A stretch of 64,000 bases of DNA from Sphaerodactylus townsendi (taxonomy: Eukaryota): positions 29,760,001 to 29,824,000 of the forward strand of contig NC_059440.1 of the NCBI RefSeq assembly GCF_021028975.2, written 5' to 3'. Under the pieces are notes generated by a model. That model did no database searches. It was not told where the DNA came from and was given only the letters and a program-made list of their open reading frames with translations. The translations under genes were made by a program, and so were the position numbers. Positions 1-64,000 of this stretch are shown here, one piece after another (positions within the stretch are counted from its first letter, which is position 1; the number at the start of each line of letters is the position of its first letter).

Positions 1-19
1 CTAGATGGCCCACCAGGTG

Positions 20-211
20 AAGGAAAAGAGATTCCACCTAAACATCAGGAAAAACTTCCTGACAGTGGAATGCACTAGTCTCTGTCTTTTGAGGGTTTTT
101 TAAAAGAGAGGCTCGGTGGCCATCTGTCAGGAGTGCTCTGATTGTATATTCCTGCACTGCAGAGGGTTGGACTTGATGGCCTTTGGGGTCTCTTCCAACT
201 CTATGATTCTA
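20..211 (+). mobile_element. CR1 LINE 3' end fragment
   Basis: Resembles the amniote CR1 3' terminus (gattccacctaaacatcaggaaaaacttcctgacag ... ggttggacttgatggcc ... tcttccaactctatgattcta), ending in an ATTCT-type tail. Confidence 0.75.
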
Positions 212-788
212 ACTCATGCAAAGAGTTTAATCTCAGTTGCTGAACTCTTGCTAGCCACCTTGAATATTTGAAGATGCAGGTCCTCCCCCCCCCCCCATAA
301 AGAAATATGCCCCAGCACCAATTGCTCAGAACTGCTGGGTAATTTTTCTGTTCAGTGAAATTGTTTTGTATCAAGGAAAGAGGCTCCGGATAGTGTTGTA
401 TTCTTAGGTCAAAATTGGCCCTGCAAAATCCTGGATTCCTCAGACTAGAAGACTGCCTGAGAAGTGAGTTCAGTCCCAGGAACCCTCATCTGACAGGCTG
501 CTGCCGTGTTAGGAGACCTGCAGTGTGGAAGGTCGTGGTTCATTTTGACTCTTGGTTTTCTTCTTCACAAGAGGGTTTTTTAAAAAGGTGTTCTTCATAT
601 TCTTCATAGATACAATCTCCCTGGAAAAGGCAGAATGGGTACTGTTTTGTCAAGGGCAGGGACCCCCAGCCAATAAAAACATTTGACCGACTCAACATTA
701 TGCATGCCCATGTATCCATCACACCAGTGAATTCTCTTCCTTCTTTGCGCCATGACAAATGGTGAAATAACTGCTTCCAAGGCAGCCT

Positions 789-802
789 CCACTAGATGGC
801 GC
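789..802 (+). promoter_or_regulatory. CTCF-like motif
   Basis: CCACTAGATGGCGC matches the core CTCF consensus; motif match only. Confidence 0.45.
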
Positions 803-1402
803 ATGGCTCCATAGAATTCTGGAACATCTGGTCTTTAAAATGTGCATTTGTTTTCCCAAGAGGAAGGAGTTTCCACAGCCCTGTGGGTCGAATGTGCATT
901 TTCCCACCCAAGATAAAAGTTATAGCTGGTCATATAATGTCCTTCATCTCAGGCTCTGTCATCTCTGTATGTGATCTGGGGAGGGGGCGGGGGATGTCGG
1001 CATGTCCTTGTTCCAAAATAGGTCCCTTTCAGCCAAGATCATTTATTAATTGTCAACGGCTTCCCCCTCGCCCCTCCCTGTCCCACCTGCTCTGATTCCC
1101 AGGGGAGATTCCGGTCAGCACCAGGCCCGGCCGTCTGCCAGCACGGAGGACCTGGGAAAGGACCCACCTGCTGCCCACACCTCAGGCATCAGCTGCAGGG
1201 ATTCATTTTGGCCTTGGGATGTTTGGGGCCAGGATTCAGCCCCAGAGCCTATCAAGCACCCCATATCCACAGAGCATCTCAGCCCCTTGCTAAGAGCAAC
1301 ACCAGTGCCGCTATAGGGCAGATATAGGGCCAAGCCTCCACCCTTGGGTTGAGCTCTGGCCTCCACCCCTCGGCCTCCCCTTAAGAGACTCAGGTGAGGC
1401 AG

Positions 1403-1625
1403 CAGCTGCTCCCTTCCCTGGCTTCCCAAGGCTGGGCAAGTTATCTGGTTGTCTACATCCCCCTCTGGCTGATACTTTGGCACTTCTGCTGCCTGGCACG
1501 AGCCCAAGTCTAATCAGAGGGGGCCCGGCTGCCTGTGTGTGAAGCCCCAGAGCGGCTTTGGCTGCTGTACAATAGGACAACACAACACCCCCCATGTCCA
1601 CTGCTTGATAAAGGGGAGTATTAAA
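1403..1625 (+). promoter_or_regulatory. Pancreatic acinar-type promoter: PTF1-like E-box/TC-box, GATA site and TATA-like box
   Basis: CAGCTG-ctcc-CTTCCCTG at 1403-1420 (E-box plus TC-box about one helical turn apart), a TGATAA site just upstream of TATTAAA at 1619-1625, ~35-40 bp before the ATG at 1659. Confidence 0.55.
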
Positions 1626-1658
1626 GGCTCTGTGTCTGATAGTGTCAACCTCGACAAG

Positions 1659-4600
1659 ATGCTGGTGCTGTTGATCCCCATTTGGCTGGTGGCCGGTGGT
1701 AAGAAACAATCCGCAGATCCCTCTCGAGGCTGCGCAAACCAGGGCTTGGTCGATTGCAGGCGGTGCAGCAAAGCAGGATCCCAAACTAGGGGTCGGAGCT
1801 GCTGAGTCCAGCACATTCTGCACTGATTGTTCACAGACAGCCCCCCCCCTTTGGCGAGTAGCCTTGTGTGTGTGGCTCGCTTGACTACCAGCACAGCAAG
1901 ACAGGAAGGAGGTTCTTCCTCCTGGAAGGCAGAGAGGCAGCCAGAAAGGGAAGCTGGGCATTGTTACCCAATGCACCTAAGAGACTCCCCAGACCTTATT
2001 GCATAAAACCAGGGCTTAAACAAGCACCGCTGGGTCACGATGTCTGAATGCGATCTCTGGGTCTCTCCACTCCTGCTCAGCCTCAGCCAGAGCAAGGCAT
2101 GCTCCTGGGAGAATGGCCCACCTCGGCCCTACTGAACTGCACTCATTCAGAAGACAGACAGTGAGGTATGCTGGAGGAGAGGGTCTAGCCATGCCAGGAG
2201 CCCTTGGTCACAACTGGCCTTCCAGGCACCCAGGCAGAGATGACTTCATGAGGCTGTGTCCTGCCAGCGCTGACCCTTGGCCCTTCCAGCTCAGTAGTGT
2301 ACACTCTCTTGCAGCAGCTCTCCAGGGTCCTGGAACCTTCTGGTTGCGGTGGGTTTTCTGGGCTGTGTGGCCTTGGTCTGGTGGATCTTGTTCAAGATCC
2401 ACCAGACCACGGCCACACAGCCCGGAAAACCCACCACCACTAGTTGAATCCGGCTGTGAAAGCCTTCGACCAGACAATGGACCCTTCTGTTTGAGAAGCG
2501 GATCCCCTTTCCTTCAGGCCGCCTCTCTCTGCCGTGCACAGAAGTTGCCCTCTGCTCTCCCCTGCAGCCTCCGGGTGTGGACAGCCCATCTACGCTCCCA
2601 ACGCCAGAGTGGTCAACGGCGAGGACGCCAACCCCTTCAGCTGGCCCTGGCAGGTGAGCCACCCAACCATCCTCCTGGCTCCACACCATCCATGCCACAG
2701 CGGCAAGGGAACCTGGCTGCAGCAGAAGCCCTTCGCTCTGTCCTTCCTGCCAGGGGAGCACTGGGGTTGCCAACCTTTGGGGGGGGCTGTAGTTCTCCCA
2801 CAATCACAACCGATCTCCCAACTACAGAGATCAGTCCCCGGGGGGGGGGGGCAGCGTCTGTGGCATCACACCTTTGCAGAACAGCCTCTCCTGGCAACCC
2901 TGGGGGAGGGGCCTACTGGCCCCATGACATTGGGGAACAGTTGAACCAGCAGGGGCTGAGGCTTCCAGAGGGTCTGCAGAGTGGTAGATCTGCCCTCCTT
3001 GAGGTTCTTTTTCCACCTTCTGAGGACACCCACAGAGGCACCATTTGGGGTGTCTCTCCAAGGCTCAGGGCCAACGGGGCTCCTCTGTAGACCTCCAGCA
3101 TTCCTCAGGTGGGGGTCATGAACATCCATTTTTAAATGGGGGCTCTGTCAACCTTTGAGCACCTCCTCTAGGACAGCAGTGCCCAAGATCTCAAGGCAGC
3201 TGTACCTGCAGCCAGACAGAGTCCTTCTTGTCCCGATGGGGAGCCTCTCTTCAGAAAGGGGGGTGGCGGCGGCTGCCCAGCCCTCCAAGAAACAGCCTTC
3301 TCCCTTGCCTCCCTGCAGATCTCCCTGCAGTACGAGAAGGATGGCGTCTTCCGTCACACCTGCGGGGGGAGTCTTATTGCCCCCAACTGGGTCATGACAG
3401 CGGCACACTGCATCTCGTAAGCTCCCTCTTGTGCAGCACGGGGTGGGCGTCTTTTGGGGAGGGGCGTCAGCAGAAGCAGCTGTTCGCTTGGGGAAGGAGC
3501 ATTTTGCCAGTGAGGATTTCTTCCCGGTGGGATCCAAGGCCCCTTTTGCTGGGGATCCAACACTGGAGGGCTGTCATGTGGCCTTTGGCTCCTTGCTTGA
3601 CTAGGAGCTCTACCCTAAAAAGTCTGCCAGCCACTCTGGCTCCTGTTAGGGGAGCGGGAGGAAACTGCTCCAGCTTCCCAGGAAATAAAGTTTAGGAGTC
3701 GCTGGATGACTCCGTGCATCAGTGGACTCCCCGCCACGTGCTCTGTCTCCTCAACACGACCTTTTCAGTGGGCTCTCTTTCCAGCAACTCCCGCCGCTAT
3801 GAGGTGGTGCTGGGAGAATACGACATGGACCAGGAGGACGGTTCGGAGCAGCGCATCCCTGTGAACTCCGATGACATTTTTGTGCACCCGCGCTGGCTGT
3901 CCTTCTGCGCACCCTGTGGGTAAGCAATGCTCAGCCAGGGCTCTCGGGATGCCCCCGGGGCCAAGGAGGCTTCCAAGGCCGAGCAGGGTTCCGTTTCCAG
4001 AGCAAAGATGCCCCCGTGCTTAGCCCCAGAACGCACTCTCAGTGCTGCAGCATTGAAATCTGAAGTTGTAATAAAAGACCACAGCGCCTCTGAGCAGGCA
4101 CAGAGTATATTTCCCCTCCACCTTGAATAGCCTCCTCTGGGCCTGGATTAGGGAGAAGGGTTTCCGTGGCAAGGCATGTGCACGTGTGTTGAGGCACCTC
4201 ATGCTGGATGAATGGATCCTTCCCGGGGAAAGATTGCCCGGGTAAAGGCCACATCCAGGCTCAGGGTCACCTGCTCAGGAAGCCCCCAGACTCCTCCTGA
4301 AGGTCTCTTTCCACCCCAGCAATGACATCGCCTTGCTGAAGTTGTCTCGCAGTGCTGAGCTGAACGACAAGGTGGAGCTGGCCTGCCTCCCACCTGCTGG
4401 GGAGGTCCTGCCCAACGATTACCCCTGCTACATCAGCGGCTGGGGACGCCTCTACAGTACGTGACTTCACCTTTACGACTGTGCGGCTGAGCAGGAGGGA
4501 GGGAGGGAGGGAGGGAGCGTGTCTGAGGATGTGCATCATGCCCGGGCACACACAGCCGCTGGTCTGCACAGATGCCTCCAGCAGGCGGTGTGGAGCGATG

Positions 4601-7400
4601 CCTCCTTCCAGCTCAAAATGGTCTCAAAGAGGGACAGGTCTGGGATGTTCTTTCTGACACCAACCAGGGCCCCGGGTGTGTCGACACTCATTGCGAGATT
4701 TTTCTCAGCAGCCCAAATGCCCAGTGCTGACGGGCTTTGCCTTTGGGGAGATTCGTCATCCTCAGAAGAGGACCCTGGTGGAGCCATCAGGTGCAAAAAT
4801 GGCAGCTGGGCAACCGTATGGTGTGGCTGGCCACAGACTGTTGGTGGGGAGGCAGCAGCTGCTCGATGCCTGTCGCCCCCCTGAGCTGCCTCATCTGCCC
4901 GCCTCCATCGGTCACTTGATTTTTGCATTCCGGCTCTCCAAGCCCTCTGAACCCACTCAGCCCCTCCCACCTTTATGACTGGGGGGGCGGACCCTTGGTG
5001 CCTGGACTGGCAAGGGACTCCGGCCCCCACTTGGGTGCCCCCACGCCACCAGCGTTGCCTTTCTTTGCAGCCGGTGGCCCCCTCCCCTCCAGACTGCAGC
5101 AGGCGGTTCTTCCGGTGGTGGACCACGCCCACTGCACCCAGCCTGACTGGTGGGGAGCCCTGGCGATCCGGGAAACCATGGTGTGCGCCGGCGGAGACAT
5201 CCGAGCAGGCTGCAATGTGAGTGGGGCACCAATAGCAGTGCGGCTGTGAGCTCTGCCGGCCACAGTCTCCGTGGCACCTTCTGCCACGGGGACCCTGAAT
5301 GGCGGCCTGGGAGAGAAGCCTTGTGGTGCGGGCCAGGGGGTGAAGGCAAGATCCCACACGGAGCCTGCAAAACAGGCCCCTGACCTCTGGGCGGGTGTGG
5401 GTGTCTTGTCTGCAGGGTGACTCCGGTGGCCCCCTCAACTGCCAGGCTGCAGATGGAAGATGGCAGGTCCACGGCATTGCCAGCTTTGTCTCTGGTTTGG
5501 GATGCAACGCCCTGAAGAAACCCACCGTCTTCACCCGAGTCTCTGCATTCGATGACTGGATCCAGGAAGTGAGTTGTCTTTGGTACCCAGTCAGTGGAGC
5601 AGCAGTGGCGTAGTGGTTAAGAGCAGGTGCATTCTAATCTGGAGGAACCGGGTTTGATGCCCCACTCTGCCACTTGAGCTGTGGAGGTTTATCTGGTGAA
5701 CTAGATTAGCTTGTGCACTCCAACACACGTCAGCTGGGTGACCTTGGGCTAATCCAGGGGTCTGTAACCTGTGGCACTTCAGATGTTTATGGACTACAAA
5801 TTCCATCAGCCCCTGCCAGCATGGCCAATTGACCATGCTGGCAAGGGCCGATGGGAATTGTAGTCCATGAACGTCTGGAAAGCCGCAGGTTGCAGACCCC
5901 TGGGCTAGCCACAGCTTCTCGGAGCTCTCTCAGCCCCACCCACTTCAGGGTGTTTGATGTGAGGAGGGAAGGGCAAGGAGATTGTAAACCCCTTTGTAAG
6001 TCTCCTACAGGAGAGAAAAGGNNNNNNNNNNNNNNNNNNNNNNNNNNNNNNNNNNNNNNNNNNNNNNNNNNNNNNNNNNNNNNNNNNNNNNNNNNNNNNN
6101 NNNNNNNNNNNNNNNNNNNNNNNNNNNNNNNNNNNNNNNNNNNNNNNNNNNNNAAGGGGTTTGAGGTTCAGCAGAAGGCAACTTACTAGAGCGGTAACAT
6201 CTGGATAATGATCCGGACCCTACTCTGAAGGAAGTGCAGCCGTGCAGCCGTGTGCCTGCTCCATGCTGCAACCTCTGAGTCCGGTGGGCGCGTGGCCTGG
6301 TGTTGCTGGATAGATTTCAGCCTGAACTTGGAGTCAGTTCCAGTCTTCAGTTCAACCTAGTTTCAGACCATAGTAATCTTTCTCCTCATTACTATCAGTT
6401 TGCCAGGAAAATTTAATATTTTACTGTGACAATTTTATTGTATTTTGTCAATTTTAAGAAAATGGTAAGCTCCTATAAAAGCCTGAAGTGGCTGGTTTGG
6501 AAGAACAAAAAATCTATTTAATGGGGCAGGAAAGAAAGGAAATTGGAAGTGTAGCTCAGCCAGGTCAGAACTTGTCCAGGCTGCAGCTCTTGACCAAGTG
6601 GAGATCCAGGAGGAAGCCCCCCCCCCCCCCGCAAACAGAACAAGAACACCTCGCAGCAGCTGAATGGCTAATGGATTTTGTGAGTCAGAGGCCACCATCC
6701 AACGCACATGCAGGCTTTGAGCACACGTGTGGTTGTGGAGAACATGGTTCCCTGGTTGTGTAGATTATGTATGTATTTCAAATAGTTTCACCCTCCCCTT
6801 TGGATTTTTAGTTTATAAATCCTGCAAAATAAACTCAAGAATAAAATGTCTGAAACAAGATGGAAGCAATGCCCACACCAAGCACCAGTCAAATAGACCA
6901 CAGCCAAAACTGGCTGGAAACAGCCTCCCCCTGAAAATTTGGAGGAGATCAAATAGATTTACCCTGGAACCGAAGAGACAGAAGAGCAGGCACCAAGTGG
7001 GTGGTGCCTAATGAGGGTGCCACTGCAAAGCCCTTCGGGGGTGAGGCGGCCTATAAATAAATAAACAAACAGACAGACAGACAGACAGACAAATAAATAA
7101 GGTCCTGACCATGGTAGCTGCCTGCTTGTCCCTCCAGAGGTGGGGGGGGGGGCACAGAATAGAATCCCAAAGCAGCCCGGAGAAGAGGGTCCTTCAGTTG
7201 GCGCTGCTGCCTTTCCCAGGCCAGGCTCATGGCTACCACTCTGGGCAGGGTGGCGCGTGTGAGAAAGGAGAGAGCAAGGACCCACGAGCGGCATAACAGA
7301 GGAATCTCTGCCCTGCAACCAACCCTGTAGCCCAGATTTCATTCCTAAAAATACCCTTCCTTTCCCCCTTTCCTTTCAGACCATGGCTGGCCATCTGTGA
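1659..7400 (+). CDS. CELA3: Chymotrypsin-like elastase family member 3 / proproteinase E (S1A serine protease), 8 exons, 271 aa
   Basis: Exons 1659-1698, 2568-2653, 3319-3416, 3785-3919, 4320-4456, 5071-5216, 5416-5568, 7380-7400; all GT-AG, 816 nt in one frame. Signal peptide [13 protein letters not shown], activation site R|VVNGED, triad TAAHC / NDIAL / GDSGGP, CELA3-type motifs ([32 protein letters not shown]). CELA3A vs 3B cannot be assigned. Confidence 0.95.
5596..6021 (+). mobile_element. tRNA-derived squamate SINE (CORE/Squam3-like) interrupted by a hAT MITE and cut by an assembly gap
   Basis: A-box-like tggcgtagtggtt and B-box-like gggtttgatgccc; body aligns with SINE copies at 23036-23312 and ~23895-24195. 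Confidence 0.85.
5755..5902. mobile_element. hAT-type MITE, almost fully palindromic
   Basis: TIRs CAGGGGTCTG(T/C)AACCTG...CAGGTTGCAGACCCCTG; 8-bp flanks GGCTAATC / GGCTAGCC, each one change from GGCTAGTC found in the uninterrupted SINE near 24037. Confidence 0.85.
6022..6153. other. Assembly gap (132 N)
   Basis: Run of N inside CELA3 intron 7. Confidence 1.
7025..7100 (+). mobile_element. L2-type LINE 3' tail with microsatellite
   Basis: gcccttcgggggtgaggcggcctataaataaataaa followed by (ACAG)n; similar to the tail at ~44215-44260. Confidence 0.55.
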
Positions 7401-7424
7401 TGAGCGGAGTCTTCTGAGATCTGA

Positions 7425-7430
7425 AATAAA
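7425..7430 (+). terminator. CELA3 polyadenylation signal
   Basis: AATAAA 25 nt after the stop codon. Confidence 0.8.
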
Positions 7431-10400
7431 GAGGCTGAAAAGTCCTGCTCAAACTTTGTGGTTTCCTTTTTGGCTGTTTTGCAGCCTTGCATCCAAACCC
7501 CTGCACCATCCTGCCCATGAGCTCAGCCCCTGCCTTGGCACCTACTTCTCAGCAGCTGCTAAAGAATCCCTCTCTCTGGAGGGCTTCCTGCCGTGCCAGC
7601 AGGGCACTGAGGGCAGCGGTCAGGCTGGGCTCATTCACTCCTTCATAGCACCCGCCCTGACTCAGGCAAAGCCACTGAACTCTGCACAAGAGTGCAGCAA
7701 ATAGAGACACCCCCTGGCACATGGCCCTTCCTGGCACACCCCTGGCAGCACTGCAGAGAGTGACCCACCGGCTGGGGCACCTCCTCCTGGGCACCTTAGA
7801 AATTAACTGCAACTGGCCGAGGCCTGTGCCGGGCCAGAAGTGCCCTTTGTCAGAGCACAGATCATGGGGGAGGGAAGATAAAGAGAGCCCTCCCCTCCCT
7901 GGGGCACCCAAGAGTCAACAAGTGCCCAAATGGTTTTATTGCTGCAAATGTACCCAGAGCTTTTATTGTGGCTCATTCAGGTGGTGCTGGGGAGATAAGG
8001 GTGCTGGTGAAATGGGGTGAGTGGACTTGGCACTTCCGTGGCTGTGGCAGGGATCCAAGGCAGGGTGTCCTCAGCGGCCGGGTCACAGGGCCTGCAGCCA
8101 GTGTTGTGAACCCCTGGAGTCCCCTGAGGCCCCACCGATTGCTGAATCTGCCTGAGCAAGCAGGAGATGGCCAACTGGCCCACCGTGCTTAAGCTGCAAA
8201 GCGCCAGGAGGAGCTTCAGGCTGCTGCAGTGGGTGGGAACTGACTGATGTCCAGAAGCCAATGAAGTACTTCATTAGAGGTCCCAGAGCCAGAAAAGGAC
8301 CCCCCCCCCACTTGAGGGGGGCTGAGGGTGCAGATCAGTCATCCAGAAGTTCGCTGGGTAGATGGATGGGAAGAGTGGGGTGGGGAGCTCAGCGTGGGTG
8401 GGGTGGGTGGAACCTCACAGAACCCCAAAGATAGTTCCTGCACTACCTGGGGTGGCCAGGCCCAAGCGGGGAGGGTGACACCTTGAATCATCCCTGGCCA
8501 CTGAGAAGGCATAGGGGCCACCTCCTCCACCATCCACCGGCAGTGGTCAAGCCCGACGCTGCAGGGCAACAAAGGAGCCACCATGGGGTGGGGGGCACGT
8601 GAAGATCTGTTGAGGGGGGGGGGGGGGCAGGAGGAACTGAAAGCATAGAACCTAATTTGATCACAGAGGAATCCGCCCCAGCTCAGTCTCGGCTGCCCAG
8701 GCAGGCAGCCTCCAAGGCAGAGAGGAACCTAGCAATCACGGAACTCCGATGGAGGCACATCTGCAGGAGGCTCTTCTACAATAGCAGAGCCCCACTCCTG
8801 GGGGGGGCTGGGCAGAGACTTTCAGTGGGGCAGAGAGGGAGGGCGGAAGCAGGTCAGGCAGAGTTTGCTGGGGGCAGAAAGGGCGGTCTGCTCTGCGGGG
8901 AGGACCGGCGGGGTGGCTGGCACCCCAGGCTTCACAGAGACCCGAACCGCTTGCTGCTTCTGCTGCCCTGGCTGAAGGAGACCTGCCTGCTCAAGGAACC
9001 CCCCCACCCCAATCAATCCTCGGTCTGCAGCCAGGAACGGGGGCAAAGAGGCTTCATGACAAACAGCTTAGCCCTGCAAAGGGCCCCGTGTTTGTGCGTT
9101 TGTGCCCGTGTTCCCGCAGCAATCTGTGCGACAATCAGGTTTATTTCCCCCCATAAAAAACCAAGCACAGCATGAATTATGGCCTGGGGTGGACCCCGGC
9201 CTCTGGCTGCAACTCTGGGCCTGTGGCCAGAGTCTACCTGCCAGGACGCCAGGACTCCTCAGAGGTCAGCCCTCCGTCCTAGACTCAGATCTGGGGGGCC
9301 AGCAGCGGTGACTCTCCTGGCTTCCCAGACGAAGATTGTTAAGGTTTGCCAAGCCCTTGACACCCTCCTGTGCTTGGCTATGGCTGCTTGGGAAATATAA
9401 CCCCCCCCCCTTGGAAGCAGTGTAAACACAAGGGGCCCTCTGGGGCCAGGGGAATTCCCCTCCAGGGCTGAGCAGGAAAGAGTGGGTGGATACTCTGGGG
9501 CCACGGAAGGCAGGACTGCTCTCTCCGGACTGATTCCTGGCACCACTCGTGGCTTTGCAAGGGAGGGAGGGATCCCCCGCCCCATTTACCCGACACACCC
9601 CAGGCTTCTCCAGAGCTCTTTTGGACACACTTTCATCACTGTGGAGCCCTGGTGACCTTTGGCCAGCCGCTCTGGTGCAACCTGGGGAGGATGGCTCCCA
9701 ACCGCCGAGGAGGAGCAGGTAGAACACGTCCCTAAACTATGCTTGGAGAGGAAAAAAAAGCCAAGGAGGAGAGCTTGATATCAGATGCAGGCCCTGCTGG
9801 ACTGGGGCGGTCCTGAACAAAGGGTTTCAGCAGAAAGACAGGTGGGGTGAGAATTTAAGCACAGAGGAGGGTTGGTAAGATTGCCACCAACCTGCCTCAC
9901 GTCTGACTGATAGCTCCATCTGTTGACACCCTGAGAATGGTTCTCTTAAGTCTGGTTCTCCGATTTACAGCATTGTAAGGAGGAGGCATTGTGCCTGCAC
10001 AGTTGACTATCCCTCCTGGGGTCACTGTTGCCAGGTATGGCCCCAAAAGCCATGTGGGGAGCAGTTACCATCCATGATGTCAGATCAGGGACAGGCTTAA
10101 AAACTCAGGTGGGAGCAGGCACCAGTCAAGGCAACAAAGAGGTGGTAGCCTCCCCACCCCTCCCACAAAGGCCGCGGCTCTGGGAGGAGCACCCCATGTC
10201 TGCTGCCAGGGGCTGGCGTGGGCAGCTTGCAAAGCCACAACAGATCCTCAACCCCAAACCATGGGAAAGGATCACACTTGCCCATCCTCCCAAGAGGCAA
10301 GTTCATGCAGGCGACCTGTGCTGGCGCCAGAGTGCTCTCTGGGCGCAGCCGGTGATCATCCTCAGCTGCAATAAAAATACGACCTGTCATACTCTTTTTT

Positions 10401-11579
10401 TTTATCACCACCAATTTTCAACAGCCAAAGGCTTTTACCAAGAATTAGCAAAATTAAAACACCACAAGTCTGTGGCGGAGTCTAGCTAGAGTTCACCAGT
10501 GAGGGAAACCTAGCGTGAGCTTCGTACCTGAAATGGTTTCAAGGGACCACAGAATCTACCGCAGAAATGGGCAACTCTGCTCTGTGTCTGACACAGGGAG
10601 CCACAGGGAATGCTACATGGGTTCCACTGACCAGGTTCACCTTCATGGGCTTGGGATGGCCCCACAAATGCCAGTCACAGCGGGCACCTGGATACAGCAG
10701 CAAAGCAGGCAGTGTCACAGAGGGAGGGGCTGCAGCTGGAAGGCAGGGGAGTGTCTTGCCCAAGGTCTCCCACACACAGAATGGCTCACTTCTTGTCCAC
10801 TGAACAGGTGTACCCCCAAGACAAGATGCTTGTGGAAGACTCTGCTCCCGGCACTAGTAGTGCAGCCCTTACTGGGACCAGAGGGCCCACTGGGAAGCTG
10901 GCATCATTCTTTGCAGGGTTGCCAACTCCTGAGCAGGAGCTTCTGAGAGTCCCAGCAGAAGAGCCTGGGCCCTTTCTTTTGTGACGTTTCCCCACAGGGA
11001 GAGGGCTGTGTGCCACCAGGCCCTCAGCTTGGAGTTGGACAGCTGGGACCGCTTCCAAAGGGCTTGCCTGTTATCAGCGATAGATGCATCCGAGCCAGGC
11101 CAGGTTGTCCTGCTGCCCGGCAAAGGAAGGGACCAAAGCAGAGGCTTTCCAGAGGCTGGCATTCCTGGCTGAAGGGGTGCAGGGCACATTGCGGGGAGGA
11201 ATTTCCGGGAGCCTGTGGAAGATCACAGCTCCCGGCCGAGAAGCTACCGGGGCTAGGGGTGTGCAATTTTGGGCACCGCCTGCAGGGAGGCATAAAGTGT
11301 AATATAGTTTGAAGCTTTGTGTGTGTTTTACTTTGTCGGCTGGTGCAGTTTTTAGGCTAGCGACGCACCAAGAGGCTCAGAGCTACCCTCAGGCGACCTC
11401 CTGATGATACCAGCATGGGTTTGAGTGAAGTTTGGTTCAGGGGTATAAGTTATGGACCCTCAAAGGTAGCCATACTATTAGCTCCCATTGAAAACAATAG
11501 GGAACGGGTGCACCCCCTTTGGGTGCTCTCCTGCTCATTTTTCCACGCATAGCTATGCAGTTGCCATCATGTGCAGGGG

Positions 11580-12021
11580 TTCCCATCGTTATAATGTGCA
11601 TTGCCATCGTTATAAAGTCGCGCTCCCCATCGTTATAACGTCCATTCACATCGTTATAATGTCCCCTTTGATCATTATAACATCGATTTATGTCGTTATA
11701 ACATCCCTTACCCTCGTTATAACATCCTTTACATCCTTATAACATCTATTTATGTTGTTACAACATCTATTCATGTCGTTATAACACCTATACATGTTAT
11801 CATAACATCCATTCATGTCGTTATAACGTGCCACCCCATCGTTGTAACATCCCTTTCCATCATTATAACATTCATTGCTATCGTTATAACGAGTACTCTG
11901 GTGGCCAAAGGCATGAACTACAAGCGCGTCTCAGACTCTTATTATTACGATGGATTGGTCTAATGGGTTAATGTTATAACGGTGAGAATGATTGCTCTGA
12001 TAAACGTTATAACGATGGGAA
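11580..12021. repeat. 21-bp-periodic array of a palindromic (C)GTTATAAC(G) core, bounded by 15-bp inverted repeats
   Basis: 15 cores at 11588, 11609, 11632, 11653, 11674, 11695, 11716, 11736, 11757, 11778, 11799, 11820, 11841, 11862, 11883, then inverted copies; ends TTCCCATCGTTATAA (11580-11594) and TTATAACGATGGGAA (12007-12021). Confidence 0.85.
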
Positions 12022-12389
12022 TCAGTCTTCTCTGGCTTCCTGTGATCCCATGTAAAGGCTGTCACTCCTCCTTCTCCGGACAGCCCACCCCATCCGATGG
12101 CCCCGCAGCCAGCGCCCGGTGTTCGCCAGAAGAGCTGGACAGCGCCTTCCAGCCCGGCCAGAGAGGGAATTATGGGGTCCAGGGAGCCGGTCCCTGAGGG
12201 GCTTCTGGGCCTGAGTGGCGCCTTGCGGACCCTCCAGCTGCCGGGGAACTGAGGGGGGAGGGGGCACAGGAAGGAGGAGGGTGGGCCTCTGGGGGGTCCC
12301 CAAGACGCCCGGGGTCTCCTGAGGCATTGGTGGCATTCAAGAGCATCCCGGAGCCAGTGGTGGTGTGAGGGGAGTGTATCCAGCAGAAT

Positions 12390-13500
12390 TCTCGCCGAGC
12401 TGGAGCTGCCGAATAGCAGATGGCTGCGGCCACCGGAGAGCACCCCCTCGCTCCGTCCGTGGCCGAGCCAGGCGGCGGGGGAGGCGCGGGGGGGGGCTGC
12501 CGGGCCCCGCCCCTTCCTGTGGAATTTCCCCGCGGGGACGGGAGCCATAAAAGCGGCGGCGAGCGGAGCGGCCAGACCCGCGGAGGCAGCAGCAGCAGCA
12601 GCAGCCATCGGCAGACCGAGCGGCAGCGGCGTGGCCCGGTGAGCGCCTACCTGCCTGCCTGGCGGACCGTATTGATGCCGCGTGACGCGCCACAGCGGGG
12701 AGCGCCCGGCGGCCAGGGAAGAGTCCGGGGAGCAGCCAGAAGGAAGGCGCTGCGGCCCGGCACCTCGGGCGCCCTCTTCAGCGGGAGCCTCGGAGCGCCC
12801 GTCGCCTCGCGGCCATGGTGCTGGCCCAGGGCAGCCCTCCCGGTGAGCGGGCCGCCCCACGAGCCTCCCCGCCTGGCCGCAGTCTACCCCGCCCCGCCCC
12901 GCCGGCGTCCGTGGCCCGGGCACGGATGTGACAGGAGGGACATCCTCTCGCCGCCAGGCACACCCGCTCTTCCCAAGGGCGGCCGGCTGGAGGCTAAATG
13001 GACCTTGGCGGGGCGCAAGAGAGGTGGGGACGCATACTCCGGAGCCCGCGGCACCCACCCTGCCTGGGCACAGGGCCCCGGGGGTTGGCTGGGGGCGTCC
13101 GGGTGGGCTGCCTGCAGTGGCTGGAGGGGAAAGGGCGGCGCTGCGGGCGGAGCTGGCCGGGCTGGCGTCTGGCAGGTCGCGGCTCTTGTTGCCGGCTCTG
13201 TCCTGGGCCGGGGGCGCCCCCCGCCCCACCCCGCGGCCTCCTGGCCAGGACGACGACGGGCAGCAGCGGCGGCCGGCAACTTGGCAAACCTCCCTCCTCG
13301 CCACAGCCGGCGGCAAGCCCTGCGCCAAGGGGAGGGGGCGCGGCTGGGTAGCGGCGCGCAGCTGACCTCTCCTCCTCCTCCTCCCCCGCAGCGGCGACAC
13401 GAGAGGAGCCGGCGGCTTTCCCGTTTCAGCCGTGCCAAGATGTGGATGGTGCTGGTGAGTCCGGGGACTGGGAGGCCCTCACCCGCTGCGGCGGACAAAA
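12390..13500 (+). promoter_or_regulatory. CpG-island promoter with GC box, NF-kB-like site, TATA-like box and putative first exons
   Basis: Dense CpG; GGAATTTCCC at 12521-12530; CATAAAAG at ~12547-12553; donor CCG|GTGAGC after 12638; exon 13392-13454 with branch point, pyrimidine tract, gccaagATG (13440) and donor GTGAGT. Confidence 0.7.
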
Positions 13501-14486
13501 GTCCTCCCCCCCGCCCCACACTTTTCCACCTGAGGGAGAACCAGAGAGGAAGGGAACACCTCCCCCCGCCCCCCCCCCCCACACACGGGGACCCAAAGCA
13601 GAGAAGCGCCGGGCAGGTCTGCAGCCCTTTCCCAGAGGAGCTGAGCCGGGGTGCCCGACGTGCCCCTGGGTGAATGCAGCCCAGAGGTCCCCTGGGTGGG
13701 TGGGAGCCAGGAGAAGCAGATCTGCAGGCCTCCCAAGAAGAGGGGGGGGGGGCAGAAGCAGGCAGCTGCCTTGGAGGAACTGGTCTGCTCTTACCCTTTA
13801 ATGAGATCCTGTGGGGCTTAGCTTGATGCCCCCCCCCCTCCTCTTGACCTCAATCCTTCCTGCTTCCTGCTCTCTCGCTTTTTATCTCTTGGGGCCTCAT
13901 CACCCCCGTGGCTCCTCTCCCATTTGATGCTCAGCCTCCAAGGCCAGATCCTGGCCTCCTTTTCCTTGGAGGGGAAACGACAGTTTGCTGATTGAAGCAT
14001 TCCCCCCTCCCCCGCACAAATGCTGAGGGGCTGCAGACCCTGCTCCGTCCCACCTGCCCTTTGCGGCCAGAGACCAGCCTGGCCGGGGGCTGCCTTTGCA
14101 AACACAGCTGCTGCTGCTGCAGATGTCCAGAGGCAGGGTGGCGCTGAGACGGCTGCCTGGGGTGGCACCCAAGGGCAGCTGCCTAGGAGCGCAGGGTGCA
14201 GGCAGACTCTCAGGGGCACCCAAAGGGCCCTGCCTGGATTCCCCCCAGGGGTCTCCCCACTTCCGAGTTTTCTGTGTGCAGGCCCGTCGGCTTTGCTTTG
14301 TCAGCCAGGAACTCCAAGACCCACTTTTGGAGATGAAGTTTCCAGCCAATTCTGTTTGGAGCTGCCTGTGGGGGCAGGAGGGTGAGAGCCCCCCCCCCCT
14401 CCCGAGGTTCCTGTGGCCACCTTCCTCTCTGGTTCCCTGCTGCCTCTCCAAGGTTTTCCATGGAGCTCTTCGGCCCTGGCCCTGGC

Positions 14487-14517
<31 letters not shown>

Positions 14518-17500
14518 CCCTGAGCATTCACCCTCCAAAATGGTCTTGAAAGCTGATCTTTCCCCTGCAAATGGTCTGTGAGGCCCCTCCCTCTCCCCCC
14601 TCCCACCAGGCTCCACCACAGGCTGTGTGTGAGTCTTGCCCTAAATGGGAAAGGGGGGAGCCCCCTTTCCAAATGGTGCTGCCAGGGGGTTGGATTCCTG
14701 GGGCGGCAGGCAGTCCACAGTGGGACTGCTTTGGGTGTTTCTGATCACTGCACTGGAGCCCCCCTGACCCACCAATGGGTGCCTCTGGCCGTCAGGCCCC
14801 TATGGGGGCTTCCCCTTCCCTTCTTCCTTAGGGTTCAAAGCAAATACAGCAGAGTCCCCGTTGGGGGGCAGCCCGTTATTAACATTGACACGAACTGCCG
14901 GCAAAGCTGCTCACCAATGTGTGTCACGGGCAGCTGACGTGGAGCCACAGGGGCCACGCTTATCATGCCTGCAGCCTGCAAGTGGCAGAGGTTTGCCCAG
15001 CAGAAAAGCTTGCCCCCCAGCCTGCCAAGGCCTGCCCTCAGAGGGACCTGGTTCCAGAGCCCTTGGTCCTGCTACTGGCCCAGGGATGCTGGCCTGGCAT
15101 GCAGTGAGTGTGAGGTCAGGGGTGTGTGTGTGTGTGTGTGTGTGACGTGTGGCACTTGGAAGGGTGCCCAGAGAGCTGTGATCAGCCAGCCCCTGTTGTG
15201 TAATCCTGGCTCCGCCCCACTCCAGCATCCAAGAAGGGCGGCTCTGCTGTGCATTTGCTGCAGCCTGTGAGCAGCCTTCAGCTGGAGGCCTACAGAGGCA
15301 GCACAAAGAGAGGCAGGAGGGCAAAGTCTCAAGAGCAAAACCCCGGCAAACCTTGGAGGGATCTCTTTGCAGTTTAAACAAAGGCCTCTGGACTGCTCAG
15401 CCAGGCTTGGACCGAGGCTGCCGGGCCACGGAGGGGCTGCAGCTGGTGGGTGGTCTGGAACAGTTCTGTAGAGCTGTCTCCCCACCCCATCCTCCAGGTC
15501 TTCCTTGCTTTGCTTTCTGAAGCTTAACTGACAAAGGGAGGCTCCACTCTTGGAGGATTGGGCCCCAAATAACTTGCTGGTCTCTAAGGTGCTCCAGGAC
15601 TCAGGCCTGGCTTCTCTGCACGAGAGACTCCGATGCTGCGCTGCCTGCATGCATGGAAGGGCCTGACACACCAAATGCCAGCGGGGGTGGGGTGGAGTCT
15701 GCGTCTAACACGCTTTTGCCAGCATGGCTGGAGGACAGCACCCTTCGGCAGCATCTGCACACGCGAGCGGCCCTGATTCTGGCACCGCCTCCTCCTGTGC
15801 TGGGAACCTGCATCAGTTTCAGTAGCCAGGCTGTTTCCTGGGGCTTCGTGCGGCATGCGGTGGGGGAGTCCCCTCCGAACTGTGGAACCTTTCCCTCCCC
15901 ATTTGCTCTTCCTCTTTCCGATGGACAGTGGGGCAGTCCATTGTGGCTGATATGGGGGAGGATGGTGAAGGAGAGCCTGGTGGTGCGCAGGAAGGGCAGA
16001 GCACGAATCTCTCCTCCGGAGGGGCAGGCCCTGGTGCTGATCCAGGGACCAGGATGCTGGGAGCAGGGAGGGGCTGGGCCCTTCAGCCCTGAAAGGTGTA
16101 TGTGGCGCAAAGCAGATGCAAGGACTGTTACCTGAGCTGGGCTGGTGTCCCCGGAGAGATGCCCAGACCAGACTGGCACTGTCCCCCCCTCCTGCCCTAA
16201 ACTCTGCGCATGCCCAGGAGAGATTCTGGAAAGCCTTCTCAAGCCTACTGCTGGCTTTCACCCCCCACCTTTCCCTCCCTCCTCCCTGCACCAGAGCCTG
16301 CCTGTTGCTTCTCTTCCTGCTCCAGATCCTCCTGAACTGGGGTCTCGCCAGCCCCTCCTGCCTTCCTGCTATCCTGACAGCAAGGGCAGGTCTTTCCTTT
16401 CCGCCCAAAAGGACCACACTCCTTGGTGGCCAAAGTACAATCGGGATGTTGTTGTTGTTGTTTGTTGTTGGGGTGTGTGTGTATTGAAGGGGGGTAATGG
16501 CGATGGTAAGCGCCCATGTCAATACTTTAGGTTGAAAGACTGAAGGTTTTGTTTTGCACAGTGAGGGCTTTGTCGCGTACATACTCCTGATCTATGATTA
16601 TTTGATGGAGCATTTCAAAGCACTTTCGTTATTAGTCTGATTAGAGGCTCATGCCCAGGCGTACCTGAAGAGCCAAGCGAAAAAACGCTTTAAAATTAAA
16701 AACACGAGCGAAGGCGGAGCTTTGGACTGTCATGGGGGTTTGAACCGAAGAACCTTACCCTCGTCCTTGGATGCGAGCTTATGTTTGTGGACCCACGAGA
16801 GACCAGTGGAAGCGCATGGACCGTGTGTGTGCGTTCGAATTAGGATTGGGGAGGGAGTGATGTGATAGAATAAGTTTAATATGGGCCCCTGCTCCCAGTC
16901 ACAAGATGCGCCAGGGCTGCGACCCTTGGATTCCTCAAAGCCTTGTCCACTCCCAGGTTTGTGACTGGAATCCCAGGCAAGTAATTTGGCACAGAGGAAG
17001 AGCTGGGGAGTGGGTCTGGACCAGGGCTATGCAGCGCTCTCCTGATCCATGCCAACCCCGCCCCCCCTGCTGCTTTTCAGGGGCCTTTGGGTGCCTGGGT
17101 AGTGATTTCCAGGGGAGTGGGGAGCCTACCTCCCCCATCAGTTATTGCTCCCCTCCCTGGTCACAGCTGTTCTTCTAGTTCATAGGTGTCAAACTCACAG
17201 CCCTCCAGATGTTGTGGACTACAGTTCCCATCCAATGTGCTGGCAGGGGACAATGGGAACTGTAGTCCATAGTCAGTTCCCACACAAAGAGATATTAATG
17301 GCTCCCCTTCACTTCCCTGTTGTCGGGGGGCCCCCTTCCCTGATAGTGCAGGGCATTCCAGGAGAATGGGGCTCTAAACATAGTGCCTGAACAGTCACTT
17401 TCAAGCGGTGAAAAAGATGGGGGCCCCCACTGCTCTCAATGCCCCCCCCCCCCGCCCCGGGGCTGCCTGTCAAGATGAGCAGCATGCAAACCCTCCCTGA

Positions 17501-20500
17501 GTGCAACGAGGCAGCCGGTGACTTCTGGGCTCCCCACAGGGCTCCTCCAGCCTCGTGAGGGGGAAGAGGCTGAGCAGGGCCTCTGGCAGTCGGCAGGCGT
17601 TGGCTGTTCTGGGCAGGCCCAAGATGCCTTCCTGGCCTCCGGGGCCCAGGAATGCTGGGAGGGGAGCAGCCTCTGCAGTGGTGTCTTCTCAAAGCAGAAG
17701 GATGCCAAAGGGTCCCTCCAGAAGAATGGGAAGGCCCTGGGGGGGGTGTGTGTGTGTGTGTGCAGATGTTTGTGCCTGAGTGTGTGCTTCAGCATCACTG
17801 TGTCATGGACTGCAGCCCTGGCTGTGTGGTGCGTGCTGCCTGGATTCAGGCCTGCCTTAAATACTGTTTGTTGCTGATATGTTTCTGTTTCTGTTTCTGC
17901 TAATGAGAATTCACCTGGGAGAGACTTGCCATGCCTGGCTCTAGCCTGGATTTCCCTTGGAACAGAATTAATGCCTGGGTCTGCTTCTGAGTCGTCCAGG
18001 ACTACGTGCAAGGGTAGTCCTAGTGTATTTCTGCAGAGAACAAAGGAGGGGGATTCCCCCATCTAGATTTAGAGTAACTCTCAAGTCCCAGCAAATAATG
18101 GGGGACTCAACACAGAAGAACACATAAATATTTCATTCGGCGTATTGTCGTCCCCGCCAGGTTCATGTTTTCTTTAATGGAAGTGCAGGTGCAGATCCTG
18201 GCACGAGCTGTCCCCTTCCCCAGGCTTCCATTCCATGGTGCCCGTCCCAAGCACCTTTGGGCCAGCTGGGCAACGCTCCCTGCTCTCCCTGGGAGCAAAT
18301 GTTCCTGGAGAAAAGTTTGGAAGCTGAGTGGAGGTGGGCAGGGGGGGGGGTCATCTGGCCGCTGAGAAACTCTGTAGAAAGCCTTGCCCAGAACGGTGCT
18401 TGCTGGGCATATTTATGCAAGATGCTATCTCAGCTGCTTCCTTCCGAGGCAGATATTAGTAGTAATTGAGGCCTCAGGATGCCTGGCACCCAGGGAACAG
18501 AAGGTCCCTTCCAAGGGTCCCTGTCTGGGATTTCTTCTCCAAAGGGACTACGGTAACACTAAAAGAGAATTAGGGGTGCAGCAATCGCCATTGAATATGT
18601 GGAGGGGTACACGTAACCTTAGCCTGACCTACCTCACAGGGTTATTGTGAGGATGCCCCACATCTGCAGGCCTGAGCTCCTAACAATTGGGCCAGGAAAA
18701 ATGTATCTGATAGGTAGGATTCTAGTGGATTCCCAGGGGTCCCACCTGGGCATTCCCTGCTCAAAAGGCCGCAGTGGAGGTCAGGCTGTGCAATTCAGTC
18801 CTCGGTGGACAGAGGTGATCTCAGAGGCTGCCAGAAGCAGGAGGCAGCCGGTGGGTACAGATCCAGACATAATAAATTGCACCCAATAGCTTACAATTCT
18901 CTGTCCAAAACTATGCCTATCTAATTCCCTCAGTGCAGAGAAAAGGCTGCCAGTCGCAACCTGCCAACCAGAGCGGTCTCTGTAAGAGCGATGCCACTGT
19001 CCACCTGCCCCCTTTCTCACTGTGGGCAGAACAGCGAAATACACCTGCCTGTGACCAAACAAAGGGAGGAGGGAGAATCTGCAGAATCACTGTTGTTGTC
19101 TTTTCTGCTGGGCAGCCAAGAGTCCTGCGGCATGCACAAGGAGAAATGCCCCGAACTTGGTTTGTGCATCTGTCCCATGGGGCTTCTAGAACATGTAGCC
19201 AAAGGCTGCTGAAAGAATTTGAGGACGGGAAACCCAACGAGCATCACCCTCTCTGCTCCAAAGAGCTGGATTTTAAAGGGGCGTCAATACAAGGCAGTGC
19301 AGGGAGGAAGTGTGAGCCAGGAGAAGCAGCTGACACGGGGGCCTGCAGTGAGTAGAGCCACGGCTTCCCTCCTGCCTTTGGAGGACCCCTCAGGGACCCG
19401 ATAGTCCGTTTGCACTCTCGAGGGTCTGTAAGGGATTCCCAAACTTGCCTCTGCTAATAAACCAGAAGCCCCTAGACCCGTGGTGGCGAACCATTGGCAC
19501 TCAGAATGTTATGGACTACAATTCCCATCAGCCCCTGCCGGCTTTGGCCAATTGGTCCCTGCTGGCAGGGGCTGATAAGAATCAAGAGTGCTGGTGTCCT
19601 GGAACCATAGGTGTCAAACTCGCGGCCCTCCAGGTGTGTTGCTTGGACTTTACGGTTCCGCAATCCCCTGCCAGCATCATGCTGGCAGAGTCCATATGAA
19701 CTGTGAATCCATGAGTTTGTACCTGTGCCCTAGACCCATCATGCATACAGCATCACAGCAGTGAATCTTCCCCAAATCCTCTGCAGTATCAACAGTTGAT
19801 TTCCTGTTGCTTCCTTGCAAGCTTGTCTAACCTTCCTTTCAGAGGCATTAGTTGTGAAAGAGTTCCTTCTGGAAATGAAGTGAGGGGAGGGAACGTCATG
19901 GGCATTTTTCCCACTGCGGCTCAAGGAAGCTCAGAGCCTTTTGTTTGCTCTGTAAGCACTTAAAAAGCACTCCACGTGAATGGCCGCTAAGTCCAAAGAG
20001 CACACCACGCCACAGATTCCTTTGCTTTACACCTCTGGGCAAGACTTCCACCTCCTCCAGAGCAGAAAGGCCAGCCGGCTAAGAGGCCTTTGGTTCCTCT
20101 AAGTGACAGTCACTTAAGAACGATCCACTTTGGCGGGCCGCGCACCACATGCTGGGTTTTACCCGCTGAAATTCTTTGCTCTCCCTTTTGGCTGTGAGCG
20201 TCGGCACATTCTCAGCCCCGGAGGCCAATGTTCTGCGAGGTCTGGCATCTGTTCTAAGAGTTGGAAGAAGGCCTGGTTTCTAGAGAAATGGGGGCCAGAA
20301 AAGACGTCTGTGCATATCACACGTGCCCAAGCTACTCACAATGCAAGGCCCACTTGGTCATTGTGTTTTTGTTCAGGGGGAAGGGCACACCTGAAATGCG
20401 TCTGTTGGGATGGGGGCTCGGGGTGAGCCTGGGTGGGGGGAGGGGAGGGGAGGGGAGAGGGTTGCTGAACAGGTGGGTCGCTGGGGAGGGGGGAGTTTGG

Positions 20501-20606
20501 AAACGCCAGGTTCTCACTGCTGGATTGTGGATGTTTGGCTCTGACTGCTGTTTTCTTTCAGATGAAGAATGCCATGAACCTCCCTGGCTTTGGAAACCCA
20601 TCAAGG
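13440..20606 (+). CDS. TMEM269: Putative N-terminal coding exons of TMEM269 (13440-13454, 16295-16385, 20562-20606)
   Basis: Good acceptors and frame-compatible with the exon at 22187 (MWMVL-SLPVAS...DSK-DEECHEPPWLWKPIK-GIFQY), but the model needs two GC donors (CAAGG|GCAGG). The 20562 exon is the best supported. Confidence 0.35.
17181..17271. mobile_element. Degenerate hAT MITE remnant
   Basis: cataggtgtcaaactc...ggactacagttcccat / atgggaactgtagtcc internal palindrome, same type as 5755-5902. Confidence 0.6.
19477..19730. mobile_element. Two adjacent degenerate hAT MITE remnants
   Basis: ggactacaattcccatcagcccctgcc...gcaggggctgat and cataggtgtcaaactcgcggccctccag motifs. Confidence 0.55.
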
Positions 20607-21248
20607 GCAGGGTGCAAAACACACTAGTAGGATATGTCCCTTCACACTTTCTCTAAAGAGTAGCCCTTTCTTGGGGGAGATAAAATGTTTAGCATTAAGG
20701 AGTGGGGTTGTTATTCTTTTCTCGATTGTGGCGGGGGATGTTTCGTTTCCAAGTGACCGTATATCGGATGGTAATGGGAAGAGAAGGGTGTACGGGGGTG
20801 GGGGTGGAATATAGCAGGAACATGGATAAGAGCTACCTTTGAAGAGCAGATTCGTGCATGTACCTGTAGCGAGAGATTTCAGTGTGGGCTAAACGAAAGC
20901 CGCGCGGGAAGGCAGAACTGAGCGTATCCGCCAACTGCCTCTGCTGCCCTCAGCTTCCGTTGTGTTGCTGCCGTGTTTTCTGCTGAGCTCAGCACCATGA
21001 GCGGGGTGGGTGGGTGGGCTGTGTAATGCCAGCTTCATGCTGAAGCTGTCCCGGAGACAGCCCACCTCCTGTGGCTGGCGGTTCTCCAGAAGGCCAGCTC
21101 TTCCGGGAAAGGCTGTTAGGTGGCCAGAGGCGAGCCGAGGAGAGCATTTTACTGGTACGGCTCAGCAAATGGGTGTGGTGGTGGTGGTGGTGGTGGTGGT
21201 GGTGGGTGGGTGGGGCGAATGAACATCTGACACTGTGTTATACTAGAC

Positions 21249-21535
21249 CAGGGGTAGGGAACCTGCGGCTCAAGAGCCTCATGCGGCTCTTCTGCCCTTA
21301 CATTGCGGCTCCATGAGCCGAGCCGCTGGCCCCATCCTTGCCCGCCCTGCGGGCAGCAGGGCAGATGCATCCATGCGCTTCTCAGAATGAGCGGAGTAAA
21401 AGGTAAAAAAACCCAATATATACAGTGTTATCTTTATTTTAAATGTCAAAAATTATTTGCGGCTCCAAGTGTTTTCTTTTCCCATGGAAAACGGGTCCAA
21501 ATGGCTCTTTGAGCGTTAAAGGTTCCCTACCCCTG
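21249..21535. mobile_element. hAT non-autonomous DNA transposon (MITE)
   Basis: Perfect 16-bp TIRs CAGGGGTAGGGAACCT / AGGTTCCCTACCCCTG and perfect 8-bp TSD TACTAGAC (21241-21248, 21536-21543). Confidence 0.92.
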
Positions 21536-22186
21536 TACTAGACTGTTGAGGTTCATCAGGGAGGTTCAGTCGGCTCAGACTGGCAGCAGCTTCCCAGGGC
21601 CCCAGGGAGAGGGGTCTTCTGTGTCACCTGATCCCTGGGGGTGTTGGGGCCTGAACCTGAGTTCTCCTGCGTGCCAAGCGGACAGAGCCCCTGTCTGTGA
21701 TGCCCTCGTGCCACACAAGACTCTCAGCCTCAGGTTGTTGGGTTGTTGTTGTTTTTTTTACCAAAAGGAGAACTAATGACACGTGCAGCCTTCCTGGAGG
21801 GGCAGCCACGGCGGCCACGAAATCATGCCCCAGTGGCTATCAGGGCCAGCAGCCCCTCCACACACTCCTCTTCCTTGGCCAAACCAAAAGCCAGACACCA
21901 GAAGGCTAAGGAGGGAGCAGTCACTCTCGAGGAAGGCCAGCTGATCAGGCGGTCGGCTCTAGCCACTTAGACCTTCTTTTAATCAGCGCCCCTTTCTTCT
22001 GGGGCTGGCCGAGGCTCTCTTCTCGTGCGCCACCTACCTAGCCTGCTTTTTCCAAGCACCCCTTTGAGGAGAGACCTTGCTGGTCCCAGGTCTGCCTGAA
22101 TGACTTCTTCCTGAATGACTTCTGCTCGGCGAGGAAGGTGGTGTCCGTGGACTGCCCTGTCTGACTTCTCTTCTGCTGGTCTCCAG

Positions 22187-25100
22187 GTATATTTCAGTAC
22201 ATCAAGAAGCTCTTCCTGACTGAGCAAGCGGGCCGGGCTCAGGTGGTGGACTTCCTGCGTAAGAATGTGGCTAATTCCATCTCCATGGCGAACCTTGTCA
22301 CGGGCCTCTTCTCCATCTTGTGCACCCTCAACGGGTACGTGGACCCGTGTGACCCAGCCCAAGAGTCATGTACACAGCCCGAGCATTTGTTTGTGTGGTC
22401 CAGTATTAATGAAATAAATGTGCTACGTTCAAAACAATATAAGATACACAAACACGCGTGGCACATAGGCTCCGGCTCAATAATGACGCAATAATATATA
22501 CAAGATTGTGGACATTGTTGGTTTAACAATGACATCATTATGGACCTGAGAGAAGGTTGTCTTGCAATAAATTGTTGCATGAATTGGATTTAAAGTGGAG
22601 ATATATGTGTTATGCAGATATAATAGTTTGATAAGTCTAATAGCCAACAATTTGGCATACTTTACAAGTAACAAATAGGTAATATAAATTTCTTGAGCCG
22701 GCGCCTATGTGCCACGCGTGTTTGTGTATCTTATATTGTGGTCCAGTATTGCCTCCTTGAAGCAGCAATGGCTCTTGGGATCTCAGACACAAAGTGGTGT
22801 GGAGCGGCCAGGGATTGAATGGAGGCCTTCGGCTCTTTCCCGGCAAGCTCCAGGGCCCTCCTCTCACCCAGCCGTGACCTTGGGCTGGAGAGCTGTGGAA
22901 TGCACTGGTTAAAAGCAGCAGACCCTTTCAGCAGATGGACCTCCTGGGCGGGAGAAGATGAGTTGTTTGGTGGTTTTGCAGCCTGGATCATGTTAAGCCT
23001 GAGGAGGTTTTATGCTTCATGGGTGACGTGTCCAAAGAGCCAGCGTGGCATCAGGGTTGCGGTGGACTCTAACCTGTAGGGCCGGGTTTGATTCCTCGCT
23101 CCTCCACACGAGTGGCAGACTCTTGTCTGGTGAACTGAAGCCTGCTGGGTGACCTTGGGCCCATCACAGTTCTCTTTGAACTCTCTCAGCCCCACTGACC
23201 TCACGAGGTGTCTGTAGCAGGGAGAGGAAAGGAAGGAGTTTGTGAGCCTCTTTGAGACTTCTTACAGGAGAGAAAGGCCGGGTATAAATCCAAACTCTTC
23301 TGTTCTCCTTCCTTCTCGGGGCGCACGGGACGCAGACACTCTCTCTGCTGTCTGAGAGGAAGAGAGGTGCGGGCACTGGGACACTCTTTGCCCTGGCGGT
23401 GTCAGGCATGTGCCAGTGTGCGTGGAATGGGGATGGGGCGCAAGAGATTGGCATGGGGCCAGAATCCTCCCCCTGTACGCTGACCGTCTCGCTTGGTGGC
23501 TCAGGGAATGCGGGACCTCAGAGGGTAGCCATGGCAACGCCTGCTCATGCCCTCGCCTCTCCCCCTGCAGGCTGCACCATTCCGCATGCTGGCTGGTGCT
23601 GATCGGGTTCCTGCTGGACCTGGCCGATGGAGCCGTCGCCAGGCAGCTGAACGCCTGCTCCGCCTTGGGTGAGTCCGTCTCCCGGCCCCCCCTCCCCGCC
23701 CCTTCTGTGCTTCAGTGGCCGAGCCTTTGACCCGCTTTGCTTTGCCAGCAAACGAGGCCTCAGTGGGGAGCCTGTCCCGTTCCCAGAGGAGTTTGAAAGT
23801 GAGGCCACAGCCTGTGGCTGCTGTCCCGGCAGTGCGCACAAGGAGCGAGTGGCAGGGGGCAAAACAGGCTTGAAACCCCCTACAGTGACTGAAACTGAAG
23901 TGGTGTAGGAGGTTAAGAGCTCATGCATCTAAACTGGAGGAACTGGGTCTGATTCCCAGCTCTGGCGCCTGTGGAGGCTTATCTGGGGAATTCAGATTAG
24001 CCTGTGCACTCCCACACACGCCAGCTGGGTGGCCTTGGGCTAGTCACAGCTTCTCGGAGCTCTCTCAGCCCCACCCACCTCACAGGGTGTTTGTTGTGAG
24101 GGGGGAAGGGCAAGGAGATTGTCAGCCCCTTTGAGTCTCCTGCAGGAGAGAAAGGGGGGATATAAATCCAAACACTTCTTCTTCTCTTCTTCCCTCTCTG
24201 CTTCTCAAATGGCCAAGGGGGAGTGCCTCTGAGGATGTATTTCGTTTGATGTGCTGGATTCGGGCATCCTGTTTGGGCGGAAAAGTTTGGTCTGAGTCTG
24301 GGAGAGGGGGGCCCCTGGTGGCTGCTGGTGTGCGAGGAATGTGGCCAAAGCATGGCGCTTCGTGGCTGTCCGGGACCCACCAGCTTGCCTCTCTCTCTGA
24401 TCTCCCCCAGGAGCTAAACTGGACGACTTTGCAGACTTCACCACCTTCGGCCTGGCTACGGCCCTGCTCTTGCAGGCCCACGGGATCCTGGACGGGGTGC
24501 TGGCCATCGTGTACGTGCTGGCCGTGTTCACACGCCTGTGCTTCTTCTCCAGTGGTGAGTCCCTGGCTGCTGAGGCCAGCCTAGAGAGCGAGGGGGGCGA
24601 GGCACTGCAGGGAACAGGACGGAGACAAAGGAACAGAATGGCTGCTCCTCTGTCCCCTTTGCCACCCCCCTTTCCTGCCCTTTCCTGCAGGGATCCCCTT
24701 CACGTACCGGGGCCTGCCTTGCCCGTACGGCTCCTCGGTGCTGGCTTCCACCTACCTCCTAACCGGGGGCAACCTCCTGGTGATAAGGATTGTTGCCATG
24801 GTGATGATTCTCTTCATGGTGGATCGGGGCTGCTACCCTCACGACAAAGTCCTGGAGTCCCAGGCTTGGAAGAAGGTGGTGTACGTGGGAGGTGAGTTCC
24901 CATCGGGCCGACGGGGGCGTCTCAGCAGGAATGGGCTTAGTCTACCGGGCAGTCCACGCTGGCAGGTTTGGGATGAGGGGGGGTGGATTCCGTGGCCATT
25001 TAGAGAATAGATCCCTTCTGGCCCAGTGAAAGTCATGAAGCAAACCACGCTTGGCCTTGGTCTGGAAACCTCCAGCAGTGCTCGTTGTTGTCAAGAGCCG

Positions 25101-25826
25101 AGAATGGGATGGTGGCCCGCTGAGGGCTTCTCTCCTCCTCCCCAGTCAAGGTCCAGTTTGAACCCTCAGTAACCAGATGGCAGCTCTGCCCGGAGGGCCC
25201 TGGTTTCCTCAGCGGCACAGCCAAAGGCCTCGGCGTGGTTTGGGAGGACCCTCGGCTGGGAATTTCCTTGTTCCTGCTGGCAATGGAGCCTTTCCCTGAC
25301 ATCCCGTTCTGATCTGATGGCAGCTCTTGGCTCCCCTCTGCTGCACAAATTGTGCATTATGCAGGGACGGGACATAGCTCCACACTAGCAGCCTTGGACC
25401 GTGGGCGGGTGTGCTTACGCACCCATGCTGGAGAGAAAAGAGTGAGGCGGAAGAACGGAGGCTGCAGCTGCGGCTGGCTGAAGCGGCAGAGCAGGTCCTC
25501 AAATGTGACGGGGCCCCAAATCCCAGCGCAGCATTTTCTGGGGTCTTCTTTCTTCTGCTGGCAGGTTCAGACTGTAAAGGGCAGGGACTTCTTCTCCGAG
25601 GCCCACGTCAGGCTGAGATGAATGTTGTGTGCTGGTTACGTGGGACACTTTGGAAGGGACACCTGTGCTCCACCAGCCTTCGTCTGAACTCTCTTTCTCT
25701 CTCTCTGGCGTTCCAGGGGTCGTGGTGATTTTCTTCGCTGCCTTCCCCACAGCCTCGCTGTATTATCTCCTTTGGGCCATTTCATACATCTGTTTCCCCA
25801 CTGCCTTGTGGAGCCACAAAGCGTGA
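22187..25826 (+). CDS. TMEM269: Transmembrane protein 269, CDP-alcohol phosphotransferase family; five core exons, start codon upstream
   Basis: Exons 22187-22334, 23571-23668, 24411-24554, 24691-24891, 25717-25826; GT-AG, one frame: ...RKNVANSISMANLVTGLFSILCTLNGLHHSACWLVLIGFLLDLADGAVARQLNACSALGAKLDDFADFTTFGLATALLL...RLCFFSSGIPFTYRGLPCPY...ESQAWKKVVYVGG...ALWSHKA*. Next to SVBP, as recalled for human. Confidence 0.9.
22394..22750. mobile_element. AT-rich insertion with 47-bp inverted arms and 14-bp flanking direct repeat
   Basis: Arms 22434-22480 and 22693-22739 (1 mismatch); direct repeat TGTGGTCCAGTATT at 22394-22407 and 22737-22750. Confidence 0.7.
23036..23312 (+). mobile_element. tRNA-derived squamate SINE
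   Basis: B-box-like gggtttgattcc, core ctgggtgaccttggg, 3' end caggagagaaagg...ataaatccaaactcttc. Confidence 0.8.
23895..24195 (+). mobile_element. tRNA-derived squamate SINE (Squam3-like)
   Basis: Aligns with 5596-6021; ends ataaatccaaacacttcttcttc. Confidence 0.85.
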
Positions 25827-28519
25827 GGCTGGCCGACGCACTGCACAGGTGACGTTGGCTTCGTGCGCAGCTGCGGTGAAATGTCCGAGGCAGCCCTGCC
25901 CTTCCGACCGAGCGATCCAGTGTTAACATCCATGAGTTGCCTAAACCTTACTAAAGCTTTCACCGTCCTGACTTGAACAAAATGGCTTTGGGGTGTCTCC
26001 ATCACATCCTCTCGCGCTGTGTCCTCCACGCAGGAGGGCTGTCTGGGGAGCGCAGCGGCCGCTGGCTGCCAGGTGAACAGAAAGCATCACCCTCCGAGCC
26101 TCATCTTCGGCGTAGATGTGAATGTACAGATTCTTGATAAACAAAGAACACTCTAGAGACTTAAGAGAAAGTCATTTTTAGATTTTTAAAAAATCCTCGG
26201 TGTAACATGTTGATGGCTTCTGGGAGCTTCCTTCTGCTCCGTGCTCTGCACTACCTGGCAGGAATGCTCTTCTGTCCCAGAGAAGGAGACCCCGCACTCC
26301 CTGCCCACGGGCAGCCACCTTTGCCTGGGAAACCTTGGGGAGGGGGAGGGGGCAGCGCTTAAAGGGAGCGTGCAGGCATCTTGGGTTTGTTCAGATGTGC
26401 AACACAACTCAGAGCACCTCTCAGGAGTTAATTCTTACTGTTTTGGGACCAAAACAGGGTCTGTGGTGAAGGAGGAACCACTTTGGCTCTCAAGGCCAAA
26501 GTCCACCTCCCTCCTGTGGCTTTTTTGGCCTTCTTTGATCTCTCCAGGTTGCCCAACTCAGACTATCCCATCCCAAATGCAGACCCATTGAAACTACAGA
26601 GACTTAACCTTTCATGCCTCTTCAAAGATTCCAGACAATGTCCAGTTTTACTTGGAGGATCACCAGCCAAGCGATAGCTAAGAACCTTCATCCTGGCCAG
26701 TTTCCAACCTCTGCAGAGATGCTTGTGGGCATCTGAGCAGATGCTCTGGGAGGTGGACTTGAAGCCAGCTCAGAGATTTCTCAGTTATTCAGCATCAAGA
26801 CGCTGATCCAGCCGAGTCCACCAATCCCACAGAAACCAGTCAGAGGGGCTGTGACAACACAGAACCGCCTTTTAGGGAATGTCCAACGGTCCTGCGGGTC
26901 TGAAAAAAGCTCTGGCTGGACCTTTTACCGCCACACAGCTCTCTCGTTTCTTTGCATTCAGTTTCCAGGCTCTGGCACATAAATTACTTCTGTATTAAAT
27001 AGCCCTGTATGATATGTCTGCCATCAGGACAGAGCATAGCATTTCCCTCACCCCTTAAAGGAGACAAAAGGCCATTGAGCTGCTTTCCTTATCAAGAATG
27101 CCAGTCCCTGCACAGAAACACCTGGAGGGCCTCTGAAAGCTCAGTCCCCGCCCCACCCCGCTCCTGACAAAGGTCAGTGGGTTGCACCCCAGAAGATGAC
27201 TCTCTTTTTGCTTACCTAAAAACTTGCTAGGCTCCTGAGTGCTTTGGCCTCTCCTTTGAGGCAAAGCCCTGATTACTTATTTGCATGAAGCCAGCAAGTG
27301 GATTTGCTGCTGTCCAAACAGAACAAAAACTCCCCGTGTGGGGGAGCACTGGGCTATTTATTTTTTACTGAACAACGTAGCGAGATGTTCCTAAAAAAAT
27401 TAATCTTCTTCCTACAATTGTTTTTAATATGAGAGTGGGGAAATGTCTGGAAGATTTATTGGGTTTCTTTGGAAAACTGTACTTGAAACAGGCAACCTTG
27501 TGTTTTGGGAAATAAAATGTGGAGACAGAGATTCCTGTGTTTTGCAAGCTGATTTCATCTGGCACAGCCAGCAGGCTTGGGATGGCCTTCAGCGGCAGCT
27601 GCTGTATCGAGGGGTTGTCTCAAATGCTGGTGGATCAGGACTGTAAGGAAAGGGTGAACACACTAGCCCGGTTCAAAAGGCAATGAGTCCTCAGACCCTC
27701 ATAAAACCCACAAAACAGCTTTATTTCTTTAAACGTTTATTTCTCAAACCACAGTAATAAATAGAGTTAAAAAAGAGAGTTGCAAAACAGAGAGGATGGA
27801 ACGGAGCACCCAAGAGAGAAGCACAGAGTTGGGTGTTGGCTGGGGTGCAGATGGGCTGGTGTTGGAGAAGCCCCTCCGGCTGTCTGTCTGTCTGTTCGAG
27901 GGCTGAAGCCACGCTCGGGGCTCCGTCCCACGCAGGAAGAACGCCTTCACTCGCCCGACGCCTGCATCTGCTTGCAGAAGGCATCGAACTGCTGCTGCTC
28001 CAGTTCCGTCATCACTCGGTTGAGGGCATAAATCTGGGAACCAAACAAAACAGGCACATGTTATACATCTGGCGGGGGGTGGGGTGGGGTGGGGTGGGAT
28101 TGCCACCTGGAAAAGCGGCTCCAGCAGAGGTCTTCTGAACTATTCTGGGATGGAGACCAGATGTGCCCTCCCCCCCTGCCTTCTGGATACTAGCTGCTGG
28201 GAGACCAATGCTGGGGCAGAGGCTTCGAGCCCATCCTGGTCACTGGGAAAACAGGATGGCTGACCAGAAGGATCCACCTTGGACAGCTCCTTGGCCCCCT
28301 CTTCTCCACACTAGCGGGGGGGGGCCCTCATGCTGAAGTGAAGCGGGGGAGGGGGTAAGGGGCTCCCCCACCCAACAGCAAGCAGAGGAAGGAGACCCCC
28401 AGCATTGCGGACGTCACTCAGCTCAGGGAAGCGCCCAGGTCCAGTTCAGGGAGCTCCAGAGCACCTTGCCCCGCCCGCCTACCGGAGCCCGGCTGATACA
28501 CGTGGACCTGATGCCTTTC

Positions 28520-33695
<5,176 letters not shown>

Positions 33696-33751
33696 GGGCT
33701 CCTGGACTCCTGGAGGGGGGAGTGCGGGGCTTGAGTGAGCAAGACGGCTGT

Positions 33752-33935
33752 TAGGGTGTTGTGGGATTTCCGGGTTGTATGGCTGTGTTCCAGTAGCATT
33801 TCCTCCTGATGTTTTGCTTGCATCTGTGGCTGGCGTCTGCAGGTGAAACGTCAGGAGAAAATGCTACTGGAACACGGCCATGCAACCTGGAAATCCCACA
33901 CCACCCTAGTGATTCCAGCTGTGAAAGCCTTTGAT
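33752..33935. mobile_element. Penelope-like inverted terminal-repeat remnant in the TRIM62 3' UTR
   Basis: ~63-bp inverted arms at 33752-33814 and 33846-33908; gaaacgtcagga and gccagccacagatgc motifs recalled from squamate Penelope-like repeats. Confidence 0.6.
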
Positions 33936-34389
33936 TATAAAATGATTGTTGGTTGTGACTGTGGAGGGGGGCGGGAGGGCTGGATGGAGAGGGCTCCTTA
34001 TGAGAAGTCAGGGCAGGGGGGCTTTATCAGTATGTGGGGGGGGGACAGTTAAGGGGGGTGGGGAGGCTGCTGACAGGATCTCTGCCTGGACCAGTGAGGA
34101 AGTGCTTTGCTAGGGGACAGAGGAACAGGTTGGCTCTCTTGCCAGGGGCAGCCAGGGCTGCATATCTGCGTGTACCGAACGTCCACCCACCTCTCTGCTG
34201 GCACACCTGGGAAAGGTGTCCTTATGCATTTATACAGACTTAGTTCTTCTTACTTGCTCTTACGGAGACTGTGTGCAAAACGAACACTGTCAGTCTTTTG
34301 TCACTGGGGCACACTGGTCAACTCCCAATTTAAAAGGTGTGTTTTTTTAAAAAAAGCAAATACTTATTGTGGGTGGGGTGAGGGGAAAC

Positions 34390-34395
34390 AATAAA
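34390..34395 (+). terminator. TRIM62 polyadenylation signal
   Basis: First AATAAA found after the stop, followed by a T/C-rich tract. Confidence 0.65.
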
Positions 34396-35359
34396 AGAAA
34401 CTGACATTTTGGAACCCAAGCTCAGCCGCTTGTCTTTCTGCCTTGTTTCCTTCTTCAACATGAGATGGAAAACCACCCTCCCCTCAACTTCTGTCTCACC
34501 CGCTGAGTTGGCTCCTCGAGTAGCAGGAGGGTTCAGAGGCCTTAGGTCTTGGCTAAGCTCTGCCCAGTGAGCTGAGCTGTAGCTGCTAATTCTGCCGCCA
34601 CGGCCACGCTAGACTTCCCCTGCTAAGTGTCTCATTTACATTGTGAGAGTGAAATTCAAGCCTCCCTGTTGGGGTGAGGCTGCCTCACGAACCTCTCTCT
34701 GTGGACAGAAGGTCTGTTGTTTCTGTAGCCACACAATAAGCAGAAACCCAACAAGCCTGCGTTTTCTCCTCTTCCCTTCTCCGCTTCTGCAAAAGTGCTA
34801 TTTCGGCTGGTGGAATTCCTAAAGGTTCAGTGTTTTTGTTGGGGAAGGAAAAGAGAACAGACCTCCTTTGTTCCATCTGTCGATTTGGTGAACAGACTTG
34901 CAGTTTCTGACCATCCGTAATTCTCTCTCCGTTTTCATCCCACCACAACTCAGCGCAGCAGGTGAGGGTGTGAGCGAGCGGCTGGCTGGCTGGCTGGCTG
35001 GCTCAGGGTGAGCTTCATGGCAAAGTCTAGATTTGAACCTGGTTATCATGGAACCTGATGCTCCAACCCAACTTTCGTTGGTCGACCCTGTGAAGATTTA
35101 GGAGCATCCCCCATGACCATGCCCACTCGCAGAGACTTGTTAAAACGGCATGCCAGACAATCCGTCCGAGTACTCTTTGTTACGCCAGACTCATTGTTGG
35201 CTTTACAGATGTACTGTTTGCCTGGGAGAAAATGAGGGAGGAGAGGCCATGGCTGAGTGGCAGAACATCTGCATTGCATGCAGGAAGTCCCGGTTCAAGG
35301 CTCAGCATCTCCACTTTAGGGCTGCTGCATCCACACAGCATTGGATATTGCAATGCTGA

Positions 35360-35890
35360 ACATGCATCTGAACATGGCCCACCCCACCCTTCTGGAGGGA
35401 GAGGAGGGAGGGGGAGGGGTGGCATGCAAGGGAGGGGAGGGAGGGGCCTGGCATCTGGACATGACCCACCCACCCTAGTGGAGGGAGGGGGAGGGTGACA
35501 TGCAAGGGGAGGGGAAGGAGGGGAGGGAGGGGTGGCATGCAAGGGAGGGGAGGGAGGGGCCTGGCATCTGGACATGACCCACCCACCCTAGTGGAGGGAG
35601 GGGTGACATGCAAGGGAAGGGGAAGGAGGGGAGGGAGGGGTAGCATGCAAGGGAGGGGAGGGAGGGGCCTGGCATCTGGACATGACCCACCCACCCTAGT
35701 GGAGGGAGGGGGAGGGGTGACATGCAAGGAAAGGGGAAGGAGGGGAGGGAGTGAGGGGTGGCATTCAAGGGAGGGGAGGGAGGGGAAGGGGGCCCAGCAT
35801 CTGAACATGGCTCACCTACCCGAGAGGAGGGAGAGGAGGGAGTGGGAGGGAGGGTGGCATGCAAGGGAGGGGAGTGAAAGGGAGGGGGCC
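35360..35890. repeat. Purine-rich minisatellite, ~5 units of ~90-125 bp
   Basis: Unit starts gcatctg(g/a)acatg at ~35364, 35451, 35564, 35672, 35797, separated by GGGA/GGGGA runs. Confidence 0.9.
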
Positions 35891-35919
35891 TTTTTTTCTG
35901 CAGATATAACACTTTGATA

Positions 35920-36181
35920 CTTTCTGTAGTTAGCAGAAGATAATGAGATGGAACTAAAACATAAGATACTCTTACCCAACCTAAGAGTTATATAGCAAAT
36001 CTGTATAGATTATTACATATATCAGAAATATGTCAAACGTTAAGATTATTTTGATTTATTAATGTAATAGGAATCACTGGATTACTGAAAGAGAAGCAGA
36101 TGCAGTTGAAGATACTATAATGTAATATTAATTGATCCAATTATCCAAAAAAAAGTAGATTGCTGTTTCAATTTCTGCATA
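35920..36181 (+). mobile_element. L1 fragment (inter-ORF region and ORF2 start)
   Basis: 36002-36181 nearly identical to 44269-44452, which runs on into endonuclease motifs (DLICLQETHI). Confidence 0.7.
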
Positions 36182-36283
36182 GAACGAATGAAGAGCATAA
36201 AAGACATAAATTAGATCCCTACGGCAGTGAGAGAGCCATAGGAACTCCTATATTATTACAACTGTCTGAAATTGATCACAGAT

Positions 36284-36362
36284 CCTCTAGGTGGCAGCAG
36301 AGGACTGTGGAACTGCAGAATTTGTATTGTTGGCAACTGATCGCAGATCCACTAGGTGGCAG
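36284..36362 (+). promoter_or_regulatory. Tandem pair of CTCF-like motifs
   Basis: CCTCTAGGTGGCAG (36284-36297) and CCACTAGGTGGCAG (36349-36362) within a ~65-bp duplication. Confidence 0.5.
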
Positions 36363-36649
36363 CAGAGTACTGTGGAACTGCAGAATTTATATTTAATCTT
36401 CTATTGCTAGCCTATGACAGCATTGTAGGGCTGTATGGTGTTAGGTTATAATTTTGGCTAGTTAGTTACCTACAAGGTAATGGATATATTTAGATTAGTT
36501 AAACTTAGCTATGGTTAGGTATAGGTTAGTTATGAAGTGTTGTATTTATAGAAATTTTTAGTCTATATTTATAGTCTATTTACAGAAAATTTTAGTCTAT
36601 ACCTTAGTATTTATTGATTAGCTAGGTTTAAATTGCTGTATATGCACTA

Positions 36650-38540
36650 GCATATGTGGAGTCTGTGAGCTCTAAATTTTAACTTACTTTCTGTTTTAAT
36701 ACAAGCAGCTGGTTCGCAGCAGCAACTTTCTTTTGCTTTTTTTGGCTTCCCTCTCCTGGCAAAATTTATTTGGCTGACTGCCACTGTTTTAATTGTCTAA
36801 ACAACGAAGGAAATGACTTTGAGGAAACGTCGCCGTTCAAATCTGAGCTCTAATACCTCGAACCAAAAACCTCCCAAACAAAGTAAAATAGATGATTTTA
36901 CCACCAATTATTCTCAGCAATCTCTTCATAATGAACTTAAGCTTTCAAACAGGTTTGAGGTTTTGGAAACTTCTGTTTCGGAAGCTTCTGCCGCTCCCGC
37001 TGATCACTTCTCACACGAGGTGCCCTTGCAAATGAACGAAGTTGTGAATAACAGCACACACGAAGAGGAAAGTGTTTATCCTTCACCCCTACTTCCACTT
37101 TCAACAACTGAATGTTTACCAGCAGTGGGGAGTTCCCCTGTGTTTAATCATCATCATAAGCTTTTATCGGACAGCCTAGAAGTAAAGCATTTGACTGATT
37201 TGCATTTTCAAAGGAGGCTTTTCTTATTTCCCAAGACCTTTGAGAAATTGCTATTGCTCTGTTTCTTTTAAGTGAGAGAGTGGGTTCCCTCTTTGATTTC
37301 TTCCATCTCTGAAAAATCCAGGGCTCCCAACAACCCTGATTCACCTATTTTGTATACAATTCCTAAACACTCACCCCCCCCAATTATTTAATTTTTTTAA
37401 CTCCAGATAAACTCTCCACCATAATTTGTGCTGCAGCACCACCAAGTGTCAGTTGATATAGGGGACTCTGTTTCTAACAATGGTCGTGGTGGTCAACCTT
37501 CCACAGGATATGCACATCCCTCAGTAAACTTCTTAACCAAGCTAACCAAAGAAGACTCCACCTGAAATCCTCCTTTAAAAGACTTCCATATCGTAATAAA
37601 TACACAAGACTGGTACTAAGCTTTGAGTCCCCTGACATCCCCTCCTATCTACTCAAGCACAAAACCTTTTTTGCTAATAGCTATGACATCTGGGTAAATA
37701 GGGTTTTTTACAACACCAAAATCAACAAATTGGTGGATATTCCCAGCAACAAGGAGTTACCCAATAAAGTAATCTCTCCTAAGGAACCCTCGACTTTTTC
37801 ATCCTGTACTCTCCCAGAGACTCTCAACAGAAATTCCGAAAGGATGAATGAGATTAACTCCATCCTGACAGAATGGAACTGTCTAAAGACTCTTATTGAG
37901 GGATGGTGGGTAGTCATCAACGCCCACCTAAGAACCCAGGTGAAATCCCTTCAGCTAAGCAGGTATGGAAACTATTAAAACAACTCCCCAGATAGGACTC
38001 CTAACTCTCCACTCACAACTTCTAGATCTCTCCACCCATCAACAGCTGATACAACATCAAACCACTAACAGAGAGAATCTTAAAAGTCCGCTAAAACCAC
38101 CTAATCAAGAAATCTATGATTGATATTGATCTATGCTCTTCAGAAAGAGTACTCTATTACAGAGACTTCCGTCGCTCAGGAGGAAAATCCTGGGCAGTTG
38201 AGCTGGAGGAATTGCAACTATGTTCTATCAATCCCAGTCCTGGTACCATCTCGGACACTATAACTCATAATGGAACAGTTGAGACCCTATTATGTATTAG
38301 TTCCAAGGTCCCCCTAATCGAACCCGAATCCACAATCAATGAAGGAAAGAATACAGAGGGATTTTGTGATCTTTCTATTGGCCCTCAAGAAGATCTAGTT
38401 GATATCTCAGCCTCCCCAGTACCTGCACTTGGTCAAAGAAATTTCATTAAGTCAACAGCTCAAGTCCTCCGTGAGGAGGAATCGCAGCCCCAGCCAACTG
38501 GAGACAACAAAGAGGCAAAGTCAACTACTAGCATATGTGG
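36650..38540 (+). mobile_element. Degraded ORF1 region of an RTE-X-like LINE
   Basis: KQSKIDDF...SNRFEVL (ORF 36813) and GKSWAVELEELQ (ORF 38116) parallel KQPKIQDFF...TNRYAAL and GKSWAQELAELQ in the element at 48907-53539. Confidence 0.6.
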
Positions 38541-38559
38541 ATTTCAATTCCAGGTAGGA

Positions 38560-39860
38560 TACCTCCCTTCTGAGGACGCCCACGAGGAGGCCCTGGATGG
38601 GTCAGGGATTCCAGTGATATTGGGGCAAGGGAGGTATGACGGTAGGCCTAGGCCGAATATTAGACGCAGAGTGAGATATAGTGAAGCTCACTCTCTGTCT
38701 GACCTACAGCCTATCCCAAAGAATGCAGGTAGTGGGATAGGGATTAACTACTCTGCTCCTAGGCTGCTGTTGGCCCACGTGTGTTTTCAGGTGCCCCAGG
38801 GGCAAGTAGGCATGTGGGGCACGGGACAAGCCGTCGTTCCAATTTATATGTATACCCCACCCTGTCCCCTTGGGGCTCAGGCAGCAGAAGGCTTCCTCTC
38901 AGTCTCTTCAGCTGGGCTGGCATTCCGTCCCCTGGGAAAGGCTGGAGAAGGGTCATCCCGCCCCCTTTGTGTGGGTTGGCCGAGGGAGTTAATTACTCTG
39001 CTCCTAGGCTGCTGTTGATTAACGCGAGGTCGATCAATAACAAATATGCTACCCTCCGAGAATATCTCGGAGGTCAAGCTACTGACCTCGTGTGTGTCAC
39101 GGAGACCTGGGTGAGAGAGGGCGAAACAGTCGCCCTCAACAATCTCACTCCAGAGGGTACCATGGCAGTCCAGCAGCCTTGGACACAGGGCCGGGGGGGG
39201 GGGGGGGGCGTGGCGATGCTCATCCGAGACACCATCTCCTTCAGGACGTACCCTGTCCTGGTGATTGATGGCATGGAGTGTTTAGGCCTCCATTGGGACT
39301 ACCAAGAGAAGCTGCCGATCCTGCTGGTGTACCGGTCACCTAGTGCACCGGCGGATAGCCTGTCACGGCTTTTGGAGGTCGTCTCGGAGTGGGCGCTGGA
39401 GCACCCTCGCTTAATTGTGTTGGGTGACTTCAACGTCCATGTTGATTCGGCCTCCTCATCAGTAGCCGCTGATCTAGTGTCATCCATGGCGACGCTAGGC
39501 CTCTCTCTTGTAAATACTGGTGTCCCTACTCATCAAGGGGGCCACACTCTGGACCTAGTCTTCGCGGCAGGCGTGCATGTGGTCTTATCCTCTGTAGAAA
39601 GAGTGCTGTGGTCTGATCACTATGTCCTGAAGGCTCGGATTGATGCTCCTATGCCCCCTGTCTAGGTGACGGGCATATTTTAGCCCGCCCGTGGAGATTA
39701 ATGGAACCAGACCGGTTCCAAAATGCTCTACGGGAACTCCTGCCCACTGGCGCTACCCTAGATGAGCTGGTAGAGAGTTGGGGCACCAGGCTCTCTGAAG
39801 CCATCGACGGTATCACTCCAAAGCGCCCTCTCTGCACCCGCACCAACCCGGCTCCTTGGA
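38560..39860 (+). mobile_element. L2-clade LINE, APE endonuclease region
   Basis: LLLINARSINNK, VTETW, LVYRSP, LGDFNVH, PTHQGGHTLDL, WSDH motifs. Confidence 0.85.
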
Positions 39861-39869
39861 ACCCAAGAC

Positions 39870-40180
39870 CTGATTCAGGAACTGAGCCCGCTTCGGAAGA
39901 GGGATGAAAATATGCAAGTGTTGAGCCAGGAAGTAAATTATCTGACTGAAGTCCTAACGATGGACATCAAGGTGAAAGAAGAAAGCGAAGAGCAAACAGT
40001 ATTTCCTGCCGTGACACAGAAGGAGAAGAAGGCAGGTCTGAATCAGGAGGTTGGAGCATCAAGACCAAGCAGCCGAGCCGATGGACATGCATATAAAAAA
40101 GGAAGAGAAGGAAGAACGGAGGTCTCCAAGCAGCTCCAGGACCTTGAGAGAGTCCTCAAAGAGGAGAATGAGTCCTGAAA
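39870..40180 (+). mobile_element. Unidentified insert, possibly a gag-like N-terminal fragment
   Basis: Charged low-complexity ORF 39912-40178 interrupting the L2; family not recognised. Confidence 0.25.
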
Positions 40181-40296
40181 AGGTGTTCAAGGGAAAGTCG
40201 CCACCTGACCAGATACCGCCAAAACTCACGCTATTGGTTTTGCTCTTTGGAGTCTCGGGGATCTCGGCCTGGCTTTGATTTATTCTGGCAGCCGTA

Positions 40297-40839
40297 TTAG
40301 CGAAGTACGGCAATAAACTTATCTGGTGGTGACACCAGCGTCTTCATAATTACAGAAAGGGTCGCTTTTGAAAGTTGCCCCATCGCAGATCGTGTTTTTG
40401 AGGGTTCCATTAATTTGCAATCGCCAATTCTGAGTTTTATGCTAAACCTCATGACTTCGGCCATGGATTTTCTGTCCCTCAGAGCCTCGGCCACGCTGAA
40501 AAGGGTGAAGTGCTGCAAAACATAAAAATAGCATTTTAAAACCCCTCTGCAACACTATACAGCATCTCCCCCAATGCCCCAACCTGTCCTGATTCACCTC
40601 ACCTCCATCTTGACATGCTTATTCTGTTCAACACCATCTTCTGTTGAAACACAGGCGTCACGGGTTTGCTTCTGGTCGGTTGGTCCCGCATCACCCTCAG
40701 ACCCCGGAAACAGCTTTTTGGCAAATTTCTTGAAAAAGATGTCATTGTCGCTATCATCGGCATCCATAGCCGCATGCCTCCCTCTGGTCGGGGCAGGGGG
40801 TGGAGAAAGTGAAAAAGGGCTCCCTGCAGGGGTTTCCAT
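40297..40839 (-). other. Two-exon ORF of unknown identity (~150 aa), probably transposon-derived
   Basis: 40839-40603 (donor GAG|GTGAGG) joins 40512-40297 (acceptor ttttgcag) in frame across a 90-nt intron. Confidence 0.35.
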
Positions 40840-42344
40840 GCTCAGCTATGAAACAGGTTTGGTTTCGCAGCTGTCTCCAAGGCCCAGAATACCCATATTT
40901 ATGCCCCCAGAGGTCCAGCGCCTCATTGGTCGGCCTTAAATCGCTCGCTAGGTCGAGCCGAGTTGATTGACGTCTCACACGGCACACGGAATCAAAAATT
41001 GATACCCCGCCCCGCCCAACATGGCCGACAACTGATAAAGACCAAAGAGCCCCGCATCGCCCTAAAATGACTGCTCGGGCTTCTGCCAATCATGCCGGGT
41101 TGATTGGCACGTTGTATGACCCGGAAATCAAATTTTGGGCCAAATTCGGCTGTTCCCAATCTCCAGGGGAGCCCCAAAGAGCACCGCACCGCCCTAAAAA
41201 TGACATCGCCGGCTTCTGCCGAGCGAGCCGGCTTGATTGATGGGTCGCATGCCTGTGAAATCAAAAATTGCCGCGTCATCCCCAGCCCCAGCGGAATGTC
41301 TCCCATTAAATTATAAGCCCCTGGGTGACAGACAGCTCTGCCGCCTTCATTCGAGCACTCTAGAAGGGACTTGCCCGGGCATGCCTTTTCACACGCCTGG
41401 CCCGCTCCGCAAGGTTGATAGGACGGCTGAAAACTTTTGCAGCAGCTGCCGCTGCTTCACTGGGGAAAGGGGGAGAGGGGACAGACTATACAACAGTGCT
41501 TTGCATAGCACACACAGAGCCAACGACCTCGCTCTTGTCTGGAAAAACACTTTTTTATTTTCTTAAAAGCATGCTTCCTGGGTTTGTCAGGAACTCTATG
41601 AAGGTCGCACAGACCGGTACGGCTCCTAATTATTTCCCCGGTCTCTCTCTCATTGCCCTGAGGGAAAAGACTCTTTCAGGAAGTCACATTGCTTTTTTTA
41701 CAACACACTTCCTTTTGCAGAAATACTGCTAAAATGCAGGCTTTGCGTATTCAAACCCCGCGCCAGAGAGCTCACGAGTTGTTTTCAGTAAACCCCATTT
41801 GGCCTTTGATAAGGGAAAATGCTTTTTGGGGAAGATGCAGACATCCAACACACCGGTAAGATTCAAACACCGCGGGTCTGCTTTTCGTTTGGAAAGAAGC
41901 ATACATTCCAAGTCCGATCAGGTGGGGGGGGGGGAGGAAGACGAGCCTGACGGCTCCTTTGCATTTTCAAATGGCGCTTCTCTCCCGCTTCTCTCCCTCT
42001 CATGAACAGTTCCTCTTGGGTGGGGCTGCCAGCCTGTTGAACGCTGATTAAAAACGCTACACAGAAACGCCCTGACTTGCCAAGTACAGACACCTTCCAA
42101 AATGAATGACAAACCCAAAACACACTCTGAATGACACACAGATACACCCAGCCACAATTGCCAGCTAGGGGATAGCATGACGGATAGCTGGGGAAGACGC
42201 TAACATTCTAGGGGGTTATGCAGATTGACACCTGGGGGGAAAAGGTAGAGAAGTGAGCTAGGAGGAGGATGCGGAGGGACAGCCGGCTAATGCCGGCTGT
42301 CAGCTGTCAGCTGACATTAAATGAAGGGGGCATATAGTCTTCTT

Positions 42345-44262
42345 ACTTCACACACAAAGTCCTGACCCTCCACCAATCCCTACCTGCCACCATTGATACA
42401 GTATGTGAACTAGAGGCCCCTGGGCCGTCTTCGGGTCCTTTCTTGGACCGCTTCAGCTTACTTGACCCAACGGATGTTGACAGGATCCTGGATGCTGTAC
42501 GATCTACCACTTGTCCTTTTGACCCGTGCCCTTCCTGGTTGGTGAAAGCCGGCAGGGAGGAGCTTCGGAGCCACCTGTTGGATATAATCAACTGCTCCCT
42601 TGAGCAAGGAGCGTTCCCTGGTCGGCTTAAAGAGGCAGTGGTCCGCCCGCTCCTAAAAAGACCGCAGTTAGATCCAAGGGGATCCGGCCAATTACCGCCC
42701 AGTTTCTAATTTACCATTCTTGGGCAAGGTAATTGAGCGAGCGGTGGCGGCTCAGCTCCAGCGATTCCTGGATGACGCAAACGTATTGGATCCCTTCCAG
42801 TCTGGCTTACAGTCATGGGACCAAGATGGTGCTGGTTGCTGTTGTGGACGACCTCCGACTGCACTTGGATAGAGGCGGTTCGGCGCTGTTGGTGTTGTTA
42901 GATCTCACCGCAGCGTTCGATATGGTAGATCATGACCTTTTGGTCCACCGCCTCGCTGATATCGGGGTTTGGAATTCAGCCTTGAGTTGGCTGATCTCGT
43001 TCCTCCGAGATCGGGGACCTCAGGTGGCATCGGGGGTGAGATCTCCAAGCGTCACCCCATTATATGTGGGGTACCGCAAGGAGCGATACTCTCCCCGATG
43101 CTTTTTAATATCTACATGCACCCTCTGGCAAGTCTGGTTCGGAGTTTTGGGCTGCGGTGTCACCAATACGCGGATGACACCCAGCTCTTGTTCACAATGG
43201 AGGGCAGCCCGACCTCGGCCCCTGATGCTCTCCAGTGTTGTCTTGATGCTGTGGCTGGTTGGTTGAGTGCAAGTTGGCTGAAGTTGTATCCCACTAAGAC
43301 CGAGGTCCTGTGGTTGGGCTGCGGGGAGTGTCTGGTGGCCTTTGGCCTGCCTACGCTTCTTGGCGAGACATTAAAGTTAACTTTGTCTGCCAAGAGCCTG
43401 GGGGTGACTCTGGATTCATCTTTATCATTGGTGGTCCAGGTCACCCAGACAGCCCAGGCAGCTTTTTACCATCTGCGGCAGGCACGGCAACTGGCCCCGT
43501 ATCTCCCGTTCCAATCTGGCCACTGTGATCCACATGCCATGGTCTATTCTAGACTAGGATTCATTGTAATCCCTCGCTTCTACGCTGGCTTACCTTTGGC
43601 CATGATCCGGAAATTGAAACTCGTGACATGAATCGGCAGCCAGATTCCTCTCAGAGAGCAACAGCCAGGGACCAGAATTACCCCCGGTCCTATACCAGCA
43701 GCAACTGCACTCGGCTGCCAATCGATGCACCGGGTCATGTTTAAAAGTTTTGGTATTGACTCTTCAAAGCCATTCAAGCGGTCTTGCCCCTGCTTATCAT
43801 CTGGAGGGACCGGCTCTCTCCCTACTCTATAAGCGCCCTTCTGAGGCCCCCCCTCCTGTTCATCGGCAGAACCTTACCTGGTGACTTCTCTGGCCCCAAG
43901 GCAATCTGGCTGGCCTCTACAAGGGCCAGGGCCTTTACGGCTCTGGCCCCTACCTGGTGGAACAGGCTTCCAGGCAGGAGATTCAGGGCTCCTGCCCAGG
44001 GACTTACAAAGTTTCATGCAGGGCCTGTAAAACGGACCTTGTTCCCGCCAGTTTGGCTAATTTGGCCAGCCGGGATGATGTCAACTTGCCAAAAAGCATC
44101 CGGCCTCCTGTGGGTTCATAAAGGGGGACAGAAGAGCTGAAGCCATCTATAGTTTAGTATTTTATGTATTTTAGGTAAATTATATATACGATGTTTTAAA
44201 CTTTTATTGTTGATGGAAACCGCCCTAAGCCATCGGGGAGGGCGGTATATAAATATAATTTT
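42345..44262 (+). mobile_element. L2-clade LINE, RT and 3' end (degraded); probable continuation of 38560-39860
   Basis: TTCPFDPCPSW, LLDLTAAFDMVDH, GVPQGAILSP, YADD motifs with frameshifts; tail gggcggtatataaat. Confidence 0.9.
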
Positions 44263-44268
44263 AAAAAT

Positions 44269-45130
44269 TGTATAGATCATTACATATATCAGAAATATGT
44301 CAAACATTAAGATTATTTTAGATTTATTAATGTAATAGGAATCACTGGATTACTGAAAGAGAAGCAGATGCAGTTGAAGATACTATAATGTAATTTTAAT
44401 TGATCCAATTCTCCAAAAAAACCCCATAGATTGCTGTTTCAATTTCTGCATAAACAAAGAGCAGATTTGATCTGCCTACAGGAAACCCACATCAAAAAAA
44501 GGTAATGAAAGATTGCTCCAAAATGATAGTCGAGGAGAACTATTCGATGCATCTTATAAATCCAAAAAAGAGGCATAGCAATTTACGTGAAACAACAACT
44601 AAAACCTAAACTAATTTTTAAAGACCCCCCAAGTCAGATTCATTGGAATAGAAGCCACTATAATCGGGCTTAAGACTTTACTAATTGGAATATATATCCC
44701 TAACGAGAACAAAAAGGAATATTATAAAGAACTCTCTGATATAATACTTAGATATCAATATGATAACACCATCCGTTTAGGCAACTTCAACGGAGTTATA
44801 AATCTAGTCCTAGATAAATCTGAAATAAGGAAGAACAAAAGGAATAAAGGTTTAAAAGGTAATACAGCTAAATTACCAAATTCTTTTTTTGATCATACAA
44901 CATCTGGGTTTAAAGGATATTTGGAGAGAAAAATATAGGAAAGCAAGGGAATATACATTCTTCTCTAACAATCGGAGCTTTTCCAGGATAGATATGATCC
45001 TTTTGACTAAATATTTCATTACGAAAACACAAGATACTGCTATTCTTCCAAGATACTTATTCTACAGATTATGATACATGATTAATGGCAGCTGGAAAAA
45101 AATTAAAAGAATAAAGCAGAAACAATTTTA
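44269..45130 (+). mobile_element. L1 ORF2 endonuclease fragment (degraded)
   Basis: LQETH, IGIYIPN, GNFNG, FSRIDMI; colinear with 56282-56960. Confidence 0.85.
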
Positions 45131-48038
45131 TAACGCTAGAACGCCCTTGCATCAGCACCCCAGCGCCCTGTAACAGTTCAACATCACTACCACGGCCTTG
45201 TTGGCCCCTTTGTTGTGAATCCAAGAAATAGTTCTTGAAAATAATTGCCTATCTTTGGCTTCCCACCAGCTTTCCCATCCTGGTACTGAGTAACGGTCAA
45301 TTGAAAGTCTTGGCCCAGCTGCACAAAGTTTGCTAACAGTTGGAACTTCAATAAACTTTCAGCCACAACACCTGATAAGAATGAAGATTTACATCACCTG
45401 CTTTAGTTAATTAGCACCAATTCGTGATTGGTCCACTAGGATCACCTGATGTGCAATTCCCCTATATCTGCTTTTCCATATTGTAAGAGAGGCACCCTTT
45501 TTCCTTGCTTCCCCCCTCCCTTTTCACTCCCAATATACACAATGCTACCTCATGCTGGCTAGAGGCTGTCTATTGAATTATGAGAACTGTTTGATTCTTT
45601 TCTTTTTGTCTGCTAAGCAATGGAGAAGTTTTACATTTTGATTTTAGTAGGTTCAGTTATTTTGTCTCTCTTTGCTCTTATTCAGCTAATTGTATGCATC
45701 ATATGCCACCTGACTATAGTTTGTTGAATAATGCCGAGTTCAATAAACTTTAAGAACTTGTTTTAAAGAAACTGCCTTTTTTTCTGAGTCGTGTGAAAGT
45801 TCAAAATCCAAACCCACGTTTAAGGAGAGTAGGTAACTCATCCTCTACAGATGCACTCGCAAGCTTTCTTGATGGGTAATGCCTAAAACAGTCTTCAGTG
45901 GCTCCACTTTTCAAACTGCTGATCCATCTGCACATAGTTGTTGATCTGCTGATCCATCTGTATATAGTTGTTGTATAGAGTTGTTATGAAGCAGTTAATA
46001 AAGTTATGTTATGTTGCACAATCACACCTGTTCCTGCCGTTCTTTTTGGGATATCACCAACACCACAAAGCACACCTAGGTGGCACAACCGCACATGATG
46101 GGGAGGTGGAACATTACACATAGCTTGTTGCTGTGCCATGATTCTCATCACCAGGGAAATAATTATGATTTTATCTGGCCGAAATTGGCAACATGACACA
46201 GGTTAGTTGCAGCGAGGGGTAGAAAATCAGACCAAAGGGGACACACGGCACATGCGAAGGAGTGTTTGTGGTTCGGAGCTTCCAATGTGGGGAACCATAA
46301 CTTTGGTAGCTGTGAGCCAGTCATTTGGAATCCTGGTGGAGGTCATCAGCATAGTCTGCTGAATCATTACTCAACGTTTTCTCCTGCAACTTTTAAAACT
46401 TTGCCCACCTGCAGGCCAATTCCGGAGTGAACACTGTGTAAATTGATAACTAGTCAATAATAACAGGGAGTCCATTAAAAATACCAAGCACAGCGCCCCA
46501 GGATACAGAATTCATGTCCTTGAGAGCTACATTTCGAAATCAGTGGAACTGGGGAAAAAATTTCCACATAAGTTTAATGTATATATCATTTAACATGATC
46601 CAGTAACTTCTTTAAGGGTTTGTTGTTTGTACTGTGCCCCTTGCAGATAGTCCACATTTACATAAATTCCACTTAGGTTGGCATGGTGCTGTTCTAAGAA
46701 CCGTACAACCGTAGGACTTTACTGCAATACTCCTTTAAAATCTGGGACTACAGAAAGCTAGGGAGATTGTCAGGCAAAGATTACATGACTTGGATAAACA
46801 ATCTGATTTAAGGCTCAATCTGGAATATCTAGCTCCTGAATCCCTAATAATAAGGGTACCACCAGCCCCTCAGCTATTTTTCAAACACAATAAGATTGAA
46901 AGGAGGATGCTTTGATTGGTTCCAAGTCACACCCTGCCATTCAAGGAAACCTGTGGTTGCTCCCCGGAAGAAGTGGATTCATTTGAGCACAAGTTGCTTA
47001 AATGCCCTCTGTACTAGGAGCTTACAAAAGAAATCCTGGTGCCTATTTTGACTGAATGGAATTAAATGGAAACTGAACTTCTCTCTGTGTGTGTCTCTCT
47101 GTCTCTTTGTCTCTCTCCATCCCTCCCTCCATCCGTCTACCATCAAACAAAGAGTCATTCAGCTGTTGTGTTCCCTGTGCAGCACCACCCCACCAGACAT
47201 GTGCCATTATATAAATATTGTAATTAATATTAAATATATAATTACAGCCTTTCACTACTTTTGAAACCGTGCCCACCCGCAGGCCAATTCCCGAGTGAAC
47301 ACTGTGTAAATTATAACACAGCAGTGTTCTGGTGAGATCTTGAGTCTTAGATGCAGCTAACAAGTCAACTACCTAGTATTCCACTCTCCGTGGAAGCAAG
47401 GGGACCTCGAATGTATGGTGAGGAGAGGGTGTTCAACATCCCCACCGTGCTACTTTGGCATTGCGTTTCCCAAGCACAGGTTCCACTTTTTGCCAAAAAA
47501 GATACTGTCAAAAGTGTAGCACTGAGTAGAGTGCACTTATGGTATTCCAAACGGTAGTATGAAGTTGTCACATTACTCCTACTGCACCCATAGCTTGGGA
47601 TATGTTCTCACTTTGGCGTCGTATTGAAAATATGCTTTCTGAGAGGTTTGAATAATCAATGCAACGCTTCTTCGCAGGATCGCGCGAAAATAGTAGCCAT
47701 AACTGGAAAATGTAATTCCCTTGTAAAATATTTTCAACATACGACTCTCCAGCACACCTGTCCTGGTAAGCCTTAACAACACAGATTAGTACTTGTTTGT
47801 GGTTGGTTGATTTTTTTGTTATGTTGGTTGCGGTTGTATTCAAAAGTGGGAAACTGGCCAATGACATTCAGTGTTTCACAATTAGGGTCACATATTACCT
47901 ATAGGTCACTTTTTTTGATAGAGAAAGTAAACAGCTCTCTGGTTGGTCCAGGTCTCCTGGGGGGGGGGGCATTGCTCAGCAAAACTTTTCTGGCTAAAAA
48001 ACCAACTGAACTTCTGTTTTTCTCCAGAACATCCAGCA

Positions 48039-48229
48039 ATGCCAAACAAAAGGAACGGGGTGTTCTGGCAGAAAGAGGAGGTGGCCCTGCTGCTCTCCTC
48101 CATAAGGGACATGGGGGTTGAGGAACTCTTAATGCGGAGTACCCACCTCCCAAATGAAAATGTGTTCAGGGACATTGCAAGAATATTAACTGACCGAGGC
48201 TACGAACGGTCAATGCTTCAAGCCCACAC
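48039..48229 (+). mobile_element. Myb/SANT-like (trihelix) ORF fragment, probably from a PIF/Harbinger-type transposon
   Basis: WQKEEVALLL...VFRDIARIL...GYERSMLQ; acceptor at 48027; near-identical to 63496-63665. Confidence 0.7.
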
Positions 48230-48860
48230 AAAGGCAACAGACCCAAGTCGTTTCACCAACCGAGGGGGGAACCTCTTGAAAGAGGAGAAGCTGCGGGTGA
48301 AGCTGCAGAAGATGCTTCCCAAGGTCTGTGGGTCTCTGGGGTGGGGGGTGGGAAGCCAACTGGTTTCCTGCTAAGAAGGGCCAGCTTGACTGTTGTGTTG
48401 CAGCTGGAGGAGGAGCTGAGGGGTCGGCTGGAGCTCTGGGAGCAAGAGCAAGGCCGTCCCTTGCTCGTGAACGGGCAGCGCTTCACAGATCACGTGGCAG
48501 AGCAGTGGCAGCTGCACCGCCTGGAGAAGGAGAGAGAGAAGCAGGAGCGGGTGAGTGGTCTCTGGGCCAACCTGGACGGACCCTGCCTTCCCTGCAGACC
48601 GCTGCGCTGGGTGGGGCTCAAATGTAAGGCAGGAGCAGTTGCTGCAGGATTGCTGCAGCCTCCTGCATTGAGTGAGGTCACGTGCAGCGGCTCTTGCTCG
48701 TTGGCTGCTCTGTGTTTTGCTTCTGGGGTCCTTTGGGCAGTTTTGCTTCTCTATTTCAGCAACTCAAGAAATCCCGTCAAATGGAGGAGGAAATGATGTA
48801 CGGCAGCACCCCTAGCAAACCTCGGGTCCTGGGCACCACAACCCCTGGCAAAGTGGGACG
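48230..48860 (+). pseudogene. PRC1: Captured PRC1 genomic fragment (3 exons with introns)
   Basis: ~48230-48323 (DPSRFTNRGGNLLKEEK...LQKMLPK), 48404-48550 (LEEEL...VAEQW...EKQER), 48760-~48860 (QLKKSRQ...MMYGSTP...TPGK); introns intact; no other PRC1 exons in the window. Confidence 0.85.
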
Positions 48861-48906
48861 GTGGGTGTGCAGTGCCGGCTACATCTGGCCCTACTTGGAG
48901 AGACAC

Positions 48907-50790
48907 AAATTAGGAACACTTGCAACCTAACACTCTCACCCAACAAAATCTGTTTGACCATTGGTAAACACAGAGGCATAGTCCCTGACTGGAGCAAACC
49001 CTCTCTGGCCAAGCACCACCTCAGTATACTATTAAAAGAAAGTTTATACCGTGTCAACCTGCGCTCAGTAGAAATGATGGATTATGAAAACCATCAACTA
49101 AGAGCCCTGCTAACCTTCAGTTCATCTAGAATCCCTGCAAAGCTACTGCGCAGTAGAGCTTGGCTGGCAACCAAAGGCTTGATTTTATCTCGGGTTTTTA
49201 AAGATACCATTGTCCACCCTCTAATCTACGAGAGCTCAGTCACTCAATTAAGACCCGAGAACGAAACTACTTTGGAATTTGTCAAGGTCCCAGATACTTA
49301 TAAGACCGCAATGAAGCCCCCTAGTCCCAGGGAAAGGAAGGAAATGCAAGAAAATGTGACCTGTACACAAAACTCCCACAGGATAGGGCTGGAGCAGGAA
49401 CAGGAGCAGGAGCAGGAGCAGGAGCAAAATGGCATCCTTAACAGACGAGATCTGACACGCTTGAGCCCATCAAGGAGCAGTATGATCACATCAAAGACGT
49501 GCCATCTCCAAAGAGACCTGGCCAACGGCCCAGATTCTCTCCTTTTACTGGATGTCTCATTGCCAGCAGACAAAAACAAGAAACCTCCAAGCCCAAACTT
49601 GGCTGGCCAAGACGTATGTGCAGCACCCTTCCTTGAGCTGGAAGTTGACAGATGGTCAAGTCGAGTTTTAAATAATGCCCAGGCCGGGAAAAAAGCAGGA
49701 AAATCATGGGCACAAGAACTTGCCGAGCTCCAATACATACCCTCCCCATCTACACAAGCAGCCCCAATGGAGTATCAACTATCAACGGCGAGGCCCTGCA
49801 AAAACCCTCCTGCTGATGGGAACGGCTGTATCTTCCATGACATCGGAGATAACTTACAGAAAATCACACCCCTCGATTGACTATCTAGAACACCAGAACC
49901 CCGGACTATCCGTTGCCTCTCATGGAATATTGCTGGCTGGCAAAAGTATTCCAGGGATGAGGACCTCAAAGACTTTCTAACCACTTATGATATCATCTTT
50001 TTGCAAGAAACATGGTCCTCTGAAACAATTCTTTACAACGGCTTCAAATCATACGTGTTACCGGCAACGCGCTCCTCAAAAAAGGGCCGTTTGAAAGCTG
50101 GACTCTGCTGCCTTTATTCTAACCATCCAGACCTTAAGTGTACTTCTCTAACAACATGTCCGTCCCTGGCTCAAGCTGTTCTGCTTACAGTGGCGCAACT
50201 CAAATTAATAGTAGTCAATATCTACCTTCCGCCAAATGCTGATCATGAAACATTCCCAGCTCAATGGGAAAGAGTCTCATCCTATCTAGAGGAATTAGAG
50301 CGCCAACACCCGGAGCTGGATTTGCTTATAGTCGGTGACTTTAATGCCAGAATTGGCCAAACAGATCTCATCTCCCAGCTGCCTTTGCCATTGTTGTCCA
50401 AAACAACACCCATTTTGCCAAGGGTATCTCAAGACTCCACAACAAACAAAAGCGGCCATGAACTCATTAATTTCTGCTCTGCAACAAATAAAATAATCCT
50501 CAACGGGAAATTTCAGCAGGATTACCCAGGCAGTTTTACACATATCTCACATAAAGGAAGGAGTGTGATTGACTACATGATCGCTTCACCCAATCTCCTT
50601 GATTCCATATCCTCTTTTCAGGTTATAAACAGAACGGAAAGTGACCATTTACCACTGGAACTAACTATGACTCTTACCTCTCTAACGACAACTCATGCAA
50701 ATCCTCAACCAAAGCCAATGACTTCCATCCTGGCTCCTTGCACCAAATGGTCTCCTAGGTGCAAACTCGCTTTGGATAATGCAGGGTTCG
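48907..50790 (+). mobile_element. RTE-X-like LINE: ORF1 3' part and ORF2 APE endonuclease
   Basis: ORF1 ends ITPLD-TGA at 49880; the same frame continues SWNIAGW, LQETW, NIYLPP, GDFNARIG, SVIDY, ESDH. Clade tentative. Confidence 0.8.
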
Positions 50791-50799
50791 AAGGGTTAC

Positions 50800-52240
50800 T
50801 GTCAGAGTCCTGTCATGATAGTTAAAGTGTCCATATCCTATCCAGCATGAGTCAGCATGAGACTGAGCTGACAAACCGGTTCTTACCTGTTCCAAGTGAC
50901 CTTTAACATGATTAGTTGAGTCTTGTATAAAAGCACTTGTATTATACTGGTTCAGTGTTCCTTTGGGAAACAGGTGTTAGGCGAAGCACTTTGATTGTCT
51001 ACTGAATATTCTACGTTGTATATAGTTACTTGTACATAGAGCAACTGAATGATAAATGCCTTCTTATGAATGACAAAGCTGTGTGGAGTTTACTTCGTGA
51101 AGGTGGGAGTGTTGCTGTACAAGACCACTAGTTCTACTCTAAGTAGCCCCGCTCAAATTCTGCTATCAGGTTATGGGCCCAGGCGGTGTGGTCTACCTGT
51201 GAGTAAGGCGGTGGTTCCTGTGTGTTCCTGTGTGTTCCTGTGAGCTGTGGTGTGGCTGTCCAGTACAGAGTCTACGATGGCGGTCACAGCAGCCGGCATG
51301 CCGTTTGAACGCCTTAATGAGGAAAACTACTTGTCGTGGGTGTGTAAGATGCAGTCCCTATCTTATTCAAGATTTGTGGTCTGTGGTGGAGACAACCCCG
51401 GCTGCTGCGGCCTTGGTCGGCAGCTGATCAAAAAGCCCGTGCCTCCATAATTCTAGGCCTAGAGACCTCCCAGCTTCTATATGTTCGGGACACTGTGAAC
51501 GCGAAAGAATGTTGGGAGGCCATATATCAGCAAGATACAGCAGGGTCTAAAATGCTGATAGCGAGGCGGCTATATAACGGCAAGCTGAGAGCTGGTGAGT
51601 GCGTTTCTACTCATTTGCAGCTAATGAGGTCCCTATTCGTCCAATTGGAAGACCGTGGGATGGTTTTTCCAGAGTCCCATAAATCTTATATCATCTTATC
51701 ATCACTTGACCAAGGTTGGGATCAGCTGGTTTACAGTTTACAAAGTGTGAAAGAAGCAGACCTCACTCTTTCCTTCGTGACTGCTAAGCTGCTTGAAGGT
51801 CAGCAGCGGAGGGAGTTCCAAGCGGGGAGAGCCGTGCTGTTGGAGCTGCCCCTATGAAGGCGACAGCAGCTCTGAGGTGAAGGTTTCATCAGAGAGCCGG
51901 TGCCTGTGAAAGCTATTCTGTCGGGAGATGTTACTGCTGTGGGTCCGTAAATCACATGCGCCAAACACTGTCAGGCGCCGGCAATGAGAGCAGATGAAAA
52001 GGCAGATGGTGAAGATTTACAGCCACAAGCCTGACCGGTATGGCTTGCCAGCTATGTTGGTGTCTAGTGCTGTGGAGAAAAAAAAGCAAAGCAACTGGTT
52101 GATGGATAGTGCCTGCCACGGCACATTGTGTAAACGACAGAAGTTTGCTTGAGATGAAACTGCTGCTACCATTTCAGCCTTGCTGATGGTTCATCATCAG
52201 AGGTGTCTTTACAAGGAACTGTGTATGTCACCTGCTTTTT
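50800..52240 (+). mobile_element. Ty1/copia LTR retrotransposon, 5' part (LTR, PBS, degraded gag and protease)
   Basis: TG...CA LTR at 50800-51168; PBS GGTTATGGGCCCAG at 51169-51182; gag ERLNEENYLSW / AKECWE; degenerate zinc knuckle CYCCG...H near 51930; protease WLMDSA near 52095. Confidence 0.85.
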
Positions 52241-52244
52241 TGGA

Positions 52245-52713
52245 CTAAATATTCAGTCCCTCAAAAAAATGTCTGATACTTCCTCCTTAGAAGGGTCTCT
52301 GCTGGTGTATGAATCCCTACAATCTTGGATAAAGGCCACTCTTCCCACCAAAGTGCCATACTCAGCCGCAGGACAGAAAACATCCACGTGGTTTGATGAA
52401 GAGTGCTATCAAATGAAAGCACACCTCAGAGTCCTTCATCGTATCTTCTTAGAAAATGCGACTGCCAGATCGTATGATGAATACCAACAATTCAAAAACC
52501 AGTTCCAGAAAGCCTTGATTATAAAGAAGAGGCAATTGGTGCAAAAAAACTGGCCCAATCTGATTGCCACAATCAATGCCAAGAACACCAAACAGTTTTG
52601 GAACCTCGTTTCAAAGGGCAGCTCTTGCAATTCCACCGCATTCACCTCGGCCTCCTCTATCACCTCTTCAACATGGTGGGAGCACTATAACAAAATCTTC
52701 TCTGACCCAGAGT
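52245..52713 (+). mobile_element. RTE-X-like ORF2 linker fragment, resuming after the copia insertion
   Basis: TWFDEEC...KQFWNLV...WWEHY, typical of the EN-RT linker. Confidence 0.75.
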
Positions 52714-53539
52714 AAAGAGGTTTTAGCAGAACTAACAGATTTTAACTCCCCCCGTTTAGAACCGTATTCAAGATGGCGATGGGACTGGACTGGTGATAAT
52801 ACAGTTCCCTCAGATACTTCCTCTGGAGTGATAAGAGCGAGTTTTTCCCAGGCTCTGACCACATCATGGGTAGTAAAAAACGGACTAGAGAGCTGGAAGA
52901 AAACTCCCCTCCCACTGCTAAACAACCAAAAATCCAGGACTTCTTCCAAATTCCTTTAACAAACCGCTACGCAGCTCTAACTAATAATGAGCCAGTGCCG
53001 GGAGATGAGAGCTCCCTTAGAAGTTTATCAGAAGGAACTGAAACAGAAATGCTTTCCAGCAAAACAGCAAATGTCCCGAATGTACAAATAAATACAGCTG
53101 AGAGTGCAGACAGTAACCTCACTGTATCTGAAGACCGACAAGAATTAATCAGTCTACTGTCTCTCTTAGTGGGGACAGTCGAATATATATACAATGAGCT
53201 TAAGCTGCTAAATGGCAAAAGGAACGCAGTAATGGACTCCAAAAAGCAGGAATGCACTGAGGCTCAATCAACAGCACAAAGAGAACTACAGCTCAGTCTC
53301 ACAAAGACCACTCCTGTTAAAGACACAAGCTCCAATTTTCAGCAAAAAAGCAGAGAAATTAGGAACACTTGCAACCTAACACTCTTACCCAACAAAATCT
53401 GTTTAATCATTGGTAAACACAGAGGCATAGTCCCCGACTGGAGCGAACCCTCTCTGGCCAAGCACCACCTCAGTATACTATTAAAAGAAAGTTTACACCG
53501 TGTCAACCTGCGCTCAGTAGAAATGATGGACTATGAAAA
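52714..53539 (+). mobile_element. RTE-X-like LINE 5' UTR and ORF1 N-terminus
   Basis: CAAGATGGCG in the leader; ORF from 52866; last 184 bp (53356-53539) duplicate 48907-49090. Confidence 0.75.
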
Positions 53540-53862
53540 TAAAAAGTCATGGTTGGGGTTCAAGCAAGGGCTAGGATTAAGGCAAAACCCCGAAACCTGA
53601 AACTGAGCATAGTCCTATTCTCGGACTGCGCCCTAGAAATCAACATAAGGCAACCCCTGCCCTATAACTTGGGCCATTTAAAACAACCATAACAACATCC
53701 TGCTTTAAAAGGCAGAAATCCCGTTCCTGTTTATCTAGATGCAAAGTCTGAGATTACTGGACCGCCCCGGTTGCCGAGGAGGGGAAGGCGGCTTGGCCGG
53801 TCCGCCCCGGAGGAGGCACGGCTGTGGGAGGAAGCGGCTCGGCCGGGCTGCCACTCAACCGC

Positions 53863-53909
53863 CTCCCTCCCTCCCTCCCTCCCTCCCTCCCTCCCTCCCT
53901 CCCTCCCTC
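53863..53909. repeat. (CCCT)n microsatellite
   Basis: Direct tetranucleotide run. Confidence 0.95.
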
Positions 53910-55083
53910 TGGCGGAGGTTCGAGGCTGTGGAGCGTCTCCCTTCCTGCCAGCTTAGGTGAGCTCCGGGCTGGGGGCTGGCTGGGGGGTCCGGGGTGGCGG
54001 CCCTGCTCCATTCTGCCCTATGAGTATAATTGTAGGGTTCTTTTATTTTTGTACTTCCTAGCTAAGATCGTCTGCTTTCTACCCTGTGGAAACGCAAGTG
54101 TCAAAGAGAAGGCTACCTGGCCGAGGGGCAGGACAAGAGCGTCCCAGACTGGAAGATCTTCTACTTCCTCTGCACCTTGAAAAGGAACCTGATCAGAAAT
54201 CATATTGCGGGAACTTCCGGCAGGACTCCGAGACGGCTAGCCGCACCTGAGACGGCTGCGGCTCCAAAACCTTGTTTATTCAAAATTCTTGTGGTTGCAA
54301 ACGAAACCCAAGAACCTCTGAAGCAGAGCAAGCAGAGGAAGGAAAGGCGAGAAATCGCTGCGGTACCCCAGCGCCCCCCCCCAAAAAACTCAGCAGGAGC
54401 CTGGGAAAGGCTTTTTGCTGGGAGCTACGGGAAGACGCCGGGGGAAAGTGCCATTTACAAGGCAAGGGAACGATAGCAAAAAGACAGCTGAAGGGAGTCA
54501 ATGCTCTTTTTCACGGAGGGCGGAAACATTGCCGGAAGAGAAACGGAGAAGCGGAGTAAGAACTAAATATAAACGTTACCTATAGCAGGAGTGAAATACT
54601 AAAGAAACGCAAAATATAGACATAGCCGCAACTGGAAGGAGAAGTCAGGAGGGGAAGAAAGGTGCCGCGAAGTGCGAAGCCCAGAGCCCAAAGGCTTAAC
54701 AGTTGCGGTGAATAGAAGCAATAAAGCTGAAAGGGTGAGTGAACAAAACTTTCTTTTTAAATAAATAACCTGACGGACGGCGTCTGCGGGAACCAGGCTT
54801 GCCAGATAGAGCCAATAAAAGGGTTAAAACGAAAGGACGATACCCGGAAACAGTGTAGAAAAGGAAGAGGCTACGTAGCGTCAATCAAGTCCGAACATTG
54901 TTTTGTTTCCGGTTGATAAACAAAAGAGCAGAATGAAACCATAGAGTCCAAACGATCTAGAGTGGCCAACTTTAAGAGGACGAAAGAGTAAGAGACTGAA
55001 AAGAAGAGAGAAAAAGACTGTGGGACTGTGGGACTGTGAGACAGAAGGGCAGGAGGGAATAAAAGGAGCTAACTAATACAAGA

Positions 55084-55929
55084 ATGGCGACTAGAGCCAA
55101 GAACGGTAATAATGGAAATAATGGAAAGACCCCAGAAAGAAATAATATTGAAATGAATACGAGAATGGACCAGCTTACTGACCTGATTGTTTCCTTTCAA
55201 GAAGATGTGAATGGTAAACTGAGCAAACTGGATAAATTAGACCAAAGATTTGAATCCTTTGAAAAAGAAATATTAGAAATAAAAAAGGATCTGAGCCAAG
55301 TCAAGAAGATAGAAACTTTGATGGTGGAGCTGAAAAAAGAAGTAGGAAGTATAAAAAACGAAATGACAGTAACTGACAGTAAAGTAGAAATTATGAAGAA
55401 CCAACAAGAACAACTGCTAGACCAAATGGCTCTGATGGAACTAAAATTGAAAGAAAATCAGCTGAGAATAAGAGGATGTAAGGAAGAAGGAAAAGAAGAT
55501 GTAAGAAGAAAGCTGATTAATGCACTAGGAGAATTTTTGGGAATGGAGGAGGAAGACCTGGATCAGGATATAGAAAAGATTTTTAGAGCAAACTCCAGAT
55601 TTGCAAGGAATAACCACACACCAAGAGACATAATAATAATCTTTGAGAGGAAAAGAACAAGAGATGAAGTCCTAATGAAACACTCTAAAGAAAGACTTAA
55701 AATCCAGGGACAAGAGGTGATAGTATTGAAAGAAGTCCCAAATCATATTCTAAGAAAAAGAAAGGACTATACCCCCCTAAAGAACTGGTTAAAAGAAAAT
55801 AATATCGTTTTTAGATGGGGGATGCTGGAGGGTGTAAGCTTTATATGGAATTCAGAAAGAATTATAATAGACTCAATACAACAAGCACAAGATTTCCTGA
55901 AGGAAAAAACGGGGAAAAAGGAATTGTAA
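55084..55929 (+). CDS. L1 ORF1p (coiled coil, RRM, CTD), 281 aa, open
   Basis: Heptad-rich N-terminal half; LRIRG and PRDIII motifs. Confidence 0.9.
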   Translation: MATRAKNGNNGNNGKTPERNNIEMNTRMDQLTDLIVSFQEDVNGKLSKLDKLDQRFESFEKEILEIKKDLSQVKKIETLMVELKKEVGSIKNEMTVTDSKVEIMKNQQEQLLDQMALMELKLKENQLRIRGCKEEGKEDVRRKLINALGEFLGMEEEDLDQDIEKIFRANSRFARNNHTPRDIIIIFERKRTRDEVLMKHSKERLKIQGQEVIVLKEVPNHILRKRKDYTPLKNWLKENNIVFRWGMLEGVSFIWNSERIIIDSIQQAQDFLKEKTGKKEL

Positions 55930-56281
55930 GTGAATGAACTATATTTTATGTTTATGTAAATGATTAATTGGACCCTATAATCGTTCTTGTGACTATTAGT
56001 ACTTTATTAATACGAATAGTAAAAGGGATCCATACTGTCAATGATTAAAATTCAGGAGGTGATTTCTATTTTTATTTTTATTTAATTTTTCTCCTCCCCT
56101 TTTTTTGAGGGAGGGTTCCCCTTCTTTTTCATGAAATTTCAGTGTTATGCTTATCATTTTATTTATCAAAAACAATATATGTATATATATATATATATGA
56201 ATTAATTAACTTGATATGAATGAATAGTCTCAAGAAGAAATTCTGAATTGTAGGCCACTCTATAAATGAACTGATAAAGCT

Positions 56282-59200
56282 ATGACAGTAGATTTGCTAA
56301 CTATAAATGTAAATGGACTAAATAGTCCAAATAAAAGAAAGAAGATTTTTAGGTATTTACACCAAATCAAACACGAAATAATTTGTGCTCAAGAAACACA
56401 TATAAGGAGAAAAGACAGGAAAATTATAGAATGTAAAAAACTAGGAGTGCTGTTTCAAGCGACAAGTGAGAAAAAGAAAAAGGGAGTGGCAATTTACGTA
56501 AAAGAAAAGTTTGATCCAAGACTGATCATTGAAGACCAGACAGGAAGATATATAGGGGTAGAGGTAAAAATAAACAACTTAAAAACACTATTAATAGGAA
56601 TATACGCACCCAACAAAAACAAATCCCAGTTCTTCAAAAATATGTTAAAAGATATAACGCAATTTATGTACGACAATATAATCATAATGGGAGATTTTAA
56701 CGGAATAGTGAATAATGTAATGGATAGGAAAGGAAAAAAAGATACAACTAGTGGTGTACTTCCATCATCCTTTTTTGATCTCATAAATATCTTAAATTTG
56801 AAAGATGTGTGATGACAGAAAGAAAGAAACTTGAAAGAATTTACTTTCTTTTCAAACAGTCTTACTCGAATCGATATGATCTGGACGACAGAGTTATTGA
56901 ACTTTAAAACAAAAAGAATAAAAATTCTACCTCGATTGGTGTCAGATCATAACCCAGTTAGCTGGCAGATTATAAATAAAAAGAATAAAAGTAGAGGATA
57001 TACCATCAAAAATTGGCTGTTACAAAATAAGAAAGTATCTGAAATAAACGAGTTAAAAATGAAAGAATTTTTCCAGGTAAATAATGGATCAGTAGCAGAT
57101 AAAAAGATAATCTGGGAGACGAGCAAAGCATATGCCAGAGGCATATTTATAGAACAGGAAGCAAGGATTAAGAGAGAAAAAGAACAAGAACAAAAGAAAA
57201 CACTAGAAGAATTAGATAAGTTAGAAAAAGATTTGATTAAGAGACCAGAGAACAAAAAAATTAGACAAAAGATACAAAATTTGAAACAAAAAATAGATCA
57301 AAAATACCAAATTGAGATGGTGAAAAATCTAAAATTCTTGAAACAGAGGGAATTTGAATGGGGTAACAAACTAGGAAAATGGTTGTCACAAAAATTAAGA
57401 AAAGAAAAAGAATCAAGGACGATAACACGAATTAGAGATAAAAATGAGATCATTACAGATGAAAATAAAATAGAAAGAATGTTTCTAGAATACTATGAGA
57501 AATTATATAAAGAAGGAGGAAAATCCATATACCAAATAGAACAATATTTAAAAGAAATGACAACCCCAAAGATAAATGTAGAAGATCTGGAGGAACTAAA
57601 TAAGAACATAACAAAAGAGGAGATCATAAGTGTCATTAACAATCTACAAGACGATAAGGCCCCTGGTCCGGATGGCCTGACACCAAAATACTATAAAAAA
57701 ATGAAGGAAATAATACTACCAAATATGTTAGAATTGTTTAACGAAGTGTTTGAAGGGAAAGGAATACCAAAGACATGGGAGGAAGCTTTCATCACATTGA
57801 TACCAAAAACACAACAAAAAGTATTGGAAGTATCAAACTATAGACCTATATCTCTTCTCAATGTAGATTATAAGATATTCGCAAAAATTTTAGCAGAGAA
57901 ATTGAAAAAGAAATTTTTGAAAGAATACATTGGAGAAGACCAGGTAGGGTTTATGTCAGGGAGAAGTAGTAGAGAGAATATAAGATTAGTAATAGACATG
58001 ATAGAGTATTTGGGCCACAAACCAGGGAAAAAAGCAGCTCTAGTTTTTCTAGATGCTGAAAAAGCCTTCGACAATGTGAGTTGGCAATTTATGAGCAGTG
58101 TCATAAGGAAGATAGGAATAGAAGGTGGATTCAAAAAAGCAATTGAGTCAATATACAAAAATCAATGGGCATCGATATTAATAAATGGAAATCCAACAAA
58201 TAAATTCAGTATAAACAAAGGTACCAGACAAGGTTGCCCCTTATCGCCAATATTATTTAACATACAACTGGAGATTTTGGGACGTAAAATAAATGAAGAT
58301 AAAACCTGGAAAGGAATTAAAGTTAAAGATTGTGAATATAAATACAGGGCTTTTGCGGACGATTTAGTCTTATTTGTTGAAGAACCAGTAGAAAACATAC
58401 CAATAATCCAAAAAAAGTTAACTGATTTTGGGAAGTTTCAGGATTTAAAGTAAACAATGAGAAAACAAAAATACTGACAAAAACCTGACAAATGTAGAAA
58501 ATATACAACTTCAGGAAAACACGGGATATAAGGTGGAAAAGAAAGTGAAATATTTAGGTATAATATTAGAAAACCAAAATAACGCACTATATGAAAATAA
58601 TTATAAAAAGAAGTGGGCAGAAGTTGAACAGGATATAGAAAGATGGAACAAACTAAATCTATCCTTTCTAGGGAGAATAGCGGTGATAAAAAGTAATATC
58701 ATGCCCAAATTGATGTATATCTTTCAGAATGTACCAACAATGTTGACTGCAAAAACAATTGAAAAATGGAAAAGAGCATTAGTAAAATTTATTTGGAATG
58801 GAAAAAGATCAAGAATAAATTATCTAACACTAATAGATGAAAAAGGAAGAGGAGGGTTAAAACTATCGGATTTACAGGCATACTATGACTCTAATATGCT
58901 AGTCTGGATTACAGACTGGATCTTCTTAAAAAATCGTAAGATATTGACATTAGAAGGACATGATTTAGTAAAAGGATGGCACGGATATCTGTGGCCAGTA
59001 GGAGAAGGAAAAGATAATAAAACCTTCCAAAACCATTATGTAAGGAAAATATTATGGAACATATGGGTTAAACATAAGAGAAGACTATACCATAAAATGC
59101 CCCTATGGGTGTCAAGGGCGGAAACATTACAGATAAAAGAATTTAATAAGGAATGGAATTGGCCATCATATGAAAATACAACGAATATAACAAATAGTGG

Positions 59201-59995
59201 AATTGAATTTAAAAATAGAGAAGAAATTCTTAATAAGGATGTCATCTGTCACTGGTATACGTACCACCAACTTTATGAAACCTTAAAAAAAGATAAAGCA
59301 AAATTGGATATCCAAAATAAGAAGAATGAATTTGACGATTTGATTAGTAGAGGAAGTAGAAAATTAATTAGTAGAATATATAATTTGCTGTTAAGATTTA
59401 GAACAGAACAAAATGAAGTCAAGGAAGTGATGTTAAAATGGTCATTTGACCTAAAAAAAATTATAACATTAGATGAGTGGGGGAAAATTTGGAAACGACA
59501 AAACAAATTTACATTATCAACAAGTCTGAACGAAAATTTCATAAAGGTTTATAACAGGTGGTACTATACGCCAGTACAACTGTCGAAAATGGATAATAAG
59601 AAAAATAACAAATGTTGGAAATGCAGGAGAAAGGAAGGCTCTTTTATCCACATGTGGTGGAGTTGTAGATGTATAAAAAATATTGGAAGAAAATAGCAAT
59701 ACAAATGCGAAGGATATTGAAGATGAAAATATATTTAAAACCAGAAATATTTTTGTTGGGACTGACTAAGGATAAAAAAATACTAAGGAATGATGTTCTC
59801 TTCCTTTATATGATAACTGTGGCTAGAATTGAAATTGCAAAGTGTTGGAAAAAGAAAGAAACACCATCTGTGAAAAAATGGGAAGAAAGGATGCAAGAAA
59901 TAATGGACGGACCTATTAACTTGGAGACTGAAAGACAACGTAGAAAGATTTGAAGAAATCTGGAAGCCGTTTAAAAACTACTTTAAGTTATAATA
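56282..59995 (+). pseudogene. L1 ORF2p (EN, RT, CCHC) with stops and frameshifts
   Basis: NVNGLNSP, QETH, GDFN, SDHNP, APGPDG, NYRPISLLNVD, DAEKAFD, GTRQGCPLSP, FADD, CWKC..H...C; TGATGA at 56810-56815; frameshifts near 58430-58500, 59670 and 59910. Confidence 0.92.
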
Positions 59996-61174
59996 TTTAA
60001 ATTTGATTTAGAAGTTAGAGTGATGAATGCTACAGGACAGGAGAAATTAAAACTCCTGGGAGAAAGATTTTTCCCCGCAAAGTGATTCCATGTTTTATTC
60101 TTTAAGTGAGGATGTATAGAAATAAGATAAAATTTCAAAGTATAACTGAAGGTTTTTAGTTAACTGATTGTATAATTAGAGAAAATTATATAAATACAAA
60201 AACATGGAAGAAGACATTAGGTTTAGTTTTTATTGAAATTATGTAATATTTTTTTTGTTTTTTGTTTTGAGCAGAAATTATTATCCTGAATGAACTATGT
60301 TGTAATGTTTATTGAACTGTGCAAAATCTGTGTTGTTTTTTTTAAAAAAAACCCCTGTAACTTGAAATTCTTAATAAACTTTAATTTAATTTAAAAAAAA
60401 AAGAAATCATATTGCGGAAGGTGGGCTCTTGGGAGGAGGAGGAAGGCTCCAGGCATCCCAGATTTTAAGTTTGGGCTTCTCTGGTGTGCCTGCGGTAGTG
60501 AGGACGCTGTTCTTGGGGGTTTCTGAAATGGTTGCTCGGTTTTGAAAAAGGGTTTATGAATCATCTGCAGGAAATCATCTGCTCATCAACTTAAAAAATG
60601 CAAGCACCTGTTATGCACATATACATAAAACCGGGATGCTCTTTGCCTGTGGAAAATTAGCCTTTCAAAAAAGGAGGAGAGGATATTCTTTCCTGAGCTG
60701 TCCATTTTCTTCCGGCAAAGGATATGGGGAGGGGGGAATCATTCAGTCTAGGGTGGTTAATATTTATTTGAATTTGATTAAATGTTTTGCTTCTTTTAGA
60801 GGCTGCAGTGCGTGCATTTCAGAGCGGTGTACACCACTCCTGCACGTGTAAATAGCTATGCTTAGCAAAAATATACTCAGTTAATAAGGAGCACTTTTAA
60901 AATTAATCCACATTTTGAATTGACTCATCAGCTAACTGCTGCAGTTTCAATTAAAATAAATGGATTTCCTGCACCTGAATTCTGAAATCTAAAAAACAAG
61001 AACAGAATACAGCCCGGAAACCACACAGCACCCCAATAACAGAATTTCGTAGGACTGGGAATTAAAAGGAATAGGACAGAGCTGAGAGAGAAATAATTTT
61101 GGAGTGAATAACTGAAACTGAAAGGCAAACCTGTCTTGGTTTTGTTCCTGGTTGGCTTCCCCCTGCCCCAAGAC

Positions 61175-61242
61175 ATCATGGGAATTGTAGTTTAGTGGGG
61201 GAAGAGGCTCAGGATGGTGAAGAACTACAGTTCCCAAGATTC
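61175..61242. mobile_element. hAT MITE remnant
   Basis: tgggaattgtagtt / aactacagttccca inverted pair. Confidence 0.45.
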
Positions 61243-62579
61243 CACAGGGAATGACTATTAATCACTACAGAGGCACGCTGTAAAAACCGCAAAATAAACA
61301 GAAATGAGTTTGAAAAACACATATTGTTCATTTGCGGATTATGTTTTCCGAGTTGACTGATCTCTTTTAGGTTCCGATTACGCTGTTCAGTGGTGATTTA
61401 TTCTATGCTTCTGGCATTTAAAAATTATATGGGGTTAAAGAACCACGTTCACCTGCTCATTTTGCTTCCATTTTAAGGGTACCCAGACTTTGCCCCAAAT
61501 TCTCCAGCATCTGGAGCTGGTCTGTGCAGGGATGAACTTCTCTGGCACTCACCCAAGCCTCTTGCTTTTCCCAAACTTTTTCTGGTTTTCCCACAGATGG
61601 CTTTAAGTCCTGGGACATTGAGTCCAACTGGATGCCAAATACATTGAAAAGAGTTCTAAACCATCAGATACAGGGGCACAAACACCCCTGCCTCACCAGG
61701 AAGGTGCCCCCAGCCATCAGGGCTCCCCAGGGGCCACCACCCAATGACCTGGCTTTAGCACTTTTGCAACACTTAAAGGGCCAGCATGCAATTTCAACTA
61801 GCTCTCAACCAGAGAGAAATTTAATGGAGCTCACAACTGCACATGGTTCCACAGTAAATATTGCATCACAGGAAAAAGGGGATCAACGGCTCTGCCCAAT
61901 CCCCCCAATGCAGTATAGCAGCAATGCCCCCCCCCAAACACCAACAAGGCCTCCTGCTCACCAAGCAGCAACTCCTATCTGCACATCTTCCAGGCAGGAT
62001 GACCAATCAGAGTCTTGAGCATCATCATCTGCTCTGGCCATCCCCCTGGAGGACTTTGCCCAAGAACCAGCCAAACTCCCACCTCAGGATTTTCATTTTA
62101 ATAAGTGCCATTTTCTGTTAATGTTAAACTAAATGTGACATGATGAGAAGAAAGAATGGCAGAAGCTTTCCACCTCATTGCTCCAAATACTTATGGGGTG
62201 CAGGGCCCCTTCAAGGCCGCCAGGTCACCAAATTCACCAGGTCACCAAAACCCGGCTACAAGGGAACGTGGATCTCAACCTCGACAACCAATGCCAACAA
62301 CAATACCTCAGGTGGCACGAGGTCTGGTTAACCTTGAACACATTTAAAATGAGACTAGTGGAACATATTATCTAACAGACCAATATTATGAAGCGCACCC
62401 AGAATTACACTTAAGCATGACAGAAGCTCAACACTTACAACAACCACATAGGCCACACTAGAGACCACCCATTCGGTCAGTACCATGCCATCAGAGTGGG
62501 ATCAGGCCCTCAGTGAATTGCCTGCAAAAAGACAACTACCCACCGATCAGGAGGCCCAACGGTTGCAAGAATACGCATT

Positions 62580-63190
62580 CCTTAATTGAAAGATCGGCGA
62601 AAGGAGGATGGGCTCTCCCAGACATAAGACTATATCACGATGCCTGTGCATTGCTTTGGCTGAACGAATGGAACTTGTTAGAAAATATAGACCTACTTAA
62701 CCTAGAAGGCTTTGACAACTTTTGGGGCTGGCATAGATATTTGTGGCCAACCAAGAAAAATCATTTTTCACATTTTAGAGACCATGTGATAAGAAGGGCC
62801 CTGATAAGCACATGGAATAAATATAGGCCCAAGTTGTATACAAAAATACCTTCTTGGGTATCAAGATGGGAAGCGACACAAAATAAGCAATGTCTAGCGG
62901 AAAAGGTATGCCCCAAATATGAAGACCTTTTAACATGGAGTAATGGTAAACCCGGCCTAAAACAAAGAGATGATATTAAAGTGGGAGAATCAGAATGCTA
63001 CTGGTTCTCTTACTTTCAAATTAGAGAGGAGTTTGAGAAAGATAACAGGCTACTGGGACGAAATCAAGAGACGAAATTTTACGTGCCCCTTGTGTAGCAA
63101 AGGTGAAATTAGAAGACAAGGAATTAATAATATTAAAAGAAATACCAACAAGCATACAAAAGAGAAGAAAGCCCTACAAGATCTTGGTTG
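62580..63190 (+). mobile_element. L1 ORF2 post-RT fragment (different subfamily)
   Basis: GGWALPDIRLYH...LEGFD...GWH, colinear with ~58830-59400. Confidence 0.8.
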
Positions 63191-63495
63191 ACATTCTGCG
63201 ACAGAACATGTAATTCCCTTGTAAAATATTTTGAATAATTAATGCAACGGGCCTTTCCCCACTCTCGTTGTTCCCCTCTATGCCGCACGCTGCTCTCAGC
63301 GCGCAGCATCCCAGGTGCGCGCCCGGCCGTCCCCACGACCCCGCGCTCTGCGCGGGGCCATCAAAAGGCGCCGTTAAGAAGAGCGCCTGGGATGCCGTGC
63401 GCTGAGGGGGCGCAACAGCGGCAGCCTTGAGGCGGCTGCGCTGTCGCCGCCCCTGTCGGGGGGAGCGACGAGGAACCCCGCGCTACTCTCCTCAA

Positions 63496-63817
63496 GTGTT
63501 CTGGCAGAAAGAGGAGGTGGCCCTGCTGCTCTCCTCCATAAGGGACATGGGGGTTGAGGAACTCTTAATGTGGAGTACCCACCTCCCAAATGAAAATGTG
63601 TTCAGGGACATTGCAAGAATATTAACTGACCGAGGCTACGAACAGTCAATGCTTCAAGCCCGCACTAAGTGGAAGGCATTGAAGAAACAATTCTTCGATG
63701 CTGTGGAGTCTTCTGACGGTCAGCCAGGACCACGTGGCCGACCAAAACCTTTCAGGGAGATGCGCCAGCTGTGGGTCACAGCTGGCAAGCCACGTTACAG
63801 TGAGCGGTGGCCAGAAA
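63496..63817 (+). mobile_element. Myb/SANT-like (trihelix) domain exon, probably a PIF/Harbinger accessory ORF
   Basis: WQKEEVALLL...FRDIARIL...QARTKWKALKKQF; ends at donor GTAAGT. Confidence 0.7.
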
Positions 63818-64000
63818 GTAAGTATAGTACTTTTCCAAAAGGGACAGACAAACATGTTCAGCAGTTTTTAATAGGAAGCATTAGGCTCGCATGGCAACAT
63901 TGTTGATGTTTGTGAGGGTACAAATCCCAGAGCAGGTTTACTGTCAGAGAAGCCCCAAAAGGGTGTTAAGTGTGTGTTAACGAGGGCCAGATAGAATTAT

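Follow-up and report, generated by a model that had tools for sequence, protein, structure and literature searches.

The TMEM269 gene and its exons

The window, a stretch of 64,000 nucleotides from the gecko Sphaerodactylus townsendi, contains at 22187–25826 (+ strand) a gene that sequence comparison identifies as the orthologue of TMEM269, as the preliminary description had proposed. The product is 90% identical to the Paroedura orthologue and 89% to that of Eublepharis, and the gene tree mirrors the species tree. Downstream, SVBP (CCDC23; 27947–28066, − strand) lies tail-to-tail with TMEM269, and it has the same position and strand in Eublepharis. Five core exons are common to the window and its relatives, with synteny and exon structure conserved across the orthologue group. 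At about 241 residues, with eight helices, the protein is a member of the CDP-alcohol phosphotransferase (CAPT) family.

All borders of the five core exons, A to E, are of the AG...GT type with matching phases, and the codons split at their junctions (GG/G, G/GA, G/GG and G/GG) every time encode glycine. Exon A (22187–22334) encodes the N-terminal helix and the first transmembrane helix, IFQYIKKLF...ANSISMANLVTG...TLN, and shares 41–43 of 48 residues with the gecko orthologues; its acceptor at 22187 is in use in a contig, X4, assembled from a sequencing run of the same species. Exon B (23571–23668) carries the first half of the active site, DLADGAVAR at 23617–23643, and ends in ...LLDLADGAVARQLNACSAL. 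Exon C (24411–24554) supplies the second half, GAKLDDFAD (to 24436), followed by FGLATALL and RLCFF. Exon D (24691–24891) encodes YRGLPCPY, the short helices 5 and 6, and YPHDKVLESQAWKK; a phmmer search with this exon returned 81 proteins, nearly all of them vertebrate TMEM269. Exon E (25717–25826) encodes the last two helices, aligns to the C-termini of the gecko orthologues and closes with a TGA stop at 25824–25826. The junction between 23668 and 24411 is supported by a transcript from another reptile species, a 1897-nt contig that breaks exactly there on the window, and the annotated TMEM269 proteins of other species continue straight through it. Exons B and C lie where the preliminary description had them. 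Exon D closes at 24891, and the coding start is not within the span given there but in an exon at 13440.

A candidate optional cassette exon, beginning DEECHEPPWLWKPIK..., is located at 20562–20626 (+ strand). It matches long TMEM269 isoforms of fish, shark and ostrich in a tblastn search and sits in a 650-nt block with 75% identity to the Eublepharis intron. Its donor is ambiguous: GC after 20606, or GT after 20611 or 20626. An Rfam scan of the 64-kb window gave zero matches.

The active-site motif and its nearest family

Joined, exons B and C read DLADGAVAR-x8-GAKLDDFAD, which corresponds to the CAPT signature DxxDGxxAR-x8-GxxxDxxxD with all four aspartates and an intron inside it. The codons fall at 23617–23619 (D1), 23641–23643 (the arginine), 24422–24424 (D3) and 24434–24436 (D4); a motif glycine is split between 23668 and 24411–24412, so that exon C opens with AKLDDFAD. 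Exon translations, AG/GT borders and phases agree on this arrangement, as first described. Exon B by itself (32 residues) passes Pfam PF01066 with 23.5 bits against a gathering cut-off of 22 (E 7.8e-5) and matches the pssA model TIGR00473 with E 5e-5. The matches of exons B, C and D to pssA or archaetidylserine-synthase profiles are colinear, covering positions 21–49, 53–99 (exon C, pssA) and 126–173 (exon D, archaetidylserine synthase). Judged from these sequence matches, the motif is not a product of chance. Along with the four aspartates, the gecko protein has the motif glycine, the Ala-Arg pair, the equivalents of Ala59, Arg101 and Phe105 of MjPSS, the M. jannaschii PS synthase of solved structure, and the GLP turn.

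Window exons were analysed singly; for full-length tests we used the orthologue P0114, which is 89% identical. P0114 scores 51 bits against PF01066, 65 bits against pssA over 152 of 153 profile positions, 55–60 bits against archaetidylserine synthases, and at most 34 bits against the remaining CAPT models (PIP synthase, ClsA, pgsA, Pcs and others). The best model, pssA, therefore stands about 30 bits above those that are not PS synthases, and yet TMEM269 orthologues, at 63–68 bits, stay below the TIGR00473 equivalog cut-off of 107. Searching PDB sequences with single exons by phmmer yielded nothing useful; a profile built from orthologues reached MjPSS with E 1e-7, compared with 0.27 for PgsA. 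The AlphaFold2 model of P0114 (pLDDT 69, medium) has eight helices, of which helices 5 and 6 are short. In a Foldseek search with this model the top matches were, in order, MjPSS, PIPS, DIPPS, PgsA and AF2299. The first had E 3.5e-5, TM-scores of 0.57/0.67 and about 204 aligned columns, essentially the whole of MjPSS (200–204 residues); PIPS had E 0.14. The solved structures of PIPS, PgsA and DIPPS have six helices, in contrast to the eight of the TMEM269 model, and MjPSS is the only enzyme described as having eight helices of which the fifth and sixth are short (PMC8633023).

By three independent measures, HMM score, PDB sequence search and predicted fold, the PssA/archaetidylserine synthase family is the nearest known family of TMEM269. 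TMEM269 shares with the membrane-type PS synthases (MjPSS, PDB 7B1K and 7POW; bacterial PssA subclass II, TIGR00473; and yeast Cho1) the full motif and its x8 spacing. The PssA-like flanking motifs pointed out in the preliminary description are real in the HMMER alignment to MjPSS: N..G in helix 1, FG.A..LL, RL..F (R101-L and F105) and GLP.P. PssA-type enzymes are also the class of fungal Cho1, to which the likeness is one of literature motif only. TMEM269 differs from the known synthases in its identity of 24–26%, in its sub-equivalog score and in being a vertebrate gene with introns.

The known animal CAPT enzymes are CDIPT, CRLS1, CEPT1, CHPT1 and SELENOI, the first two of which use CDP-DAG. 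TMEM269 belongs to the same superfamily and has the same motif, but the models of their bacterial and archaeal relatives (PIP synthase, ClsA, pgsA, Pcs) give 17–34 bits against 65 for pssA. PTDSS1 and PTDSS2 exchange head groups on PC or PE without CDP-DAG, and their fold and chemistry are unrelated to those of TMEM269; the product class could be the same if serine were the acceptor.

An ESM Atlas search recovered TMEM269's own clusters only, and a scan of genome contigs with TMEM269-specific peptides gave zero prokaryotic relatives. We see no sign of recent horizontal transfer, against which the introns and synteny of the gene also argue. The pattern DG..AR-x8-G..LDD..D occurs at no fewer than 120 prokaryotic loci; for the best 41 of these the top models are archaetidylinositol-phosphate and PIP synthase, all below cut-off. 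Prokaryotic CAPT proteins with an aspartate after D3 were considered as a clue to the acceptor and dropped as uninformative; the 41 are no closer to TMEM269 than MjPSS.

Conservation, decay in therians and proposed function

Of 120 non-mammalian TMEM269 clusters, 119 have the CAPT motif intact, as does platypus. The catalytic residues are kept from sharks to platypus, and in non-therians they span about 450 million years. Between the window and Eublepharis dN/dS is 0.10 (exon B, pN 0.029 and pS 0.465; exon C, pN 0.019 and pS 0.347), and gecko TMEM269 is under strong purifying selection.

The therians compared were alpaca, hare, pig, bear, rodents, bats, sengi, macaque, aye-aye and opossums. 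Their TMEM269 is orthologous to the gecko gene and shares its exon structure and its neighbouring genes, P3H1 being upstream in alpaca and SVBP downstream in gecko; the C-terminal half is conserved. Unlike the gecko protein, it has lost catalytic residues. Placentals read D.A[IV]G..[TN]R...G.ELNDFAV, without D2, D3 and D4, and opossums S.ASG..AR...TKI[DN]DFAE, so the motif was lost through different substitutions in marsupials and placentals. The preliminary description had suggested decay in mammals; the degeneracy is real but therian, as platypus has the full motif. Along the mammalian branches that show motif decay, rates go up 4- to 20-fold, and the therian stem branches are long (0.58–0.70). 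Placental TMEM269 nevertheless remains under purifying selection, with dN/dS 0.17 and an exon C pN of 0.02, which argues for a pseudoenzyme rather than a dying gene. Therian TMEM269 fits a conserved pseudoenzyme.

Taken together, we favor, with somewhat more confidence than doubt, the reading that gecko TMEM269 is a CAPT protein of the PssA branch that would be an active enzyme in non-therians and a pseudoenzyme in therians. The complete motif, its likeness to PssA and its conservation bear out these parts of the earlier proposal of an active synthase; catalysis itself is an inference by analogy, and our literature search found no functional study or assay of TMEM269. If the protein works like MjPSS, one divalent metal would be bound by D1, D2 and D3 at the CDP-diacylglycerol pyrophosphate. 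D3 and D4 would bind another metal and activate a water molecule, which would take the proton from the acceptor hydroxyl. The hydroxyl would then attack the β-phosphate, giving CMP and a phosphatidyl-alcohol. Serine is a candidate acceptor. In therians the same protein would persist in its non-catalytic form.

A different possibility, which we consider unlikely, is that TMEM269 is no enzyme in any vertebrate, and that its motif has a sensing, scaffolding or regulatory role in binding a metal together with CDP-DAG or some other nucleotide-lipid, a ligand with which therians simply dispensed. The selection that continues in placentals after the loss of D2, D3 and D4 points in this direction, as does the (near) invariance, therians included, of Asp96, GLPC.Y and YP.D..L.S..WKK; the silence of the literature on any activity is also compatible with it. 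Indeed, part of the conserved role of TMEM269 may be non-catalytic, given that therians maintain selection without the catalytic aspartates. Such a protein would, however, leave the long invariance of all catalytic residues in non-therians to be explained, and the acceleration that accompanies motif decay is the pattern expected when a catalytic constraint is lifted.

The preliminary description raised PS synthesis in particular, and here the serine site is informative. Residues equivalent to Ala59, Asp62, Asp66, Phe105 and Arg101 (Cho1 R186) of MjPSS are kept, in an alignment mapped with PMC8633023. Three residues linked to serine binding or to activity in MjPSS and Cho1 are replaced, Ser63 by Asp, Arg104 (Cho1 R189) by Phe and Gly98 (Cho1 G183) by Val, all near-invariant in non-mammals, and Ser65 is Ala. 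At the Ser63 position (Asp96 in TMEM269), every one of the 119 non-mammalian clusters with the motif has Asp, apart from a single Glu. In PS synthases Ser63 is highly conserved and coordinates serine; in Cho1, loss of R189 raises the Km for serine and G183A is nearly dead. The full serine-site set, comprising the MjPSS residues and V-L-C-G-L-x-R-L-A-R-F of Cho1, is thus not present, and with three of its residues different, serine is only a candidate for the acceptor. That TMEM269 is specifically a CDP-diacylglycerol–serine O-phosphatidyltransferase (EC 2.7.8.8), a second route to PS beside PTDSS1/2 and a narrower form of our preferred reading, seems improbable to us. Its case is that pssA and archaetidylserine synthase lead the HMM list, that MjPSS is the first PDB match by sequence and fold, that much of the site is conserved, and that in sole larvae on a low-phospholipid diet TMEM269 rises together with cds2, the CDP-DAG synthase (PMC7569605). 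Pitted against it are the score of 65 bits, below the cut-off of 107, and the substitutions at Ser63, R189 and G183.

With Phe in place of Arg104 the pocket has one positive charge fewer, and with Asp in place of Ser63 one negative charge more. A carboxylate-free acceptor would suit it at least as well as serine, and the charge swap relative to PS synthases may result in a product other than PS, or in PS made with altered kinetics. In its boldest form, which we put forward as possible but rather doubtful, our preferred reading of an active enzyme would mean that non-therian vertebrates (fish, amphibians, reptiles, birds and monotremes) run a CDP-diacylglycerol-dependent head-group transferase missing from textbook accounts of animals and with a charge-swapped acceptor pocket, whose activity was lost independently in marsupials and placentals while the protein stayed on as a pseudoenzyme.

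To our knowledge, animal PS is held to arise by base exchange only, and CDP-DAG to serve only PI, PG and cardiolipin. If TMEM269 is active, it would add a step by the CDP-diacylglycerol route to the phospholipid metabolism of most vertebrate classes. In fish this step would appear to be regulated by diet, temperature and salinity: besides its response to the low-phospholipid diet, TMEM269 is lower in salmon at 20 °C compared with 10 °C, and in stickleback it is under selection and differs in expression between marine and freshwater fish. TMEM269 is also a clean natural experiment in pseudoenzyme evolution, its catalytic site lost twice in Theria with selection retained. The antifungal argument that Cho1 has no host homologue is qualified: TMEM269 of the human lineage lacks the catalytic residues, yet they are present in birds, reptiles, amphibians and fish, a point relevant to the use of Cho1 inhibitors in veterinary practice and in wildlife. 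The observation of the family is not new. Databases already assign PF01066 to TMEM269 and sometimes name it CDP-diacylglycerol–serine O-phosphatidyltransferase (“PS synthase”), and a fish paper calls it PS synthase by annotation (PMC7569605).

The 5′ end of the gene

Coding exon 1 lies at 13440–13454 (+ strand) and reads ATG TGG ATG GTG CTG, followed by the donor GTGAGT. It aligns with exon 1 of Eublepharis, which has 25 nt and encodes MWMVLPPS plus the first part of a glycine, but is 10 nt shorter: the window has ATGTGGATGGTGCTG and then GTGAGT, and so lacks 10 letters present both in Eublepharis and in the X4 contig. X4, from this species, continues with 13 extra letters past 13451 and then exon A, so that its exon 1 has all 25 nt and is joined in frame. 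The four sequencing runs of this species are none of them recorded as RNA, and their contigs look transcript-like. All four deviate from the window at many indels near exon 1, a GC-rich stretch, which suggests an assembly error or a polymorphism; we think it probably an assembly error. That the gap is real and the sequenced animal carries a young pseudogene is very improbable: the short exon 1 spliced to 22187 does shift the frame, with a stop at 22217–22219, but every other exon is intact, dN/dS is low, the indels of the runs point to assembly error or polymorphism, X4 carries the longer exon, and a phase-0 donor with a cryptic acceptor at 22198 offers an in-frame escape.

Upstream, 12584–13439 (+ strand) lies in a promoter region rich in CpG (GC 0.70) and is tentatively taken as the probable 5′ leader. 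Contigs of all four runs start at about 12584, which is no proof of an RNA start, and none covers 12300–12413; one run contig spans from about 12584 through exon 1 into exon A. An ATG at 12815 (MVLAQGSPP plus G, then GTGAGC) was considered as an alternative first exon. Its phase suits the acceptor at 22187, yet we did not accept it as the main start, since the start in Eublepharis and Paroedura aligns with 13440 and X4 passes 12815 unspliced. A TATA-like ATAAAAG is found near 12539.

A CAPT active site in gecko TMEM269

Downstream of its first coding exon, TMEM269 occupies five exons on the forward strand: A (22187–22334), B (23571–23668), C (24411–24554), D (24691–24891) and E (25717–25826, with a TGA stop at 25824–25826). 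The sequence was read over 22100–25900, each exon in its own frame; the borders are AG/GT throughout, and the split codons are compatible (GG|G, G|GA, G|GG and G|GG). Direct translation gives the complete CDP-alcohol phosphotransferase (CAPT) signature across exons B and C, exactly as the preliminary description had written it. Exon B carries D-L-A-D-G-A-V-A-R at 23617–23643, the motif glycine codon is divided over 23668|24411–12, eight residues past the AR, and exon C begins A-K-L-D-D-F-A-D, which runs to 24436. The window gene model was searched exon by exon, and full-length analyses used P0114, the annotated orthologue from Eublepharis (89% identity to the window exons). Exon B alone, with 32 residues, exceeds the Pfam PF01066 cut-off (23.5 bits versus 22), and exons B, C and D are colinear on the NCBIfam pssA and archaetidylserine-synthase models (profile positions 21–49, 53–99 and 126–173). 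Judged from the sequence, the motif is not a chance occurrence. In another reptile, a Logan contig of 1897 nt has an unbroken 245-codon reading frame and aligns with the window exon by exon, breaking at 23668|24411; transcript support for the B/C junction thus comes from a species other than this gecko.

Searched with phmmer against 1.84 billion representatives, exon D returned 81 proteins, nearly all vertebrate TMEM269, and shark TMEM269 retrieved 334 relatives, every one with PF01066. Some bear the name "transmembrane protein 269"; automatic pipelines have called others "cardiolipin synthase (CMP-forming)" or "CDP-diacylglycerol--serine O-phosphatidyltransferase". By name, the relatives include the stickleback orthologue, si:dkey-205h13.1. 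Identity is highest with two other geckos, 90% with Paroedura and 89% with Eublepharis. The Eublepharis gene extends over 15 kb, with CCDC23/SVBP downstream of it, tail to tail; the window has the same arrangement, with the last coding exon and stop of SVBP/CCDC23 at 28066–27947 on the reverse strand. The upstream neighbour in alpaca is P3H1. TMEM269-specific peptides had no match in 185,579 prokaryotic genomes. Based on its introns and synteny, the locus is an ordinary vertebrate gene.

Family placement and the acceptor pocket

Placement was analyzed with the Eublepharis orthologue or a profile (A2) in place of the window protein. The best NCBIfam model is pssA TIGR00473 (65 bits, 152/153 positions), followed by archaetidylserine synthases at 55–60 bits, and the next CAPT family scores at most 34 bits. 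Among PDB chain sequences, an 18-orthologue profile finds the M. jannaschii PS synthase (MjPSS) with an E-value of 1e-7, and then PgsA at 0.27. Using an AF2 model (pLDDT 69, pTM 0.65), Foldseek likewise returns MjPSS (E 3.5e-5, TM-score 0.57/0.67, ~204 columns) before PIPS (E 0.14). The predicted model has eight helices, of which helices 5 and 6 are short, the architecture that distinguishes MjPSS from six-helix CAPT enzymes (PMC8633023). Membrane PS synthases are therefore the nearest known kind. The proposed likeness to PssA and Cho1 holds to this extent but does not establish family membership, as TMEM269 falls short of the pssA equivalog cut-off (65 versus 107 bits) and residues of the serine site are altered.

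To locate these residues, the TMEM269/MjPSS profile alignment was read against the papers on the structure of MjPSS and on mutagenesis of Cho1. TMEM269 retains Asp41, Asp44, Arg49, Ala59, Asp62, Asp66, Arg101/R186, Phe105/F190 and the GLP turn, but differs at three positions. Ser63, a ligand of the substrate serine described as "highly conserved" among PS synthases (MjPSS structure paper), is Asp (Asp96). Arg104, Cho1 R189, is Phe, and Gly98, Cho1 G183, is Val; in Cho1, R189A raises the Km for serine and G183A is nearly inactive (Cho1 mutagenesis paper). The three replacements are essentially fixed: the residue at the Ser63 position, following the third signature aspartate, is Asp (once Glu) in 119/119 motif-bearing non-mammalian clusters, and RLCFFSS is found in 102. 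The pocket is thus one positive charge poorer and one negative charge richer, which by inference gives reason to doubt serine as the only or true acceptor. Apart from that one Glu, Asp96 is present in every TMEM269 examined, opossums P0059 and P0208 and platypus P0210 among them, and therefore also in therians that lack the third and fourth aspartates, which suggests a role beyond catalysis.

The window holds a genuine CAPT gene, PssA-like and under constraint, whose catalytic motif is complete: an uncharacterised addition to a known kind of enzyme and not a new kind. We consider it fairly probable that TMEM269 of non-therian vertebrates is an active CDP-DAG-dependent phosphatidyltransferase, and unlikely that it is strictly a PS synthase. 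The preliminary description was right in its observation, and its interpretation stands in part, for the motif and the PssA-like placement, with the PS-specific reading weakened by the score and the pocket.

The CAPT assignment is already public in databases. We found no study of TMEM269 itself in the literature, only passing mentions. In sole larvae, it is called a PS synthase by annotation and is induced along with cds2 when the diet is low in phospholipid (PMC7569605). A review of fungal lipids pairs CHO1 with TMEM269 as its counterpart in humans, with no alignable identity between the two. Expression in salmon is lower at 20 °C than at 10 °C, the stickleback gene is differentially expressed between marine and freshwater fish and has selection signals, and human TMEM269 shows the lowest agreement among variant-effect predictors. 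No prior description was found of a site intact outside Theria, its parallel decay within, and a changed acceptor pocket.

A side observation concerns a CAPT family of bacteria, widespread and apparently without a name (~227–245 aa, at least 120 loci), with the consensus DNCDGEVAR...SS.FGAKFDD..DW. Its best models, archaetidylinositol-phosphate and PIP synthase, are far under cut-off; among the loci listed, it is frequent in metagenome-assembled genomes of Rhodospirillales, Gemmatimonadales, Verrucomicrobia and Gammaproteobacteria.

Loss of the motif in therians

Of 120 non-mammalian clusters (90% identity) ranging from chimaera to birds, 119 have the complete motif; the remaining one is a model without exon C. 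Platypus retains it. Placentals have D.A[IV]G..[TN]R...G.ELNDFAV and opossums S.ASG..AR...TKI[DN]DFAE, so the substitutions are unlike in the two lineages. In the ML tree, the path from the amniote node is 0.05 to turtle, 0.17 to gecko, 0.66 to platypus, 1.11 to opossum and 1.16 to alpaca, with long stems for marsupials (0.58) and placentals (0.70) and short crown placental branches. Nei–Gojobori counts, summed exon by exon, give a dN/dS of 0.10 for the window versus Eublepharis (dS 0.51; motif exons pN 0.02–0.03), 0.18 versus the reptile transcript (dS 0.77; motif exons pN 0.04–0.07) and 0.17 for alpaca versus hare (dS 0.62), where exon C has a pN of 0.02 and exon B is relaxed (pN/pS 0.45). 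These data make therian TMEM269 a conserved pseudoenzyme. The decay had been ascribed to mammals; it applies to placentals and opossums, and the loss is therian, as the platypus site is intact.

Exon 1 and other features of the window

The start ATG is at 13440, and the window reads ATG TGG ATG GTG CTG before the donor GTGAGT. Four runs of the gecko, none on record as RNA, were aligned to 12300–14000 only; 12300–12413 is uncovered, and the long contigs begin at ~12584. A contig from one run (X4, from this species or one very close to it) equals the window up to 13451; 13 extra letters follow, and directly after them the start of exon A (GTATATTTCAG...), the junction translating as MWMVSPPSG-IFQYI. 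Contigs cannot prove RNA; this one looks like a spliced transcript with acceptor 22187. Exon 1 before the same donor is 25 nt in Eublepharis and likewise in the X4 contig, so exon 1 of the window (within 13440–13460) is 10 nt short. Spliced to 22187, the short exon would give a frameshift and a stop at 22217–22219. We attribute this not to gene death but probably to an assembly error in the GC-rich promoter, or else to polymorphism, because small indels relative to the window are numerous in all four runs across this GC-rich kilobase, where two segments in 12649–13059 are also replaced. Apart from exon 1, TMEM269 is intact and constrained.

The probable 5' leader contains a short upstream reading frame, MVLAQGSPP (12815–12843), followed by G|GTGAGC, whose phase would suit acceptor 22187; it has ATGGTGCTGG in common with exon 1, and run contigs cross it unspliced. 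A 650-nt intronic block at 20357–21002, 75% identical to the Eublepharis intron, includes a candidate cassette exon (20562–20626) that has matches in the long isoforms of TMEM269 from ostrich, fish and shark; its phase-correct donor in this gecko would be GC rather than GT. Intron 1 also has a (GGT)n microsatellite at 21170–21205. Two copies of an interspersed repeat, likely a SINE (...gaccttgggc...ctctcagcccca...tataaatccaaac...), were seen by eye at ~23040–23300 and 23900–24190 in the introns flanking exon B. The 132 N at 6022–6153 are an assembly gap or mask, and a CpG-rich stretch at 28–32 kb may be the site of the SVBP promoter.

Follow-up and report, generated by a model that had tools for sequence, protein, structure and literature searches.

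The 64,000-nucleotide stretch of Sphaerodactylus townsendi DNA analyzed here (NC_059440.1, positions 29,760,001 to 29,824,000; hereafter the window) raises the question of why almost all the transposable element (TE) pieces of its right part read on the same strand. An earlier note described this part as a 28-kb co-oriented block (35900..64000) and proposed it as a candidate uni-strand, flamenco-like piRNA cluster. Actually, these coordinates only delimit the in-window portion of the block (+ strand), the rest lying past the window end: it continues 51 kb further and covers 79 kb, from 35.9 to ~115.2 kb when the numbering of the window is carried on, with its right end at ~G000:C16:29,875,200. 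Its borders are sharp and it sits between two genes with intact domains, TRIM62 (+) and a PADI gene (-). The left one (30007..33695, +), which we take to be TRIM62 as the earlier note did, encodes RING, B-box, PRY and SPRY domains (Pfam) and has its 3′ end toward the block. The stop codon of the PADI gene is near 122,664 and the block edge near 115,200; PADI is thus upstream of the block on the minus strand. The 6.6 kb between the PADI poly(A) signal and the block are ordinary DNA, which includes a SINE and MITEs.

After collapsing of internal duplicates, 28 of the 30 orientable units of the whole block lie on the + strand (p 8.7e-7), and a hand tally inside the window gives 12/13 (two-sided p 0.0034); about 9 kb of pieces (our own sum) have no assigned orientation or family. 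The + units include L1, L2, RTE-like and Rex1-like LINEs, copia, gypsy, Harbinger and unspliced fragments of five host genes, and at least seven TE classes are present in the block. Two units read on minus: the end of a Maverick (40.3-42.3 kb) and a local inversion of 170 bp. All the pieces listed in the earlier note were retrieved, and a Pfam search of ORFs of at least 70 aa between 35.5 and 64 kb confirmed their co-orientation, with TE domains in 9/59 ORFs of the plus strand and 0/67 of the minus strand (two plus ORFs match MAP65_ASE1, i.e. PRC1). The same search gave 15/74 and 0/57, respectively, between 64 and 114 kb. In total, 24 TE-domain ORFs were found in ~78 kb of block compared to 11 (out of 281 ORFs, those of the C5 control being left out) in 170 kb of blind controls, where they correspond to six elements, two plus and four minus. 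The block is therefore ~4.6-fold denser by ORF count. A tblastn search with queries derived from the block detected 33,460 bp on plus versus 99 bp on minus within it, compared to seven plus and four minus loci in 724.7 kb outside; since the queries were taken from the block, the ~45-fold density contrast that results is inflated and the Pfam value is used instead. Neither CR1-type nor DIRS-type elements had any Pfam match in the block, although both are present in controls. Overall, the strand bias survives a fuller annotation, extends over the additional 51 kb and spans unrelated TE classes; it is absent from the control regions, which carry fewer TE domains, on both strands. A second co-oriented block seemed to exist at C1:189.49-189.54 Mb (tblastn, five plus and zero minus) but was not retained as a comparable case, as Pfam identified rve and chromo ORFs on its minus strand.

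LINE pieces, all on the + strand in the window, begin with an L1 endonuclease piece (35958..36181), of which a 94% duplicate (44,265-44,452) opens a longer L1 endonuclease piece (44265..45168). The ORF1 region of one or several APE-RT LINE pieces occupies 36801..38528, and its 37,071-38,528 segment is 93% identical to a C3 copy whose ORF2 encodes an endonuclease and a reverse transcriptase (RT). A single L2-type element (38526..44259; endonuclease, RT and 3′ tail), split by inserts, accounts for both the endonuclease found at 38.8-39.7 kb and the RT found at 42.3-44.3 kb. Another APE-RT LINE (48907..53539; 92-98% identity with a C2 copy) is circularly permuted, its 3′ part preceding its 5′ part with a 184-bp overlap. 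The label RTE-X given to the two APE-RT LINEs (36.8-38.5 and 48.9-53.5 kb) is that of the earlier note. A full-length L1 (54211..60401) possesses an ORF1 and a broken ORF2, together with a poly(A) and a target-site duplication of 16 bp; an L1 ORF2 C-terminal piece, then an L1 ORF1 piece (62462..63208) are found further on and both recur farther right.

Besides LINEs, the window carries the 5′ LTR, gag and pol start of a copia element (50811..52255, +) nested in the circularly permuted APE-RT LINE and flanked by a 4-5-bp duplication. A 5′-truncated gypsy solo LTR (45169..45853, +), of which a second, complete copy is located past the window, precedes a Harbinger piece (45850..48233, +) that includes the 3′ end of the transposase gene, a spacer and the 5′ part of the Myb gene, with an insert at 46,560-47,495. 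The region at 45-47.9 kb, previously suspected to be a minus exception, is thus none, both its gypsy LTR and its Harbinger piece being plus-oriented. The remainder of the Harbinger Myb gene (63496..64000, +) extends ~1 kb past the window end. The two Myb ORFs that had been reported on the + strand were correctly oriented but are not separate: they are the halves of one Harbinger element and share a 174-bp duplication. The other suspected minus exception, at 40.3-40.8 kb, is real and is the main one. It is a Maverick/Polinton terminal inverted repeat (40343..42344, -) with 0.55 kb of an adjacent gene reading minus, and the donor element carries rve+chromo and DNA_pol_B_2 domains. A truncated high-copy MITE with terminal inverted repeats (63245..63497) has no determinable orientation.

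The block also contains pieces of host genes, and for all five of them the orientation is plus. A PRC1-locus piece (38765..38988, +; 80% identity with its C17 donor) has the same sense as an exon-bearing, unspliced PRC1 fragment (48231..48907, +) made of two exons with introns and 96% identical to C17:5,922,215-5,922,908. The PRC1-locus pieces (at 38.8, 48.2 and 76.1 kb) are not in donor order. For a piece of a low-copy coiled-coil gene (39867..40282, +), whose donor ORF (335 aa) is on the same strand, we infer a host origin. An unspliced FBXO6/FBXO44-like fragment (53533..61628, +; 84-98% identity with C16:31.430-31.434 Mb) shows internal deletions and harbors the L1 mentioned above. Spliced retrocopies were considered for the host pieces and rejected, since introns are retained and the segments missing relative to the FBXO donor have no GT-AG ends.

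Such a mixture of TE and host pieces would be accounted for if the block were a rearrangement hotspot within a minus-strand lncRNA or read-through unit, from which sense inserts would be purged because they disturb the transcript, without any production of silencing RNAs. A 4:1 antisense bias, such as a long intron or lncRNA might impose, gives 28/30 with a p of 0.044, whereas a bias of only 2:1 can be rejected (p 6.5e-4). A reverse bias of 57-59% already exists among primate intronic pseudogenes (PMC6461890, in part). However, this explanation does not account for the enrichment in coding pieces of young autonomous TEs, nor for the lack of the SINE and MITEs with which neighboring introns are filled. 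Indeed, no copy of the common SINE was found in 79.3 kb of block compared to 31 in 204.7 kb of flanks (12 expected; Poisson 6e-6), and two palindromic MITE families have no copy in the block compared to 14 and 28 in the flanks. Macrochromosome controls are likewise poor in SINEs (2, 4 and 9 per 100 kb), which weakens the argument drawn from the absence of SINEs. Furthermore, an intron of a protein-coding gene is unlikely, as the PADI stop codon precedes the block and the gene on the opposite side is on the + strand. Taken as a whole, we consider it unlikely that a transcription unit devoid of silencing RNAs generated this pattern.

Internal duplications are frequent in the block: in the one assembly analyzed, 37 direct pairs cover 23.0 of 80.4 kb (29%), compared to three inverted pairs. 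Junctions display 0-6-bp microhomologies, L1 and copia are represented by genuine insertions bordered by target-site duplications, and pieces were duplicated and reshuffled in direct orientation. The earlier probability of about 0.016, computed from seven independent insertions, suffers from these duplications, which partly break independence, but the tally with collapsed duplicates is stronger. Given the extent of duplication and the disordered PRC1 pieces, 30 units may still overstate independence. The excess of direct pairs, the A-rich plus strand and the large share of L1 pieces (11/28 plus units) would fit an untranscribed TE nest with a self-reinforcing orientation: LINEs would insert into the A-rich strand, inverted repeats would be lost and direct duplications would multiply the first orientation. 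Nevertheless, such a process cannot orient non-homologous pieces, yet 10 of the 11 non-LINE units face + (two copia, one gypsy, one gypsy LTR, Harbinger and five host genes, the Maverick being the remaining unit), as does a copia that inserted recently and has a target-site duplication of its own. To our knowledge, the integration of copia, gypsy and Harbinger elements, all included in the bias, has no strand preference. We therefore give little credit to a TE nest.

The junctions also bear on the assembly itself. They were considered as bridged when contigs from DNA runs carried at least 31 letters on either side. The junction at 46,560 is bridged in all four DNA runs, the one near 39,860 in organism B, the one near 36,180 in organism C and the one near 114.3 kb in runs X1 and X4; the right-edge piece is present in contigs of organisms B and C. 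Therefore, since junctions are bridged in contigs of two other organisms, a wholesale mis-assembly is unlikely. Local base errors do exist, the three runs covering L203:1403-1563 sharing differences from the assembly, and no single contig among the runs spans the whole block. Mis-assembly, or alternatively the decay of a non-recombining sex chromosome, is very improbable given the sharp borders and the intact domains of flanking genes; moreover, sex-chromosome decay predicts no strand bias.

Based on its DNA, the block is probably a uni-strand piRNA cluster transcribed on the minus strand, either by read-through from PADI or from a promoter located at its right edge. The predictions of the candidate cluster that could be tested at the sequence level (bias, TE classes, controls and junctions) held. 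In such a cluster, the minus strand would yield one long precursor, to be processed into PIWI-bound piRNAs (24-32 nt, 1U-biased and phased) antisense to many young transposons of the genome. Transcription would proceed from right to left in gonads, either because PADI transcripts run past their poly(A) site or because a promoter lies near 115.1 kb, two possibilities that we regard as roughly equally probable; the PADI gene could thus drive the precursor. Amniote pachytene piRNA loci have promoters bound by A-MYB. A 120-bp interval with four MYB-type motifs at the right edge (115,093) is the only one of its kind in 264 kb, a post hoc observation since it was spotted by eye before counting; 500 kb of controls contain one more, and one of the right-edge motifs is changed in organism C. 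Inserts would arrive facing either way, and retention would favor those antisense to the precursor, because they would supply silencing guides and would not add sense-strand splice or poly(A) signals that cut the precursor. This would also explain the co-orientation of unspliced host-gene pieces. Deletions and duplications would then pare the array down to short coding fragments from many families. Minus-strand poly(A) hexamers are not depleted in the block (49 observed versus 32.5 ± 3.7 in shuffles).

Compared with the parts of published descriptions considered here, this candidate cluster appears closer to mammalian piC-DoGs than to a strict flamenco. These pre-pachytene clusters of mouse, human and hamster consist of packed antisense LINE and LTR fragments located 3′ of a gene over tens of kb, with dense fragments extending over 50 kb (PMC11615739, in part). 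Likewise, the block lies downstream of a gene (PADI, minus) on the precursor strand, which is here a predicted one. It differs from piC-DoGs in that its dense part begins 6.6 kb behind the poly(A) signal and that it also holds DNA transposons and unspliced host-gene pieces. The block resembles flamenco and flam-like clusters of Drosophila in using a single strand and in the antisense orientation of its fragments relative to the (here predicted) precursor. A sense exception toward the 3′ end is also common to both: in fly clusters, sense inserts are tolerated there (PMC10643416, in part), and the Maverick is located at the 3′ extremity of the predicted precursor. However, the same part of that paper indicates that fly clusters act in somatic follicle cells and that their bias is due solely to Gypsy elements. 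This block, in contrast, is dominated by LINEs, has only 2/28 gypsy units and is biased for every class (L1, L2, RTE-like, Rex1-like, copia, Harbinger and host pieces). The term “flamenco-like” is therefore loose and does not apply in a strict sense. Chicken pachytene piRNA loci are TE-enriched hotspots with an excess of tandem duplications and deletions (PMC9925758, in part); both features are present in the block, as seen in one assembly, but chicken loci are also enriched in inversions, in contrast with the 37 direct and three inverted pairs found here, and a strand bias of TEs is not among the features given there. In primates, piRNA clusters contain an excess of unprocessed pseudogenes (PMC6461890, in part). 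In axolotl, a non-mammalian tetrapod, uni-strand clusters are the majority but have a median size of 10 kb compared to 79 kb here and were defined by small RNAs rather than by DNA (PMC7618676, in part).

A literature search that covered few subscription papers, without supplementary cluster tables, did not retrieve any piRNA cluster reported from lizards or snakes. The present candidate also occurs in two related organisms and offers unique junctions for read mapping and two candidate promoters. It makes it testable whether clusters driven by read-through, known from mammals, or by A-MYB exist in squamates. A more ambitious possibility is that the locus is not a passive trap but a curated library of fragments and a major squamate cluster. 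Pieces of transposons and host genes (PRC1, NUMA1, FBXO6/44 and CLCNK) would be captured as unspliced DNA or pre-mRNA and reshuffled in fixed orientation with 170-185-bp overlaps, non-autonomous repeats would be shed, and antisense guides would target young transposons and spindle genes; as a whole, with its captures and guides, this scenario is unlikely. The block is also a clean case for studying how clusters gain and shed fragments, since its sequence directly records genuine insertions and captures of host genes as well as deletions and duplications. Left out of the argument, since it may merely reflect the sense strands of TEs, is an excess of splice-donor motifs on the minus strand (35, versus 22 on the plus strand).

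The analysis, extended from the window over the next 200 kb of C16 (a 33.7-Mb contig of the 1.81-Gb S. townsendi genome; continued coordinates are C16 positions minus 29,760,000), revealed that the block of co-oriented TE and host-gene pieces is a real, well-bounded and non-random feature, bigger and with a stronger bias than first reported. GC content falls from about 0.58 to 0.44 at the left border (35.9 kb) and rises again to about 0.51 at the right one (115 kb), and TE protein matches fill this interval and end at both borders. The block that the earlier note placed at 35.9–64 kb stands as regards its existence and non-randomness, but its real end lies at about 115 kb and not at 64 kb. The left neighbour is a plus-strand gene (3′ end at 33,695) with RING, B-box, PRY and SPRY domains (Pfam), which we take to be TRIM62. 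The right neighbour is a minus-strand PADI gene (of 12 ORFs examined beyond 114 kb, four carry a PAD domain); a stop codon closes its last exon near 122,664, and a possible poly(A) signal lies near 121,880. Therefore, the block lies between two convergent 3′ ends, downstream of PADI. A 108-bp GC-rich minisatellite occupies the left border (35,364–35,886), and arrays related to it occur at C3:153.3 Mb and C16:29.19 Mb. At C16:29.15–29.19 Mb, tandem arrays of very high GC content (up to 0.92), open over kilobases in every one of the six frames, adjoin the likely CLCNK locus and two segments derived from NUMA1 that face opposite ways; this region may include assembly errors.

Beyond the window, many L1 pieces, all on the plus strand, are interspersed among a gypsy element with SCAN, CCHC, protease, integrase C-terminus and RT (65,030–69,900), a full-length copia (71,928–76,107), NUMA1 pieces (80,627–82,612 and 85,662–85,801), a complete gypsy solo LTR (97,399–98,154), a ClC-K exon with introns (103,405–104,050) and a second L2 (104,131–106,920), likewise on the plus strand. 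A block-specific piece forms the right edge (114,300–115,200; second copy at 90.5–91.4 kb). Another piece, of 2.3 kb (95,017–97,364), has its sole close match (93%) at C70:649–2948, on an 11.5-kb unplaced contig.

Pfam TE-domain matches were found in 9/59 plus ORFs and 0/67 minus ORFs of the window, and in 15/74 plus and 0/57 minus ORFs at 64–114 kb. Two blind control regions scanned alike (170 kb) gave 11 matches among 281 ORFs, corresponding to six elements, two plus and four minus. With block-derived proteins as tblastn queries, 33,460 bp matched on plus versus 99 bp on minus inside the block, whereas the flanks and controls (724.7 kb together) gave seven plus and four minus loci (6,785 bp), a density contrast inflated by self-matches since the queries come from the block. 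In a hand tally of orientable units, each internal duplicate was counted once and ten non-orientable pieces (about 9 kb) were left out; most pieces were settled by genome searches and by alignments to their donors. The plus units comprise 11 L1, two L2, three RTE-like elements, two 3′ ends that we take to be Rex1-like (on the matching strand, three of the five donor ORFs examined carry PF09004; the second end is oriented from its tail alone), four LTR units (two copia, one gypsy and one gypsy solo LTR oriented by full-length donors), one Harbinger and five host genes. The two minus units are a Maverick/Polinton end (40,343–42,344), whose donor carries integrase and PolB domains, and an inverted 170-bp duplicate at 86.5 kb (86,496–86,668). 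Overall, 28/30 collapsed units are on plus (p 8.7e-7; 6.5e-4 under an assumed 2:1 bias and 0.044 under 4:1), and 12/13 by class (p 0.0034). The shared plus orientation of retroelements noticed earlier in the window is thus borne out over the whole block, versus mixed strands in the controls. Maverick/Polinton-like copies of roughly 9–18 kb with both terminal inverted repeats also occur at C4:74.958–74.977 Mb and in at least five other places.

All five host pieces are on plus and unspliced wherever introns were checkable: PRC1 (96% to its C17 locus, introns kept; the same locus supplied two further pieces, at 38.8 and 76.1 kb), FBXO6/44 (E 1.4e-16), ClC-K (E 1.3e-4), NUMA1 (E 3e-4; its donor has a hook domain) and an unnamed coiled-coil gene. 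Taken alone, they are only suggestive (5/5, p 0.06).

A full-length L1 inside the FBXO exon carries poly(A) and is flanked by a 16-bp target-site duplication, and the full-length copia, whose two LTRs are identical, shows a duplication of 5 bp; both are true insertions, independent of each other and on plus. Most other junctions are abrupt and tail-less (0–6 bp microhomology), which would fit later deletion or templated repair. Direct internal duplications (n = 37; 23.0 of 80.4 kb) are accompanied by three inverted pairs (0.6 kb), and one LINE is circularly permuted. Three interruptions show direct overlaps of 185, 174 and 184 bp (35,997–36,181/44,265–44,452, 48,060–48,233/63,496–63,669 and 48,907–49,090/53,356–53,539), lengths near the nucleosome repeat, perhaps by chance. 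The common SINE has no copy in 79.3 kb of the block versus 31 in the flanks (204.7 kb); another 100 kb of C16 holds 44, and three macrochromosomes only two, four and nine per 100 kb. Two palindromic MITE families have no copy in the block, and a third has one truncated copy (63.2–63.5 kb).

Contigs from four of five sequencing runs (three organisms, two studies, none recorded as RNA) were compared with the block; one of the runs, X1, may come from the very sample that was assembled. The junction at 46,560 is bridged in all four runs, that near 39,860 in organism B and that near 36,180 in organism C, and both B and C contain the right-edge piece, with an identity of at least about 96%; no contig of these four runs spans the whole block. 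Local base errors in the assembly mean that some frameshifts may be artefacts; that the block as such reflects an artefact or sex-chromosome decay is very improbable.

The bias spans LINEs, LTR elements, a DNA transposon and host genes, so the simplest account would be that selection acts on how inserts are oriented with respect to a minus-strand transcript and keeps those on plus; a self-reinforcing, untranscribed nest appears improbable. Pieces with a donor are mostly 84–98% identical to it and therefore sample young families. That coding pieces of young autonomous elements are enriched as well argues for a piRNA source and against an ordinary intron or lncRNA; a transcribed hotspot yielding no piRNAs is rather unlikely. 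The block is probably a uni-strand piRNA cluster, in which a putative minus-strand transcript would run across the block from a predicted start and would be processed into piRNAs. The minus strand of the block shows no depletion of poly(A) hexamers (49 observed versus 32.5 in shuffles). Four MYB-type motifs fall within 120 bp at a single place in 264 kb, 115,093, at the upstream edge for this precursor (one such place in 500 kb of controls), a lead only, since the motifs were seen by eye before counting. A-MYB drives mouse pachytene precursors, according to a source that also cites a rooster A-MYB ChIP data set (PMC8514520). In the right-edge piece, the minus strand (about 114,650–114,840) has a polypyrimidine tract with AG and, about 190 nt beyond it, a GTGAGT donor, both seen by eye, possibly an early exon of a minus-strand transcript.

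By its sequence, the block is a candidate further case of a known cluster type. The one-strand fragment bias of the flamenco-like cluster proposed earlier stands (28/30), but not flamenco likeness in the strict sense, because the bias crosses classes and is Gypsy-specific in flamenco (PMC10643416). In axolotl, most clusters are uni-strand (PMC7618676); instability is common to the block and chicken piRNA loci (PMC9925758), and unspliced pseudogenes are common to the block and primate clusters, where they show little sign of gene-regulatory function (PMC6461890). As a candidate known from sequence alone, the block would work like mammalian piC-DoGs (PMC11615739). Judged on titles and abstract openings, no description of a squamate piRNA cluster was found in the literature. 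Elsewhere, C1:189.505–189.531 Mb carries L1 pieces, a DDE transposase and no fewer than four Myb ORFs of Harbinger type, all on plus; it was rejected as a one-way block given minus-strand rve and chromo ORFs nearby, and is instead a Harbinger nest.
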